Assembly (NCBI GenBank): GCA_038087875.1
Contig: CM075995.1
Span: 5,520,001 to 5,584,000 of the forward strand
DNA length: 64,000 bases
Source of the DNA: Malacoraja senta
Taxonomy: Eukaryota
Reading direction: 5' to 3'
In this document: positions 1 through 64,000 of the stretch, piece by piece
Position numbering within the stretch: position 1 is the stretch's first letter
Layout of the letters: each line of letters opens with the position of its first letter
The notes under the pieces: generated by a model
What the model saw: only the letters and a program-made list of their open reading frames with translations
Databases searched by the model: none
What the model was told of the DNA's origin: nothing
Program-made: the position numbers and the translations under genes

Positions 1-1127
1 ACTCCAAGGGCAGAACAGTGGCCTCATTCATGTAGCAGTATAATAAAAATACTTTCAAATGGTAAACTGCGGGAGCAGTGCTCACATTCCATAAAATAAA
101 TTGGTTATTCTTCTCCACCAATCTGAGCTTGCAGACTTTGGCATAGGAAGGGGAAAATTTGGATTATACCAATAGATCCTCAGGAGATAGCATTTACACA
201 TTTTACAGTTGCTGAAAATCATGGCTCAAATTCTGCAGCTATTAATTGATTACTGCCTCTCATCTATCACCGCCTTTCTGAAATGGGTTGCCGAACAGCT
301 AAATATCAAGATGAACAGAGTGGCATTTTCCCCCATTTCTAATGACAATATGAAGAATGGAATAATTGATCGCAGAATGGTGCCATGAGTGAACTGATGA
401 TAAGGCAAAATGGGAGAGAATTTTGGTAATGTAAAATCCAAATGTCCCTTTCCATATATTAGAAGAGAAAATAGTTTATTAAATATAAAGCTGTGTAAAT
501 TTTAAATGTAAATACTCAAAAGTTTTCTAGAAGTACATATCTCTGAGATGCCCAGAAAACTGAAAATTTACTTTCAGTTCCTGTTTTAAAGGTTTGAATT
601 TTGCCCATTTAGGCTTTCATTTATTTTCTCTGGGTAAAGTGAATAAACTTTTGGCATATACACAAGAGAAAATACAGCTTGACTACAATTTAATTCTCTC
701 CACCCTTTACTTTGGCTCTGCACATACTTCCTTTCCTGTCACCCCCCCCCCCATTCGGAACACCCACACACATTTCCATAAATACTTTTTAATGCAGTAT
801 TGTGGCTAAAATAAAAAGGTGGTTTTGAAGTCCGGAGATGACTTGGAAAGTTACTAGCCAATCTAACGAACTTGAGAAAGGCTATTTGTCTTTTGAAGCC
901 TGCATTGTTTTGTGATATCAACGGCACGATACATGAAAATTAATATTTGAACTTTGATTTTGTTTAATTGCAAGCATATCTAATTCTACTGAGGACTATC
1001 ATCCTAAACTATTTGAATCTTCACCATTTTGTACCTATTCTTAGCAATTGGGGGGCAGAAAGAAATTACAATTTCAATAAGTAGGAATAAACATGAAAAC
1101 TGTATAATTTAGAAGTCTGTTTTTCAG

Positions 1128-1163
1128 AATGTTCTTTTTCCCCTGTTCATGCTTTATCATCAG
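1128..1163 (+). CDS. Possible 36-nt micro-exon (phase 1-1, ~CSFSPVHALSS) of the plus-strand gene
   Basis: gtttttcag acceptor and cag|gtatgc donor; phase matches the 2046 exon; short enough to be chance. Confidence 0.4.
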
Positions 1164-1792
1164 GTATGCTTGTGCTGAATCTTAAGTGAGAATATATGCA
1201 GAATTAAAGCACATTTCATATTGTGGGCGTAATTTCTTATTCTATTCCCCATGTGGTAGGCCTTTTTCCAAATCTGGAACAGTGATTCAGTGTTGCACTA
1301 TAATATTATGGCTGGTGGCAGCAGCTTCCAATTTTTCCACTTTGTTCAGAAGCTGTGTACTCAAGTGAAATAACATATCAAGAGTGTGCTATTCTGTCCA
1401 TCCTGTACAATAACATTACTAGCTTACTGTTGAAAGGGATTATTCAGTCTTACAAAGGATTTGCAAGCAAATGGCCATCAAGAAATGGGCATAGTTTCAA
1501 AATGAAGGGTCCTCCAAATGTGAAGAGGAGTTTCCTTCTCTGGAGCTTGGGAGTCTTTGGAATTCTGTACTTTATGAAGTTGCAGAGAATAACTCAATGA
1601 ATATATTCAAGGCTGTGATATACAGAATTTGGTGGAATGGGTATGAAAGTGGAACGTGGGGACAATCCGATCATCCATGACATTTTTGAATGGCAAAGGC
1701 TTGAGGAGCCACATGGTCTCATTCGACTCTTATGTTTCAAGTACAATAACATTTCTGACAATCTTGCTTGCTTTCTACCTAATCATGTAAAA

Positions 1793-1866
1793 TAAAGACC
1801 TTTTGATGTGATTAGCTGCTTTAAAATATTAAAGACCTTTTGATGTGATTAGTTGCTTTAAAATAT
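1793..1866. repeat. 37-bp tandem duplication
   Basis: taaagaccttttgatgtgattagYtgctttaaaatat twice, one mismatch. Confidence 0.9.
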
Positions 1867-2045
1867 TATGACTTTTACCGTTTGATAATCGCGACCACCA
1901 TCTTCACTAAGTGATTTTGTATGTGTTTCATTATGTTTTAAGGGCTAACTTCTTATTTTAAAAGGGCTGTGTATGTGTAAGCTGTTATTTGTATTAATCA
2001 CATTGCTAACTGTTTCATTAAATGTGTTATTGTTCTATTTTGTAG

Positions 2046-2215
2046 TGATTGATGTAAAAAATCTAAATGGAACTGGTAATCGGCTCTTGTCAGCACAACT
2101 GTCAGCTTTGGATGTTACTGGCATTATCTCTCAGCTGGAGAAGTTGCTAGGCTGTGCTCTGTCAACTATCCTAGAAACAGAGATGAGAAAAGTATATGAT
2201 GACCTCTGGACAGAG
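2046..2215 (+). CDS. Internal coding exon of unidentified multi-exon gene (IDVKNLNGTGNRLLSAQLSALDVTGIISQLEKLLGCALSTILETEMRKVYDDLWTE)
   Basis: ttctattttgtag acceptor, gag|gtaaaa donor, open frame, phase 1 to 0, non-repetitive. Confidence 0.8.
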
Positions 2216-3728
2216 GTAAAATAGATTTATCAACTGGCTTGCCTAGACTTTTTCTCTGCATTCCTAAAAATTACAGATTAACAAACAAACAATATCATTT
2301 TTACGTTCCTTTGTAAACCTAGCTAGTTCATGTACCATCAGAAATATTTTCTACAATTTGTCAAAAATATCAGTTTTATTTTCTATTGCTGAATTATTGA
2401 AGTAGTTAATTTGGAAACTGTAAAGTGTGTTTAAATCGGGTAAAAGTAATTGCACGAAGTCACGAGAGACTGCTAATTGCACCATATATTTTCTACCGAC
2501 TTTGAGTCCTGAAAAGCGCTATATAAATAAAATGTATTATTATTATTATTATTACCCAGAATGGTTGGGAGGAGAAATCTAAGGGCAGTTTAAAATAAAA
2601 ATGGATTGAGGACTAAACTTCCACAAGGTACCGTTGGAAGACAGTAGAAATTGCTTGTTTTCGAAGATCAGAAAGTACTATTTTCTAATCTCTAGCCCAG
2701 AATGATTTAATAAATAATAATAATAATGGCACATGTGTGGCAAAATATTTAAGAGCTAAATGTCAACACATTATGCTTGCAGTAAAAAAAACATCAGAAG
2801 AAAGTTTCTGGTTATGCTGTTCATTCATTAAAGAGGCACTGTGCTTTTGCTGTTGGGGCAATGTTCACAGCATGAATTGCGTGTTTGACTTGGGACACTT
2901 ACATTGTTTTATTCTATTTGACGATGTTCCTTGGATCAGGATGAGATTCTCAGGTGGAGGTCAAATATTCCCAGAATAGGGATTGAGAATTTAGTTGACA
3001 GTGAGGCATTGTTGAGAGATACAGAGTCCTTGGGCAAGAAAATATGTAAACACCACTACATTGTGCATGTCTCTTTGGAAAGCTGTTCAAATATTTGCCA
3101 AAGGAGTAGCCATAGGAATTGGTTTGGGTTCAGCATTTCTGTTATGATGCATCTTGTTCTTCCTTGTATGAGTTGCCAGGCGAATTTTTATTGTACTACT
3201 CTACTGCAGATTTGTCCAGTTAAATAGTCAGCTTGAACAACATCAGCTCAGGTAGTCCAGATAATTCTGTAGGTTTCTCTTTCAAGGAAACACTTGATTT
3301 GATCTTGGTGTAATCTGTATGTTGTGGCATTTGAAAGTCATGTGTACTTTCTTCAAATAGCATCTTAATCCACTCAGCTGTTACAAAGTGTCCATCAAGG
3401 GTGGGTTAATAGTTTGGATAGAAAATACTAGCAGTTTCTTCAGGTGGATTTGTTTAGTTTAGCCAGTGAAGGAAGCATGCATCCATTTGGTAACAAAATT
3501 GTTAAATAATAATTGTACTTGTAACAAACCTTGCAGCAGACTAATGTTCATATCTTGCAGCTCTGGTGACTAACTAGGTATTAACTTGACAGTAGAGTTG
3601 GTGTAGGTGCAAGAGCACAGTGGTCTTGCATCTACACAGGTGGAAGTTGGTAGCATTCTTAGCCAATTTCTTACATATTTACTATAAACTAATACCATCA
3701 CATCAGGAAAGGCATAGAAATAAGCTAG

Positions 3729-3771
3729 CATCATCGAGATCAAAAACCTTCAAGCTATTACAACATTTCAG
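3729..3771 (+). CDS. Tentative phase 0 to 1 exon (HHRDQKPSSYYNIS) bridging the 2046 and 7050 exons
   Basis: Donor cag|gtatct; fixes the phase mismatch, but the acceptor lacks a polypyrimidine tract. Confidence 0.25.
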
Positions 3772-5319
3772 GTATCTGTTTTAATCAGTATGCCTGTAAA
3801 TGTCTAATGACTACCATTACAAATATAAACCATCATGTAAAATACCCTATGTTTATAGTATTTTCATGGAATCATTTGAAATGGGCAGCATGGTAGCGCA
3901 GCAGTTAGCACTGCTGCTGCGTGCCTCCAGGGGCCTGGGAACAATCATAACCTTGGGTGCTTTTTGTTTGAACTTTGCATATTCTACTTGTGATCACTTT
4001 GGTTTATGTTGGTTCCTTCCACATCCCAAAGGTGTGCTAGTGGGTAATTGGCATCTGTAAATTAACTCTTAGTGACAAAATAATTAAAGGGGAATTAATG
4101 GGCATGTGAGAGAGAATAAATTACAAGGAAAACGTGCTCTGGAAGGTATTGGAAAAACTCAGAGCCTTGCATTGGGAGCACACAGGCCTTATTTTGGGAA
4201 GAAAGGAGCAGATCACCTCAAACTTCCTCTAGCATAGCCATTAGGTCACCACATGCCCCATCTTTGAATAAGTCTGGGGTTTCATATTGGCCTCATCAAC
4301 CACCTCAGAACCCACAAAATCGGTGTAGAAGTAAGTCATCCTCAACTCTGAAGGGCAATAACAAAGATGCATTGTATATTCCCTTGCTTTGTGGCACCTC
4401 TCGAAATCCACTTTCTACTTTTCTGCACAATTGAGCAAACCAAAGTAACTTCTTTAAAGTTTAATATTTAAGCCCATATTACAAAATACATTGCCACTAT
4501 TACCAGCAGAATTCCATTGATGTCAGCTTGCCACGTGGGACCTTGATAAAAGCCTTGCTATGTTCAGATAGACCATATCATATACACTATCCTCTGACTC
4601 TGTTACTTCCTCAAAAACCAGTCCAGTTTGCTATTTGCCAAATTAATTAGCTTCAATGTATATTGGAAGTATTGCGGCTGAACTATTAACAAAGTGATTT
4701 AAAATGATTAGGTATAATAGGTCGAATTATTAAAGTTATTGCGGTAATTTGTTCTGATCTTGATACTAGATTTTAATTGTGAAGCCTCCTTGGTCATTGG
4801 AAGACATATTACAGTGCATGAAGAAACACTGGATGGCTGTGTTTGGATTCATTGTGAAAAGAAATTTGCAATCATCTGTGAGAAGTTTGAGTGATTATCT
4901 TCAAGTGGGTATGTATAGAGCTAGAGATTTCAGATGCCAAATTCCCAAGGGATAGAGTTGTAGTTAATGACATAAACACAGGATATATGCCATTATTTTA
5001 CAAAACAAAAGCAAAATTGAGTACTACATTAGGATTATGCTGTATCCTTCAGACCAACTACTCAAAGCACATTACTGTATTTATTTTAATGCAACATATG
5101 GGCCCACATTAAAACAGACTGTACACTGAAAACAATTGAAATATTTAAGTTACCTTTTATATTTTTTTTAAATTATGTGTCTACTCTTCATTGATCAATG
5201 TCATGAAAAGGCTGTTTTATGTGGATCAAGAATTATGATCGTCAGGAAAGGCCCATACAATAGATATTTACTTGCTTAAAAACTGATCATTTTACGGACT
5301 ATATCTTGGTCTTAAACTT

Positions 5320-5715
5320 TTAGTTTAGAGATACAGCATAAAAACAGGCACTTCAGCCCACTGAGCCCATGTCAACCATCGATTATCCATTCCCACTAGT
5401 TTTAGGTTATCCCACTTTTGCAACTACTCCCTACACACAGGGATAATTTACATAGGCAAATTAATCTACAAACCTGCACGTCTTTGGTATATGGGAGGAA
5501 ACCAGATTACCCAGAGGAAACCCAAGTGGTTACAGGAAGAATGTGTAAACTCCACATAGACAGCACCAAAGGTCAAGATCTAATTCGGGTATAGACACAA
5601 AATGCTGGAGTAACTCAGCGGGACAGGCAGCATCTCTGGATGAAGAAATGGGTGACGTTTTGGGTCGATACCATTCTTCCAGGTCTCCAGCACTGTGAAG
5701 CAGCTGCCCTACCAG
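5320..5715 (-). mobile_element. HE1/V-SINE-like tRNA SINE interrupted by a Penelope-derived fragment (~5593-5680)
   Basis: Reverse complement of the SINE seen at 56997-57285; insert agacacaaaatgctggagtaactcagcggg. Confidence 0.75.
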
Positions 5716-7049
5716 ATGTGCCACTTAATCATTCCTTACAATATGATGAATTTTGAGTTATCTGTGCCATTTAAAAAATATATATATAATTATATTGGGG
5801 AAAAATGTAGAAATCGTACCCATCCCAACTTTTATTTTAGAATTATGAAATGCAATTGGCTGCATATTATGAATGGCGCTATCATTTCATAATTAGTTTT
5901 CGTATCTCATTTCTTCTAACATGTTTCCAAAGTAAACACTATAAATTATAAATAAATAAAAGAAGCAGTTGAGCCAAAGAGCCTGTAGTTGGGCTGAAGG
6001 GCTTGGTTCCATACAGTATGACTGAAGAAATTTGCACACCTACATGGATAGGAGAGGTTTGGAGGGATATGGGACAAATGCGGGTAGGTGGGACTAGTGT
6101 AGATTGGGCATCTTGGTCGGCATTGGGAAGTTGGGCTGAAGTGATCTGTGTAATTCACTTGCGCTACCTCCAGGCTCTGACTGTTTCACCAATGATAGCC
6201 AGCACTCTAAACCTTGCAGGGGTTTTGTCCTTGGCGCTGTACTTATACTTGCCAGTTTGCTACTGCTGCTGGGGTCAATTGTGAACCATTTTCTCATGCA
6301 AAGATAAAGGAACTGAAGTGCATTGCCTTTAAGTAACTGACTCTGACGTTGATGTTGTTCTGAACATCATCACATTGCTTTTGACCTTGACCAAGTCTGT
6401 GTCCTTGTGCCTTGATTGCTCATATGAGTGTTGTTTGCTTATCCTTTCACTGCAGCTTAACAATGGGCCTAGAAGACTTTCTGGGCTCAATTTGGTAAAT
6501 GATCTCTCTTCTCTGCAACATCTTTTTCATGAAGGGCTCTGGAGCCTTTTTTGGAAATTCAACGTGCATTATTTTGCCTGTGCTTTGCTATCTCCTTCAT
6601 AAAGCCCCAACAGCGGTGACAGTAGGGTTTCCCGCCAGGTTCCTGACATCCAGATTTCTGACACCGCAGCACGCAGACTGAGTGGATATTATTTTTTAAA
6701 TGGGAGGCATCCACACTGGAAGACTATCACAAATCAGTGCCTGTGAGATATCCATGCTATGTGAGATACCCATGCAGTTTTTATTTTGTGTGATCCAGTC
6801 CCTAAAAGTGCCAGTAGGTGAGCAGAATATCAGCAATATTTTTCAGAATGTCATGCCAACCACCAAGAACTACTTTCATTCAGTCTGCATAGAGTAACAG
6901 TCACAACCTTGGTTGTGGAAAATTTAAGTTCAGCAGTGCACAGCAGCAACCCTGTTCTTCCTTCAGTTGGTTTCCACTGCTAATTATTTTTGTTGAACAT
7001 GCATCTGTTTTACTGTCAAATATCTAATTTGTCTTTTAAAATCTTCTAG

Positions 7050-7201
7050 GTAAGAGGCCAGAGTATAATCGCTTCACTCTTACCTGGATGTTGACAGAAT
7101 CGCAAAAACTGTTGCAAGCCTTCAACGCAAGATCAGGTTATGGCGGTGTACTCCCCCACACTTTGGCTGCCCTGGAGGAATTATACAGAGAGGTTTCTGA
7201 G
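7050..7201 (+). CDS. Internal coding exon (KRPEYNRFTLTWMLTESQKLLQAFNARSGYGGVLPHTLAALEELYREVSE)
   Basis: tcttctag acceptor, gag|gtacct donor, open phase 1 to 0, in frame with the next exon. Confidence 0.8.
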
Positions 7202-7598
7202 GTACCTTACCTAATTGCATTTTAAAGATTTTTAATGTAATTATGGCACAGCTGTTATAGAAGGTAAACATTGATATTATTTTGAAAAAAAAACAATGAG
7301 ATGAACGAATAACAGTGCTAAAATTTGGTGAAATATTTGAGGCTATATAAATTGCAGGATATTAATTCTGAATTACATTTCTGAATTTCTCATCAGAATC
7401 AGGCATCTTCGGTACCTGATTTGCACATTTTAATAGATTTGCATGGTTGGGAAAGAGAAGGGATTGTTGTTGACAAGTTCACTATGTGGTATGTGACAGG
7501 CCCAACTTGCCTTTTGTTTTCCCTTGTTGGTTACAACTGCCTTCCGCAGTTTTTCGAAAGAATATAATGGTGTATGCAAATTTCAGATGGAGTAGTTT

Positions 7599-8141
7599 TA
7601 GAAACATAGAAACATAGAAAATAGGTGCAGGAGGAGGCCATTCGGCCCTTCAAGCCAAGCACCGCCATTCATTGTGATCATGGCTGATCGTCCCCTATCA
7701 ATAACCCGTGCCTGCCTTCTCCCCATATCCCTCGACTGCATTAGCCCCTAGAGCTCTATTTAGCTCTCTCTTAAATCCATCCAGTGACTTGGCCTCCACT
7801 GCCCTCTGTGGCAGGGAATTCCATAAATTCACAACTCTCTGGGTGAAAAAGTTTTTTCTCACCTCAGTCTTAAATGACCTCCCCTTTATTCTAAGACTGT
7901 GGCCCCTGGTTCTGGACTCGCCCAACATTGGGAACATTTTTCCTGCATCTAGCTTGTCCAGTCCTTTTATAATTTTATATGTTTCTATAAGATACCCCCC
8001 CCTCATCCTTCTAAACTCCAGTGAATACAAGCCTAGCCTTTTCAATCTTTCCTCATATGACAGTCCCGCCATCCCAGGGATCAATCTCGTGAACCTATGC
8101 TGCACTGCTTCAATCACAAGGATGTCCTTCCTCAAATTAGG
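7599..8141 (-). mobile_element. CR1 LINE 3' fragment (ORF2 C-terminus and 3' UTR)
   Basis: Minus ORF EAVQHRFTRLIPGMAGLSYEERLKRLGLYSLE...TRGHSLRI...FFTQRVVNLWNSLP; terminal 8-bp repeat (agaaacat)n. Confidence 0.9.
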
Positions 8142-9084
8142 TGTGCCATAATTTTGCATTCATGAAACACCTAGTGCAGAATGTATTGAATCCCTGTGCA
8201 AAATGGAGTGAAATAGTTATCTGTGGTTAGAGCATGTACCCATTGAACATGAATGAATAAAGGCAGAAAGGTGCCTTTGAACAAGGTTAGCAGTAAGTAG
8301 AATGTGGACTTGGGCATGAGGTTGGAAAAGAACGTATTGGAGAGATGATTGGTATTATTGATACAAAATAATATCTCAAATGGGAGAGAAGAGTGCTCAA
8401 GCGACTGGATGGGTGAAGTTTATCTGTACAAAGTGGATTAGGTAAGGTAGTGGGAAAGGTAGGAGGAGAATGAAGGGAGGCAATTGTCTGAGAAGAATTA
8501 AGAATGATCTGAGGAAGGTCATCTGAGGAAGACCAAAAAGGTCATCCATTCCTTCTCTCCAGAGATGTTGCCTGGTCTACTAAGTTACTCCAGTATTTTG
8601 TGTCTATCTAAGAATGATCTCTCCATTGTACTCTGCCTTTACAATTGTTGAAAGTTTGAATTAACTGGTAATTAATTGCTTTCTCTCAATTCACTTAAAT
8701 ATTGCTTTGCTGGCAAAGATGTACAGTAATTGATTTGAGAGTTTAATGTGTTGGTTTGGGAGAAGTTTCCAAAGGCGAAAAGATGAATTTAATGCATGAT
8801 TTCTGTGAAATGATCTGAATGGTTCAAGATATTTAAGTATGCAGAAGAGACTTTTATCCAATGAACAGGAAGCATTTGAGGAATGGGAAACTGAATTACA
8901 AATGAGACAAAATCATGAAGGAATCTGCATTTTTATTTTGACCTACTGGGAGGTTAATGCCAGTACAGAATAGCATGTATAGGGGTTTATCATTTGACAT
9001 GACTTTTAAAACAATGTTTTGGTTAAACTGAACTTTATTGAAACTAAGGAATGGAAGGCCAAGAAGACAATTAAAAATGTCAAA

Positions 9085-9900
9085 GCAAGAAGCTACAGAT
9101 GCTGAGTGCTAACTCAGCGGGTCAGGCAGCATCTCTGGAAAACATGGATAGGTAATGTTTTGGGTTAGGATCCTTCTTCAAACTGATTATGGAGGGAGGG
9201 AAGGGAGGGGCTGTGTGACAAATGAAAGCTAGAATAGAGGAGGAGCAGGGCAATGCCTGGGAACTTATAGGTGGGTACAGATGAGGGAGGTTTTGATAGT
9301 TGGATGGTTGGATATAGGCCATAGATGGTGTGTCAAAATGATTGGAATTGCGAATTGTGAACTAGAGGAAGGATTGTAGGTGGAAATGTGGGGGGATGGG
9401 AGGGGGGAAGGGGAGAATCAGGTGCGAGTCCAGGTGTGGCACAGGGGGAAAGTGTGGGGGTGGATGAAACTTGGAGAGGAGGCCCACGGCAGACAGGTTT
9501 GTATGGGAATAGGAAGAGGAGTTCAAATGGTTAGCAACTGGGAGATCCAGTATGTCTTGGCAGAGCGAGCCACTTGGCCTGGCACCTATTTCTCTCTTCC
9601 CCTCCCCTCCTACCTACATTCCTTCCTTCCTCTAGTTCCCAATTCGCAACTCTTCAATCCTTTTGTCTTGCACCTTCTGTCGTTTCATCTCTGGCTTTTG
9701 TCCAACCATCTGCCTATCAAAACCCCCCTCTCCTGTATCCACCTATTAATTGCCAGGCTTTGTCCGACTCCTCCTCTCATCCAGCTTTCTTACCCCTCCC
9801 ACCACAATCGGTCTGAAGAAGGATCCCAACCAGAAACATCACCTATCCATGTTCTCCAGAGATGCTTCCTGACCCACTTAGTTATTACTCCAGCACTTGT
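9085..9900. mobile_element. Inverted pair of Penelope-like element 3' ends/pseudo-LTRs
   Basis: 9085-9560 is largely the reverse complement of 9590-9900; same motifs as the GIY-YIG-linked copy at 39001. Confidence 0.7.
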
Positions 9901-10539
9901 TTTTAATTTGATTTTTGCTTACAGTCACCAAGTTCTAATAAATAAACATTTTTTTTGGTTTTGCATTTAAAAATACATTAGTAAGAAATATAGTTTGAAG
10001 ATATCAGCCATAGCTCACTAATAATCTGCCTCATTTGACTTGGATGTTGGTAGGTTCAAACTTTACCCGAGTGCATATTTCAAGTTTGGTGCAATGCAGT
10101 GCATTACCACCAGAGGGATCCACAGGTCAGATGTTGAACCTGACCCTCCCTGACCTGTCAAGTGTACATAACGATTATACGGCACTATTCAAAGTAGCCC
10201 TTTTATCTACTATTTGAATCCAGTATTTATCTTTCAACTAATACCACCACAAACAGATTTTCTAGTTGTTAATGCTAATTTGTAAGATTTTTCTCTGAAC
10301 TAATTAACTACTGTATTTCCATGCATTACAAATATGATGTCATTACGATTTGAATAATAGAACTATTTAAACCTGAGATAAATATTGGCTGCACAATGGG
10401 ACCTTTATTAGAACTGCTGCCTCACAGCTGCAGCAACCCAGGCTATTTTTTTTATTTCCTGTGCTGTCTGCATGAAGCTTGCACATTCTCTCTTAGCCCA
10501 TTGATTTTGCCCAGGTGCCCTGGTTTCCTCCCACATTTC

Positions 10540-11468
10540 AAGTCAAGTCAAGTCACATTTATTTATATAGCACATTTAAAAAACAACTCTCGTTGGCCAA
10601 AGTGCTTTACATTTGTTATAAGAATAGTATAAACAAACAAATTACATACATATATACATATAGCCCTCGCTCAGAGGATGTCAAGAAAAGGCTTGGGAGT
10701 ATAGATACATTTTTAGTCTTGACTTAAAGGAGTCGATGGAGGGGGCAGTTCTGATGGGAAGGGGGATGCTGTTCCACAGTCTAGGAGCTGCAACCGCAAA
10801 GGCGCGGTCGCCCCAGAGCTTATACCTAGACCGTGGGATATTCAGCAACCCCAAGTCGGACGATCTGAGGGACCTGGAGGTGGAGTGGTGGGTAAGAAGA
10901 CTTTTGATGTAGGTGGGGGCAAGCCCATTGAGGGCTTTGTAGACATAGAGGAGGATCTTGAAATGTATACGGAACCGCACAGGGAGCCAGTGGAGAGAGG
11001 CCAGGATCGGGGTGATGTGGTCCCTTTTTTGGGTGCCCGTCAGGAGTCTCGCTGCGGCGTTTTGGACCAGTTGCAGGCGGGACAGGGAAGATTGGCTGAT
11101 GCCAGTGTAATGGGAGTTGCAGTAATCTAGGCGGGAGGAAATAAATGTGTGGATGATCTTTTCAAGGTCATCAAAGTGGAGGAATTGTTTTATTTTAGCT
11201 ATCCTGTATCCACCTTCCGAAGCTGAAAGAAGCTAGCTTTTACCACGGCATTGACTTGTTTGTCAAATTTCAGTGCTGAGTCAAATATCACGCCAAGGTT
11301 TTTGACGTGAGGTTTGAGTAGTGGGGTAAGGCTTCCAAGGCTGCCTGCTATCATTTTGATTGAGTCCGAGGGGCCGAGAAGGATGACCTCAGACTCACTC
11401 TCGTTCAGTTGGAGGAAGTTCTGGGCCATCCAACACTTTATATCCTCGAGGCAGTGGGTAAGGTTAAG
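10540..11468 (-). mobile_element. L2-clade LINE 3' fragment nested in an old SINE (10388-10540 and 11470-11625)
   Basis: Minus ORFs NFLQLNESESEVILLG...VKNLGVIFDSAL and FKILLYVYKALNGLAPTY...GDRAFAVAAPRLWNSIP...FKSRLK; (aagtc)n tail. Confidence 0.85.
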
Positions 11469-11745
11469 TCACTGTAATTGTTCCTAGTGTACGAGTGAGT
11501 GGTAGAATCTGAGAATGTAAGGAGTTGACAGGAATGTAAGGAGAATAAAATGGAATTGATGTAAGTGAGCTGGGCACTGAGGATTATGTGGGGCAAAGGG
11601 CCTGTTCCAATGCCGTATTTATCTGACTAATCCTTTTCTAGCCAATACGCATGGATCCACACCTAGACAAAAGTGTCAGTGGCCTTCCAAAAGTGGGAAT
11701 AGAAAAGCAAATATATGATTCATAATCTTTATTCTTCTCATTAAG

Positions 11746-11963
11746 GATGTCATGAAAACTGAAGGGAAGTCAAAAGAGTCCCTTGAAAACGTGAACATAT
11801 CAGTGCAGTCACTATTGCATCGTGAACTTGAGAGAAATATAACTCTGCTCCCAGTCAACTCTGGGTATCCAATGTCAGCGATGGAAAATTCTCAAGTGGA
11901 GAACAAAAGACAACAAATCTGGGCTACTTTTGAGAATGTCTGGAATATAATATACAAATACAG
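11746..11963 (+). CDS. Internal coding exon (DVMKTEGKSKESLENVNISVQSLLHRELERNITLLPVNSGYPMSAMENSQVENKRQQIWATFENVWNIIYKY)
   Basis: attcttctcattaag acceptor, cag|gtataa donor, phase 0 to 2, consistent with both neighbours. Confidence 0.85.
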
Positions 11964-12005
11964 GTATAAATGTAGATTTTGTATTAATATATGGTTAATA
12001 TAATA

Positions 12006-12426
12006 CAGTCCTCCACCGATTTTTCCGGCACCCTGGGTACCATTGCCTTTCTGGATTATTCGTTTTACCGGACCAACAGAGATCACAACCTCTGAGAGAA
12101 AGTGAATGGTACCAGAACAGTCCACCTAGACTGCCGGGGGGGGGGGGGGGGTGAGATACAGGCCCCACAATGTCAGCCGCAGAAGTCTGCTATGGGAATG
12201 GATCTGCCGGCCACGACCACGCCGGAGTTCCAGAGCTCCAGCTGCAGGGGGCAAATGCGACCCGCCAATTGGCCACGGCATTCCTAAGGAGGTTGCGATC
12301 AGCCGGCCTAGTGGGCGCATTTTCGGGGGGACTTAGGGGGGGGTTTCAAGCGCACCCTCGTGATTATATCCGGATTAAAGGAAGCACCGGGCCACACCTG
12401 TTGCCGGAAAATTGGTTGTGGACCTG
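12006..12426. mobile_element. Non-autonomous Tigger/pogo-like MITE
   Basis: TA|CAGTCCTCCACCGATTTTTCCGGCA ... TGCCGGAAAATTGGTTGTGGACCTG imperfect terminal inverted repeats; no ORF. Confidence 0.65.
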
Positions 12427-12842
12427 AATATACTTTTATTATACTAAACACCTATCACAATACTATAGTTGTTGACTGGCTTAGATAAACTGGAAAAAAA
12501 ATACCTAATTTGATCTTGGAGGTGGAAAAGACTGTGTTATATCATTGATAAAGCTGAGGTTGCTGTGACTTTTTTGAATGTGTGAAATAATGACCAGGCA
12601 TTAACGGTTAACAACTAAATGACTGGCACAAACTCGCATGGGCTATCAAACCACAACATCAAGAACCAAAAAAGACTACTGTTTGCTCAAGTTAAACTGA
12701 AGAGTATTTATTTATCAGGTGAATGAGAAATTCTGTAAATATTTGTAATAAAGAAACACGTTTGTGCACGATAAAGAATGTTTTTTTTTTACCTTGCATG
12801 ACAGCATATGAGATTGTGAGATTTTTTTTTTTCTCTCCCTAG

Positions 12843-12986
12843 CTCGCTAATTTTTGCAACCTTTAACCTTCCTCACAACTCATTAGCTGTCGTAATGGAC
12901 AGCAAGCTGCCACTTCCTGAGGAAGCATTTCAGAGCCTGCAGAAGCTGGTGCCTGCTGTAAAGGAACTGCTCGCAGGAATTCAAAG
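12843..12986 (+). CDS. Internal coding exon (SLIFATFNLPHNSLAVVMDSKLPLPEEAFQSLQKLVPAVKELLAGIQ)
   Basis: Strong poly-pyrimidine ttctctccctag acceptor, aag|gtgagc donor, 144 nt, phase 2-2. Confidence 0.85.
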
Positions 12987-13131
12987 GTGAGCATTTAATG
13001 GCATTTACAAAAACATTTTTCCAGTGCAAGACGTTGCATGATTCCATGGCCACTGACTACATGCAGAAGCCCATGTTTTATGATGAGCAGTTTGCATCAG
13101 CATCCTTTCAAAACTCCCAGAATATTACATA

Positions 13132-14194
13132 AAGTGCCCTCCATAATGTTTGGGACAAAGTTTGCCTCTACTCCACAATTTGAGATTTGTTATAGAAAAA
13201 AATCATGTGGTTAAGGTGCACGTTGTCAGATTTTATTAAAGGCCATTTTTATATATTTTGGTTCCACCATGTAGAAATTACAGCTGTGTTTATACATAGT
13301 CCCCCCATTACAGGGCACCATAATGTTTGGGACACATGGCTTCACAGGCATTTGTAATTGCTCAGGTGTGTTTAATTGCCTCCTTAATGCAGGTAGAAAA
13401 GAGCTCTCAGCACCTAGTCTTTCCTCCATTCTTTCCATCACCTTTGGAGACTTTTATTGCTGTTTATCAACATGAGGACCAAAGTTGTGCCAATGAAAGT
13501 CAAAGAAGCCATTATGAGACTGAGAAACAAGAATAACACTTTTAGGGACATCAGCCAAACCTTAGGCTTACCAAAATCAACTGTTTGGAACATCATTAAG
13601 AAGAAGAGAGCACTGGTGAGCTTAGTAATCGCAAAGGTACTGGCAGGCCAAGGAAGACCTCCACAGCTGATGACAGAAGAATTCTATTCTATCTATAATA
13701 AAGAAAAATCCCCAAACACCTGTCCGACAGATCTGAAACACTCTTCAGGAGTGGATTTGTCAATGACCACTGTCTGCAGAAGACTTCATGAACAGAAATA
13801 CAGAGGCTACTCTGCAAGATGCAAACCACTGGTTAGCCAGAAAAATAGGATGGCCAGGTTATAGTTTGCCAAGAAGTACTTAAAAGAGCAACCAGAGTTC
13901 TGGAAAAAGGTCTTGTGGACAGATGAGATGAAGATTAACTTATATCAGAGTGATGGCAAGAGTAAAGTATGGAGGAGAGAAGGAACTCCCCAAGATCCAA
14001 AGCCTACCACCTCATCTGTGAAACACAGTGGTGGGGGTGTTATGGCCTGGGCATGAAGATAAGTGAGCTCACTTATCTTCATTGATGATACAATTGCTGA
14101 TGGTAGCAGCAGAATGAATTCTGAAGTGTATAGACACATCCTATCTGCTCAAGTTCAAACAAATGCCTCAAAACTCATTGACTGGCGGTTCATC
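13132..14194 (+). mobile_element. Tc1-family transposon, 3'-truncated, with decayed transposase from ATG 13472
   Basis: IR/DR-type left end (ccataatgtttgggaca at ~13141 and ~13318); HTH RDISQTLGLPKSTVWNIIKK; WKKVLWTDE catalytic motif; SVKHSGGGVMAW; frameshifts and stops. Confidence 0.9.
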
Positions 14195-14790
14195 CGGGTG
14201 GGCGAGGGGGACCAGAAGGGCAGTGGCTGGAATTGGTGATGCGATGGGGACTCACAGCGGGCGCTGGTCGTTCTCCGCCGGTATCGGAGTCTCCGCTTTC
14301 CGTTTGGCGACATCGGCAACATCTCTGACTCTGGGCTGGGTGTCCTGGGCTGGGCAGGGTCTCCGACGCTGGGCTGGGTCGGGTCTCCGATGCTGGGCTG
14401 GGTCTCCGGCGCTGAGTCTCCGATGCTGGGCTGCTTGAGGCTGGACTGCTTCGGGTCACTCCGAAAATTGTGTCTGGTTGGAAACCTCCGCCGGCCATCC
14501 TCAGCTCCAGTAAAGACGTGATTGGCGCAGGAAGGGGCGGACCATCCCGGTGAGTGACAGGGGAAGAGACTAATCTGCGCGGCGCTGAACGGCAGGTTTT
14601 AAAGATTTTTTTAAACATCGCTAACTTTTACGACATTCAACCGACATTCAACCGATCGGAATGAAACTTGGTGCTGTCGCAGCATAGGAGAACGGTGAGT
14701 GAACTGGTGAAAAATCGTAGCGCTATCACAAACCGTTTTTGTGCAAATAGAAAAACCGGAAGATAACAAGATCAGAGTTTTAGTTATGTA
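14195..14790 (-). mobile_element. Non-autonomous Helitron, 5' part only
   Basis: Minus-strand start tacataactaaaactctgatcttg resembles 5' ends at 29296 and 51698; directly follows another Helitron's CTAG. Confidence 0.6.
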
Positions 14791-15261
14791 CTAGACCAAG
14801 TGCAGACCCGTTGGGTCTGGTCCCCGAAAGTGCTTGACACCCCGGGGTGTTGTTCCCGAACGTGCTTCAGACCCCGGGATGAAAATCTGCTGAAAAAAAG
14901 ATGGCGTCATTTTCGGAAAAAATCGGAGAAAATCGGCGAACAAAAGATGGCGTCGTTTTCGGAGAAAATCGGAGAAAAAAAGATGGCGTCGTTTTCGGAG
15001 AAAATCGGAGACAATCGGGGAAAATCACATGGGGGTGGGGGGGGGGGGGGATGGATTTTATTTAAAAATGTATACATAAACAGGACCGAATTTAATCAGG
15101 AGTGGCTATTCGTAAAGATAAATGTCATCTCTTTGGAAATGGTAAAAAATATGGGCCTTTCCGCGCGCGCGCTGTGTGGGCCAGGGGCGGTATCAAAGGC
15201 AACGTACAGACGTACAGACGTACAGATGGACGACAGCCAGAGAATTTTAAAAGTATATAGA
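14791..15261 (-). mobile_element. Complete non-autonomous Helitron
   Basis: 5' TCTATATACTTTTAAAA; 3' hairpin CAGACCC-AAC-GGGTCTG then cacttggtCTAG; A|T flanks; (GATA)n adjacent at 15260-15290. Confidence 0.75.
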
Positions 15262-17374
15262 TAGATAGATAGATAGAGATAGAGATATATATGCACCACC
15301 TGTCTTAATGCAGACATTTCTTCTCCAGCCACTTAAATCTTTTTCCTCTTGCCTTAAACGTATGTCCTCTAATTCTGAACTGTTCTCCTCTTCCTTCCTC
15401 TGGCTTCACAATTTGCAACTCTTCTATCCTTGTCTCACAAGTTTCTGTCCTTTCATCTCTGGCCTTTGTCCAACCATCTGCCTATCAAAAAAACCCTTCA
15501 TGCTGTAAGATGGGTAACGTGTTTCTCAATCATTTTGCAGCCATACATTATATACACCCTTCTTGCTGATGGTTATGTTTGTGGGAGCCCAGGTATGCAA
15601 CTGCAGCTTTTTTTCCAAGTGCTACATACAGCAGCCACAGATTGCTGGTAGTTTCATGGAAATAATGTTTATGGTGGTGGATGGAGTGCCAATCAAGTGT
15701 GCTGTTTTGTCCAGAGTAATGTTTACCTCCTAGAGTGTTGCTGGCCTTGCATTCATCCAGGTAATTGGAGAATGCTTCACCATGCTTGTACTTTATTAAT
15801 GCAGAAAGACAGATGAGTTACTTGCCACAAGATACCAGCCTTGTACCTGTCCTTATGGTCACTGTATTTATATAGCTGATCCAGTTGAGTTTCTGATTGG
15901 TGGTGAACCTCAGGATGTTGTTGCTCTGAGGCTTGCTTTTGATAATGCCATTGAATAATAAACTTAGATCATTATATTTTATCTTGTTGGAGATTTTCCC
16001 ATGTCAAAGCATTAGCTTGATATTTTTACATCCAGACATGGACTGGCTCAGCTGCAAAAGAGTTGTGAATGTAATTGAATGTTTAGGCATCAATCCACAT
16101 CCCCATTTTAGACTTCAGAATGGAAGGAAAACCATTGATGAAGCAACTGAAATTGATGTCAAGGCTATTTACTTTTACATTGACTCTTGGGTTGGTGGTT
16201 GGGTTAGGGTCAGATTGTTCTTGCAACTCAAATTAGCATTTGTTATTTGCCATTAGCCGATTGTTGCTGAGCAAGTGTCGTTTGATATAATTATTGATGA
16301 TGACATCTGTCATTTTGCTGATGATTTTGAATAGACCGACGGGTGATACTTTGCCTCCTTAGAATTGCCATGCTTTTTATGAATAGTATATATCAAGGCA
16401 ATTTTCCTTGGCTGTGTTGGGTAGATGTCAGTGTAGCAGCTGTAGTGAAGCAACTGAAAGTGGACCAGCAGCTTTCTGTATCTTCAGTTTGGCAAATTAT
16501 ACAAACCTTTTTCTTTCAGTCTAAATGGGCTCATCTTTTTTATTTAATTCATTGCAAATTCCAAAGTCAGATGGGTTTTCTTATCTGATATGAAATACTA
16601 GCAAAAAGATTGAAAGATGTTTCTGGAAGAATGTAATCACCTGAACTAGTCCTAGTCCAAGGAATTAACCATATCTGGAAGTTGATTAACAATATTGTGC
16701 AGTACCTTGGGCAGCCAAGAATGATAGCTGGTATTCGGTCTTGTCCATTCCCATGGTGGCTCTATTGTTTCAGAGTAAACTTACATTTAAAATGGAGACA
16801 TACAAAATAAGTTTATTCTCCAGCACTTGAACACAAAATATTTTTTGCAAATGAATGCCATGCCATTTGGTGTTGACTTATCTTAATAATTCATTTAAAT
16901 TATTTTTACACATGACAGATTTTTGGTGCAACTTGAGTCAACTTTATAATGATGAACATGAAGCGGTCTTGCGTGCTCAGAAATTCTTCAAATGGATCTG
17001 ACTTGAAGATTGGAATTACCTGGTCACAAATGGCATGAATTGCCTTTATAATAAAGGAAAGGGAAAGTTAGCAGCTTGGGGATTTAAGTTCCTTTCCAGA
17101 TATGTAATTAAATAGTTTTGCCTGAGCTTCCAGTCCAGTAGTGAGGGAGGAATGCAGAATTGGGTGTAGTTTTTATATTCAATGTTGATTCAAGGCCCCA
17201 CCTGTCCTTGTGGATAAATATAAATGGCTCCATATTATCAGCATTTTCCATTTTTAATTTTAGACTCCTAGCATCTGTGTTTTCATTGATTGCTTCAGTT
17301 TTATCCCTCAACTTATTTACTAAAACTTGTTAGCTACTTAATTTATTATATTACAACTGAGAATGCCCTTCATT

Positions 17375-17740
17375 AGATTTAGATTTAGATTTAGATTTTA
17401 CTTATTGCCACATGTACCAATTAAGGTACCGTGAAATTCGAGTTATCATACAGCCATACTAAGTGGGGAAAAAATAGCAACAACACACACAGCCACATAA
17501 AATAAAATTCAACATAATGATCCATCACAGCGGCTCCCCACATTCTTCACTGTGATGGAAGGTAATAAAAGTCTAATCTTCTCCCTCTTTCTTCTCCGCG
17601 GTCGGGGCTGTCGAACCATCTGCATTCGGGACTATCAAAGCTCCCGCAGCCGGCGATCCAAGGCCCTCGTGTCGGGGTGATGAAACTCCCACGTCTAGTC
17701 AGTTGAAAGGCACCATGACTTGGAGCCCCGACTCAGTCTC
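17375..17740 (-). mobile_element. Truncated copy of a GC-rich non-coding retroposon related to 30586-31336 and 36235-37100
   Basis: (tttaga)n tail, shared ccatcacag...ctgtgatggaagg stem motif. Confidence 0.55.
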
Positions 17741-18279
17741 TAACCATATATATTTCTATCAGGTCACCCTGCAAGCTGCGGCCCATCCATGTACCTGTCA
17801 AATGTTTCTTAAATGTTGTGATAGTACTTGTCTCGACTACCTCCTTCGGCACCTCATTCCATACACCCATCGCCCTTTGTGTGAAAAAGTTACCCCTTAG
17901 GTTTAAGGTGAGTGGGGAAAGATTTAATAGGAACCTATGTTGACTAGTTCTCGATTCTACAACCCAATGGATTCAATGGTGCTTTATTTGTCACATGCCA
18001 CTGCACAGTGAAATTCTTTTTGCATATGTTACAGATGCAGGCGCTGCCATTATTGGCACCTTTACTCATAGTCCAAAGTCTGGTTGGCCTGCGCGCTTGA
18101 TGTACTGGAGCAGTTCCTGCAAACCGGCGTCCCTCTTCTCTCCTAGTCTGGCCATTTTTGTGTCCTAGGGGCATCTCCTGCAGCCTACCTTCAAGGTGCT
18201 GGAGGCATTACCTCAGTTCACCTCCTACTGGCCCACTCCTAGTGCCCGACGTCTCCAGCTCCCTCCCGGTCCCGCCATC

Positions 18280-18590
18280 CAACAAGCCTTTGGGCGGGTT
18301 CCCGGACCTGCCGACCAACGTGTCTTTGGGCAGACTGCGACAAGCCTTCGGGCGGGTTCCTGATCCTGCTGAGCCTTTGGGTGGGCTCTGACAAGCCTTT
18401 GAGTGTGTTCCCAGTTCCACTGACCGATGAGCCATCCGACAAGCCTTCATGCGGGCTCCCGGTCCTGCCTACTGATGAGCCTTCGTACAGGTTCCGAACT
18501 TCCAGATGAGCCTTCGGGTGAGTTCTTGCCAACCGACGAGCCTTCAGGCGAGGTCCTGCCGACCAAAAAACCTTTGGGTGGGCACCGTGG
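18280..18590. repeat. Degenerate GC-rich tandem repeat (core gagccttcgggcgggttcc, ~10 copies)
   Basis: Recurring (a/g)agccttYgggYggg motif at variable ~20-45 bp spacing. Confidence 0.65.
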
Positions 18591-18890
18591 CCTCAGGAAG
18601 GCCTCCGCCGCTCTCTAGTTGGTGATAGGATGGTTCAATTGCCTGATAACAGCATGATCACCTAAGCCAGGGCCTCACCGGGTGACTCCGGCCGCAAGAG
18701 CCACTTCACCGATCAGCGGGAAGCCAGCTCACAAACATCCCGAATTTCCTCTGCAGGAAACAGATGAAAATGTGCCATATTTGCTCGCACTTTTGTTCCT
18801 TTTTCATCAGAGAGCGACCGTGAGGCTCTGTGCAAGTGACTGTGCGACTACCCAATCTATTCCTCTCATATCCACTTCTCTCAGATCATC

Positions 18891-19055
18891 GGGTTTAAGA
18901 AGGAACTGCAGATGCTGGAAAATCAAAGGTAGACAAAAGTGCTGGAGAAACTCAGCGGGTGCAGCAGCATCTATGGAGCGAAGGAAATAGGCAACGTTGC
19001 CTATTTCCTTCACTCCATAGATGCTGCTGCACCCACTGAGTTTCTCCAGCACTTC
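18891..19055. mobile_element. Palindromic Penelope-derived insertion with 14-bp TSD
   Basis: Fold-back centred on ggcaac|gttgcc; tctctcagatcatc at 18877-18890 and 19056-19069. Confidence 0.8.
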
Positions 19056-20789
19056 TCTCTCAGATCATCCCTCATCCTCCTGTGCTCCAAGGAATAGAGT
19101 CCTAGCCTGCATAACCTCTCCCTATAACTCAGGCCCTCGAATCCTGGCAACATCCTCATGAATATTCTCTGCACCCTTTCTAGCTTGACAACATTTCCTA
19201 TAACATGGTGCTTGGAACAGAACATAATACTCTAAATGTGACCTCACCAATGTCTTGTATAACTGCAACATGACAACTTCTATACTCAATACTCTGGTCA
19301 ATATGCCAAAAGCCTTTTGTCCACCCTATCTACCTGTGGTGCCCCTTTCAAGGAAATATGTACCTGCACTTCTAAATCCCTCTGCTTTACAGCACTCACC
19401 AGAGCCCTACCATTCACGCTGTAGGTCCTGCCCGTGTTAGACTTTCCAAAATGCAACACCTCACATTTCTCTGTACTAAACTCCATCAACCATTCCTCAG
19501 GCCACCTGCCCAACCGATCAAGATCCTGCTGCAATTTTTGACAACCATCTTCACTATCCACAATACCACCCAGTTTAGTGTCATCCGCAAACTTGATAAC
19601 CATGCCATGTACTTTCTTATCCAAATCATTGGTCTGGATGACAAACAGCATTGAGGCCAGCACCGAACCCTGAGGCACACCACTGGTCACAGGCCTCTCG
19701 TCTGAAAAGCAACCTTCAACCATCACCTTCTGCTTCCTTCTATGAAACCAATTTTCTATCCATTCATCTATCTCTCCTTTGATCCCATGGGATCAAACCT
19801 CCAGAGTAACTTACCATGCTGAACCTTGCTGAATGCCTTGCTGAAATCCATTTATACAATGTCTACAGCTCTGCCTTCATCAACCTCTTTGGTCACATCA
19901 TCAAAAAACTCAATCAGATTCTTGAGACATGACCTCCCTCATACAAAACCATGCTGACTCTCCCTAAACAGTCCATATATATCCTATCCCTCATAATACT
20001 CTCTGGTAACTTTCCGACCACAGATGTTAAGCTCACTGGCCTGTAGTTCCCAGCCTTTTCCCTGCAGCCCTTCTTGAATAGATGCACGACATTTGGCACC
20101 CCCCCCCCCCCCCAGACCTCTGGCACCTCTCCTGTATTTAATTACGACTCGTATATCTCAGCAAGGGCTCCTGCAATCTCCTCGCTAGCTTCCCACAGTG
20201 TCCTCGGATATATCTGATCAGGCCTTCTAGTCAAGGCCTTTTGGATTAATGGTGTTACAATGCAATAAGGTTGTTCCTCTAGCCGGGAACCCTGCGGCCC
20301 AATACAGTAAAATAAAAGGCGTTTGAAAAGTAAACTCATAAATCATGACACTGTAGCTTTAACAAATAAATGCAGTCAGCTGACAAGAAGAATGACTGAC
20401 TTATCATGCAAAATCAGTTAGAGGATTGTTAAAAGCATTAAACAGTGGTATTGAAATTTAATGATAGGCACTAGTAGATATATCCTGTTATTTCTAATTT
20501 CCAGAAGCATGTTTAACTCATCAATATACTTTTGTGAACAGTTCTAATACACAGTGCATTCTAGAGTTGAATATTTACATTTTTACAAGATTAATATTAT
20601 TCATTGATTGTCTGTAAAAATATTTCCTGTGTATTCTGGTGTATCTATACTCCAGAAACAGACACAATTTGTAGAGTAATTTTACCGTTCACTAGCCCTG
20701 GGAATTGCATGCTTTTAATTACAAGAAATTATGACAGGAAATGTAATAGTATATTATACAATCTCTGTGACTTACTGACATTATTCTTA

Positions 20790-21172
20790 ATGAGGCTAAA
20801 AGGTAACCTTATTGAGGTTTATAAAATCATGAGGGCAATAGATAAGATGGAAGGTCACATTATTTTTCCCCAGTGTCGATGAGTTTAAAATTAGAGGACA
20901 TAGGTTTCCGGTGAAGGGGAAAGATTTAAAGAGGACTTGAGGGGTAGTCTTGTAACACTGTGAGTTGTGGATATATGGAACAAAGTGGCAGAGGAAGCTG
21001 TGCAGGCAGTTTACAACATTTAAAAGACATTTGAAAAGTTCATGGATCAGAAACCTTTAGTCGAATATGGGCCAAATGCAGACAAATAGGACTAGCTCAT
21101 CTAACCAACGTGGTTGGCGTGCACAGGTTGGGTCAAAGGGCCTGATTCTGTGCCATATATATCTGACTATGA
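20790..21172 (+). mobile_element. Old CR1 3' fragment
   Basis: RLKGNLIEVYKIM-like segment followed by CR1 3' UTR motifs. Confidence 0.7.
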
Positions 21173-21889
21173 TCTTTGGACTCAATCCTCAGTATAGACT
21201 AGTGTCTGTGACGTGGCCAGTATTATATTACAAATACAATTATCCTGTGAGCTCTGTTTCTTTGAACACACGTTCAGTTAGTCTAGGCTCTCAACCCCTC
21301 CTCCCCCCCCCCCCTCTTTCTTGACCTCCGACGTACACCTATTATACCGTCCAATGTCCCCTTCCACTCTATCCCTCCCACTGGCTTTACATTTCACTGC
21401 TCTTTTGAACATCTTTATCAACATCCTTTTGTCTTGTCTTTAGTCCTCTTTTGTCACCTTTTTGTCTCCTTTCCTTCTCTAGACTTTGATCGCCCATCTG
21501 CCAATCAAAAAATTATTCACCTATATCCAATATGACTTCCCAGGCTTTGTCCTGCCCTCACCTCTTTTCCAGCTTTCTCTCCCCACTACAATCTGTCTGA
21601 AGAAGGTTCCAACCCGAAAACATTGTGCATCCATGTCCTCCAGTAATACTGCTTTACCTGCTGAGTTACTCCCGCACTTTGTGTTAGAAGTAAAAAGGAG
21701 TCGCATATTTGACACAGTTTAACACTTTGAAAGGTAACTTTGGCCCTAATTGTTTTTTTTCTGGTTTGGACAGAGCAGCCAAGGCTGCAGATAAACCAGC
21801 ATATGTAGTTCATTCCCACACAGATAACCTTGTGGAGTTGGTGCAAAAACTGTAGAGCCAGGGCGTTCGATAAAAGATCAAATGATCTT

Positions 21890-22123
21890 TTGTGGAATTC
21901 CCTGCCATTTGTGGAATTCCCTGCCACAGAAGGCAGTGGAGGCCGTCACTGGATGGATTTAAGAGAGAGTTAGATAGAGCTCTAGGGGCTAGTGGAATCG
22001 AGGGATATGGGGAGAAGGCAGGCACGGGTTATTGATTGGGCACGATCAGCCATGATCACAATGAATGGCGGTGCTGGATCGAAGGGCCGAATGGCCTCCT
22101 GCACCTATTTTCTATGTTTCTAT
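21890..22123 (+). mobile_element. CR1 3' end fragment
   Basis: Closely matches the reverse complement of 7600-7825; ttctatgtttctatg tail; 5' 19-bp duplication. Confidence 0.85.
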
Positions 22124-22344
22124 GATCAAAGTGAACACATTACTAACCTAAGATGGTTGGAGATAAACAGAAGATATGGTTGGAGATAAACAGAAAATAA
22201 TGAAAGCAAAAAAAAAGGCACTTATTGCAGGCGTAAAATTTTGAAATAATTGCTGGCTGATTCAGTGAGCATCGATTAGGCTTGAGCGTTCAAGAGAGGT
22301 TGGGCAAATTTCAAGAGTGGAAAAATACTCTAAATATATTGTTA

Positions 22345-22560
22345 AAGAAGGAACTGCAGATGCTGGAAAATCAAAGGTAGACAAAAATGCTGGAGAAACT
22401 CAGCGGGTGAGGCAGCATCCATGGAGTGAAGGAAATAGGCAACGTTTCGGGTTCAAAACCCTTCAGACTGAAGAAGGGTTTTGACCCTAAACTTTGCCTA
22501 TTTCCTTCACTCCATAGATGCTGCCTCACCCGCTGAGTTTCTCCAGCATTTTTGTCTACC
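22345..22560. mobile_element. Palindromic Penelope-derived insertion
   Basis: ~90-bp arms centred on ttcagactgaa; flanked by imperfect direct repeat tactcta(a)atata(t)tgtta. Confidence 0.8.
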
Positions 22561-23211
22561 TACTCTAATATATGTTAGGGAACTCATTTGTTTATGTTAC
22601 AATAGTTTGCTCCACTATTTTCAAGAGTTGGTGAAGAATATTTAAAACCTTTTCTCATTCTGTAGGTAATTGCATGACAGAGGCACTTCACAGGGTTAGG
22701 ACAGGCTGAAGAGATAACTTGGTCTTTGGTATTCTCTTTAGAATGTTCTTAATTAAAATTCTGAAATTCCTTCATTAAATTCAAATTGAATTCTTGTTGT
22801 AATCTAGTTACCATAATGGACAAATTCTCATTAGTTGCTAAATACAGGGAGATTAGATTCCAATTGAATATTTCTATCCTGTCTAGTATTATTTCAAAGG
22901 AGCATTGGTTGCGAAATCCATCGTATGGCAATTTATATTTGGATATAAAGCGCATTTAGCGGCAATAAAGAATACTTGAAATAGCACTCTTGTTTAGTTT
23001 TCATGAATGGGTGGTAAAATGAAGCAAACGGTAGCTTCAATGAAGAACAAGGGAACTTTGTCCACAATATTGCCTCCATAATTATGATGCATGTTTGGTT
23101 GCTGCTACAAGTCAGTGCTGTATGGATTTATTGTGTTCCCAAACCACAGCTGTGGCCGCTTACTCCTAAAATGCTCACAGGAAAGAAAATAAATTAGATT
23201 ATTTTATAGTG

Positions 23212-23700
23212 TAAGAAGGAACTGCAGATGCTGGTTTAAACTGAAGATAGACACAAAAAGCTGGAGTAACTCAGTGGGACAGACAGCATCACTGGAGAGA
23301 AGGAATGGGTGATGTTTCGGGTCGAGACCCTTCTTCAGACTGGTTAGGGACAAGGGAAACGAGAGATATAGACAGTGATGTGGATCGATAAAGAACAATG
23401 AATGAAAGATATGCAAAAATGTAACGATGATAAAGGAAACAGGCCATTGTAAGCTGTTTGTAGGGTGAAGATGAGATGTTAGTGTGACTTGGATGGGGGA
23501 GGGATATAGAGAGAGAGAGAGAGAGAGGGAATGCCAGGGCAACCTGAAGTGAGAGAAATCAATATTCATACCATTGGGCTGTAAGCTGCCCTAGCGAAAT
23601 ATGAGATGCTGTTCCTCCAATTTGACGTTAGCCTCGCGCTAAGAATAGAGGAGACCGAGGACAGAAAGGTCTGTGTGGGAAATTAAAGTGTCCAGCAACC
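23212..23700 (-). mobile_element. Penelope-like element 3' end (GIY-YIG C-terminus plus pseudo-LTR)
   Basis: Minus strand encodes KLEEQHLIFR*GSLQPNGMNIDFSHFR followed by the hammerhead-containing tail. Confidence 0.8.
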
Positions 23701-24735
23701 GCTTATCCCAGAGCTAGACTTGTACACCAATAAATATCATTCAATTTTACAGTAGATGATTATGGGGATGGTTTTTCCAGTCTATATTCAAATACAATTG
23801 GCAAAGTAGGTTTGAGGAAAAATTCATATAATGTATGTTAAGTAGTTTCCTAGAAAATACATTGTGGAACCAACCAGGAACCAGTTCATTTTAGATTTCT
23901 TGCCCCACTCCTCCCTCTCATCTCTTTGCACTGGCATCCTCTGCTCTACTCTTTCAATCTTGATAAAGAGTTCTGACCCGAAACGTCGACAGCCTATTTC
24001 TCTCCACGTATAGGATTGTTTTGGAAATGTCCTTGACAAATGCCAGCCACTGTTATTTGAAAATCACAAGATGATTTAGCTAGTCAGTGTAATCTTATGA
24101 AGGGATAATCACATTTAACTATTCCTGTGGCAGGATAAAGGCATTAGTCAATGTAGTCCAGCCGATGTTTCAAAAGGCATGTTGCCATTAAAAGACTCTA
24201 GATTCGGGGTAATCTCTAGTAGCAGATCATTTCAAGGATGGGAAACGGTAGGAAAATAATGACATTTTCAGTATTGCCAGTAAACAGGGATCAGGTCTGA
24301 ATCTCAAATATTTCCAATCTATATTACCACCTGCTCTTGGTTGGACATGCTGTACTCATAATAATTCCCACAGGGCAACAATGACTAGATTTCAAAAGCA
24401 TTTAATTTCTTGTAAAGTACTTTGTGATGTCCTGAGGTCGAGAATGATAAATGTGTGTTTCTTTCCATAATACTTTCTACAACTGATCAGGATTTTCATA
24501 ATTACAAACATTGATGATATGGTAATTAACAGAGAACTACATAATTTGTGAATTACTTCAGCAACTCAACAGCACAAATTTGAGATGAAACAATTGAAAG
24601 AATTTTTGTTAGTTCAGTGGATGAAAATATGGGGTGCAAAAAGCACAATAGGATCAAAATTCTTGAACAGACTTCATATTTAATACTTTGTCTTTATCTA
24701 ATGATCTAATACAGTATTATATATTGTAATTTCAG

Positions 24736-24811
24736 AATTTTGTCATCTGATAACAATGTTCAAGACTTTGAGAAGCTCATGGAAATTCTGCACCTCTTTC
24801 TAACAAATGAG
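24736..24811 (+). CDS. Internal coding exon (ILSSDNNVQDFEKLMEILHLFLTNE)
   Basis: tttcag acceptor, gag|gtatga donor, phase 2 to 0, continues the frame of the 12843 exon. Confidence 0.75.
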
Positions 24812-25212
24812 GTATGACATTTTTCACAAAAATAGCTATCGATATTACTAAAAGTAAGATCTTGACCACTTCCTGTTTTTCTGTTTCATGATTTTTGAAA
24901 AAAACGCTGCCACTTACGGCTGCGATTTTTGGCCATCTTACTCAGTCCCCCTCCGCTGCTCATGACAAGAGGATTTTTCCCATCGATGAAAAATAAAAGT
25001 TATTAATGTTTTAAAAATGTTGACATTCTCTCTGCTGCCCCTGCTGGTGGGAGGGGGGAGGGACTATAAAACCCGGAAGTGTTGTGCCTCACTCCGTCTC
25101 TGCAAGATGCAGGAAGCGAGAGGGTCATGTCTCTCTGAGCTGTGAATAACACTGAACACATGTCTACTCAACTGTGAGTGCCCTTAATGTGGTTTGAAAA
25201 TGAAAATGTGGT

Positions 25213-28210
25213 TGCTTTGAAATGTTGCACTGCAAATGGTTGTTGGTGGTGGTAACTGCTTTGAAATGCTGCACCGCAAATGGTTGGTGGTGGTGGCAAC
25301 AGCTTTGAAATGCTGCACCGCAAATGGTTGGTGGTGGTGGTAACTGCTTTGAAATGCTGCACCGCAAATGGTTTTTGGTGGTGGCAACTGCTTTGAAATG
25401 CTGCACCGTAAATGGTTGTTGGTGGTGGCAACAGCTTTGAAATGCTGCACTGCAAATGGTTGTTGGTGGTGGCAACTGCTTTGAAATGCTGCACCGCAAA
25501 TGGTTGTTGGTGGTGGCAACTGCTTTGAAATGCTGCACAGCAAATGGTTGTTGGTAGTGGCAACTGCTTTGAAATGCTGCACCGCAAGTGGTTGTTGGTG
25601 GTGGCAACTGCTTTGAAATGCTGCACAGCAAATGGTTGTTGGTGGTGGCAACTGCTTTGAAATGCTGCACCGCAAATGGTTGTTGATGGTGGCAACTGCT
25701 TTGAAATGCTGCACCGCAAATGGTTGTTGGTGGTAGCAACTGCTTTGAAATGCTGCATCGCAAATGGTTGTTGGTGGTGGCAACTGCATATGGTTGTTGG
25801 TGGTGGCAACTGCTTTGAAATGCTGCACTGCAAATGGTTGTTGGTGGTGGCAACTGCTTTGAAATGCTGCACTGCAAATGGTTGTTGGTGGTGGTAACTG
25901 CTTTGAAATGCTGCACTGCAAATGGTTGTTGGTGGTGATAACTGCTTTGAAATGCTGCACTGCAAATGGTTGTTGGTGGTGGCAACTGCTTTGAAATGCT
26001 GCACCGCAAATGGTTGTTGGTGGTGGCAACTGCTTTGAAATGCTGCACAGCAAATGGTTGTTGGTAGTGGCAACTGCTTTGAAATGCTGCACCGCAAATG
26101 GTTGTTGGTGGTAGCAACTGCTTTGAAATGCTGCATCGCAAATGGTTGTTGGTGGTGGCAACTGCATATGGTTGTTGGTGGTGGCAACTGCTTTGAAATG
26201 CTGCACTGCAAATGGTTGTTGGTGGTGGCAACTGCTTTGAAATGCTGCACTGCAAATGGTTGTTGGTGGTGGTAACTGCTTTGAAATGCTGCACTGCAAA
26301 TGGTTGTTGGTGGTGATAACTGCTTTGAAATGCTGCACTGCAAATGGTTGTTGGTGGTGGCAACTGCTTTGAAATGCTGCACCGCAAATGGTTGTTGGTG
26401 GTGGCAACTGCTTTGAAATGCTGCACAGCAAATGGTTGTTGGTAGTGGCAACTGCTTTGAAATGCTGCACCGCAAGTGGTTGTTGGTGGTGGCAACTGCT
26501 TTGAAATGCTGCACAGCAAATGGTTGTTGGTGGTGGCAACTGCTTTGAAATGCTGCACCGCAAATGGTTGTTGATGGTGGCAACTGCTTTGAAATGCTGC
26601 ACCGCAAATGGTTGTTGGTGGTAGCAACTGCTTTGAAATGCTGCATCGCAAATGGTTGTTGGTGGTGGCAACTGCATATGGTTGTTGGTGGTGGCAACTG
26701 CTTTGAAATGCTGCACTGCAAATGGTTGTTGGTGGTGGCAACTGCTTTGAAATGCTGCACTGCAAATGGTTGTTGGTGGTGGTAACTGCTTTGAAATGCT
26801 GCACTGCAAATGGTTGTTGGTGGTGATAACTGCTTTGAAATGCTGCACTGCAAATGGTTGTTGGTGGTGGTAACTGCTTTGAAATGCTGCACCGCAAATG
26901 GTTGGTGGTGGTGGCAACAGCTTTGAAATGCTGCACCGCAAATGGTTGTTGGTGGTGGTAACTGCTTTGAAATGCTGCACTGCAAATGGTTTTTGGTGGT
27001 GGCAACTGCTTTGAAATGCTGCACCGTAAATGGTTGTTGGTGGTGGCAACAGCTTTGAAAAGCTGCACTGCAAATGGTTGTTGGTGGTGGCAACTGCTTT
27101 GAAATGCTGCACCGCAAATGGTTGTTGGTGGTGGCAACTGCTTTGAAATGCTGCACAGCAAATGGTTGTTGGTAGTGGCAACTGCTTTGAAATGCTGCAC
27201 CGCAAGTGGTTGTTGGTGGTGGCAACTGCTTTGAAATGCTGCACAGCAAATGGTTGTTGGTGGTGGCAACTGCTTTGAAATGCTGCACCGCAAATGGTTG
27301 TTGGTGGTGGCAACTGCTTTGAAATGCTGCACCGCCAATGGTTAATGGTTGTTGGTGGTAGCAACTGCTTTGAAATGCTGCATCGCAAATGGTTGTTGGT
27401 GGTGGCAACTGCATATGGTTGTTGGTGGTGGCAACTGCTTTGAAATGCTGCACTGCAAATGGTTGTTGGTGGTGGCAACTGCTTTGAAATGCTGCACTGC
27501 AAATGGTTGTTGGTGGTGGTAACTGCTTTGAAATGCTGCACTGCAAATGGTTGTTGGTGGTGATAACTGCTTTGAAATGCTGCACTGCAAATGGTTGTTG
27601 GTGGTGGCAACTGCTTTGAAATGCTGCACCGCAAATGGTTGTTGGTGGTGGCAACTGCTTTGAAATGCTGCACCGCAAATGGTTGTTGGTGGTGGCAACT
27701 GCTTTGAAATGCTGCACAGCAAATGGTTGTTGGTAGTGGCAACTGCTTTGAAATGCTGCACTGCAAGTGGTTGTTGGTGGTGGCAACTGCTTTGAAATGC
27801 TGCACAGCAAATGGTTGTTGGTGGTGGCAACTGCTTTGAAATGCTGCACCGCAAATGATTGTTGATGGTGGCAACTGTTTTGAAATGCTGCACCGCAAAT
27901 GGTTGTTGGTGGTAGCAACTGCTTTGAAATGCTGCACCGCAAATGGTTGTTGGTGGTGGCAACTGCATATGGTTGTTGGTGGTGGCAACTGCTTTGAAAT
28001 GCTGCACTGCAAATGGTTGTTGGTGGTGGCAACTGCTTTGAAATGCTGCACTGCAAATGGTTGTTGGTGGTGGTAACTGCTTTGAAATGCTGCACTGCAA
28101 ATGGTTGTTGGTGGTGATAACTGCTTTGAAATGCTGCACTGCAAATGGTTATTGGTGGTGGTAACTGCTTTGAAATGCTGCACTGCAAATGGTTGTTGGT
28201 GGTGGTAACT
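25213..28210. repeat. 44-bp satellite array, ~70 units
   Basis: Unit gcaactgctttgaaatgctgcaccgcaaatggttgttggtggtg with few variants; five 26-bp deletion units. Confidence 0.97.
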
Positions 28211-28595
28211 TGACAACTTCCTGTTTGCACTGGATATTGATTTTAGATAAAACGCTACTACTTACGGCTGTGATTTTTGGCCATCTTACTCAGTCCCCCT
28301 CCGCTCATCAGGTGCAGAGGATTCCTCCCATCAATGAAAAATAAAAGTGTTATTAGTGTTTAAAAAAATGTTGAGAATCTCTCTCCTTTCAATCACGCCA
28401 CGAAGGCCAAGCCTCTTCCAGTGGAAGGGGGGAGGGATTATAAAACCCGGAAGTGTGGGTGTGGCTCGGTCTCTGCAAGATGGGGGAGGGAGAGGTCACG
28501 GCTCTGTCTGAGCTGTGAATCAACGGAACACACAATGTCTACTGAAATGTGAGTGTGGTGTTTTGTGTGGTTTTATGGTGGTTTTATGGTGGTTT

Positions 28596-28995
28596 CACCC
28601 TGCTTATGGTATGAAACTGCATTTGAATGTGGTTGCCTTGCACCCTGCATGAAATGGTATGAAACTGCACTTGAGTTTGGTGGCCCTGCACCCTGCTTGA
28701 AGTGATAGGAAACTGCACTTGAATTCAGTGGCCTTGCACCCTGTTTGAAGTGGTCGGAAACTGCACTTGAATTCGGTGGCCTTGCACCCTGCTTAAAGTG
28801 ATAGGAAACTGCACTTGAATTCGGCAGCCTTGCACCCTGCTTGAAGTGGTAGGAAACTGCACCTGAATTTGGTGGCCTTGCACCCTGTTTGAAGAGGTAA
28901 GAAACTCCACTTGAATTTGGTGGCCTTGCACCCTGCTTGAAAGGGTAGGAAACTGCATTTGAATTTGGTGGCCTTGCACCCTGTTTGAAATGGAA
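28596..28995. repeat. 48-bp minisatellite, ~8 units
   Basis: Unit gaaactgcacttgaattcggtggccttgcaccctgcttgaagtggtag; gives 16-aa periodicity in ORF 28573-29106. Confidence 0.93.
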
Positions 28996-29289
28996 TTTCA
29001 AGGAATAGCTGTGAGTCAACTGCTCGCCCACCAGCCGTGAGTGAGCTGCCAGCACATCAGGCTTGAGTGACTGAGCTGTCACCCCAAGAATCCATTTGGC
29101 CAACAATGTCCATACTAGCCTTCTGGAAACCAGTCCCTTCAGCCCACAATACCCATACTAGCGCTCCAGAAATCCCCCCCCCCCCCCCACTGGCCACCAA
29201 TATTGGAATTGGCGGAGAGGTGGAATATTGTGTTGGGGGACCAGCCCTCCTGTGTGAACATGGGACCCAACGGGTCCCACTTGGTCTAG

Positions 29290-30385
29290 TCTGTATCTAT
29301 AAATTACTAAAACTCTCATCTTGTTTGTTTGTGTGCGTGCATGGATGTGATTTCCCAAAACCCCCCCAAAACGGTACACGATAGCGCTACAATTGTTGGC
29401 CACCTTACTCGCCATTGTCCTGGGATGTATATGAAACAAGTTTTGTTCGGATTGATGGTATATTTTATAAGTTATTGACATTTTAAACTTTACAAAAATC
29501 ACTTTTCAAACCACTATTCCACTTGCCCTGCCCGTCAGCCACGTTACAAGATGTCACAATGACAAGGGAGGGGAAAATGGGGGAGGGGAGAGGGAGGGGA
29601 AGTGAGGTGGGGAAGGGGGGAATAGAGGGAGAGGAGGGGGAAGTGGAGATAGAGGGCGAGGAGGGCAGTGGGGGGGGTGAGGAGAGAGAGTGGAGGAATG
29701 GGGGTGGTGAGGAGTGGGGGAGCAGGGGGATAGAGGAGAGTGGTTATGTAGGGAGGGAGTGACTGAGGGTAGGGGAAAGGAGAGGGAGGGGTGGAGGAGA
29801 TGGGAAAGAAGACTGAGGGTGAAGAGAAGGGGAGGGAGTGCTGGGGATGAGGGGGAATGGAGGAGGATAGGGGTAGGAAGAGGGATGGCGAGGCGCAGTT
29901 AGGGGAGGGTTGCCGTGACTCGCGTCACAAAGGGGATCTCTGGTGTCACAACGGGAACCCCTCGGCCTGCGCAGTTGGGGGCTATGGAACAGCGGTGGAA
30001 TATTGCTTTGGGGGACTCTCATCTTGTTTGTTTGCATGGATATGTGTGATATTCCAAAACCCCGGCAAAATGGTACATGATAACGCTACAAGTTTTGGCC
30101 CACCTTTCTCACCATTGTCCTGGGATGTAAAATAAACAAGTTTTGTTCGGATTGATGTTATATTTTACAAGTTATTAACATTTTAAACTTTACAAAAAAT
30201 ACTTTTCAAACCACTTTTCCACTTGCCCTGCCTGTCAGCCACGTTCAACGTTACAATGGGATCCCGAATCTCATTTTCATAACGATTTTCAAAAAAACTT
30301 TTAAATCAAGTTCTTCCATTTTCATTAACAGCTAACATTGTGTTTAGGTTATTTTAAATAAAATTCGCGATTTTCATTATGGGGG
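29290..30385 (+). mobile_element. Second Helitron with internal duplication, running into the gap
   Basis: 5' tctataaattactaaaactctcatcttg; 29312-29560 repeated at 30015-30260; purine-rich middle. Confidence 0.65.
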
Positions 30386-30585
30386 NNNNNNNNNNNNNNN
30401 NNNNNNNNNNNNNNNNNNNNNNNNNNNNNNNNNNNNNNNNNNNNNNNNNNNNNNNNNNNNNNNNNNNNNNNNNNNNNNNNNNNNNNNNNNNNNNNNNNNN
30501 NNNNNNNNNNNNNNNNNNNNNNNNNNNNNNNNNNNNNNNNNNNNNNNNNNNNNNNNNNNNNNNNNNNNNNNNNNNNNNNNNNNNN
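30386..30585. other. Assembly gap, 200 N
   Basis: Run of exactly 200 N. Confidence 1.
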
Positions 30586-31336
30586 ATACAATACAATAAT
30601 ACTTTATTAGCCAAGTATGTTTTGCAACATATGAGGAATTTCATTTGCCAAGTCAGTCATACAAATAAAAAAGCAACAGAACGCACAAAATACATTTTAA
30701 CATAAACATCCACCACAGTGACTCCTCCACCACATTCCTCACTGTGATGGAAGGCGAAAAAAAAGTTCAAATCTCTTCCCTTCTTTGTCCTCATGCATTC
30801 GGGGGCCTCGAGGCTTCCGTTGACACGACGATCTTGGCTCCTGTAGCCGGCGGCGTTCGGGCCCTCGGCATCGGGGCGATCACTCCTGCATTGGGTGGGG
30901 GGGGGGGGGTAATCTCAGCTCCCCCGCGGCGAGCGATTGGATCCCGGGTCGGGGCTTGTCGAGCCTTCTGCGTTGTTGGAGCTCCCGACATCCACGGTCT
31001 CTCTCTCGATGGTAAAGTCCGCAGGCCGCGGTTGGAGCGATCCCAGGCAAGGGATCGGCTCCGATGGTAAGTCCACACCCTGCGGTGGGGCTCAAAGTCA
31101 GTCCCGAGCAAGGCCTCCAGCTCGAAGATGTTAGGCTGCAGAGCGACCGGAGATACGACCCAGAAAGTAATCGCATCTCCGGCAAGGTAAGAGAATGAAA
31201 AACAAGTTTACACCCACCCCCTCCCCCTCATAAAACAAACCAGAGAACATCAAAACACACTCAAAATAACAAAAAAAGACAAAGAAACAGACAGACTGTT
31301 GGCGAGGCTGCCAATCATATGGCGCCCCCTGGTGGT
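30586..31336 (-). mobile_element. GC-rich non-coding retroposon with CTCF-like motif at its 5' end
   Basis: (atac-a)n-type tail next to aataaa on the minus strand; shared stem motif at 30708-30754; minus-strand start ccaccagggggcgcc. Confidence 0.6.
31321..31335 (-). promoter_or_regulatory. Consensus CTCF core motif
   Basis: Minus strand CCACCAGGGGGCGCC. Confidence 0.5.
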
Positions 31337-32021
31337 ATTTCTCCTCATAAACCCTTGCCTTCTAAGTTCTTGATTCCCCTACCCTGAGAAAAATAGTCTG
31401 AGCATTAACCTATCTGTTCCAATCATGGGTCCCTTTAAAAATAACTATTTTAGGCCACCAAGTATATTACAATATCTAGTTGATGTGCATGATGGACAAG
31501 TAATTCAATGTATTAATTCAAGTAATAATGAACAATTAATTCCACAGATATGGAAACTGTGCAGAGACCATCCAGAATGCATTACTAAGAACAGGTAGAT
31601 ATTTTGGGGAAACCAGGAACTGCAGAAGATGTTTTTTACACAAAGGCCACAAAGTGCTGGAGTAACTCACAGGGTCAGGCAGCACCCATAGTCAGAACAT
31701 GGATAGGTGATGTTTCGGTTGGGACCCATCTTGATTGCAGCCCATTCGGCTAGTCAATGCAAGAGTTGATGCAGGTGGTTCAGATGTCCCCAAGCTCATT
31801 TCAGCTGGGAGAACATGGATAGGTGACTTTTCGGGTCAGGATCCTTCTTCAGACTGATTGGGGGGCGGGGCAAGAAAGCTTGAGAGGAAGGGAAGGACAA
31901 CCCCCCCCCTCCCTCATCTGTATCAACCTATAATCTTGTACTGCCCCTCACCTCTTCTATCCTTCTTCTCCACTCCTCCTCCCCCCAGTCAGTCTGAAGA
32001 AGGGTCCCGATTCATAACGTC

Positions 32022-32480
32022 ATAAGAAATAGGAGGAGAATTAGACTATTCGGCCCATCAAGTCTACTCGGCCATTCAATAGACAATAGGTGCAGGAGTA
32101 GGCCATTCGGCCCTTTGAGCCAGCACCGCCATTTAATGTGATCATGGCTGATCATCCCCAATCAGTACCCCGTTCCTGCCTTCTCCCCATATCCCCCGAC
32201 TCCGCTACCTTTAAGAACCCTATCTAGCTCTCTCTTGAAAGTATCCAGAGAACCGGCCTCCACCGCCCTCTGAGGCAGAGAATTCCACAGACTCACAACT
32301 CTCTGTAAGAAAAAGTGTTTCCTCGTCTCCATTCTAAATGGCTTACCCCTTATTCTTAAATCATTGAATCATGGCTGATCTATCACTCCCTCCTAACCCC
32401 ACTCTCCTGCCTTCTCCCCATAACCTCTGACATCTGCATTAATCAAGAATCTATCTATCTCTGCCTTAAAAATATCCACC
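32022..32480 (-). mobile_element. Nested CR1 3' ends inside a Penelope-derived element
   Basis: ataggtgcaggagtaggccattcggccc...cctgccttctccccata CR1 3' UTR motifs. Confidence 0.75.
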
Positions 32481-33337
32481 AAACTCAAAAGTCAAAAATT
32501 CTAAACTAAAATATTCATTGACTCAAAGCGTCACCTAGCCATGTTCTCCAGCGATGCTGTCTGACCCACTAATTTTCTCCCATACTTTGGTCCAATGTAG
32601 ATATTTTGTGACCCCCCCCACGCACATTTACCAATAAGCCTTTTCAATTTAGAGAAAGAACATTGGAACAGCAAATAGCTAATGAGCAAGAGAACACAAA
32701 TCAAGATGTGAACACGGCAGAATCAGAAACGATAATTAAATAGCAGGAAATAACATCATGACAGAGATGGTATTCCATGTTAAATTCCTCTCAATACAAA
32801 ATAACAACTTGTCATGTGCAATTCTACAAGTATTAGAAACCATGATTTCAACACAAATGCCTTAAAGCTACCTGCACAGAGATTCTGATACAGAGTGAAA
32901 TGAGTGCCACATGGAATCAGTTTCAAGGCTCTCAGTAAGCTGTGCGGACAGGAATCTGAGAAAATCTGAGAAAAAAGAACCTCGGTAACTGAGCAATGTT
33001 CATAATCATCTGTCATCTCAAGTGGGACATTATGTTAAAAGTGACACAAAAGCACGCCTTGATGTGGAAATTTAAAGCCCTGATTTTGTGCTGACCAGAT
33101 GACACCATTAGATTTCAGTGCATCTCCTGCAATTTGAAGTAATGCCCACCGTTTGTATTGTATTGGCACAGTGCATAGAAGGCTCGAGGAATAAAATACT
33201 GTATTTCTAAAAAGAGAGTAGACACAAAAAGCTGGAGTAACTCAGCAGGTCAGACCAGAGAAAAAGAATAGGTGTCGTTTTGAGTCGAGACCCTTCTCCT
33301 TCCTTCTCTCCAGAGATGCGGCCTGATCCGCTGAGTT

Positions 33338-33578
33338 AAGCCCCTGTCCCACTTTCACGACCTAATTCACGACCTCTGCCGAGTTTGCCATTGACTCGTA
33401 CTCGCAGCATGGTCGTCATGAGGTCGTAGGTAGGTCGTAGGTAGGTCTCAGGAGGCCGTAGGTAGGTCGTAGGTACTCGTGGCATCAAGTAGGTCGGGGC
33501 GTTTTTTCTAGCACAATGAAAAATGTCCACGAGTTAAAAAAGGTGGTGAATTAGGTTGTGAAAGTGAGACAGGGGCTT
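33338..33578. mobile_element. MITE with ~37-bp terminal inverted repeats (PIF/Harbinger-like), nested in a Penelope-derived element
   Basis: aagcccctgtcccactttcacgacctaattcac ... gtgaattaggttgtgaaagtgagacaggggctt; internal (aggtcgtaggt)n. Confidence 0.75.
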
Positions 33579-36234
33579 TTTGTGTCTATCTTCGGTTCAA
33601 ACCACTACCTACAGTTCCTTCCTACCCATTTCCTACACCGAATGGCCTAATTCTACTCCTATCACTTATGAGCTTATGACTTATTTTGTCTAAAAAGAGA
33701 GTAACTGGAGGGAAAGAGTAGTAAGAGGAACATATAAACAAGAGCAGAGGATTTCGCTTATCAGATTGACATTATTCAATTAGGTCGTGGCTGACCATAA
33801 CTCCATAACACAGATGGCTTGTATTAATTCCATTGTCGTTTAATCCCCTTAACAAATAAAACTCCAGCTGGCGAACAATGAAACCTTCGTAGATCATGTG
33901 CACTGTGACTAGCCAACATTCGATGTTGAGATCCACTCCAACCACAGTTGTTCCAAAGATCTCACCACCACACCTCAGCTAAAGCTCCAAAGAGGTAATC
34001 AGAGAATGCTGCAGTGACTTTTAGAAGACTCAACAAATCAGTTCAGTTCAGTTCAGTTTATTGTCACGCGTACCGAGGTACAGCAAAAAGCTTTTTTTTG
34101 CGTAGGAAGGAACTGTTGATGCTGGTTTACACCGAAGATAGACACAAAATGCTGGAGTAACTCAGCGGGACTGAGACTGAAGAAGGGTCTCGACCCGATT
34201 ACTTCTATCCAGGGATGCTGCTTGTCCCACTGAGTTACTCCAGCCTTTTGTGAAAAGCTTTTTTTGGTGCGTACTAACCAGTCAGCGGAAAGACAATACA
34301 TGATTACAATCCAGCCATTCGCAGTGTACAGATACGATACGATAGAACTTTATTTATCCCAGGAGATAAAAATGTAATATGTGATTGTAGATCTGCTTCT
34401 GTGGCTAGCAAGCAAATAGTCACATGGGTTGGGCGGGCGTCATCTTGGAATACAAGGTTTGAAACCAATTATTAACCAGGCACAAAAGTTATATTTTGTT
34501 AAGGGACAAAATGGTAGTTGACAATTGGTCATTGGTAGTGGACAAGTTCCCAGCTGCAATAATATACCTGCCTGGGTCATGGGTCTGAGGTCACCACCTT
34601 CAGCTTTTCAGAACTTTATGTATGAGTCGGAGATGCTGTTCCACCATCCTGCTCTTAATGACCACTGTTCATCATTCCCAGAAGCACAATATTTCCATTT
34701 TGGCTGGAAAGCATTGCTACCTTAAGAGGAAAGTCACAAAATGCTGGAGTAACTCAGTGGGTCAGGCAGCATTAGGCGACGTTTCGGGTCGGGACTCTTC
34801 TTCAGGCTGGTTTCTTTGTTTCTACTTGTTTCTATTGCTCCTTAAAGCTCTACTCTTCTAAGTTCTGTAGGCTGCTGCTCAAAACGCAGATACACTTGGC
34901 GGCAGGGTGGGCAGGGGCAGACCTACTGCCTTACAGCGCCAGAGACCCGGGTTCGATTCTGGCTAGGGGTGTTGACTGTACGGAGTTTGTACGTTCTCCA
35001 TCTATTTTCGTATCATCCGCAAACTTGGCCACAAACTCTTCAATCCCCACACTAGCCTTCAAGCCAGCAGTCCTGTGACAACTGGTGGAAAGTGCACGTG
35101 CAGTTGCCAATCAACGACCTGTCTGCCGGTGATGCTATCTGGTGTTTTATGGTGCATCAATGCACACCATCTTCGCTCCCATATCCACAAAGATGTTTCA
35201 AATGCAAAAGTTTTTCTGAGTTATGCAACAGCTCCACCAGGCATTGCACCTGAAAAATGCACCCTCACATAAGTTCAGAAGTTCTTGGAGCAGAATTAGG
35301 TCGTCTACTCCACCATTCAATCATGGCTGATCTATCCTTCCCTCTCAACCCCATTCTCCTGCCTTCTCCCCATAACCCTGACACCCATACTCCACGTTAG
35401 TGTAGAGTTATCCCAAGTCAGGTCGCATGCAACATTTATCCAAAGGCAAGGGTGGAATAAAAAGTAATTTGTAGAATCAGTTCATGTATTACAATATCCT
35501 CCTTTGAAAAATGTCAAAATAGAGACAACTTTCAGACATGGATCATTCATAAACTCTAATGTTGGCTGAACACAAAATGCTGGAGTAACTCAACAGGTCA
35601 GGCAGCATCTCTGGAGAAAATGGATAGGTGATGTTTCGAGTCAAGTCCCAACACCTATCCATTTTCGGACTCAACCTGTAACGTCACCTAACCATTTCTC
35701 CAGAGATGCTGCCTGTCTCGCTAAGTTACTCAAGCATTTAGTTTAGTTTAGTTTAGAGATACAGGGTGGAAACATGCCCTTCGGCCCACCGAGTCCGCGC
35801 TGACCAGCGATCACCCCGTACACTAGCACTATTCTACACACACTAGGGACAATTTATAATTTTACTCAGCAAATGTGTTGATATTTTTGATTGCTGGGTT
35901 TTCAGTCGAAAGCTGAGAGTTACAAGTTTGATAATTTACAATCAGTACAAATAACGGCAATCAAAAAGCAAAAAAAAAACTGCAGTTAGAGTCTGAAGAA
36001 GGGTTTCAGCCCAAAACGTAGCCTATTCCTTTTTTCCAGAGATGCGGCCAGTCCCACTGAATTAATCCAGTATTTTATATCTATCTTCGGTGTAAACCAG
36101 CATCTGCAGTTCCTTCCTGCACAAATAACTGCAGTTTAGTTTAGTTTAGTTTAGTTTAGTTTAGTTTAGAGGTACAGCTCGGAAACAGGCCCTTCGGCCC
36201 ACCGAGTCCATACCGACCAGCGATCTTCCACCCA

Positions 36235-37100
36235 GTTCCCTGGGCGGCGCGACTTTTCGTTGCAGCGGCCTCTGCAGTCCGTCTGTCTTTTTATTATTTT
36301 TGTCTCGTTTTTATGTAGTTTTTATTATTTTTTTTGTCGGGGTATGTGTGTGGGGGGGTGGGGGTGGGGGTGGGGGGGGGGAAACTTTAAAATCTTTCCG
36401 CTGCACGGGAGACCCGACCTTTTCTTTGTCGGGTCTCCGTTGTCGTTGGGGCTGGGCAACGTGGAGCGGCCTCCAGCAGGAACGACCTGGGGCTCCCGTG
36501 GAGCTGCGGACTGCTCGCCGTCGCGGGGCTGGCCGAGTCCGGAGCGGGTGGAGCTGTGGTGGAGACAATCGCTGCTGCGACCCGACCGCCGGAGATTCGG
36601 AGGCTACAACCGCGGGTCTGGCGGACGGCAACACTGGAAGCCCGCGGGTCCCCTGGTGGGAGACTGCTTTTCGGGGCTTCCGCAGCGGCGACTTCTCCCG
36701 CCCGAGTTGCGGGGGTTGAGGAGCACCTGGAGCGGGGCTTTATCCCCCCGCGCGGCTTGGAATGGCCGCCGGACTTTGCGGGCGAGCGCCGGGGCTCTAA
36801 CACCAAGACCCGGTGCGCGACCTTGCATCACCCGGCGTGGCTTTAATGGCTGCGGGATAATCACCATCGCCCGCCGGGGGCTTTGACTTTGACTCTGACA
36901 TCGGGGGGGGGGGGAGTGCAGTGGAGAGATTACGTTATTTTTGCCTTCCATCACAGCGTTGTGATGGATGTATGTGTAAATTGTGTTGTGTCTCGGGTCT
37001 TCTTTGTTTTGTATTGTATGGCTGCAGAAACGACATTTCGTTTGGACCTCAAGGGGTCCAAATGACAAATTTGTCCTCAAAAGACAAATAAATTGAATTG
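36235..37100 (+). mobile_element. GC/CpG-rich non-coding retroposon
   Basis: ccttccatcacagcgttgtgatgg stem, ttggacctcaaggggtccaa hairpin, aataaa and (attg)n-like tail; same architecture as 30586-31336. Confidence 0.6.
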
Positions 37101-39000
37101 GATTGGAGTTGTTGGAAATCTGAATAGTAACAGAAAATACCTGAAACACTCAGCAGATCAGGTGGCTCTGATGAGGAGAGAAACTAGGTTTAGTTTTTTT
37201 AATTTAGAGATACAGTGTGGAAACAGGCCCATCAGCCCATTTCAGTACCTCTGTACTTTCAATGTTAACTTTGTTTCTATCTCTACACACACTGGCTGAT
37301 CTGCTGAGCACTGTTCGCATTTTCTGACTTTACTTGAGAAGCATCTATTTGGAGGGCTTTGTAAATCATCAGCCAACAGGCCCTTGTCAGACCCTGTTTT
37401 AAGCAAGCAACCTTATTTTTAAGCAAGCAACTCTACCAAGATAGCTTGCTCCCGGGGGTAATCTTGCTGCTTTGGAGTTATTTCTATGCGGAAATTGGCT
37501 GCAGTGTTTACAGCTTTAGTAGAAACCAAGAACTGCAGACGCTGGTTTATACTAAAGATAGACGCAACGTGCTGGTGTAGCTCAGCAGGTCAGGCAGCAT
37601 CTCTGGAGAAAAAGGATGGGTGGCATTTTGGGTTGGGACCCATCTTCAGATTGAAAGTAGAGGGTGGGGGAGGGTTGAAGAGCTGGAGGTGAGAAAAGCC
37701 CAGGACAAAATAGGGCCGGCCTCAGACAATAGACAATAGACAATAAGCGCAGGGAGTAGGCCATTTGGCCCTTCGAGCCAGCACCGCAGGCAGGCCGATG
37801 TCCTGGTAGGCCCATTGTTCCTCCTTCAGACTGAAAGTAGGGGGTGGGCAACAATGGGCTTACCCTGCACGGCCTGCCTGAGGTCATTTGTGGCCGGCCC
37901 TGATTGCTCTTGGACTTTTCTCGCCTGCAGCTCTTCACCCGAACCCCTACTTTCGGTCTGAAGAACGGCCCCGACCCGAAACGTCGCCCAACTTTTTTGT
38001 CCAGAGATGTATGCCTGACCCATTGGGTTACGCCAGCAATTTGTGTCTTTGGTGTTAACAGCTTCGATGGCTCTAAAATACCCTGGAGTGCCCCTGAGGT
38101 AGTAAAGGGAGACGTATCAACAAAGGTAGATGTGCTCACACATGTACATTAATGTCTTTTGAAAATCTTCAGATTGACCAACACTGATACAGTGATCTCA
38201 GCCACTGCAAAGTGAAATAGCATCACAATCAAAATGGGTACAAATGACATCAAATCTGCCTTCCCATGACAGACTGTTTAAGAAAGAACTGCAGATGCTG
38301 GAAAAATCGAAGGTAGACAAAAATGCTGGAGAAACTCAGCATTTTTGTGTACCTCCCATGACAGACTGATCGGCTTATACACAGTTCAATTAAAAAGTAC
38401 TCAACACTCAGAAGTTAAGTTTAGTTTAGAGATACAACGCGGAAACAAGCCCTTTGGCCCACCAAGTCTGCGCTAATTTACATTTATACCAAGTCAATTA
38501 GCCTACAAACCTGTACCTCTTTGGGAGGAAACTGGAGATCCCGAAGAAAACCCATGTCGGTCATGGGGAGAACGTGCAAACTCTGTAGTCAGGATTGAAC
38601 CCAGGTGTCTGGTGCTGTAATGCAGCAGCTCTACCGCTGTGCCTGTGTTTTTTAAATTTTCAAATCAGCTCAAACTTCACCCCATTCCCAATGCTTTCAA
38701 TGTTTTGATGCGTATGCAAGTGTATAAAAGTGGACGATATCTCAAAAAATTATGTTTCAACTCTCCTTTGAAGGAGTTTTGTCGGTTTTCCTGCCTTTAA
38801 TTCATTCTCATCTTACAACCCCCATTGATGCAGCAATCAGAGTTTGATTACACCAGCGGGATCTGACTACAATCAAAGATTCAGGTCGCTGCTCTCACTG
38901 AGAAATGGCAACTGGGATTTGTCTGCACATTCCCATCCCAGTTTTTCATCATGTGTAAGAAAGAACTGCAGATGCTGGTTTAAGACGCAGTCCGTCTTAA

Positions 39001-39380
39001 CCTACCTGATCTCCCGGTGACTCAGCACTTCAACCTCCCCTCCCATTCCCAATCTGACCTTTCTGTCGTGGGCCTCCTCCACGGTCAGTGAAGCCCGGTG
39101 TAAATTGGAGGAACAGCACCTCATATTTTGCTTGGGTAGCGTACACCCCTGCGGTATGAACATTGACTTCTCTAACTTCAGATAGCCCTTGCTTTCTCTC
39201 TCCATCCCCTTCCCAGTTCTCCCACTAGTCTTTTGTCTCCGACTACATTCTATCTTTGTCCCTCCCCCTCCCCTGACATCAGTCTGAAGAAGGGTCTCGA
39301 CCTGAAACGTCGCCCATTCCTTCTCTCCAGAGATGCTGCCTCACCCGCTGAGTTACTCCAGCATTTTGTGTCTACCTTCG
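39001..39380 (+). mobile_element. Penelope-like element 3' end: GIY-YIG endonuclease C-terminus plus pseudo-LTR
   Basis: LPDLPVTQHFNLPSHSQSDLSVVGLLH / KLEEQHLIFCLGSVHPCGMNIDFSNFR*, then cagtCTGAAGAagggtctcgacctGAAACGTC. Confidence 0.85.
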
Positions 39381-39873
39381 AGTTTTTCATCAGTCAGGCA
39401 CTGTGGTTAAATATCCCCAGCCTAAAGATTTCTACTCAACAAAACAAAACAAAAAAACTCCACAAAATTATTTAAAACTAGATTTACATAATGTATTCAG
39501 AGACGTTAAAAGTTAAATGACACATCTAAGTTCCAACGAATAATTTTTCTTCAGCAAAGTGGTAAGATGGACAGACGGCTCAGAGAACTAGCAAGTGTTT
39601 GATAGCATTACATTCCCACAGGAAAAGGGGACTGAGTGGTAAAGTTATTTAAATGAAATGGAACAATATTGAGAGCTGATCCTCGCAAAGGAGCAGTTTA
39701 TGGTTTGCAACTTTTGGAGCAGGTGTAACACTTTATTGAAAATCACAACCAATACTTTTTCAGTCACTTTTTCAATTCTATCTTGCCTTCTCCAAGGCGC
39801 TGTTCTGATTTGTACAAATAAGGGATCACTGAAGAACTCCTATGTTGAAGTGTCTGAAGCTTGGGGTGAAATC

Positions 39874-40179
39874 TTTAGATTTTAGAGATGCAGCGTGGTA
39901 AAAGGCCCTTCGGCCCGCCGAGTCCATGCAGACCCTGCCATCACCACGTACACTAGCACTATCCTACACACACTTGGGACAAGTTACAATTTACAGAAGC
40001 TGATTAACCTACAAACCTGTATGTCTTTGGAGCGTGGGAGGAAATCGGAGCACCCGGGGAAATCCCATGCGGTCGCGGGGAGAACATACAGACAGCACCC
40101 GTAGCCAGGATCGAACCCGGGTCTCTGGCGTTGTAAGGCATCAGCTCTGCCAATGTGCCACTGTGCCATTGTGCCGCCC
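39874..40179 (-). mobile_element. Full-length HE1/V-SINE-like tRNA SINE
   Basis: Minus strand gggcggcacaatggc, B box ggttcgatcc, central ctccgatttcctccca domain, CR1-like tail. Confidence 0.85.
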
Positions 40180-41467
40180 TCCAAGTCGTCCATGATATAT
40201 TAGCCCAACCCATCCCTTTCCATCCTGTCGTGAAGGAGGGACTAATGACTGTGAAATGCCCCTAATTCGGGACAGGTTCCCCCTGATTCACTGCTTTATA
40301 TTTTTCGCTGTGTCTTGTGCTATATCCTTCCCGTCATTTCGTGATTTCTCGCACTTGTCAGTTTAGATGTTGACCACAACATTGGTTTCAGTCCTATTCT
40401 TACCCCCTATTTCTCCTCCGTCCCAGCTACCTCAATGGGACACAGAACCGCCTGAGCTACAGCTGTTGACACATCTCATTTTAATCCATTTTAAGCACAG
40501 TTCATGTCCAATTTAAAGGAATTCTGCCGTGATAGCATTTGTGTGGGAAGGAACTGCAGATGGTAGTTTAAACCAACGGTAGAGGCAAAAAGCTGGGGTA
40601 ACTCTGCGGGTCAGGCAGCATCACCGGAGAAAAGGAATAGGTGACGTTTCGGGTCGAGATCCTTCGGATGTTATCTCGTAGCCGTCTTTCTCACTTGACA
40701 AAATCGAAGGATTTGCGAAGTTTGGATGTCACTCATTCCTTTTCTCCAGAGATGCTGCCTGACCCGCTGAGTTACTCCAGCTTTTTGCGTCTATCTTTTG
40801 CCGTTAAAGAATTGTCTGGGTCACCCCAATATGAATCTGCAAACAGCTCAAAGTTACTTCAGAGAATTCAATGAAAGTGAGCCAAAAATTAACCACACTT
40901 AGCAAGCTACTTATTCACATTCTCTTCCAAACTGGATTCCCAAATACAAAGTTAAATGTTATTTTCATGGGTGGATATCTCAGATGATGAAGTCTCTACA
41001 GCAAAACAAATATAGCTTTAAATTTCAGTTGATAACAGTTATTGTTAACATTTTATTCTTGGAATTGCTTCCCACCATGGATTTGGCAATATTACTAACA
41101 GTTAATAAAATATTTTTGCACACTTAATGAACTATTAACACGACTTGCTTTATACACTGGGCATTGCGAGCAGTAGAACTATGAAGTGACGATTATTATC
41201 AATGCAGTTCAAAAATCTGCTGATTATCCCTGTTAGCTAATATGCACATGGGGATAAATCCGATGGGAAAATTAGGATCCCACAACAGAGAGAAAAAGAG
41301 AGAGAGGAAAAAAAGAAAACCTGAGAAACCTGAAAATCTCAAAGCAACAGTTCTACTTATGCCAGGTTATACAAACAGAGACATAACATGCAAATCAATT
41401 TTAAAAAAAACCTTCTGCATACAAGGAATAGCTCCAATTCTGTGCAGAGAACGTAACAGCTACTCAC

Positions 41468-41519
41468 ACATATGCTGCTGGTCCATAGTGGCAGGCTGCA
41501 AATCTGTATTTACGGAGCT
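41468..41519 (-). other. Candidate exon of a minus-strand gene containing a strong-Kozak ATG (gccactATGG; MDQQHM)
   Basis: cttccctgttccttcag acceptor, gtgagt donor, within repeat-free CpG-enriched block. Confidence 0.4.
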
Positions 41520-42161
41520 CTGAAGGAACAGGGAAGGGTGTGGGGCGGGGGTTGGAGAGATGGACGGCTGCCGGAGAAGAAACTATCTTTCTCCAAGACT
41601 ACCGGCGCACGCTTATGAGCAGACGGCCTCTCAACGGAGCTCTTGCGATGCAGAATGCTTCAAAAGAAAACACTTTCAGTCCGCCCAAGGCAGTCGAGCT
41701 GGAATCAATTTCAAGCGGCAAAGCCCCAAGTCTGAGGGGGAGTGAGCGGCGTTGCATGTGTTTATAGAATAACCTCTACCTGCCGGTGTGCGGATAGGCC
41801 AGTGTCGTCGCGCTAACTTCCAATCGCGGGAGGTGGCTAAAGATGTCGAGAGGATGTCCTGCCCACTCCTCCAGCTTCCCTCGGTGCTACGAACATCATG
41901 CACTCACTAACAGCCCGGTCTCACGTCTCGCAGCCTGTCAGGCAGGAGATATAGGGGCAGGACAATGCAACAGCGACAGAGAGGGAGAGTGAGAGAGAGA
42001 TCAAATTCATTACAATCACCAATATGTCATGGAGTGCAGGGAGAAAAAGAGCCTAGGTTCAGTAATTACCATTTCCCATTACCATGGAAACAGACTCCGG
42101 TAGCAAGTCAAGATCTGTTGTGAACAGCTGCTGTCAGCTTCATTAGAGGCACCGACCCATC

Positions 42162-42169
42162 CTTTTATA
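42162..42169 (-). promoter_or_regulatory. Candidate TATA box of a minus-strand promoter
   Basis: Minus strand gTATAAAAGg ~80 bp upstream of a splice donor (catg|gtaatg at 42083/42082). Confidence 0.4.
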
Positions 42170-43837
42170 CTTGTTCCTTAATTATAACCTCCAGGCCGAC
42201 AGAATCTTTCTTCCAACCGCCGGCCGGACTATTACGTTCTTCCGTTTTTACCCTCAGTCCAAGTTCCTCGCAGCGAAAAAAAACCAAGCAAAGAACTGGA
42301 AATTGCTTAATATAACAAATAGTTCAATTGAGAAATCGGACTACCTGAAAAATTTGACTTCGCCGATAAAGCAAGTCGAGATCCTCCCCCCAGTGTTATA
42401 AAACGGGGCTTTTTTTTTTGCAGCTGATTTTTCAAGCATCATAATGTCACATCGAGATTAATGGGCAATAAATTTAATTGCCGTCACGAGGATTATATTG
42501 GTGGTTTGGAAATGTTGCCGTTCACGCTGCCTTATTAACTATTCGATGAAAGTTGCAATGAGGGAAGATCTGTCATCTGTAATTTATTCAAGTGCTTATA
42601 CTTTACTCCCAGAATGATTGAGAATGACATGGGCTTAGTTTTTGACTGCCAGCTTCTGAACAATAGGCCGGAGGTGTATTCTGCTCTTGAACATTACAAA
42701 CACCAAATATACTACAACCTGCCTTGGATGCACCAGAGATCACGAGCTTTTGTTTGCACTAACATTAGTTTTTTTTAAAAATGTTATTGAACTTTCTTTT
42801 GTTTATTGTGTTATCTGTAATTACTGTGATTAGATCATAAGATCATAAGTGATAGGAGTAGAATTAGGCCATTGGGCCCATCAAGTCTACTCCGCCATTC
42901 AATCATGGCTGATCTATCTCTCCCTCCTAACCCCATTCTCCTGCTTTCTCCCCATAACCTCTGACACCCGTATTAATCAATTAGAGATCTGTTATGCTGC
43001 TGCAAGTAAGAATTTCATTGTTCCATTTTTGGTACATATGACAATTAAACACTCTTGACTGGAGGACACAAAGTGCTGGAGCAACACAGTGGGTCAGGCA
43101 GCATCTCCAGAGAACATGGACAGGTGTCATTTTGGGTCAGGCCCTTGTTTCTACAAGCATTCTTGATGTTGAAGTGGACACTGTTCTCTCTACCCACTCA
43201 AGCTCAAGAGTGTACACATTGAGGGGAGGCGAAATATTGCCATGTATTCTGAAAAGGTCAGCCTATTCCAACATAAGGACCGACTCCCCCCCAATGCAGT
43301 CATGAGTCTACGTTGCAGTGATAGAAATGAGTAACTCTGTCCAATGAGATGTTAAATTTAGGCTTGGTCAGACTCTAAAGATGAATGCACGCATCCCAGG
43401 ATATCATCTGAAGAGCAGCAGTGGAGTCCTTATCTGGTTGATATCTAAACCTGTCCTATCCATGCATCTCTCTAAATGTTTCTTAAACGTTTGCAATAGT
43501 CCCTGTCTCAACTATCTCCTCTGGCAGCTCATTCCATACACCCACCACCCTTTGTGTCCTGATAATTAACTCAATTAAAAGAGAAATATTCCTTTAAACT
43601 TCTCCATCTCTCGTAAACATCTAAGAAGATTCCAGGTGCTTTGGCCCAAAGTTCAGCCTGATATCAGCCTGATATACAGTGTTGAGGTGCTATCTTTCCA
43701 ACGCGATGGTGGACATGAATGATTCCAAGGCAATGTTTGAAAAAAATCATTCAAGAATTCCCTGGGTCCCTGATAAATAATTCTCTCTTCAGCAGTGTCT
43801 AAATCAGATTTACTGCTCATATATTTCATTGTGTTTC

Positions 43838-43992
43838 AGAAAGAACTGCAGATGCTGGTTTAAACCGAAGATAGACACAAAAAGCTTGAGTAACTCAGCG
43901 GGACAGGCAGCATCTCTGGAGAGAAGGAATGGGTGACGTTTCGGGTCCCGCTGCCTGCCCCGCTGAGTTACTCCAGCTTTTTGTGTCTATCT
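43838..43992. mobile_element. Palindromic Penelope-derived insertion with 15-bp TSD
   Basis: tcatatatttcattg at 43817-43831 and 43993-44007. Confidence 0.8.
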
Positions 43993-44045
43993 TCATATAT
44001 TTCATTGCTGTTTGTGGATTGGGGTGGTGGGAAAATGGCTACTGC

Positions 44046-44310
44046 ATGGAGGAGCAGCACCTCATATTCCGCGGGCCGTCTGCACCCCAGCGGCTTGAAT
44101 ATTGATTTCTCCAATTTCCGGTAGCCCTTGCTGTCTCCTCCCCTTCTCAGCTCTCCCTCAGCCCTCTGGCTTCTCCTCTTCCTTTCTTCTTCCTGCCCCG
44201 CCCCATCCTACATCAGTCTGAAGATGGGTTTTGGCCTGAAACGTTGCCTATTTCCTCGCTCCATAGATGCTGCCTCACCCGCTGAGTTTCTCCAGCACTT
44301 TTGTCTACCA
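44046..44310 (+). mobile_element. Penelope-like element 3' end
   Basis: MEEQHLIF...LHPSGLNIDFSNFR* followed by a hammerhead-like tail. Confidence 0.8.
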
Positions 44311-45297
44311 CTGCTTTTAACATTCCAGCATTGCATTTAACGAGATACTTTCGTAGTGTTAAAATACTTTGGGGCATCTTTAATGAAGAAAGATGCTACA
44401 TCAATTCAAATCACTCCCTTTTTCTGGAGAGTCCACCTCTGTACTCTCACAAAAGCTACGTGACTGGTGACGTTCAGAAATGCAGAATGTCTTCTTTTAC
44501 CCGACGTAGCAACAGTACAATAACTTTCAATGTGAATTCTTCCGCTCTGTTAATTCAATTCAAAACATTATTTGGCACTTTTCGCAGCAAGGTATAATGC
44601 TTCTACTTTAACCAATTCATAATCTTTGTATTGTTCCTCGATTATCTCCATGCTGCAGTTTGGCACACTCCAGATTCCCCAATGATAAGTGGAATATACA
44701 GAGACTTGAAGGCACAGTTTAAATTAAACAGATCATTAGTGTGAGAGGCAGTGAAAGGGATACCAAGGAATACTAACTGCATCAAATGCCTTGTAGTTGA
44801 CCCGAAATGTCAGCTGTCCGTGTTCTCCAGAGATGCTGCCTGACCTGCTGATTTACTCCAGCACTTTGATATAAGATTCCAAGCATCTGCAGTTCCATAA
44901 GTCTCTCTCTGTATTTTTGATACAGGGGTAATTTAGTCGCGAAATTAAAATTTGTAGCTGAACCACCAAATTGATAATAAAGCAAGGATGAGCTACTTGG
45001 CTGCACGTTATTTGGTCTTTCACATGATAAATATCCATATAATGGCTTATCTGCCTTTAAAATTCAACATACTAAACGAATAAAATAGTTAAATTAGAGT
45101 AGTTATCAAACATCAGCGAGAAGAAATCCTGTAACCTCTCTAAACAATAATTAGATCCTTGGGGAAATGAACAAACAAGCAGTGGATTTAAACCTAATTG
45201 TTTGTGATTTTATACCTTTCAGTGTCATGTTTTCATGAGGATATACCATCTTGCATTAAAGAAGAGCAATCTCTGGGAGCACAGAATACAAAAATCT

Positions 45298-45830
45298 GGG
45301 GTGGCACAGTGGCACAACTGGTAGAACTGCAGCCCCACTGTGCCAGAGGGCTGGGTTCTACCCTGACCTTTGGGAGTGTGGAGTTTGCACGTGCTCTCTG
45401 TGGCCGCGTGAGTTTCCTCCGGGAGATCTAGTTAACCCCCATGTCTCAAAGACATGTGGGTTTGTCAATTAACTGGCCATTGTAAATTGCTCCCAGTGTG
45501 TGGGGAGTGGAGGCGAAAATGGGATAACAAAGGACTATTAGCTTAGTTTAGTTTAGTGTAGAGATTCAGCATGGAAACAGACACTTCGGCCCGCTGGGTC
45601 CACGCCAACCAACAATCACCTGTACACTACACACTAGGGGCAATTTTTACATAGGCCTATTATCCTAGAAACCTGCACATGTTTGGAGTGTGGGAAGAAA
45701 CCGGAGCAAACCCACGCGGTCACAGGGAGAACGTGCAAACTCCATACAGATTGAGCGCGTAGTCAGGACCGAACCTGGGTCTCTGGCGCTGTAAGGCAGC
45801 AACTCTACCGCTGCGCCACTGTGCCGCCCA
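45298..45830. mobile_element. Two HE1-like SINEs tail to tail (45298-45535 plus, 45543-45829 minus)
   Basis: tRNA-like heads at both outer ends; (tttag)n tail. Confidence 0.8.
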
Positions 45831-46755
45831 CATTGAAAACGGGTGATCGCTGGCCGCCGTTAACTTGGTGGGTTGAAGGACCTGTTTCCGTGCTGTATCT
45901 TTCAATCCAGTTTAAAAAGCATCTTCCTCCACAAACTGATTTGTGTCAATTAAAGGTCCGTTCAACACCTGATTGAAACTGCCTCGTCTCACATCTACGT
46001 GTTTTCACATAATCTCGAGAAAAGGTGTTTTAGGTAATTCCTCGCAACTTCCCTGAATTCCACCACAATTGATTACACCCCATTTGCACTTTTAAAAATC
46101 AAGAGCATTGTTTCTTATTTCACACCAACTGTTCTTTTTACTATGGAAACCATTAGCTCCTGTGATACTAAAGCTCAGACTTAACGGGCTGGTGAATGCT
46201 GCTCTAAACTGTTAGCAGATATCTTTGGAGTGATGAATTCAGAAAGCAGATTTCTTTGGCGTAAGTAACAATAAACCCTAAAAATGGCAGGAAGCAGCAA
46301 ACTATCTGAGAATGCCATTACGCATATGTGACTGTTATATGCTCGTTATATTTCTCTATAACCAAGAATTTTCCTACACCAATGATTTTCGTTTGTGTTT
46401 TATTTTTAGCATCTCTGCTCAAGTTCATGTTTATTGTCATATGAATGAGCACGGTGAGGCGCAGATACAATGAAATATCTTGCTTTCTGCATCATCACAG
46501 GCAAACACACAAAAAACAAATCATACATAAATGGCACAAAATTCTAAATGAAAGAAGACTACGCAAAAAAAAGCAAAAATGCCCTTCCCTCTCTTCCCAG
46601 AATCAGAAGAACATTTCCCTTGTGCCTACCTCCCCCTTCCAATATCTCTACATTCACTGATCACCTCCACAATTTGCAGACTGGGCAGGCTTTCACTTCG
46701 GGTTGATCTGGTTCACTCCTCCACCTCCACCAAAATTTACTCTTCTTCCACATTA

Positions 46756-47044
46756 GGACGGCACGCTGTAGAGTTGAGTTGCTGCCTCACAGCGCCAGAG
46801 ACCCGGGTTCGATCCTGACTACCGGTGCTGTGTGTACGGAGTTTGTACATTCTCCCCGTGACCGCATGAGTTTTCTCTGGGTGCTCCGGTTTCCTCCCAC
46901 TCCTCAAAGACATGCAGGTTTGTAAGCTAATTGGCTTGGCATAATTGTAAAATTGTCCCTAGTGTGAGTAGGATAGTGCTGGTCCGCGTGGACTCGGTGG
47001 GTTGATGTGCATGTTTCCGTGCTGCATCTCTAAACTAAACTAAA
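46756..47044 (+). mobile_element. HE1/V-SINE-like tRNA SINE
   Basis: ggttcgatcc B box, central domain, ctctaaactaaactaaa tail. Confidence 0.85.
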
Positions 47045-47207
47045 GAAATTCCTCATAGACACAAAATGCTGGAGCAACTCAGCGGGACAGGCAGCATCCC
47101 TGGAGAGAAGGAATGGGTGACGTTTCAGGTCGAGACCCTTCTTCAGACTCAAACCGAAACGTCACCCATTCCTTGTCTCTAGAGATGTTGCCTATCCCGT
47201 TGAGTTA

Positions 47208-47862
47208 TAGGTGCAAGAGTAGGCCATTCGGCCCTTCGAGCCAGCACTGCCATTCACTGTGATCATGGCTGATCATCCCCAATCAGTACCCTGTTCCTGC
47301 CTTCTCCCCATATCCACCGACTCCGCTATCTTTAAGAGCCCTATCTAGCTCTCTCTTGAAAGTATCCAGAGAACCGACCTCCACCGCCCTCTGAGGCAGA
47401 GAATGCCACAGACTCACAACTCTGTGTGAAAAAGTGTGTCCTCATCTCCGTTCTAAATGGCTTACCCCTTATTCTTAAACTGTGGCCCCCGGTTCTGGAC
47501 TCGCCCAACATCGGGAACATGTTTCCTGCCTCTAGCGTGTCCAAACCCTTAATAATCCTATATGTTTCAATAAGATCCCCTCTCATCCATCTAAACTCCA
47601 GAGTATACAAGCCCAGCCGCTCCTTTCTCTCAGCATATGGCAGTCCCGCCATCCCGGGAATGAACCTTGTAAACTTATGCTGCACTCCCTCAATAGCAAG
47701 AATGTCCTTCCTCAAATTAGGGGACCAAAACTGCACACAATACACCAGGTGTGGTCTCACTCGGGCCCTGTACAACTGCAGAAGGATCTCTTTGCTCTTA
47801 TACTCAACTCCTCTGGTTATGAAGGCCAACATGCCATTCGCTTTCTTCACTGCCTGCTGTAC
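47208..47862 (-). mobile_element. CR1 LINE 3' fragment nested in a Penelope-derived fold-back (47057-47908)
   Basis: Minus ORF KKANGMLAFITRGVEYKSKEILLQLYRARVRPHLVYCVQFWSP. Confidence 0.9.
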
Positions 47863-48789
47863 CTATCTTGTGTCTATCTTCGATTTAAACCAGCATCTGC
47901 AGTTCTTTACTATATAAATTCCTCCTCAGATAGACACCTCTCTCAATAGTCAATTCCTCATCATCTCCATTCTAAGGGTACGTCCTTTTATTCTGAGGCT
48001 GTGGCCCTCTGGGCCTAGACTCTTCCACTACTGGAAACATCTACTCCACATCTACTTAATGTCGGGCTTTCAATCAATGCCATTCAATGGGTGAGTAATG
48101 GGTGCTTTTATCATTTTACATTTGTAGCTTGTTCTTTGCTCAGCAGCATGCACTTTCTGACTCATGGCCTCTTTAACACCTGCCAGATGGTAGGCTATCA
48201 GATGTGATGATTCCACAGATGGACAGGCTGCTAAGAGTGGAAATCATGAGCAATAATTTCTTGCTCTCCTCCATCATCCCTCAAACAGGATCTGCCCAAC
48301 CAGCTGTTCCCTCCCAGTCCATGCTGTCCCACAGAAGTAACCTCATGTTGCTGTAGTCCATTTGAAAACAGGAGTATTTCTTCTATCTGTAAATACTTGA
48401 CATTATTTTTTAATGGATTCTTTTCTTTGGGTGATGGTAAACTGTTTTTTTTTCCCGGTGGAAAAATTACCTTGGAAGTTGAAACTATGAGATTGTGATC
48501 AAACAATGTTATGCTAACTTTCTTGAAATTAGTTAAAGTAATTCCATATAGTTTCAGGCAGCATTTCTGGACCCTTCTTTAGACTGATTGAGCATAGGTC
48601 TGATCAGTCAGAAGACGGGTCCCAACCAAAAACGTCACCTATCCACGATCTCCAGGGATGCTCTCTGACCCGCTGAGTTAGTCCATCACTTTGTGTCTTT
48701 TCTTTGTGTCTTTGTGTCATTCAGTTTGTTTGGGAAACACTTGGAGGATATTGGCGATGATCCAACTTTGGATATGATGACCGTTTGTC

Positions 48790-49195
48790 TGCACTGGGCC
48801 TGTACTAGCTGGAGTTTAGAAGGATGAGGGGGTACCTCATTGAAACTTACCGAAAAGTGAAAGGCCCAGAGAGGATGTTTCTAATAGTGGGAGAGTCTAC
48901 TAGGCAATAGCATCGGAATAAAAGAACATACCTTTAGAAAGGAGATGAAGAGGAATTTCTTTAGTCAGAGGATGGTGAATCTGTGGAATTCATTGCCGCA
49001 GTCGGCTGTGGAGGCCAAGTCATTAGGTATTTTTAAGGCGCAGATTTACAGATTCATGATTAGTAAGGGTGTCAGGAGTTATGGGGAGAAGGCAAGAAAA
49101 TGAGGTTAAGATGGAAAGATAGATCAGCCAAGATTGAATGGTGGAGTGGACTTGATGCGTCGAATGGCCTAATTCTACTCCTATAACTTATGAAA
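48790..49195 (+). mobile_element. CR1 3' fragment
   Basis: LGLY.LEFRRMRG and FFSQRMVNLWNSLP-like segments with 3' UTR. Confidence 0.8.
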
Positions 49196-49304
49196 CTGGG
49201 GGAGACGAAGCAGTGTCAGATCCTGGGAAGAATTTGGGACATAAAGGTAGGAAGAGTCGCGAACAATGTATGTGTGTGCAGGAAGGAACTGTGTGTAGGA
49301 AGAA

Positions 49305-49560
49305 ACAGGCGACAACCTACGTCATCCTGGCGACAACCTACGACAGCACCTACGTCAGGAGAAGTCAAGCTACGCTCATTGGCGTCAATCCCACTGTCGC
49401 CGAAAAATTGTCAACATGTTGAAAATTTAGCGGCGACCAGAAATACAATACGACTTTTTGCGCGACTGAGGAGACTACTCCCGGCGACCACTGGTGAATG
49501 TGTGGCGACAAACTAGTCGCCTGTGGTTGCCTAAAAAATCGCCTAAGTGGGACAGGCCCA
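49305..49560. mobile_element. Partial Harbinger-like MITE, right end only
   Basis: Ends aagtgggacaggccc, similar to the 33338 element terminus; internal (acctacg)n. Confidence 0.55.
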
Positions 49561-49971
49561 TTAAGGAGTTTGTTTCCTTCGTAGCGAAAAGGGATTACTC
49601 ATCAATTGTGTACTATATATTTTTTGAAATGATTTGCAATGATTAGTTGTTAAATATGTTGGCACTGTTTAAATCTTTCATAAATTTGGTCTAATTTCCA
49701 ATATGTGGATTTTTACATGCCCAATACCCATGAGATTCTCAGAAAGCCCTGTTTGTTGACAGCACAAGGTAAATCAGCAACAACATTTTAGTGAAGTAGA
49801 TACAAGGAAAAAGGAAGATGCTGGTTTACAAAAAAAAAACAAAATGCTAGAGTAACTCAGCTGGTCTGAGAGCATCTCTATAGAACATGGGCAGGTGAAG
49901 TTTTGGGTCGGGAGCCTTCTTTAGACTGATTGTAGTGGGGTGGGGAAGAAAGCTGGAAATCTTTATAATCC

Positions 49972-50742
49972 CTTAATAATAATAATAATAATAATAATAT
50001 ATTTTATAGTCATTGCACGTCAGTGCAACGAGATTTAGTATGCAGCTCCACCGTTGTACAAGAAAAGTAAAATAAATAAATAAGCAAGCAAGCTGAGTGA
50101 CGTGACCATCCGAGGGAGACTGTCCAGGGGGGGTGGGTGGGGGGGCACTCAGCAGGGCCGGTTCAGAGCCGCTATAGCTCTTGGAATAAAGCTGTTTCTG
50201 AGTCTGGAGGTTCGGGCGTAGAAGGCCTTGTAACGTCTGCCGGAGGGAAGTAGTTCAAGCAGTCCATTACAAGGGTGTGATGAGTCCTTATGGATGCTGA
50301 CGGCCTTCCTGAGGCACCGTGTGTGGTAGATGCCCTCCAAGACTGGTAGCTCTGTCCCAATGATCCTCTGCGCTCTGTGGACGACGCGCTGAAGAGCTCT
50401 CCTCTCTGCCTCCGTGCAGCTGATATACCACACAGAGATGCCATACGTTAATATGCTCGCTGTGGTGCAGCGGTAGAACGTTGTCAGCAGCTGTTGGGGC
50501 AGACCAGTCTTTTTTAATGTCCTCAGGAAGAACAGTCGTTGCTGTGCCTTCTTGACCAGCGCAGCGGTGTTGGTGGACCATGTGAGGTCCTCTGAAATGT
50601 GAGTGCCAAAAACTTAAAGCTGGACACTCTCTCCACACTTTCCCCGTAAATGGAGATTGGGGGGTATTCTCCATTATGGGACCTCCTGAAGTCAATAATC
50701 AGCTCCTTGGTCTTGGAGGTGTTTAGTGACAAGTTGTTATGG
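49972..50742 (-). mobile_element. Rex1/Babar-like LINE 3' fragment
   Basis: Minus ORFs SLNTSKTKELIIDFRR...VERVSSFKFL and LQRVVHRAQRIIG...LLPSGRRYKAFYARTSRLRNSFIPRAI; (aat)n tail. Confidence 0.85.
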
Positions 50743-50845
50743 TAAGAGAGAGGGAGAGGGTTTTGCAGTTACCTAAAATTGGAATTATTGCTACATTGTA
50801 AATTAAATTTCGTTGTTGCAGACTTTTTAGATAGAAATATCTATA

Positions 50846-51697
50846 TCTATATACTTTTTAAACTGTGTGTTTGTGTGTGTGGGTGTATGTCATTTTGATT
50901 TTGCCTTTGATTTTTTTGATTTTGCATTTGATTCGTTACTCCGCGAAAACCAATCGCAAAAACGCCGAGATTTTTAGCATTTCGCTAGCGATTTTACTTT
51001 TACATCGCACATCCACTCCTTGCTCAATTAATTCCCCAGATTTTGAGTTAAATTGATCACAAAACTCAAACAAGACTCAATTTTTAAAATCTAAACGGCT
51101 CTTACCAGCTGCTGACGTCACAATGCCCAAATGCCGACCAATCCAAGCTGCTTCTCTCTCTCTCTTCATTTGGCAGCCCAGCTCTCCTCCACTCCCCCCC
51201 CCCCCCCCCCCCGGCTTCAAGTACACTCGCACCATGCCTCCCCCATCTGGACTCCTACGCCCGCTCAAAACCCCCGCTCGCTCAGAGCCGCCCACGCGCT
51301 CAGCTGCTGCCCGGCTCTCCTCCACTTCCCTACCCCCCCGGCCCGACTCTGTCACGCTGGTGGAAGCCACAGATCGGCTGTTCCCCAGCTGCTTTTCGCC
51401 GTCCTCGCTGGCGGCCCGCAGGCTCACTCGGGATCACGCCCGCCCGCCCACTCCACCCTCCCCCCCTCCTCCCCCGTACTCGGGGTTTGAAGCGCCGAGG
51501 ATGCCCTACCCCTCTCCTCCCTCCCTTCTTAATATATCAATGGGGGTGGTTAGTGTGTGTGTGTGTGAGGGGTTGGTCGTGTGTGTGTGTGTGTCTGAGT
51601 GTGTGTGAGAGGTTGGTTAGTGTGTGTGACGCCTCAGGCCGCCCCCTCCCCTCGCAACCGCGCGTTGCGGGAACAGACGGGTCTGCACTTGGTCTAG
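50846..51697 (+). mobile_element. Complete non-autonomous Helitron
   Basis: A|TCTATATACTTTTTAAA 5' end; cagacgggtctgcacttggtCTAG|T 3' end matching the 14791 element. Confidence 0.75.
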
Positions 51698-51727
51698 TAT
51701 ATTACTAAAACTCTCATCTTGTTTGTT

Positions 51728-51808
<81 letters not shown>

Positions 51809-52475
51809 ATGTCTACCCATGTGATCCCGGAACTACGCCAAAACGGTACACGATAGCGCTACACTTTTTGGACCATCTTACTCACAATTATCCTGTGGTC
51901 TGGTGTATCAAGTTTTGTTTCAGATTGATGTTATAGTTTACAAGTTATTCACATTTTTAACTAAAAAAAACAGCGCCCCCACCACTTGCCCCGCCCCCAC
52001 TTGCCCTCCTTACTTGACTGGCGTCACAAAGGACACTCTACAGGAACTCAGCGCAGCCGTCGCACAATTTCAGACCACCATCTTTGTTTCCTCGCCTCAG
52101 GGATACAACGGCTCCACGGGTACGTTTCCTTCCATTTTACTGCTGCTCCGGGCCGCGGGGATCCAGGGCCTTGGTGCTGAGGCTGGGCGTGGATCTGCGG
52201 GCGGCGGCGCTGCTGCAGCTCCGGGCCCGCAATGAGGGAGAGGAGCGGGACCCTCGAGATCCTGGGGAGGTGAGGAGGGAGAGTGGGGGGATTGAGGGAG
52301 AGGGAGGGAGAGAGGTGAGGGAGGGAGTGGGGAGGGGAGGAGGAATATTGCCTTGGGGAACGGGTTGCTTTGGGGGACCAGGCCTCCCGTGGGGGCTATG
52401 GGTGAGTGGTGGTATATTGCGTTGGGGAACGGGTTGCGTTGGGGGATCAGGCCTCCCATGTGACACTTGATCTAA
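51698..52475 (+). mobile_element. Non-autonomous Helitron with (GT)n microsatellite near its 5' end
   Basis: tatattactaaaactctcatcttg start shared with 29296; subterminal ggaatattg...gggggacca motif; ends cacttgatCTAA|T. Confidence 0.7.
51732..51807. repeat. (TG)n microsatellite
   Basis: Pure TG run of ~76 bp. Confidence 0.98.
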
Positions 52476-52683
52476 TAAAACGTAAATGTCTACATCTTGT
52501 TTATGTCTGTTGAATCACATGACAAAACTATTAGCAGCAGCAATTGATTAAGTAGAAGCCAATCAATCTCTCATTGAACAAGTACAAACTAATTAATGTG
52601 CCATGATTTATTATTGCTTCACCAAAGCAATCATTCACAAACCAGCAAATAATATGAATCTGACCAAAAGGTCTCTCAAGCTG

Positions 52684-52877
52684 AAGATAGACACAAAATG
52701 CTGGAGTAACTCAGCGAGACATGTAGCATCTCTGGAGAGAAGGAATGGGTGACGTTTCGGTCAATTGAAACGTCACCCATTCCTTCTTTCCAGAGATGCT
52801 ACCTGTCCCGCTGAGTTACTCCAGCATTTTGTGTCTACCTTCGATTTAAACCAGCATCTGCAGTTCTTTCCTACACA
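52684..52877. mobile_element. Palindromic Penelope-derived insertion with 13-bp TSD
   Basis: gtctctcaagctg at 52671-52683 and 52878-52890. Confidence 0.85.
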
Positions 52878-53244
52878 GTCTCTCAAGCTGTATTATTAAT
52901 TCCTATGATTGGCCTTATGTCAATAACTACCACAAATATATCACTGCAAAGGATGGTGGGTGTATAGAACGAGCTGTCAGAGGAGGTAGTTGAGGCAGGG
53001 ACAATCCCAACGTTTAAGAACCAGTTAGACAGGTACATGGATAGGGCAGGTTTAGAGCGATATCAATCAAATGCAGGCAGGTGGGACTAGTGTAGATGGG
53101 ACATGTTGGCCAGTGTGGGAAAGTTGGGCCGAAGGGCCTGTTTCCATGTTGTAAGACTATGACTAATAATTAAACATGTTCATTAAAATATCTCAGGTCT
53201 TCCCCTTTCTCTGATACTGTGGATGGGAGTTAGATCTTTGAACC

Positions 53245-53695
53245 TACACCTGACTAAGATGGGTCTGTCATGTTGTTCGGATGGAAGACGAGTGTCTACC
53301 AAAGCAAACCTTCTACTCCCAGCTTAAAGAAGGCAAACGTTAAAGAGGCGGACAAAAGAAGAGATTCAAAGATGCCTTAAAAGCCAGCATGAAGAAATGT
53401 GAAATCGACATCGACAATTGGGAAACCAATGCCAAGGACAGGAAACTCTGGCGAACCATCATCCAAGAAGGAACAGCGACCTTTGAAGCCAAGAGATGCG
53501 CAGAATTAGAAGAAAAGAGAAGAAAACGGAAAGAGAGGCAGCAACAACCAAAGCCTGATCTGCCATCTGGAATTACCTGTCCTGAATGTCGAAGAACTTT
53601 CAAAGCCAAGATTGGACTCATAAGCCACCTGAGAGTCCATAAAAACAACAGAACGTACACCATCGTCCTCGACCTCGAGGCATAGTCACGACGAA
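53245..53695 (+). mobile_element. RTE-clade LINE 3' fragment with C-terminal C2H2 zinc finger
   Basis: LRWVCHVVRMEDECLPKQTFYSQLKEGKR*RGGQKKRFKDALK...WETNAKDRKLWR...CPECRRTFKAKIGLISHLRVH. Confidence 0.85.
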
Positions 53696-54537
53696 TTACA
53701 GCGTGAAAAGTTATGTCATTTTTTGCCAGCTGAACTATAACAACATTGCAGGAACCTCTACCACACGACAACCATACTGAAAGAGCAGCAACAACTAAAT
53801 CAGGAGGAATCGATGGAATTTGCTTTACTCATCCCATTTTGCTTTCAAAGTACAAAAACAATGAGATGTGTTGTGGAAAGGATGCTCGTGTTAGATGGGA
53901 TGATGAGGATGAGCTGCAATTCACTTCAGTTTAGTTAAATGTCACGTGTACCAAGGTACAGTGAAAAGCTTTTGTTGCGTGCTATCCAGTCAGCAGAAAG
54001 ACAATACATGATTAAAATCAAGCCATTTACAGCGCACAGATACATGATAAGGAAATAATGTTTAGTTCAAGGTAAAGCCAGTAAAGTCTGATCAAAGATA
54101 GTCCAAGTGTCACCAATGAGGTAGACAGTAGTTCAAGACTACTTTCTAGTTGTGATAGGATGATCCAGTTGCCTGATAACAGCTGGGAAGAAACCATCGT
54201 TTTTATCATTTAAAAATAAATTGGATAGTTATATGGACGGGAAAGGAATGGAGGGTTATGGTCTGAGCGCAGGTATATGGGACTAGAGGAGAATACGTGT
54301 TCGGCACAGACTAGAAGGATCGAGATGGCCTGTTTTCGTGCTGTAATTGTTATATGGTTATATGGTTATAATCCGGAGGTGTGCGTTTTCCCACTTCTAT
54401 ACCTTTTGCCTGATGGGTGAGGCAGCGTGAGGTGTAAATGGAGTCAATGAAAGGGAAGTTGGTTTGTGTGATGGAAGTGTGCATTGAAGCTGAATTTGAA
54501 TTCCAGTTTTGCTGTGGGCTGCATTTTGGAGTATTGT

Positions 54538-55168
54538 CATAGTCAGAGAGTCACACAGAATGAAAACAGGCCCGTTGGCTCAACTTGTTCAAGCGGACAA
54601 AATGCCCCATCTATTCACCGTTCTATTTGCCATGTTTGGCCCCTATCCCTCTAAGCCTTTCCTAGTTATGTACCTGTCAAAATGTATTTTAAATGTTGTT
54701 ATTGTACTCAACCACCTCTTCTGATGGATCGTTCTGTCTACCCATAACCACCTGTGAAAAATTTGCCCCTCAGGTTCCTATTAGATCTTTCCTGTCTCAC
54801 ATTAAACCTATGTCCTCCGGGTCTTGATTCCTCTACCCTGGGAAAAAAGGCAGTGCATTCACCCTATCTATAACCGCTCATGAATTTATACACCTCTATG
54901 AGATCTCCCCTCAGTCTTCTACACTCCAAGGAATAAAGGAATCGAGTCCTAGCCTGCCTAATCTCTCCCTATAAGCTCAGGCTCTCGAGTCGTTGCAACA
55001 TTCGTGTAAATCTATGCACCCTTTCCAACTTAATGACATCTCACCCTTCCCTATAGCAGGGGACCAACACTTAATACAATACCATATCACTGGCCACATA
55101 AAGGTCTTGTGCAACTATAACATACATCTCAACAGTTATACTCAATTCCCTGACCAATGAAGGCCGGG
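54538..55168 (-). mobile_element. Old CR1 3' fragment
   Basis: Similar to 17785-17970 and 19064-19310. Confidence 0.7.
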
Positions 55169-55231
55169 TTGGTAAAGGTCGATCTGTTTGCTATTGTAAC
55201 ATAGAAACACTGGTTTCTGTTTGGTATGGTA

Positions 55232-55560
55232 TAACATGTTCCCGATGTTGGGGGAGTCCAGAACCAGGGGCCACAGTTTAAGAATAAGGGGTAAGCCATT
55301 TAGAACGGAGACGATGAAACACTTTTTCTCACAGAGAGTGGTGAGTCTGTGGAATTCTCTGCCTCAGAGGGCGGTGGAGGCAGGTTCTCTGGATGCTTTC
55401 AAGAGAGAGCTAGATAGGGCTCTTAAAAATAGCGGAGTCAGGGGATATGGGGAGAAGGCAGGAACGGGGTACTAATTAGGGATGATCAGCCATGATCACA
55501 TGGAATGGCGGTGCTGGCTCGAAGAGCCGAATGGCCTATTCCTGCATATGTTGCCTATCT
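55232..55560 (+). mobile_element. CR1 3' fragment
   Basis: NMFPMLGESRTRGHSLRIRGKPFRTE...FFSQRVVSLWNSLP...GYGEKAGTGY*. Confidence 0.9.
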
Positions 55561-56996
55561 GATCTGATTGGATAGCATGGAAAACAAAGCTTTTCACTGT
55601 ACCTTGGTACATAAACGGTAATAAACCTAAACCTAAACTCCAAAGACGTAAAGGTTTGTAGGTAAATTGGCTTGGTGTAAAATGTAAAATTGTCGCTGGT
55701 GTGTGTGGGGTAGTGTGAATGAGCGGGGATCGCTGGTCGGCACGGACTCGGTGGACCGAAGGGCCTGTTTCCGCACTGTAGCTCTAAACTAGACTAAACA
55801 CTGTGGATTTAGTGGTGAGTGGGCTCTCCTTTCAAATCATTATAACAAATAGCAGCTTGAGCCAAGGACACAAGCCCCTCTGGGAGAAGTTATTGCAAGA
55901 AAATAAATGTCTTCTGTAACTTCATAAAATGACAGAATAAAACTACTACCTTTAAATAAACCATGTCAACAAATACATTTTACAATCTAAATAACTGAAC
56001 AGGTATTTTAAGAGGAAATGTTAATGGATATTATTTAGATGGACTGACTACCAGAGAGAATTCTATGAAATCCCCCAGAGCTTTGATAGTCAAAGTCAAA
56101 CTAAAGTAATCTGTTAAATTATTAACTTGAATAAGCAACAAGAAGACACTGTATGAGTAATGGGCACATAATTTATCTGGCAGTTTGGGACTAGATATGT
56201 CCTATGTGGCTCCATGTTAGACTTGCAACTACTTCACAGTACATAAAAGTAACTTGGATAATGAAATGGAGAACCACATCTCCAAGTCTGTCAATGATGA
56301 GCGATGCGCAAGAAAGAACTGCAGATGCTGGTTTAAATCGAAGGTAGACACCAAATGCTGGAGTAACTCAACGGGTCAGGCAGCATCTCTGGAGAGAAGG
56401 ATTGGGTGACGTTTTCGGGTCGAGACACTTCTTCAGAATGAAGCGATGTCGGCCACGAAGGCAGGCACATGGAGTCGGGGCATAGATCAGCTACTGTTTC
56501 ATTGAATAGTGGTCAGGCTTGGATGATTACACAGCTTACACCTGTTCACAAGAGTCATACAGCACGTAAACAGGCCCTTTGGCCCAACTTGCCCATACCG
56601 GCCAAGATGCCCCATCTACACTAGTCCCATTTAGCTACATTTGGCCAATATCCCTCTGAACCTTTCTTATCCAACTAGAGAGCAGTCCTGAACTACTAAC
56701 TACCTCATTGGTGACCCATGGACTATCCTTGATCGGATTCTGCTGGCTTTAACTTGTACTAAATGTTATTCCCTCATCCTGTATCTGTACACAGTAAATA
56801 TCTCGATTGTAATCATTTATATTGTCTTTCTGCTGATTAGATAGCTCGCAACAAAAGCTTTTCACTGTACCTCGGTATACGTGACAACAAACTAAACTGA
56901 TAACTGATAACTTTTAAAAGTTGTTATGGTACCTGCCTCAACTACCTCCCACCTGTTGCTATTTATCTCAATCTAAAGTGAAGTCCCTACACAAAT

Positions 56997-57285
56997 GGGC
57001 GGCACAGTGGCGCAGTGGTAGAGTTGCTGCCTTACAGTGGCAGAGACCCAGGTTCGATCCTGACTATGGGTGCTGCATGTACGGAGTATGTACATTCTTC
57101 CTATGACCGTGTGGGTTTTCTCCGGTTACTCTAGTTTCCTCCAAAGACGTACAGGTTTGTAGGTTAATTAGCTTTGGTAAAAAAAAATTGTAAATTGTCC
57201 CTATTGTGTTGGATAGTGCTAGTGGTCGGCGCAGACTCGGTGGGCCGAAGGGCCTGTTTCCACGCTATATCTCTAAAGTCTAAAA
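56997..57285 (+). mobile_element. Full-length HE1/V-SINE-like tRNA SINE
   Basis: A box tggcgcagtgg, B box ggttcgatcc, central domain, gggccgaagggcctgtttcc CR1-type tail. Confidence 0.88.
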
Positions 57286-57526
57286 TGGTCAAGAGCCACC
57301 TGCAAGCAAAGAACTTTTCAGTGTTGGAGAGATATTAATGCGGAGGTTAAGCAATGAGGCCGGATCCTCTTTATTTGTCAAATGGTCTCTGAATATTAGA
57401 GAATGATGTTTTGATTGGTGGGAAGCAAAACAAGGCATGTAATCTGAAAACGGAAGTGAAGGGATTCAGAAGTAAAATCAGAAATGCCCTGTGATAAAGG
57501 ATGGTTCAAGTCTGGAACTTATTACA

Positions 57527-57912
57527 CAAATCAAGGACCAGTCTCACCCTGGTCAGTCACTCCCTCTTCTCCCCTCTCCCATCAGGCAAGAGGTACAGAA
57601 GCTTGAAAACACACACCTCCAGATTCAGGGACAGTTTCTTCCCAGCTGTTATCAGGCAACTGAACTATCCTACTACAACTAGAGAGCAGTCCTGAACTAC
57701 TTTCTAACAGAACTCATCGGAGATCCTCAGACTATCTTTGATCGGACTTTACTGGCTTTACCTTGCACTAACCGTTATTTCCTTTATCATTTATCTGTAC
57801 ACTGTGAATGACTCAATTGTAATCAAGTACTGTCTTTCTGCTGACTGGTTAGCACGTAACAAAAGCTTTTCACTGTACCTCGGTAGGTACACGTGACAAT
57901 AAACTAAACTCA
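57527..57912 (+). mobile_element. Rex1/Babar-type LINE 3' end
   Basis: SLFSPLPSGKRYRSLKTHTSRFRDSFFPAVIRQLN then 3' UTR ending gtgacaataaactaaact; related tails at 34050, 53930, 56680, 58790. Confidence 0.75.
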
Positions 57913-59287
57913 AAATGTTGTCTGCATTCTTTCCAGCTTAAAACTCTAAGGAACCATCGAGTCTCCAAAATCAGGATGCATTTATTTTAAATTGCTGGAA
58001 AGTGACTGAAGTTGTAAATAATTCGCAAACATAACGTGGGATTGAACTTCAAATTGGTTGCTGTGATTCATATGCACGTTAATATTATTAATACAGTGCC
58101 AATTGTGAGGGTACTCTCAGTCCAGATGTTCCACCATCTCTTTTGAATGACCCAGTCCTTCTCCATTATGATTTACCAAGACATCTCATTCCACAATTCA
58201 ACACTGCAGGCCATTTGCTAGGAGTGGGTGAAAGGAACTTCACTGGAAATAAGCTCAAATATATTTTGGCTCACACAGAGACAGATTCATGGCCTGAATG
58301 ATCAAGTTGAGCAAAAATAACGCTGGTCAGCCAGCAAATATATCACTTGACTATGCTCAAAGAGAAAGGTACTTTGGAAAGTGTCCACAAAATTACATTA
58401 GTCAGGAAACACAATGGAATTCTCGTCAAAAAAATTAGAGGCACAAAATCACCTCTGGATCATGAACAGGACGTTGAGGAAAAATTTAAGTGAGAGTTTT
58501 GCTTAAATCTTTACATTAGAGCACATTGCTCAATTAGTGGCAAATGCAAAGCATAACATGGCAATGTTCAATTTAGATGATTCTCTATGCTGGCAATAAC
58601 CTGACAATAATTTGTCCCTTATTGGGACAAATAGCTTGCTCCAGTATAGCAAATCTATGCATGGTGATGGCACAATGTTTAAGATTACCAACTAGTAATC
58701 TCGAGATCTGAATTCAAATCCCACCATTCCAGTTGAACCATCTTTAATCGGACCCATCCTTTTTCACTACCTGATCCACTGAGTTACTCCAGCATTTTAT
58801 GTCTATCTTCAGTATATACCAACATTTGCAATTCCTTTATACATATCTTTAATCAGATTTTACTGGACTTTCTCTTGTCCTAAACAATATTCCATTTCTC
58901 CTGTATCTGTACACTGAGGATGGCTTGATTGTAATCATATATAGTCTTCTCGTTGATTAGCTAGCATGCAACAAAAAGCTCTTCTCTGTGACAATAATAA
59001 CAATAAACTAAATTTAAATTTGCTTGAATAAGCAGGAATTAAAAACAAAATGATTAGTGGTAACGATGACCACAAAACTGGGAAATTATTATTTAAATTT
59101 CATCTGGTAAAGATCTGCCATCCTGACCCAGTCCGGCTGATATATGACTCCAGACCAAAGAATAGGGCTGACTCCTATATACCCTCTAAAATGGCAGAGA
59201 AAACCACGCAGATCAAGGGCAATTAAGGATAGGCAATAAATATCCACAGATAAACACATAATGTTGGAATAACTCACCGGGTCAGGT

Positions 59288-60196
59288 AGCATCTCTGGAG
59301 AAAATAGATCGGGACCTTTCTTTCAAGGGGGGGCGGAGTGGTAACTGGAAATAAGATCAGTTCCTTGCTTCCAGTTCACCTCCCCCATCCCCCCCCCACA
59401 CACGCACGCAATCAGTCTGAAGAAGGGTCCCAACCCAAAACATCACCTATCCATGTTCTCCAGAGATGCTGCCTGACCCGCTGAGTTACTCAAGCATTTT
59501 GTGTCTCTCTTTGGTATAAACCAGCATCTGCAGGTCCTTTTTGTTACATATAATAAATATACACATTGCCAGTCCCCAAACAAATAAGAAAAGCAATAAT
59601 AGCACATATAACCCACTGTGCTATGTATCATTTTATTCTGAGGCTGTGCCCTCTAGGCCTGGAATCTCCCATTAGTGGAAACATCCACTCTATCCAAGCC
59701 TTACATTAATTGGTAACTTTCAATGAGACCTTCTCCAACACCAGCACATCCCTGTGTCACTTTGCCACATTGCTGATTGGATGGCACGCATGCTGACTGG
59801 ATTGCACGCAGCAAAAACTTTTCACTGTACCTCGGTACACGTGACAATAAACTAAACTAAACCCTCCTCAGATAAGGGTCCCAAAACTGCTCACAGTACT
59901 TCAAATGAGGGCTGACCAGTGCCTTTCAAAGCTTCAGCATTTTTGTTCTAGTTCTCGCGAAATGGATTCGACCAAAGTAGCCACAAAATGCTGGAGTAAC
60001 TCAGCGGGTCAGGCAGCATCTCTGGACAACATGGATAGGTGATGTTTTGGGTTGGGACCCTTCTTCAGACTGATTGCGTGTGTGTGTGGGGGGGGATGGG
60101 GGAGGTGAACTGGAAGCAAGGAACTGATCTTATTTCCAGTTACCACTCCGCCCCCCCTTGAAAGAAAGGTCCCGATCTATTTTCTCCAGAGATGCT
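59288..60196. repeat. ~215-bp near-perfect inverted repeat (59288-59503 and 59982-60196)
   Basis: Arms are reverse complements including a distinctive middle segment; ~480-bp spacer. Confidence 0.9.
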
Positions 60197-60232
60197 GACA
60201 CGGGACAGGCAGCATCTCTGGAGATAAGGAAT

Positions 60233-60268
60233 GGGTGACGTTTCGGGTCGAGACCCTTCTTCAGACTG
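60233..60268 (-). ncRNA. Minimal type I hammerhead ribozyme-like motif in a Penelope pseudo-LTR (best-preserved copy)
   Basis: Minus strand cagt-CTGAAGA-a-GGGTC-tc-GACCC-GAAA-CGTC-accc. Confidence 0.6.
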
Positions 60269-60451
60269 ATGTGAGGGGAGTGGGCGGGACAAAGATAGAA
60301 TGTAGTCGGAGACAGTATGTGGTGGGAGAACTGGGAAGGGGAAGGGATAGAGAGGGAAAGCAAGGGCTATTTGAAGTAGCATTGGGTAAGAAATCAGCCC
60401 TGATCTAAATTGATGGTCAAATGACTTTCACCTGCTTCTATATCTTATGTA

Positions 60452-60673
60452 TAGGAAGGAACTGTAGATGCTGGTTTAAACCGAAGATAGACACAAAATG
60501 CTGGAGTAACTCAGTAGGACGGGCAGCATCTCTGGAGAGAAGGAATGGATAACGTTTCGGGTCAAGACTCTTCTTCAGACTGACGAAGGGTCTCAACATG
60601 AAACGTACCCATTCCTTCTCTCCAGAGATGCTGCCTGTCCCATTAAGTTACTCCAGCATTTTGTGTCTATCTG
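60452..60673. mobile_element. Palindromic Penelope-derived insertion with 11-bp TSD
   Basis: Centre ttcagactgac; tatcttatgta at 60441-60451 and 60674-60684. Confidence 0.85.
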
Positions 60674-62211
60674 TATCTTATGTACTTAGGTCCTCTCTTT
60701 AGAGGTATAATGTCATGAAGGGCATATCATTTTCATTTTGGCTATATTACTGCATCTCACTGAAAGCACCCACTATGAAAAGCTTTGTTTTGCATGCTCG
60801 GCAAACAGATCATATATACCACACAATCATTTACAACTCAAGTACAATAGATAGAGCAACGGGAAAGCCACAGAATTCAGAATTTAGTCTCAGCATTGTA
60901 GCGCAACGGGTCCACAGACAGAGTCCAATATCCGCAATGGGGTAGAGGTGTATCGACCATTACCCCAGCTTATGGAAGGACCGTTCAGAAGCCTGATAAC
61001 AGTAGGGAGGAAGCTGTTCCTGAGGCTGGTGCTGTGCGCTTTCAAGCTCCTATACTTTCTGCCGGATGGGAGAAGGGAAAAGAAGGAATAAGCAGGGTGG
61101 AACGAGTCTTTGATTATGTTGACAGCTTTTCGGAGGCAGCGTGAAGTGAAGGTACGTACAGTGACACGCTTACCAGGAACAAGTAATTTTTCTCATTATT
61201 TCCGAATGTCTACTGATGTGCATTGTACGACTGATTCCTCGCTCAATCTTCAGTATATTTTCTCCCAGTTGAGTTCCCTGATGTGACCCAAAGATCAGTA
61301 CTTTTAATTTAATGCCGCTCCAGGGAGCCGATTATCAACCACGCATCAGCCACCAAACAGCTAGCTGTAATCACTACATCAAAATCACATCTTAAAATGA
61401 TGTGGCACATATAAAATATCCTAAACTGCTTTATAAGTGCAATGCAAGGCTGAGCTTGTCTCCAAAACCCATTAAGTAGGTGGCAGAAATAAAAAAAGAG
61501 AAAATGCAGGAAACATTAAGCAGGTCAGGTAGCATGTGTGGAAAGAGAAAGTGAATTAATCTTTCCAATAAAGGCTCTCAAGCCTGAAATGTTAACCCTG
61601 TTTCTCTTTCACAGAATCTGTCTCACTTGGGTGTTTCAAGCATTTTTCATTATTACTTCAGATTTTTACGGCATCTGCAATTTTTTGATTCTAACAAGCA
61701 GATAGCAGAACAGTGGATTACAGATGATAAGGAGTGTTGTATAGAAGTCAGAAGAGATTTATTTTTTTCCCCCAGAGCTTAGGGCTATAGACATCACTGG
61801 TAGGTTTAGCAAAATTCAGGAATTAGAAATGAGATTTGGAACACTGCAGAATGTGACAGGACTTCATGGCTACAGGAGGTAGAGTGAGATGAAGCATGGG
61901 AAGAATTAAAGACTAGATGAGGCCTTTTAAATCACATTCCTTTTGGTTCCATAAGTATCTGTCACCCAAGCAACACAGGCACAATCAAGTTCCTGTCATT
62001 GTTAAAAATACCATTGAAAAGGAAAGGGCAATCAACCAGGAGTGACAGGCAGATTTGAGTGCATAAGTAAAGATGCCTTGCTACAATTATTCAGGATTTT
62101 TTTGTGAGTATGATATATACAATTTTGGGCTCTTTACCTAAGAAGGAATATACTTGGTATTGAGGGAGAGCAGCAAAAATTCACAAGACTGGTTAATGGC
62201 AGGACTCATAG

Positions 62212-62548
62212 GCTCATAAATGATAGGAGCAGAATTAGGCCATTTGGCCCATCGTCTACTCTGCCATTCAATCTTGTCTGATCTATCTTTCCCACTGAAC
62301 TGCATTCTCCTGCCTTCTCCCCGTAACCCCTGACACCCGTATTAAACAAGAATCGGACTCACCGCCTTAATAATATCCATTGACTTGGCCTCCACAGCCT
62401 TCTGTGGCAATGAATTCCCCAGATTCACCACCCCCTGTCGAAAGAAATTCACCCTCATCTTCCTTCTAAAGGTTTGTCCTTTTATTCTCAGGCCATGGCC
62501 TCTGGTCCTAGACTCTCCCACTAGTGGGAACATCCTCTCCACATCCAG
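62212..62548 (-). mobile_element. CR1 3' fragment
   Basis: DVERMFPLVGESRTRGHGLRIKG...FFRQGVVNLGNSLPQKAVEA. Confidence 0.8.
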
Positions 62549-63484
62549 AAGATGAGAGATCAAGTAGGTTAGGCCCTTGTTCTCATAGAGATAACTGCAT
62601 TAAAATGCACAAAATTAGTTTAATTTAGATATACAGCACGGAAACAGGCCTTTCTGCCACCGAGGCCATGCCAACCATCACCCATTCACACTAGTTCTAT
62701 GTTACCCCACTCTCTATACACTAGGGGCAATTTACAGAGGCCACAAACCCCCTATTTCATCTCCCGCGCCCATCCTCAGTGCCCCAGCTGGACTCCCACC
62801 TATGTTTCCCCTCTCCTCATCTCATCCTGCTACTTTCCTCCCTCTAGCTTCACAATTTTGCAACCTTGTCTCGCACCTTCTGCTTTTATTTCTGGCCTTT
62901 GTTCCAACCATCTGCCTATCCAAAACACCCCTCGCCTGCGTCCACTAATTACCTGCCACGCTTTGTCCTGCCACTCCTCTCTTCAACCTTTCTTCTCCCC
63001 CCCCCCCCTCACAAACAGTGTGAAGAAGGGGCTCAACCCGAAATGTCAATGTTCCCCAGAGCTACTGCCTGATACCCTGAGTTACTCCAGCACTTTGTGG
63101 CTATCTTTGGTATAAACCAGCATCTACCGTTCTTTGTTTCTACAACCTGCAAGCCCGCAAGCCTTTATGTGGAAGGAAATCAAACCTACGCGCTCACTGG
63201 GTGAACATACAAACTCTATGCAGGCAGCACCCGAGTTCAGGATCGAAACTGGGCCTCTGGTCCCAGCAAGCAGTACCAGCTGCACCACGGTGCTGTTTTT
63301 AGGAGGCTTGGCAGACCAACAACAAGGCGCGCATTTCTAAAGGCCATCAAGTCCAGAAGTAGGGAGCAACTCTCAAAATGGGGTGGGGGTGAGGGGGCCT
63401 GGGTGAAATAAGGAGGCAATTCTTCACTCAAAATGTGTTAATCTTTGGACCTTGACCACAGGGAGTTGTGCATTAGGACGTTCT

Positions 63485-63730
63485 TTTAGGAAGGCGATGA
63501 GAAGGAATTTATTTAGTCAGAAATTGGTGAATCTGTGGAATTTTTTGCCACAGAAGGCTGTGGAGGCCAAGTCAGCGGATATATTTAAGACCGAGATAGT
63601 GCAGGTGTCAGAGGTTATGGGGAGAAGGTAGGAGAATGGGGTTAGGAGGGAGAGATAGATTGAATGACGGAGTAGATTTGATGGGTCGAATGGCCTTATT
63701 CTGCTCCTATCACTTATGATCATTATCTTA
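63485..63730 (+). mobile_element. CR1 3' fragment
   Basis: LVNLWNFLPQKAVEA and CR1 3' UTR. Confidence 0.75.
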
Positions 63731-64000
63731 TGAATTATAATCAAAGTAGAGAACGATAAATATTTTTTTTGATACTATAGGAATAAAAAGGGTATGTGAA
63801 GTAAATTCCCCCTTTCCACCTCTATTCCTTTCTCTGGCTTCATATTTCACTCCTCTCCTTATCTTACACCCTTTTGTCTCCTTTTCATCTCAAGCTTTCA
63901 TCAACCCATTCGCTAATCTATCCCCCCTCACTTGTATCCACCTATTAGGTATGTTACAAAACTTACCTTCAGTCGCGCTGTAATTCTGCCACTGGCCGTG

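Follow-up and report, generated by a model that had tools for sequence, protein, structure and literature searches.

The question raised by this locus is why the 3′ end of one Helitron should lie directly against the 5′ end of another. In the stretch of DNA analysed (64,000 nt, hereafter the window), eight non-coding elements form three same-strand stacks of two, four, and two copies, with no solitary copies (Table 1), and nhmmer recovered nothing in the window beyond these eight (next match, E 0.076). Each of the three Helitron 3′ ends that remain intact in the window adjoins the 5′ motif of another element of the same end-family: CTAG|TACATAACTAAAACTCTGATCTTG on the minus strand (J1, A1/B1; G at 14791), CTAG|TCTGTATCTATAAATTACTAAAACTCTCATCTTG on the plus strand (J2, A2b/B2a; G at 29289), and CTAG|TATATTACTAAAACTCTCATCTTG on the plus strand (J3, A3/B3; G at 51697). 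J1 and J3 read CTAG|TA, inside the 5′ end, and J2 reads CTAG|TC (CTAG|TCTG..). The original prediction had given the letters and coordinates of all three junctions correctly, and had rightly noted a TCTA ending at 15262 and a TCTATA ending at 50845, both directly outside the upstream elements A1 and A3; it had overlooked that the second locus is a stack of four (∼24838 to 30240).

Table 1. Helitron-related features of the three stacks, with positions in the window.
Feature	Position	Strand	Basis
(TCTA/TCTCTA)n run outside A1	15262..15285	-	sequence; B1-type start in relatives
A1, non-autonomous Helitron, 5′ TCTATATACTTTTAAAA, 8/36/46-bp internal repeats, 3′ hairpin-CTAG	14791..15261	-	
A1 3′ hairpin, 7-bp stem and 3-nt loop, 12 nt from end	14803..14819	-	
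B1, downstream element, start TACATAACTAAAACTCTGATCTTG, 3′ end missing	14197..14790	-	
A2a, B-type, worn free 5′ end (..GATATTACTAAAAGTAAGATCTTG), 3′ end missing	24838..28208	+	
A2b, intact hairpin-CTAG, lacking ∼25 nt of 5′ end	28209..29289	+	
A2b 3′ hairpin, 8-bp stem	29261..29279	+	
B2a, complete 5′ end TCTGTATCTATAAATTACTAAAA immediately 3′ of CTAG, stops within 3′ subterminal region	29290..30016	+	
B2b, first ∼17 nt missing	30015..30240	+	
TCTATA outside A3	50840..50845	+	sequence
A3, non-autonomous Helitron, 5′ TCTATATACTTTTTAAA, hairpin shortened, end CACTTGGTCTAG	50846..51697	+	
B3, start TATATTACTAAAACTCTCATCTTG, decayed 3′ end CACTTGATCTAA then T	51698..52475	+	

The termini support assignment of the elements to non-autonomous HLE1-type (Helitron1) elements. 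A1, A3, and B2a begin with TCT, and B1-type elements begin with TCTA in relatives; the 5′ TC is worn in A2a and lost in A2b and B2b. The 3′ ends carry CTRR with a short hairpin ∼10–12 nt upstream, which had been predicted at all three junctions and is a perfect 7–8-bp stem in A1 and A2b, but is short by 5 nt in A3 (J3) and decayed in B3. An A precedes the 5′ end and a T follows the 3′ end in A1, A3, and B3, the loose flanks of relatives likewise start with T, and the three runs from related species contain an interspersed, multi-copy family with sharp ends. When the window was scanned with CACTTGGTCTAG, allowing up to two mismatches, three of the eight matches were exact, namely the three junction ends; a fourth (52464–52475) is the decayed B3 end, and the other four were not accepted as element ends. 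A perfect GC-rich stem lies upstream of 3 of 487 CTRR|T sites, corresponding to J1, J2, and the other-strand reading of the J2 palindrome. The J3 hairpin failed this screen, and z for the three hairpins was −1.9, −2.9, and +0.2.

None of 49 frames of at least 55 aa outside the 44-bp minisatellite matched Helitron, Rep, or Pif1 families, and a coding function was therefore rejected; three of the 49 gave weak, unrelated matches under the cut-off. Pattern scans for the 3′ end returned no metagenome contigs, no viral contigs, and one genome contig, and a scan for the 5′ motif returned six metagenome loci; all seven loci were dropped as chance matches that lacked flanking element sequence. Membership in HLE2 (Helitron2/Helentron/HINE) was also rejected: comparison of the first 60 nt with the last 100 nt of A1, A3, and B3 revealed no terminal inverted repeats (longest exact inverted match 5 nt in A1 and <5 nt in A3 and B3), and the borders read CTAG|T and A|TC, unlike the T|T insertion and T-run ends of HLE2.

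Contigs of three related species (runs X1, X15, and X17) were aligned to locus 1. Four of 24 runs were aligned, of which X22 (raw reads) placed nine reads only and was uninformative, and the other three contributed 9416–16288 contigs each, with loose ends piled at both termini. Among the rows listed (18 of 1661, which also supply the other loose-end counts and flank consensuses below), the B1-type TACATAACT was preceded by ATCTATCTA in 139 contigs of X1 and 156 of X17. Because relatives begin ATCTATCTA|TACATAACT, the upstream element lies at an A|T step inside the start of the downstream type; the prediction that its removal would restore a 5′ end split at A|T thus agrees with the usual start of the family in relatives. 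It is very improbable that the downstream motif is instead an internal segment, or belongs to another type of element: although no autonomous partner turned up, and every downstream element in the window lacks an intact 3′ end, the similarity among relatives ends sharply at TCTA with unique DNA outside, B-type subterminal sequence runs into the same hairpin-CTAG terminus (a common 35-nt terminus, in 105, 156, and 125 contigs at 14825), and A2b combines a B-type 5′ region with an intact terminus.

The partners at the junctions have been shuffled. As predicted, the upstream elements are unlike inside, blastn aligning A1 and A3 over their last 21 nt only (their 5′ ends give a weak local alignment, 69% over 164 nt), and B2a and B3 are 80% alike yet stand behind the unrelated A2b and A3, in registers 10 nt apart. 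The B1 family is present in X1, X15, and X17, whereas the A1 interior is abundant in X15 only, where it is deeper than B1, and has zero coverage at 14880–14999 in X1 and X17, which both carry the B1-type; the A1–B1 pair is therefore no obligate composite. In X1, a species without the A1 interior, record 8 (14665–14802; one of 24 pieces listed) joins a B1-type body to CACTTGGTCTAG. The sequences show that these elements have ends in common, and a single HLE1 end-family has probably carried many unrelated non-coding interiors between them.

These comparisons also make it rather unlikely that the stacks are inherited structures, meaning one or a few composites, or else rolling-circle concatemers or tandem duplicates in which the interiors were subsequently exchanged or eroded. 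J1 and J3 do share a register, 21 nt upstream, and ∼24 nt downstream, and composite transposition and tandem arrays of Helitrons are known from the literature; however, interiors are unlike at all three intact junctions, B2a and B3 differ in both partner and register, the usual neighbour of a B1-type element is TCTA and unique DNA, and the missing TCTA is found beyond A1 and A3, as expected of insertion. A rolling-circle concatemer was rejected for J1–J3, where the partners have only end motifs in common. The two remaining junctions, of five, are same-subfamily tandems with deleted junctions, as the inherited account would have it: A2b is 84% identical to A2a over 330 nt, and B2b is 88% identical to B2a over 225 nt, with 2 nt of microhomology where they meet. 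Both could be old tandem duplications, or may represent the one-strand, head-to-tail rolling-circle arrays described for Helitrons in PMC5876387 and PMC9248874 (Helitron-1_DPe), in which a single element is repeated, in contrast to the unlike elements at J1–J3.

No empty-site joint skipping A1 was present among the 15 joints listed of 279. Contig depth at the B 5′ tip was in 2.6–3.3-fold excess in X1 and X17 and 0.9–1.2-fold in X15, a measure in which the junctions are inseparable from other B subfamilies. A run search with 50300–51730 returned 24 rows with shares ≤0.34, which were set aside as evidence because this stretch includes a LINE-like piece.

The predicted preference for the family's own 5′ end was supported in part: all three intact ends lie at family termini, but many 3′ ends in relatives meet other flanks (66 contigs in X1 and 80 in X17, among the rows listed), and the preference is therefore partial. 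With the eight family termini of the window taken as targets, the chance of three out of three is ∼6e-10 over all 9452 AT sites and ∼1e-7 to 3e-6 over 1748 AT-rich sites. If targets must also carry an A-run at +10..12 (115 sites) or +10..13 (35 sites), it rises to 3e-4 or 1e-2, and to 9e-3 and 0.3 if 24 sites within the termini are counted as usable. All of these values overstate the case, because the window was chosen for this very pattern. That choice is part of an account without special bias, in which generic AT-rich targeting, the dense A|T steps of (TCTA)n, and survival in repeat-rich DNA suffice. The relatives' other flanks fit it, as do the junction targets (AT at 15–16 of 20 positions) and the AT-rich bias already known for Helraiser. 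Nevertheless, we consider it improbable given the AT-rich null, the same-strand orientation of every junction, and a similar junction in a related species.

The flanks in relatives suggest what the bias might be. Immediately 3′ of CTAG, in element orientation, the consensuses of X1 (n = 66) and X17 (n = 80) both show TTTT at +5..8 followed by AAAA at +9..12, whereas two sets drawn from AT-rich sites of the window match over these eight letters in 0.26–0.46% of 5000 draws. This T-run/A-run pattern also occurs, on the same strand, in the 5′ termini of the family itself, (TCTA)n-TAYATWACTAAAA and TATACTTTTAAAA. The motif consists of two plurality consensuses (agreement 0.44–0.45) spotted after the fact, its A-run is offset by one place from the own-end register, and the consensuses may include junctions to the 5′ ends of other subfamilies rather than ordinary flanks. 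J2 falls outside the motif register, and the corresponding site at 29300 is empty.

On balance, we lean slightly toward a transposase that favours targets resembling its own left end, with stacking as the consequence. An autonomous RepHel partner would mobilise the elements, its transposase cutting in at A|T and also reading ∼13 nt 3′ of the cut; the two consensuses suggest that it would favour a stretch rich in T and then an A-run spanning roughly +9 to +13, probably because the enzyme surface for the left end also binds target DNA. Because the family's own termini carry the target pattern, a resident 5′ end would be a better-than-average target. The incoming element would enter its A|T step in the same orientation, leaving TCTA(TA) outside, and successive rounds would yield head-to-tail stacks of different subfamilies, the bias being partial and many copies going elsewhere. 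Later mobilisation from the outer TCTA may extend the (TCTA)n run. The run outside A1 has an ambiguous boundary and comprises the leftover B1 5′ tip and/or additional A1 5′ units, and the TCTATA outside A3 is either the leftover B3 5′ tip or an additional A3 5′ unit.

A stronger version is doubtful, namely that there is a true extended target copying the left end, or homing on transposase-bound left ends, making resident 5′ termini a self-made safe harbour for a sizeable share of insertions and generating mixed stacks and composites, with (TCTA)n growing by one unit per round. Active homing in itself, in which a resident left end that RepHel has already bound or nicked receives the incoming circle through the circle-closing strand transfer, is unlikely; it predicts that element ends are targeted well above the expectation from sequence preference. 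The exact CTAG|TC joint of different subfamilies at J2, as in Helraiser circle junctions, would suit it, as would the stacking of all eight elements and the improbability of three out of three even under motif nulls with eight target sites (3e-4 to 1e-2). On the other hand, J1 and J3 join CTAG to TA within the 5′ end, where there is no TC nick site, seemingly solitary flanks carry the same motif, and the Helraiser study reports neither local hopping among 701 events nor clustering of de novo insertions at donor sites (PMC4778049). For the bias, a left-end-like target motif is a simpler explanation than homing directed at the elements themselves.

A target motif runs against the usual description of Helitrons as elements that select a dinucleotide only, within AT-rich DNA, and against the statement of one paper that they lack preference for unique sequences (PMC8788227). 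Helibat/Helraiser elements share with those described here a 5′ TC, a hairpin followed by CTAG, what appears here to be A|T insertion without visible target duplication, a bias toward AT-rich DNA that is most pronounced 3′ of the site, and a head-to-tail CTAG|TC joint, formed in Helraiser circles (PMC4778049, PMC11417382). The available Helraiser text describes general AT richness within ∼20 bp (PMC4778049), whereas the flanks here suggest a left-end-like positional motif, and the joints here bring different subfamilies together, in many cases a few bases within the 5′ end. Self-insertion close to 5′ ends has already been described in Fusarium and, loosely, in maize. The portions available on FoHeli of Fusarium oxysporum describe a copy 2 bp upstream of the 5′ end of another, duplicated 5′ termini ascribed to self-insertion, and three tandem copies in Metarhizium possibly arising by 5′-end insertion; however, FoHeli is Helitron2-like, with inverted repeats and 31–85-nt duplications, and those portions propose no left-end-like target motif (PMC5148889, PMC13342296). 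Maize Helitrons cluster and nest, with multiple termini and composites, but the preference described is regional or internal, not base-level placement at 5′ termini (PMC3288121, citing Yang and Bennetzen). Target preference likewise leads to oriented stacks in tandem TE dimers of Drosophila (PMC5932611), a report on elements that make target duplications, without mention of Helitrons, and in Helitrons of Paramecium (PMC13085455), in which the target is the telomeric repeat rather than the element's own end. The parts available of PMC4683698, PMC7492417, and PMC10288648 contain nothing on self-targeting.

If true, a 13-nt, strand-specific, left-end-like preference would bear on how RepHel captures its target, an open step, would make target choice sharper than usually assumed for Helitrons, and would give mixed tandem stacks, multiple termini, and variable (TCTA)n heads a single cause. 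The preference is testable in assemblies of this animal group and in Helraiser-type assays, and is relevant to steering Helitron-based insertion tools. Annotation is also affected, because stacks are easily mistaken for single long elements.

Several of the elements contain simple or tandem repeats: the 44-bp minisatellite occupies 25213 to about 28210 in A2a, a 48-bp minisatellite lies at 28596–28993 in A2b, and B3 contains (TG)38 at 51732–51807. An assembly gap (30386–30585) lies downstream of B2b, and the piece adjoining B1 is presumably a Tc1-like fragment.

The window contains eight elements in three same-strand stacks, which are a real feature composed of non-autonomous elements of the Helitron1 class (HLE1) and are built, at least in part, by elements inserting into 5′ ends of their own family, as the original prediction proposed, although the bias toward that end is partial. 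The three predicted junctions between a Helitron 3′ end and a 5′ motif (J1 to J3) are present as described; CACTTGGTCTAG has three exact matches in the window, all of them leading, on their own strand, into a ..ACTAAAACTCT.ATCTTG-type motif. A perfect GC-rich hairpin lies just upstream of the 3′ end in A1 and A2b, whereas that of A3 lacks 5 nt. A misparse, with the downstream motif being something other than a Helitron 5′ end, is highly improbable. The ends fit HLE1 by the definitions in the available text of PMC11417382, and an identity with the Helitron2 class was rejected by an inverted-repeat test of the ends against it; none of the 49 reading frames tested matched Helitron, Rep or Pif1 families.

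Coordinates of the Helitron stacks and neighboring features
Feature	Strand	Position	Remarks
A1, locus 1, first	−	14791..15261	
B1, locus 1, second	−	14197..14790	
A2a, locus 2, first	+	~24838..28208	44-bp minisatellite, 25213-28210 (~3 kb)
A2b, locus 2, second	+	28209..29289	48-bp minisatellite x 8.4, 28596-28993
B2a, locus 2, third	+	29290..30016	
B2b, locus 2, fourth	+	30015..30240	
A3, locus 3, first	+	50846..51697	
B3, locus 3, second	+	51698..52475	3′ end decayed at 52475
Junction J1	−	14791	
Junction J2	+	29289	
Junction J3	+	51697	
Eroded joints in locus 2	+	28209, 30015	
TCTA outside A1		ending 15262	(TCTA)n run, 15262-15285
TCTATA outside A3		50840-50845	
Assembly gap		30386-30585	200 N
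B3 3′ subterminal profile matches		52337-52390, 52384-52495	
Fragment, presumably Tc1/mariner-like	−	~13150-14196	directly after B1
Frames, presumably LINE-like		7698-8159, 10681-11232, 19298-19792, 47341-47862, 50149-50613	
SINE-like repeat, ~90 nt		5591-5679	inverted pairs, e.g., 52683-52840 and 60483-60672
Inverted repeat, 236 nt		59288-59523 / 59963-60196	

A B-type 5′ region of ~200 nt is common to six elements, their 5′ ends lying after an intact CTAG (three), after an eroded junction (two) or free (one), and a second 5′ type (TATACTTTTAAAA) occurs in A1 and A3, both outermost in their stacks. Partner combinations are shuffled, as had been proposed for checking. At locus 2 the predicted junction is present, but the stack is longer than was noted, with four elements. 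Its tandem neighbors are 84% (A2a/A2b) and 88% (B2a/B2b) alike, and both joints are deletions with 2-nt microhomology that took the end of the first element and ~17–25 nt of the next. Inheritance as composites, concatemers or duplications is likely for these two eroded junctions and quite unlikely as the account of the stacks as a whole. At the eroded joints, the points in the 5′ end at which the two downstream elements restart are ~10 nt apart or closer, immediately upstream of or inside ..ATCTTG, perhaps a favored site of breakage or truncation. The assembly gap follows directly on this stack, which may run on into it. Words like TGAA...CTGCAC occur in both minisatellite units; the two are possibly related. 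The 3′ subterminal segment of B3 is doubled in tandem. Profiles built from the element ends matched only the input loci in the window (next match E 0.076), and thus no solitary copy was detected there.

To compare locus 1 with relatives, sequences were aligned on 14200-15385 at 80% likeness in four runs chosen from a run search with 24 rows; the contig sets, from three different organisms, placed 10541, 16288 and 9416 records and a raw-read run nine, and the results below rest on the listed 18 of 1661 loose-end rows, 15 of 279 joints and 24 of 36766 pieces. B1-type bodies were found in all three sets (X1, X15 and X17), whereas the A1 interior was deep in X15 and had zero coverage at 14880-14999 in X1 and X17, so A1 is lineage-restricted and not tied to B1. 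Among the rows listed, 139 (X1) and 156 (X17) contigs depart at 14790 with the consensus, in element orientation, ATCTATCTA ahead of TACATAACT. Because this is the normal B1 start in the relatives, A1 interrupts that start at A|T, in agreement with the predicted 5′ end restored by removing A1. The last 35 nt of A1 were joined to B-type subterminal sequence in 105, 156 and 125 contigs of the three sets (rows listed), showing that both types share one terminus, and CTAG led into other AT-rich DNA in 66 (X1, at 14789) and 80 (X17, at 14790) of the contigs listed, so stacking is not obligatory. One of the eight listed pieces reaching the B1 5′ tip continues through CACTTGGTCTAG (X1 record 8), in a register made unsure by 16 gap letters; of the others, one starts at 14794, one matches to 14793 and then diverges, two enter other DNA and three stop. 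Depth ratios on the junction bins were 2.6–3.3 (X1, X17) and 0.9–1.2 (X15), in bins where junctions are not separable from other B subfamilies. The (TCTA)n run at the 5′ ends is variable, with at least two units in the relatives' consensus; either serial self-insertion or slippage could lengthen it.

With the window's eight termini as chance targets (or 24 usable sites, in parentheses), the probability of three in three junctions was ~6e-10 (2e-8) among all 9452 AT sites, ~1e-7 (3e-6) among 1748 AT-rich sites, ~3e-4 (9e-3) among 115 sites with AAA at +10..12 and ~1e-2 (0.3) among 35 sites with AAAA at +10..13, all values overstating the case because the window was chosen for its pattern. The pattern is beyond plain AT richness, and a generic AT bias combined with selection of the window is a rather unlikely explanation; motif preference can largely account for it. 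The hand-read flank consensuses after CTAG (X1, n = 66; X17, n = 80), in element orientation, both carry TTTT at +5..8 and AAAA at +9..12, a motif spotted after the fact with a consensus agreement of 0.44–0.45, to which junctions with other subfamilies could contribute; equal-size sets from AT-rich sites of the window agreed over these eight letters in 0.26–0.46% of 5000 draws. The family's own 5′ ends have a T/A-rich stretch with AAAA at +10..13. J2 lies outside the register of the motif, an argument against a model based on the motif alone. We infer, at slightly better than even likelihood, that the preference of the transposase (RepHel) for its own left end would also govern how it reads ~13 nt of target DNA on the 3′ side of the cut, making resident 5′ ends favored sites; homing on transposase-bound ends is an unlikely alternative source of the same stacks.

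In the published passages, Helraiser is described as inserting at AT with a preference for AT-rich DNA that is mainly 3′-sided, as forming CTAG|TC circles and as showing no local hopping (PMC4778049); one Fusarium FoHeli insertion lies 2 bp upstream of another copy's 5′ end and multiple FoHeli 5′ termini are attributed to self-insertion (PMC5148889, PMC13342296). Excerpts also describe preferred insertion of maize Helitrons near or inside other Helitrons (PMC3288121, citing another paper), Helitron tandem arrays and composite transposition (PMC5876387, PMC9248874, PMC4224331), Drosophila transposable element dimers made by insertion-site preference (PMC5932611), telomeric repeats as the proposed target of Paramecium Helitrons (PMC13085455), and Helitrons as having no preference for unique sequences (PMC8788227). 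Neither a left-end-like target motif nor such stacks in cartilaginous fish was found in the literature searched, which comprised titles, abstract openings and text passages and took in few subscription papers, so a prior description is possible. The stacking phenomenon has precedent, and the new part, as yet unproven, would be the base-level target likeness.

The surrounding window has a GC content of 36–52% (2-kb bins), and short interspersed repeats and LINE-like fragments are abundant throughout. From the appearance of its SINEs, the DNA is presumably that of a cartilaginous fish. Five open frames resemble what we take to be LINE reverse transcriptase pieces of several kinds, and the fragment directly after B1 is, from its translated motif, presumably Tc1/mariner-like; the B1 3′ end was probably removed by deletion beside it. 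The SINE-like repeat recurs at >20 other places, often as inverted pairs. The longer inverted repeat, with 96% identical arms ~440 nt apart, looks far younger than the window's other repeats.
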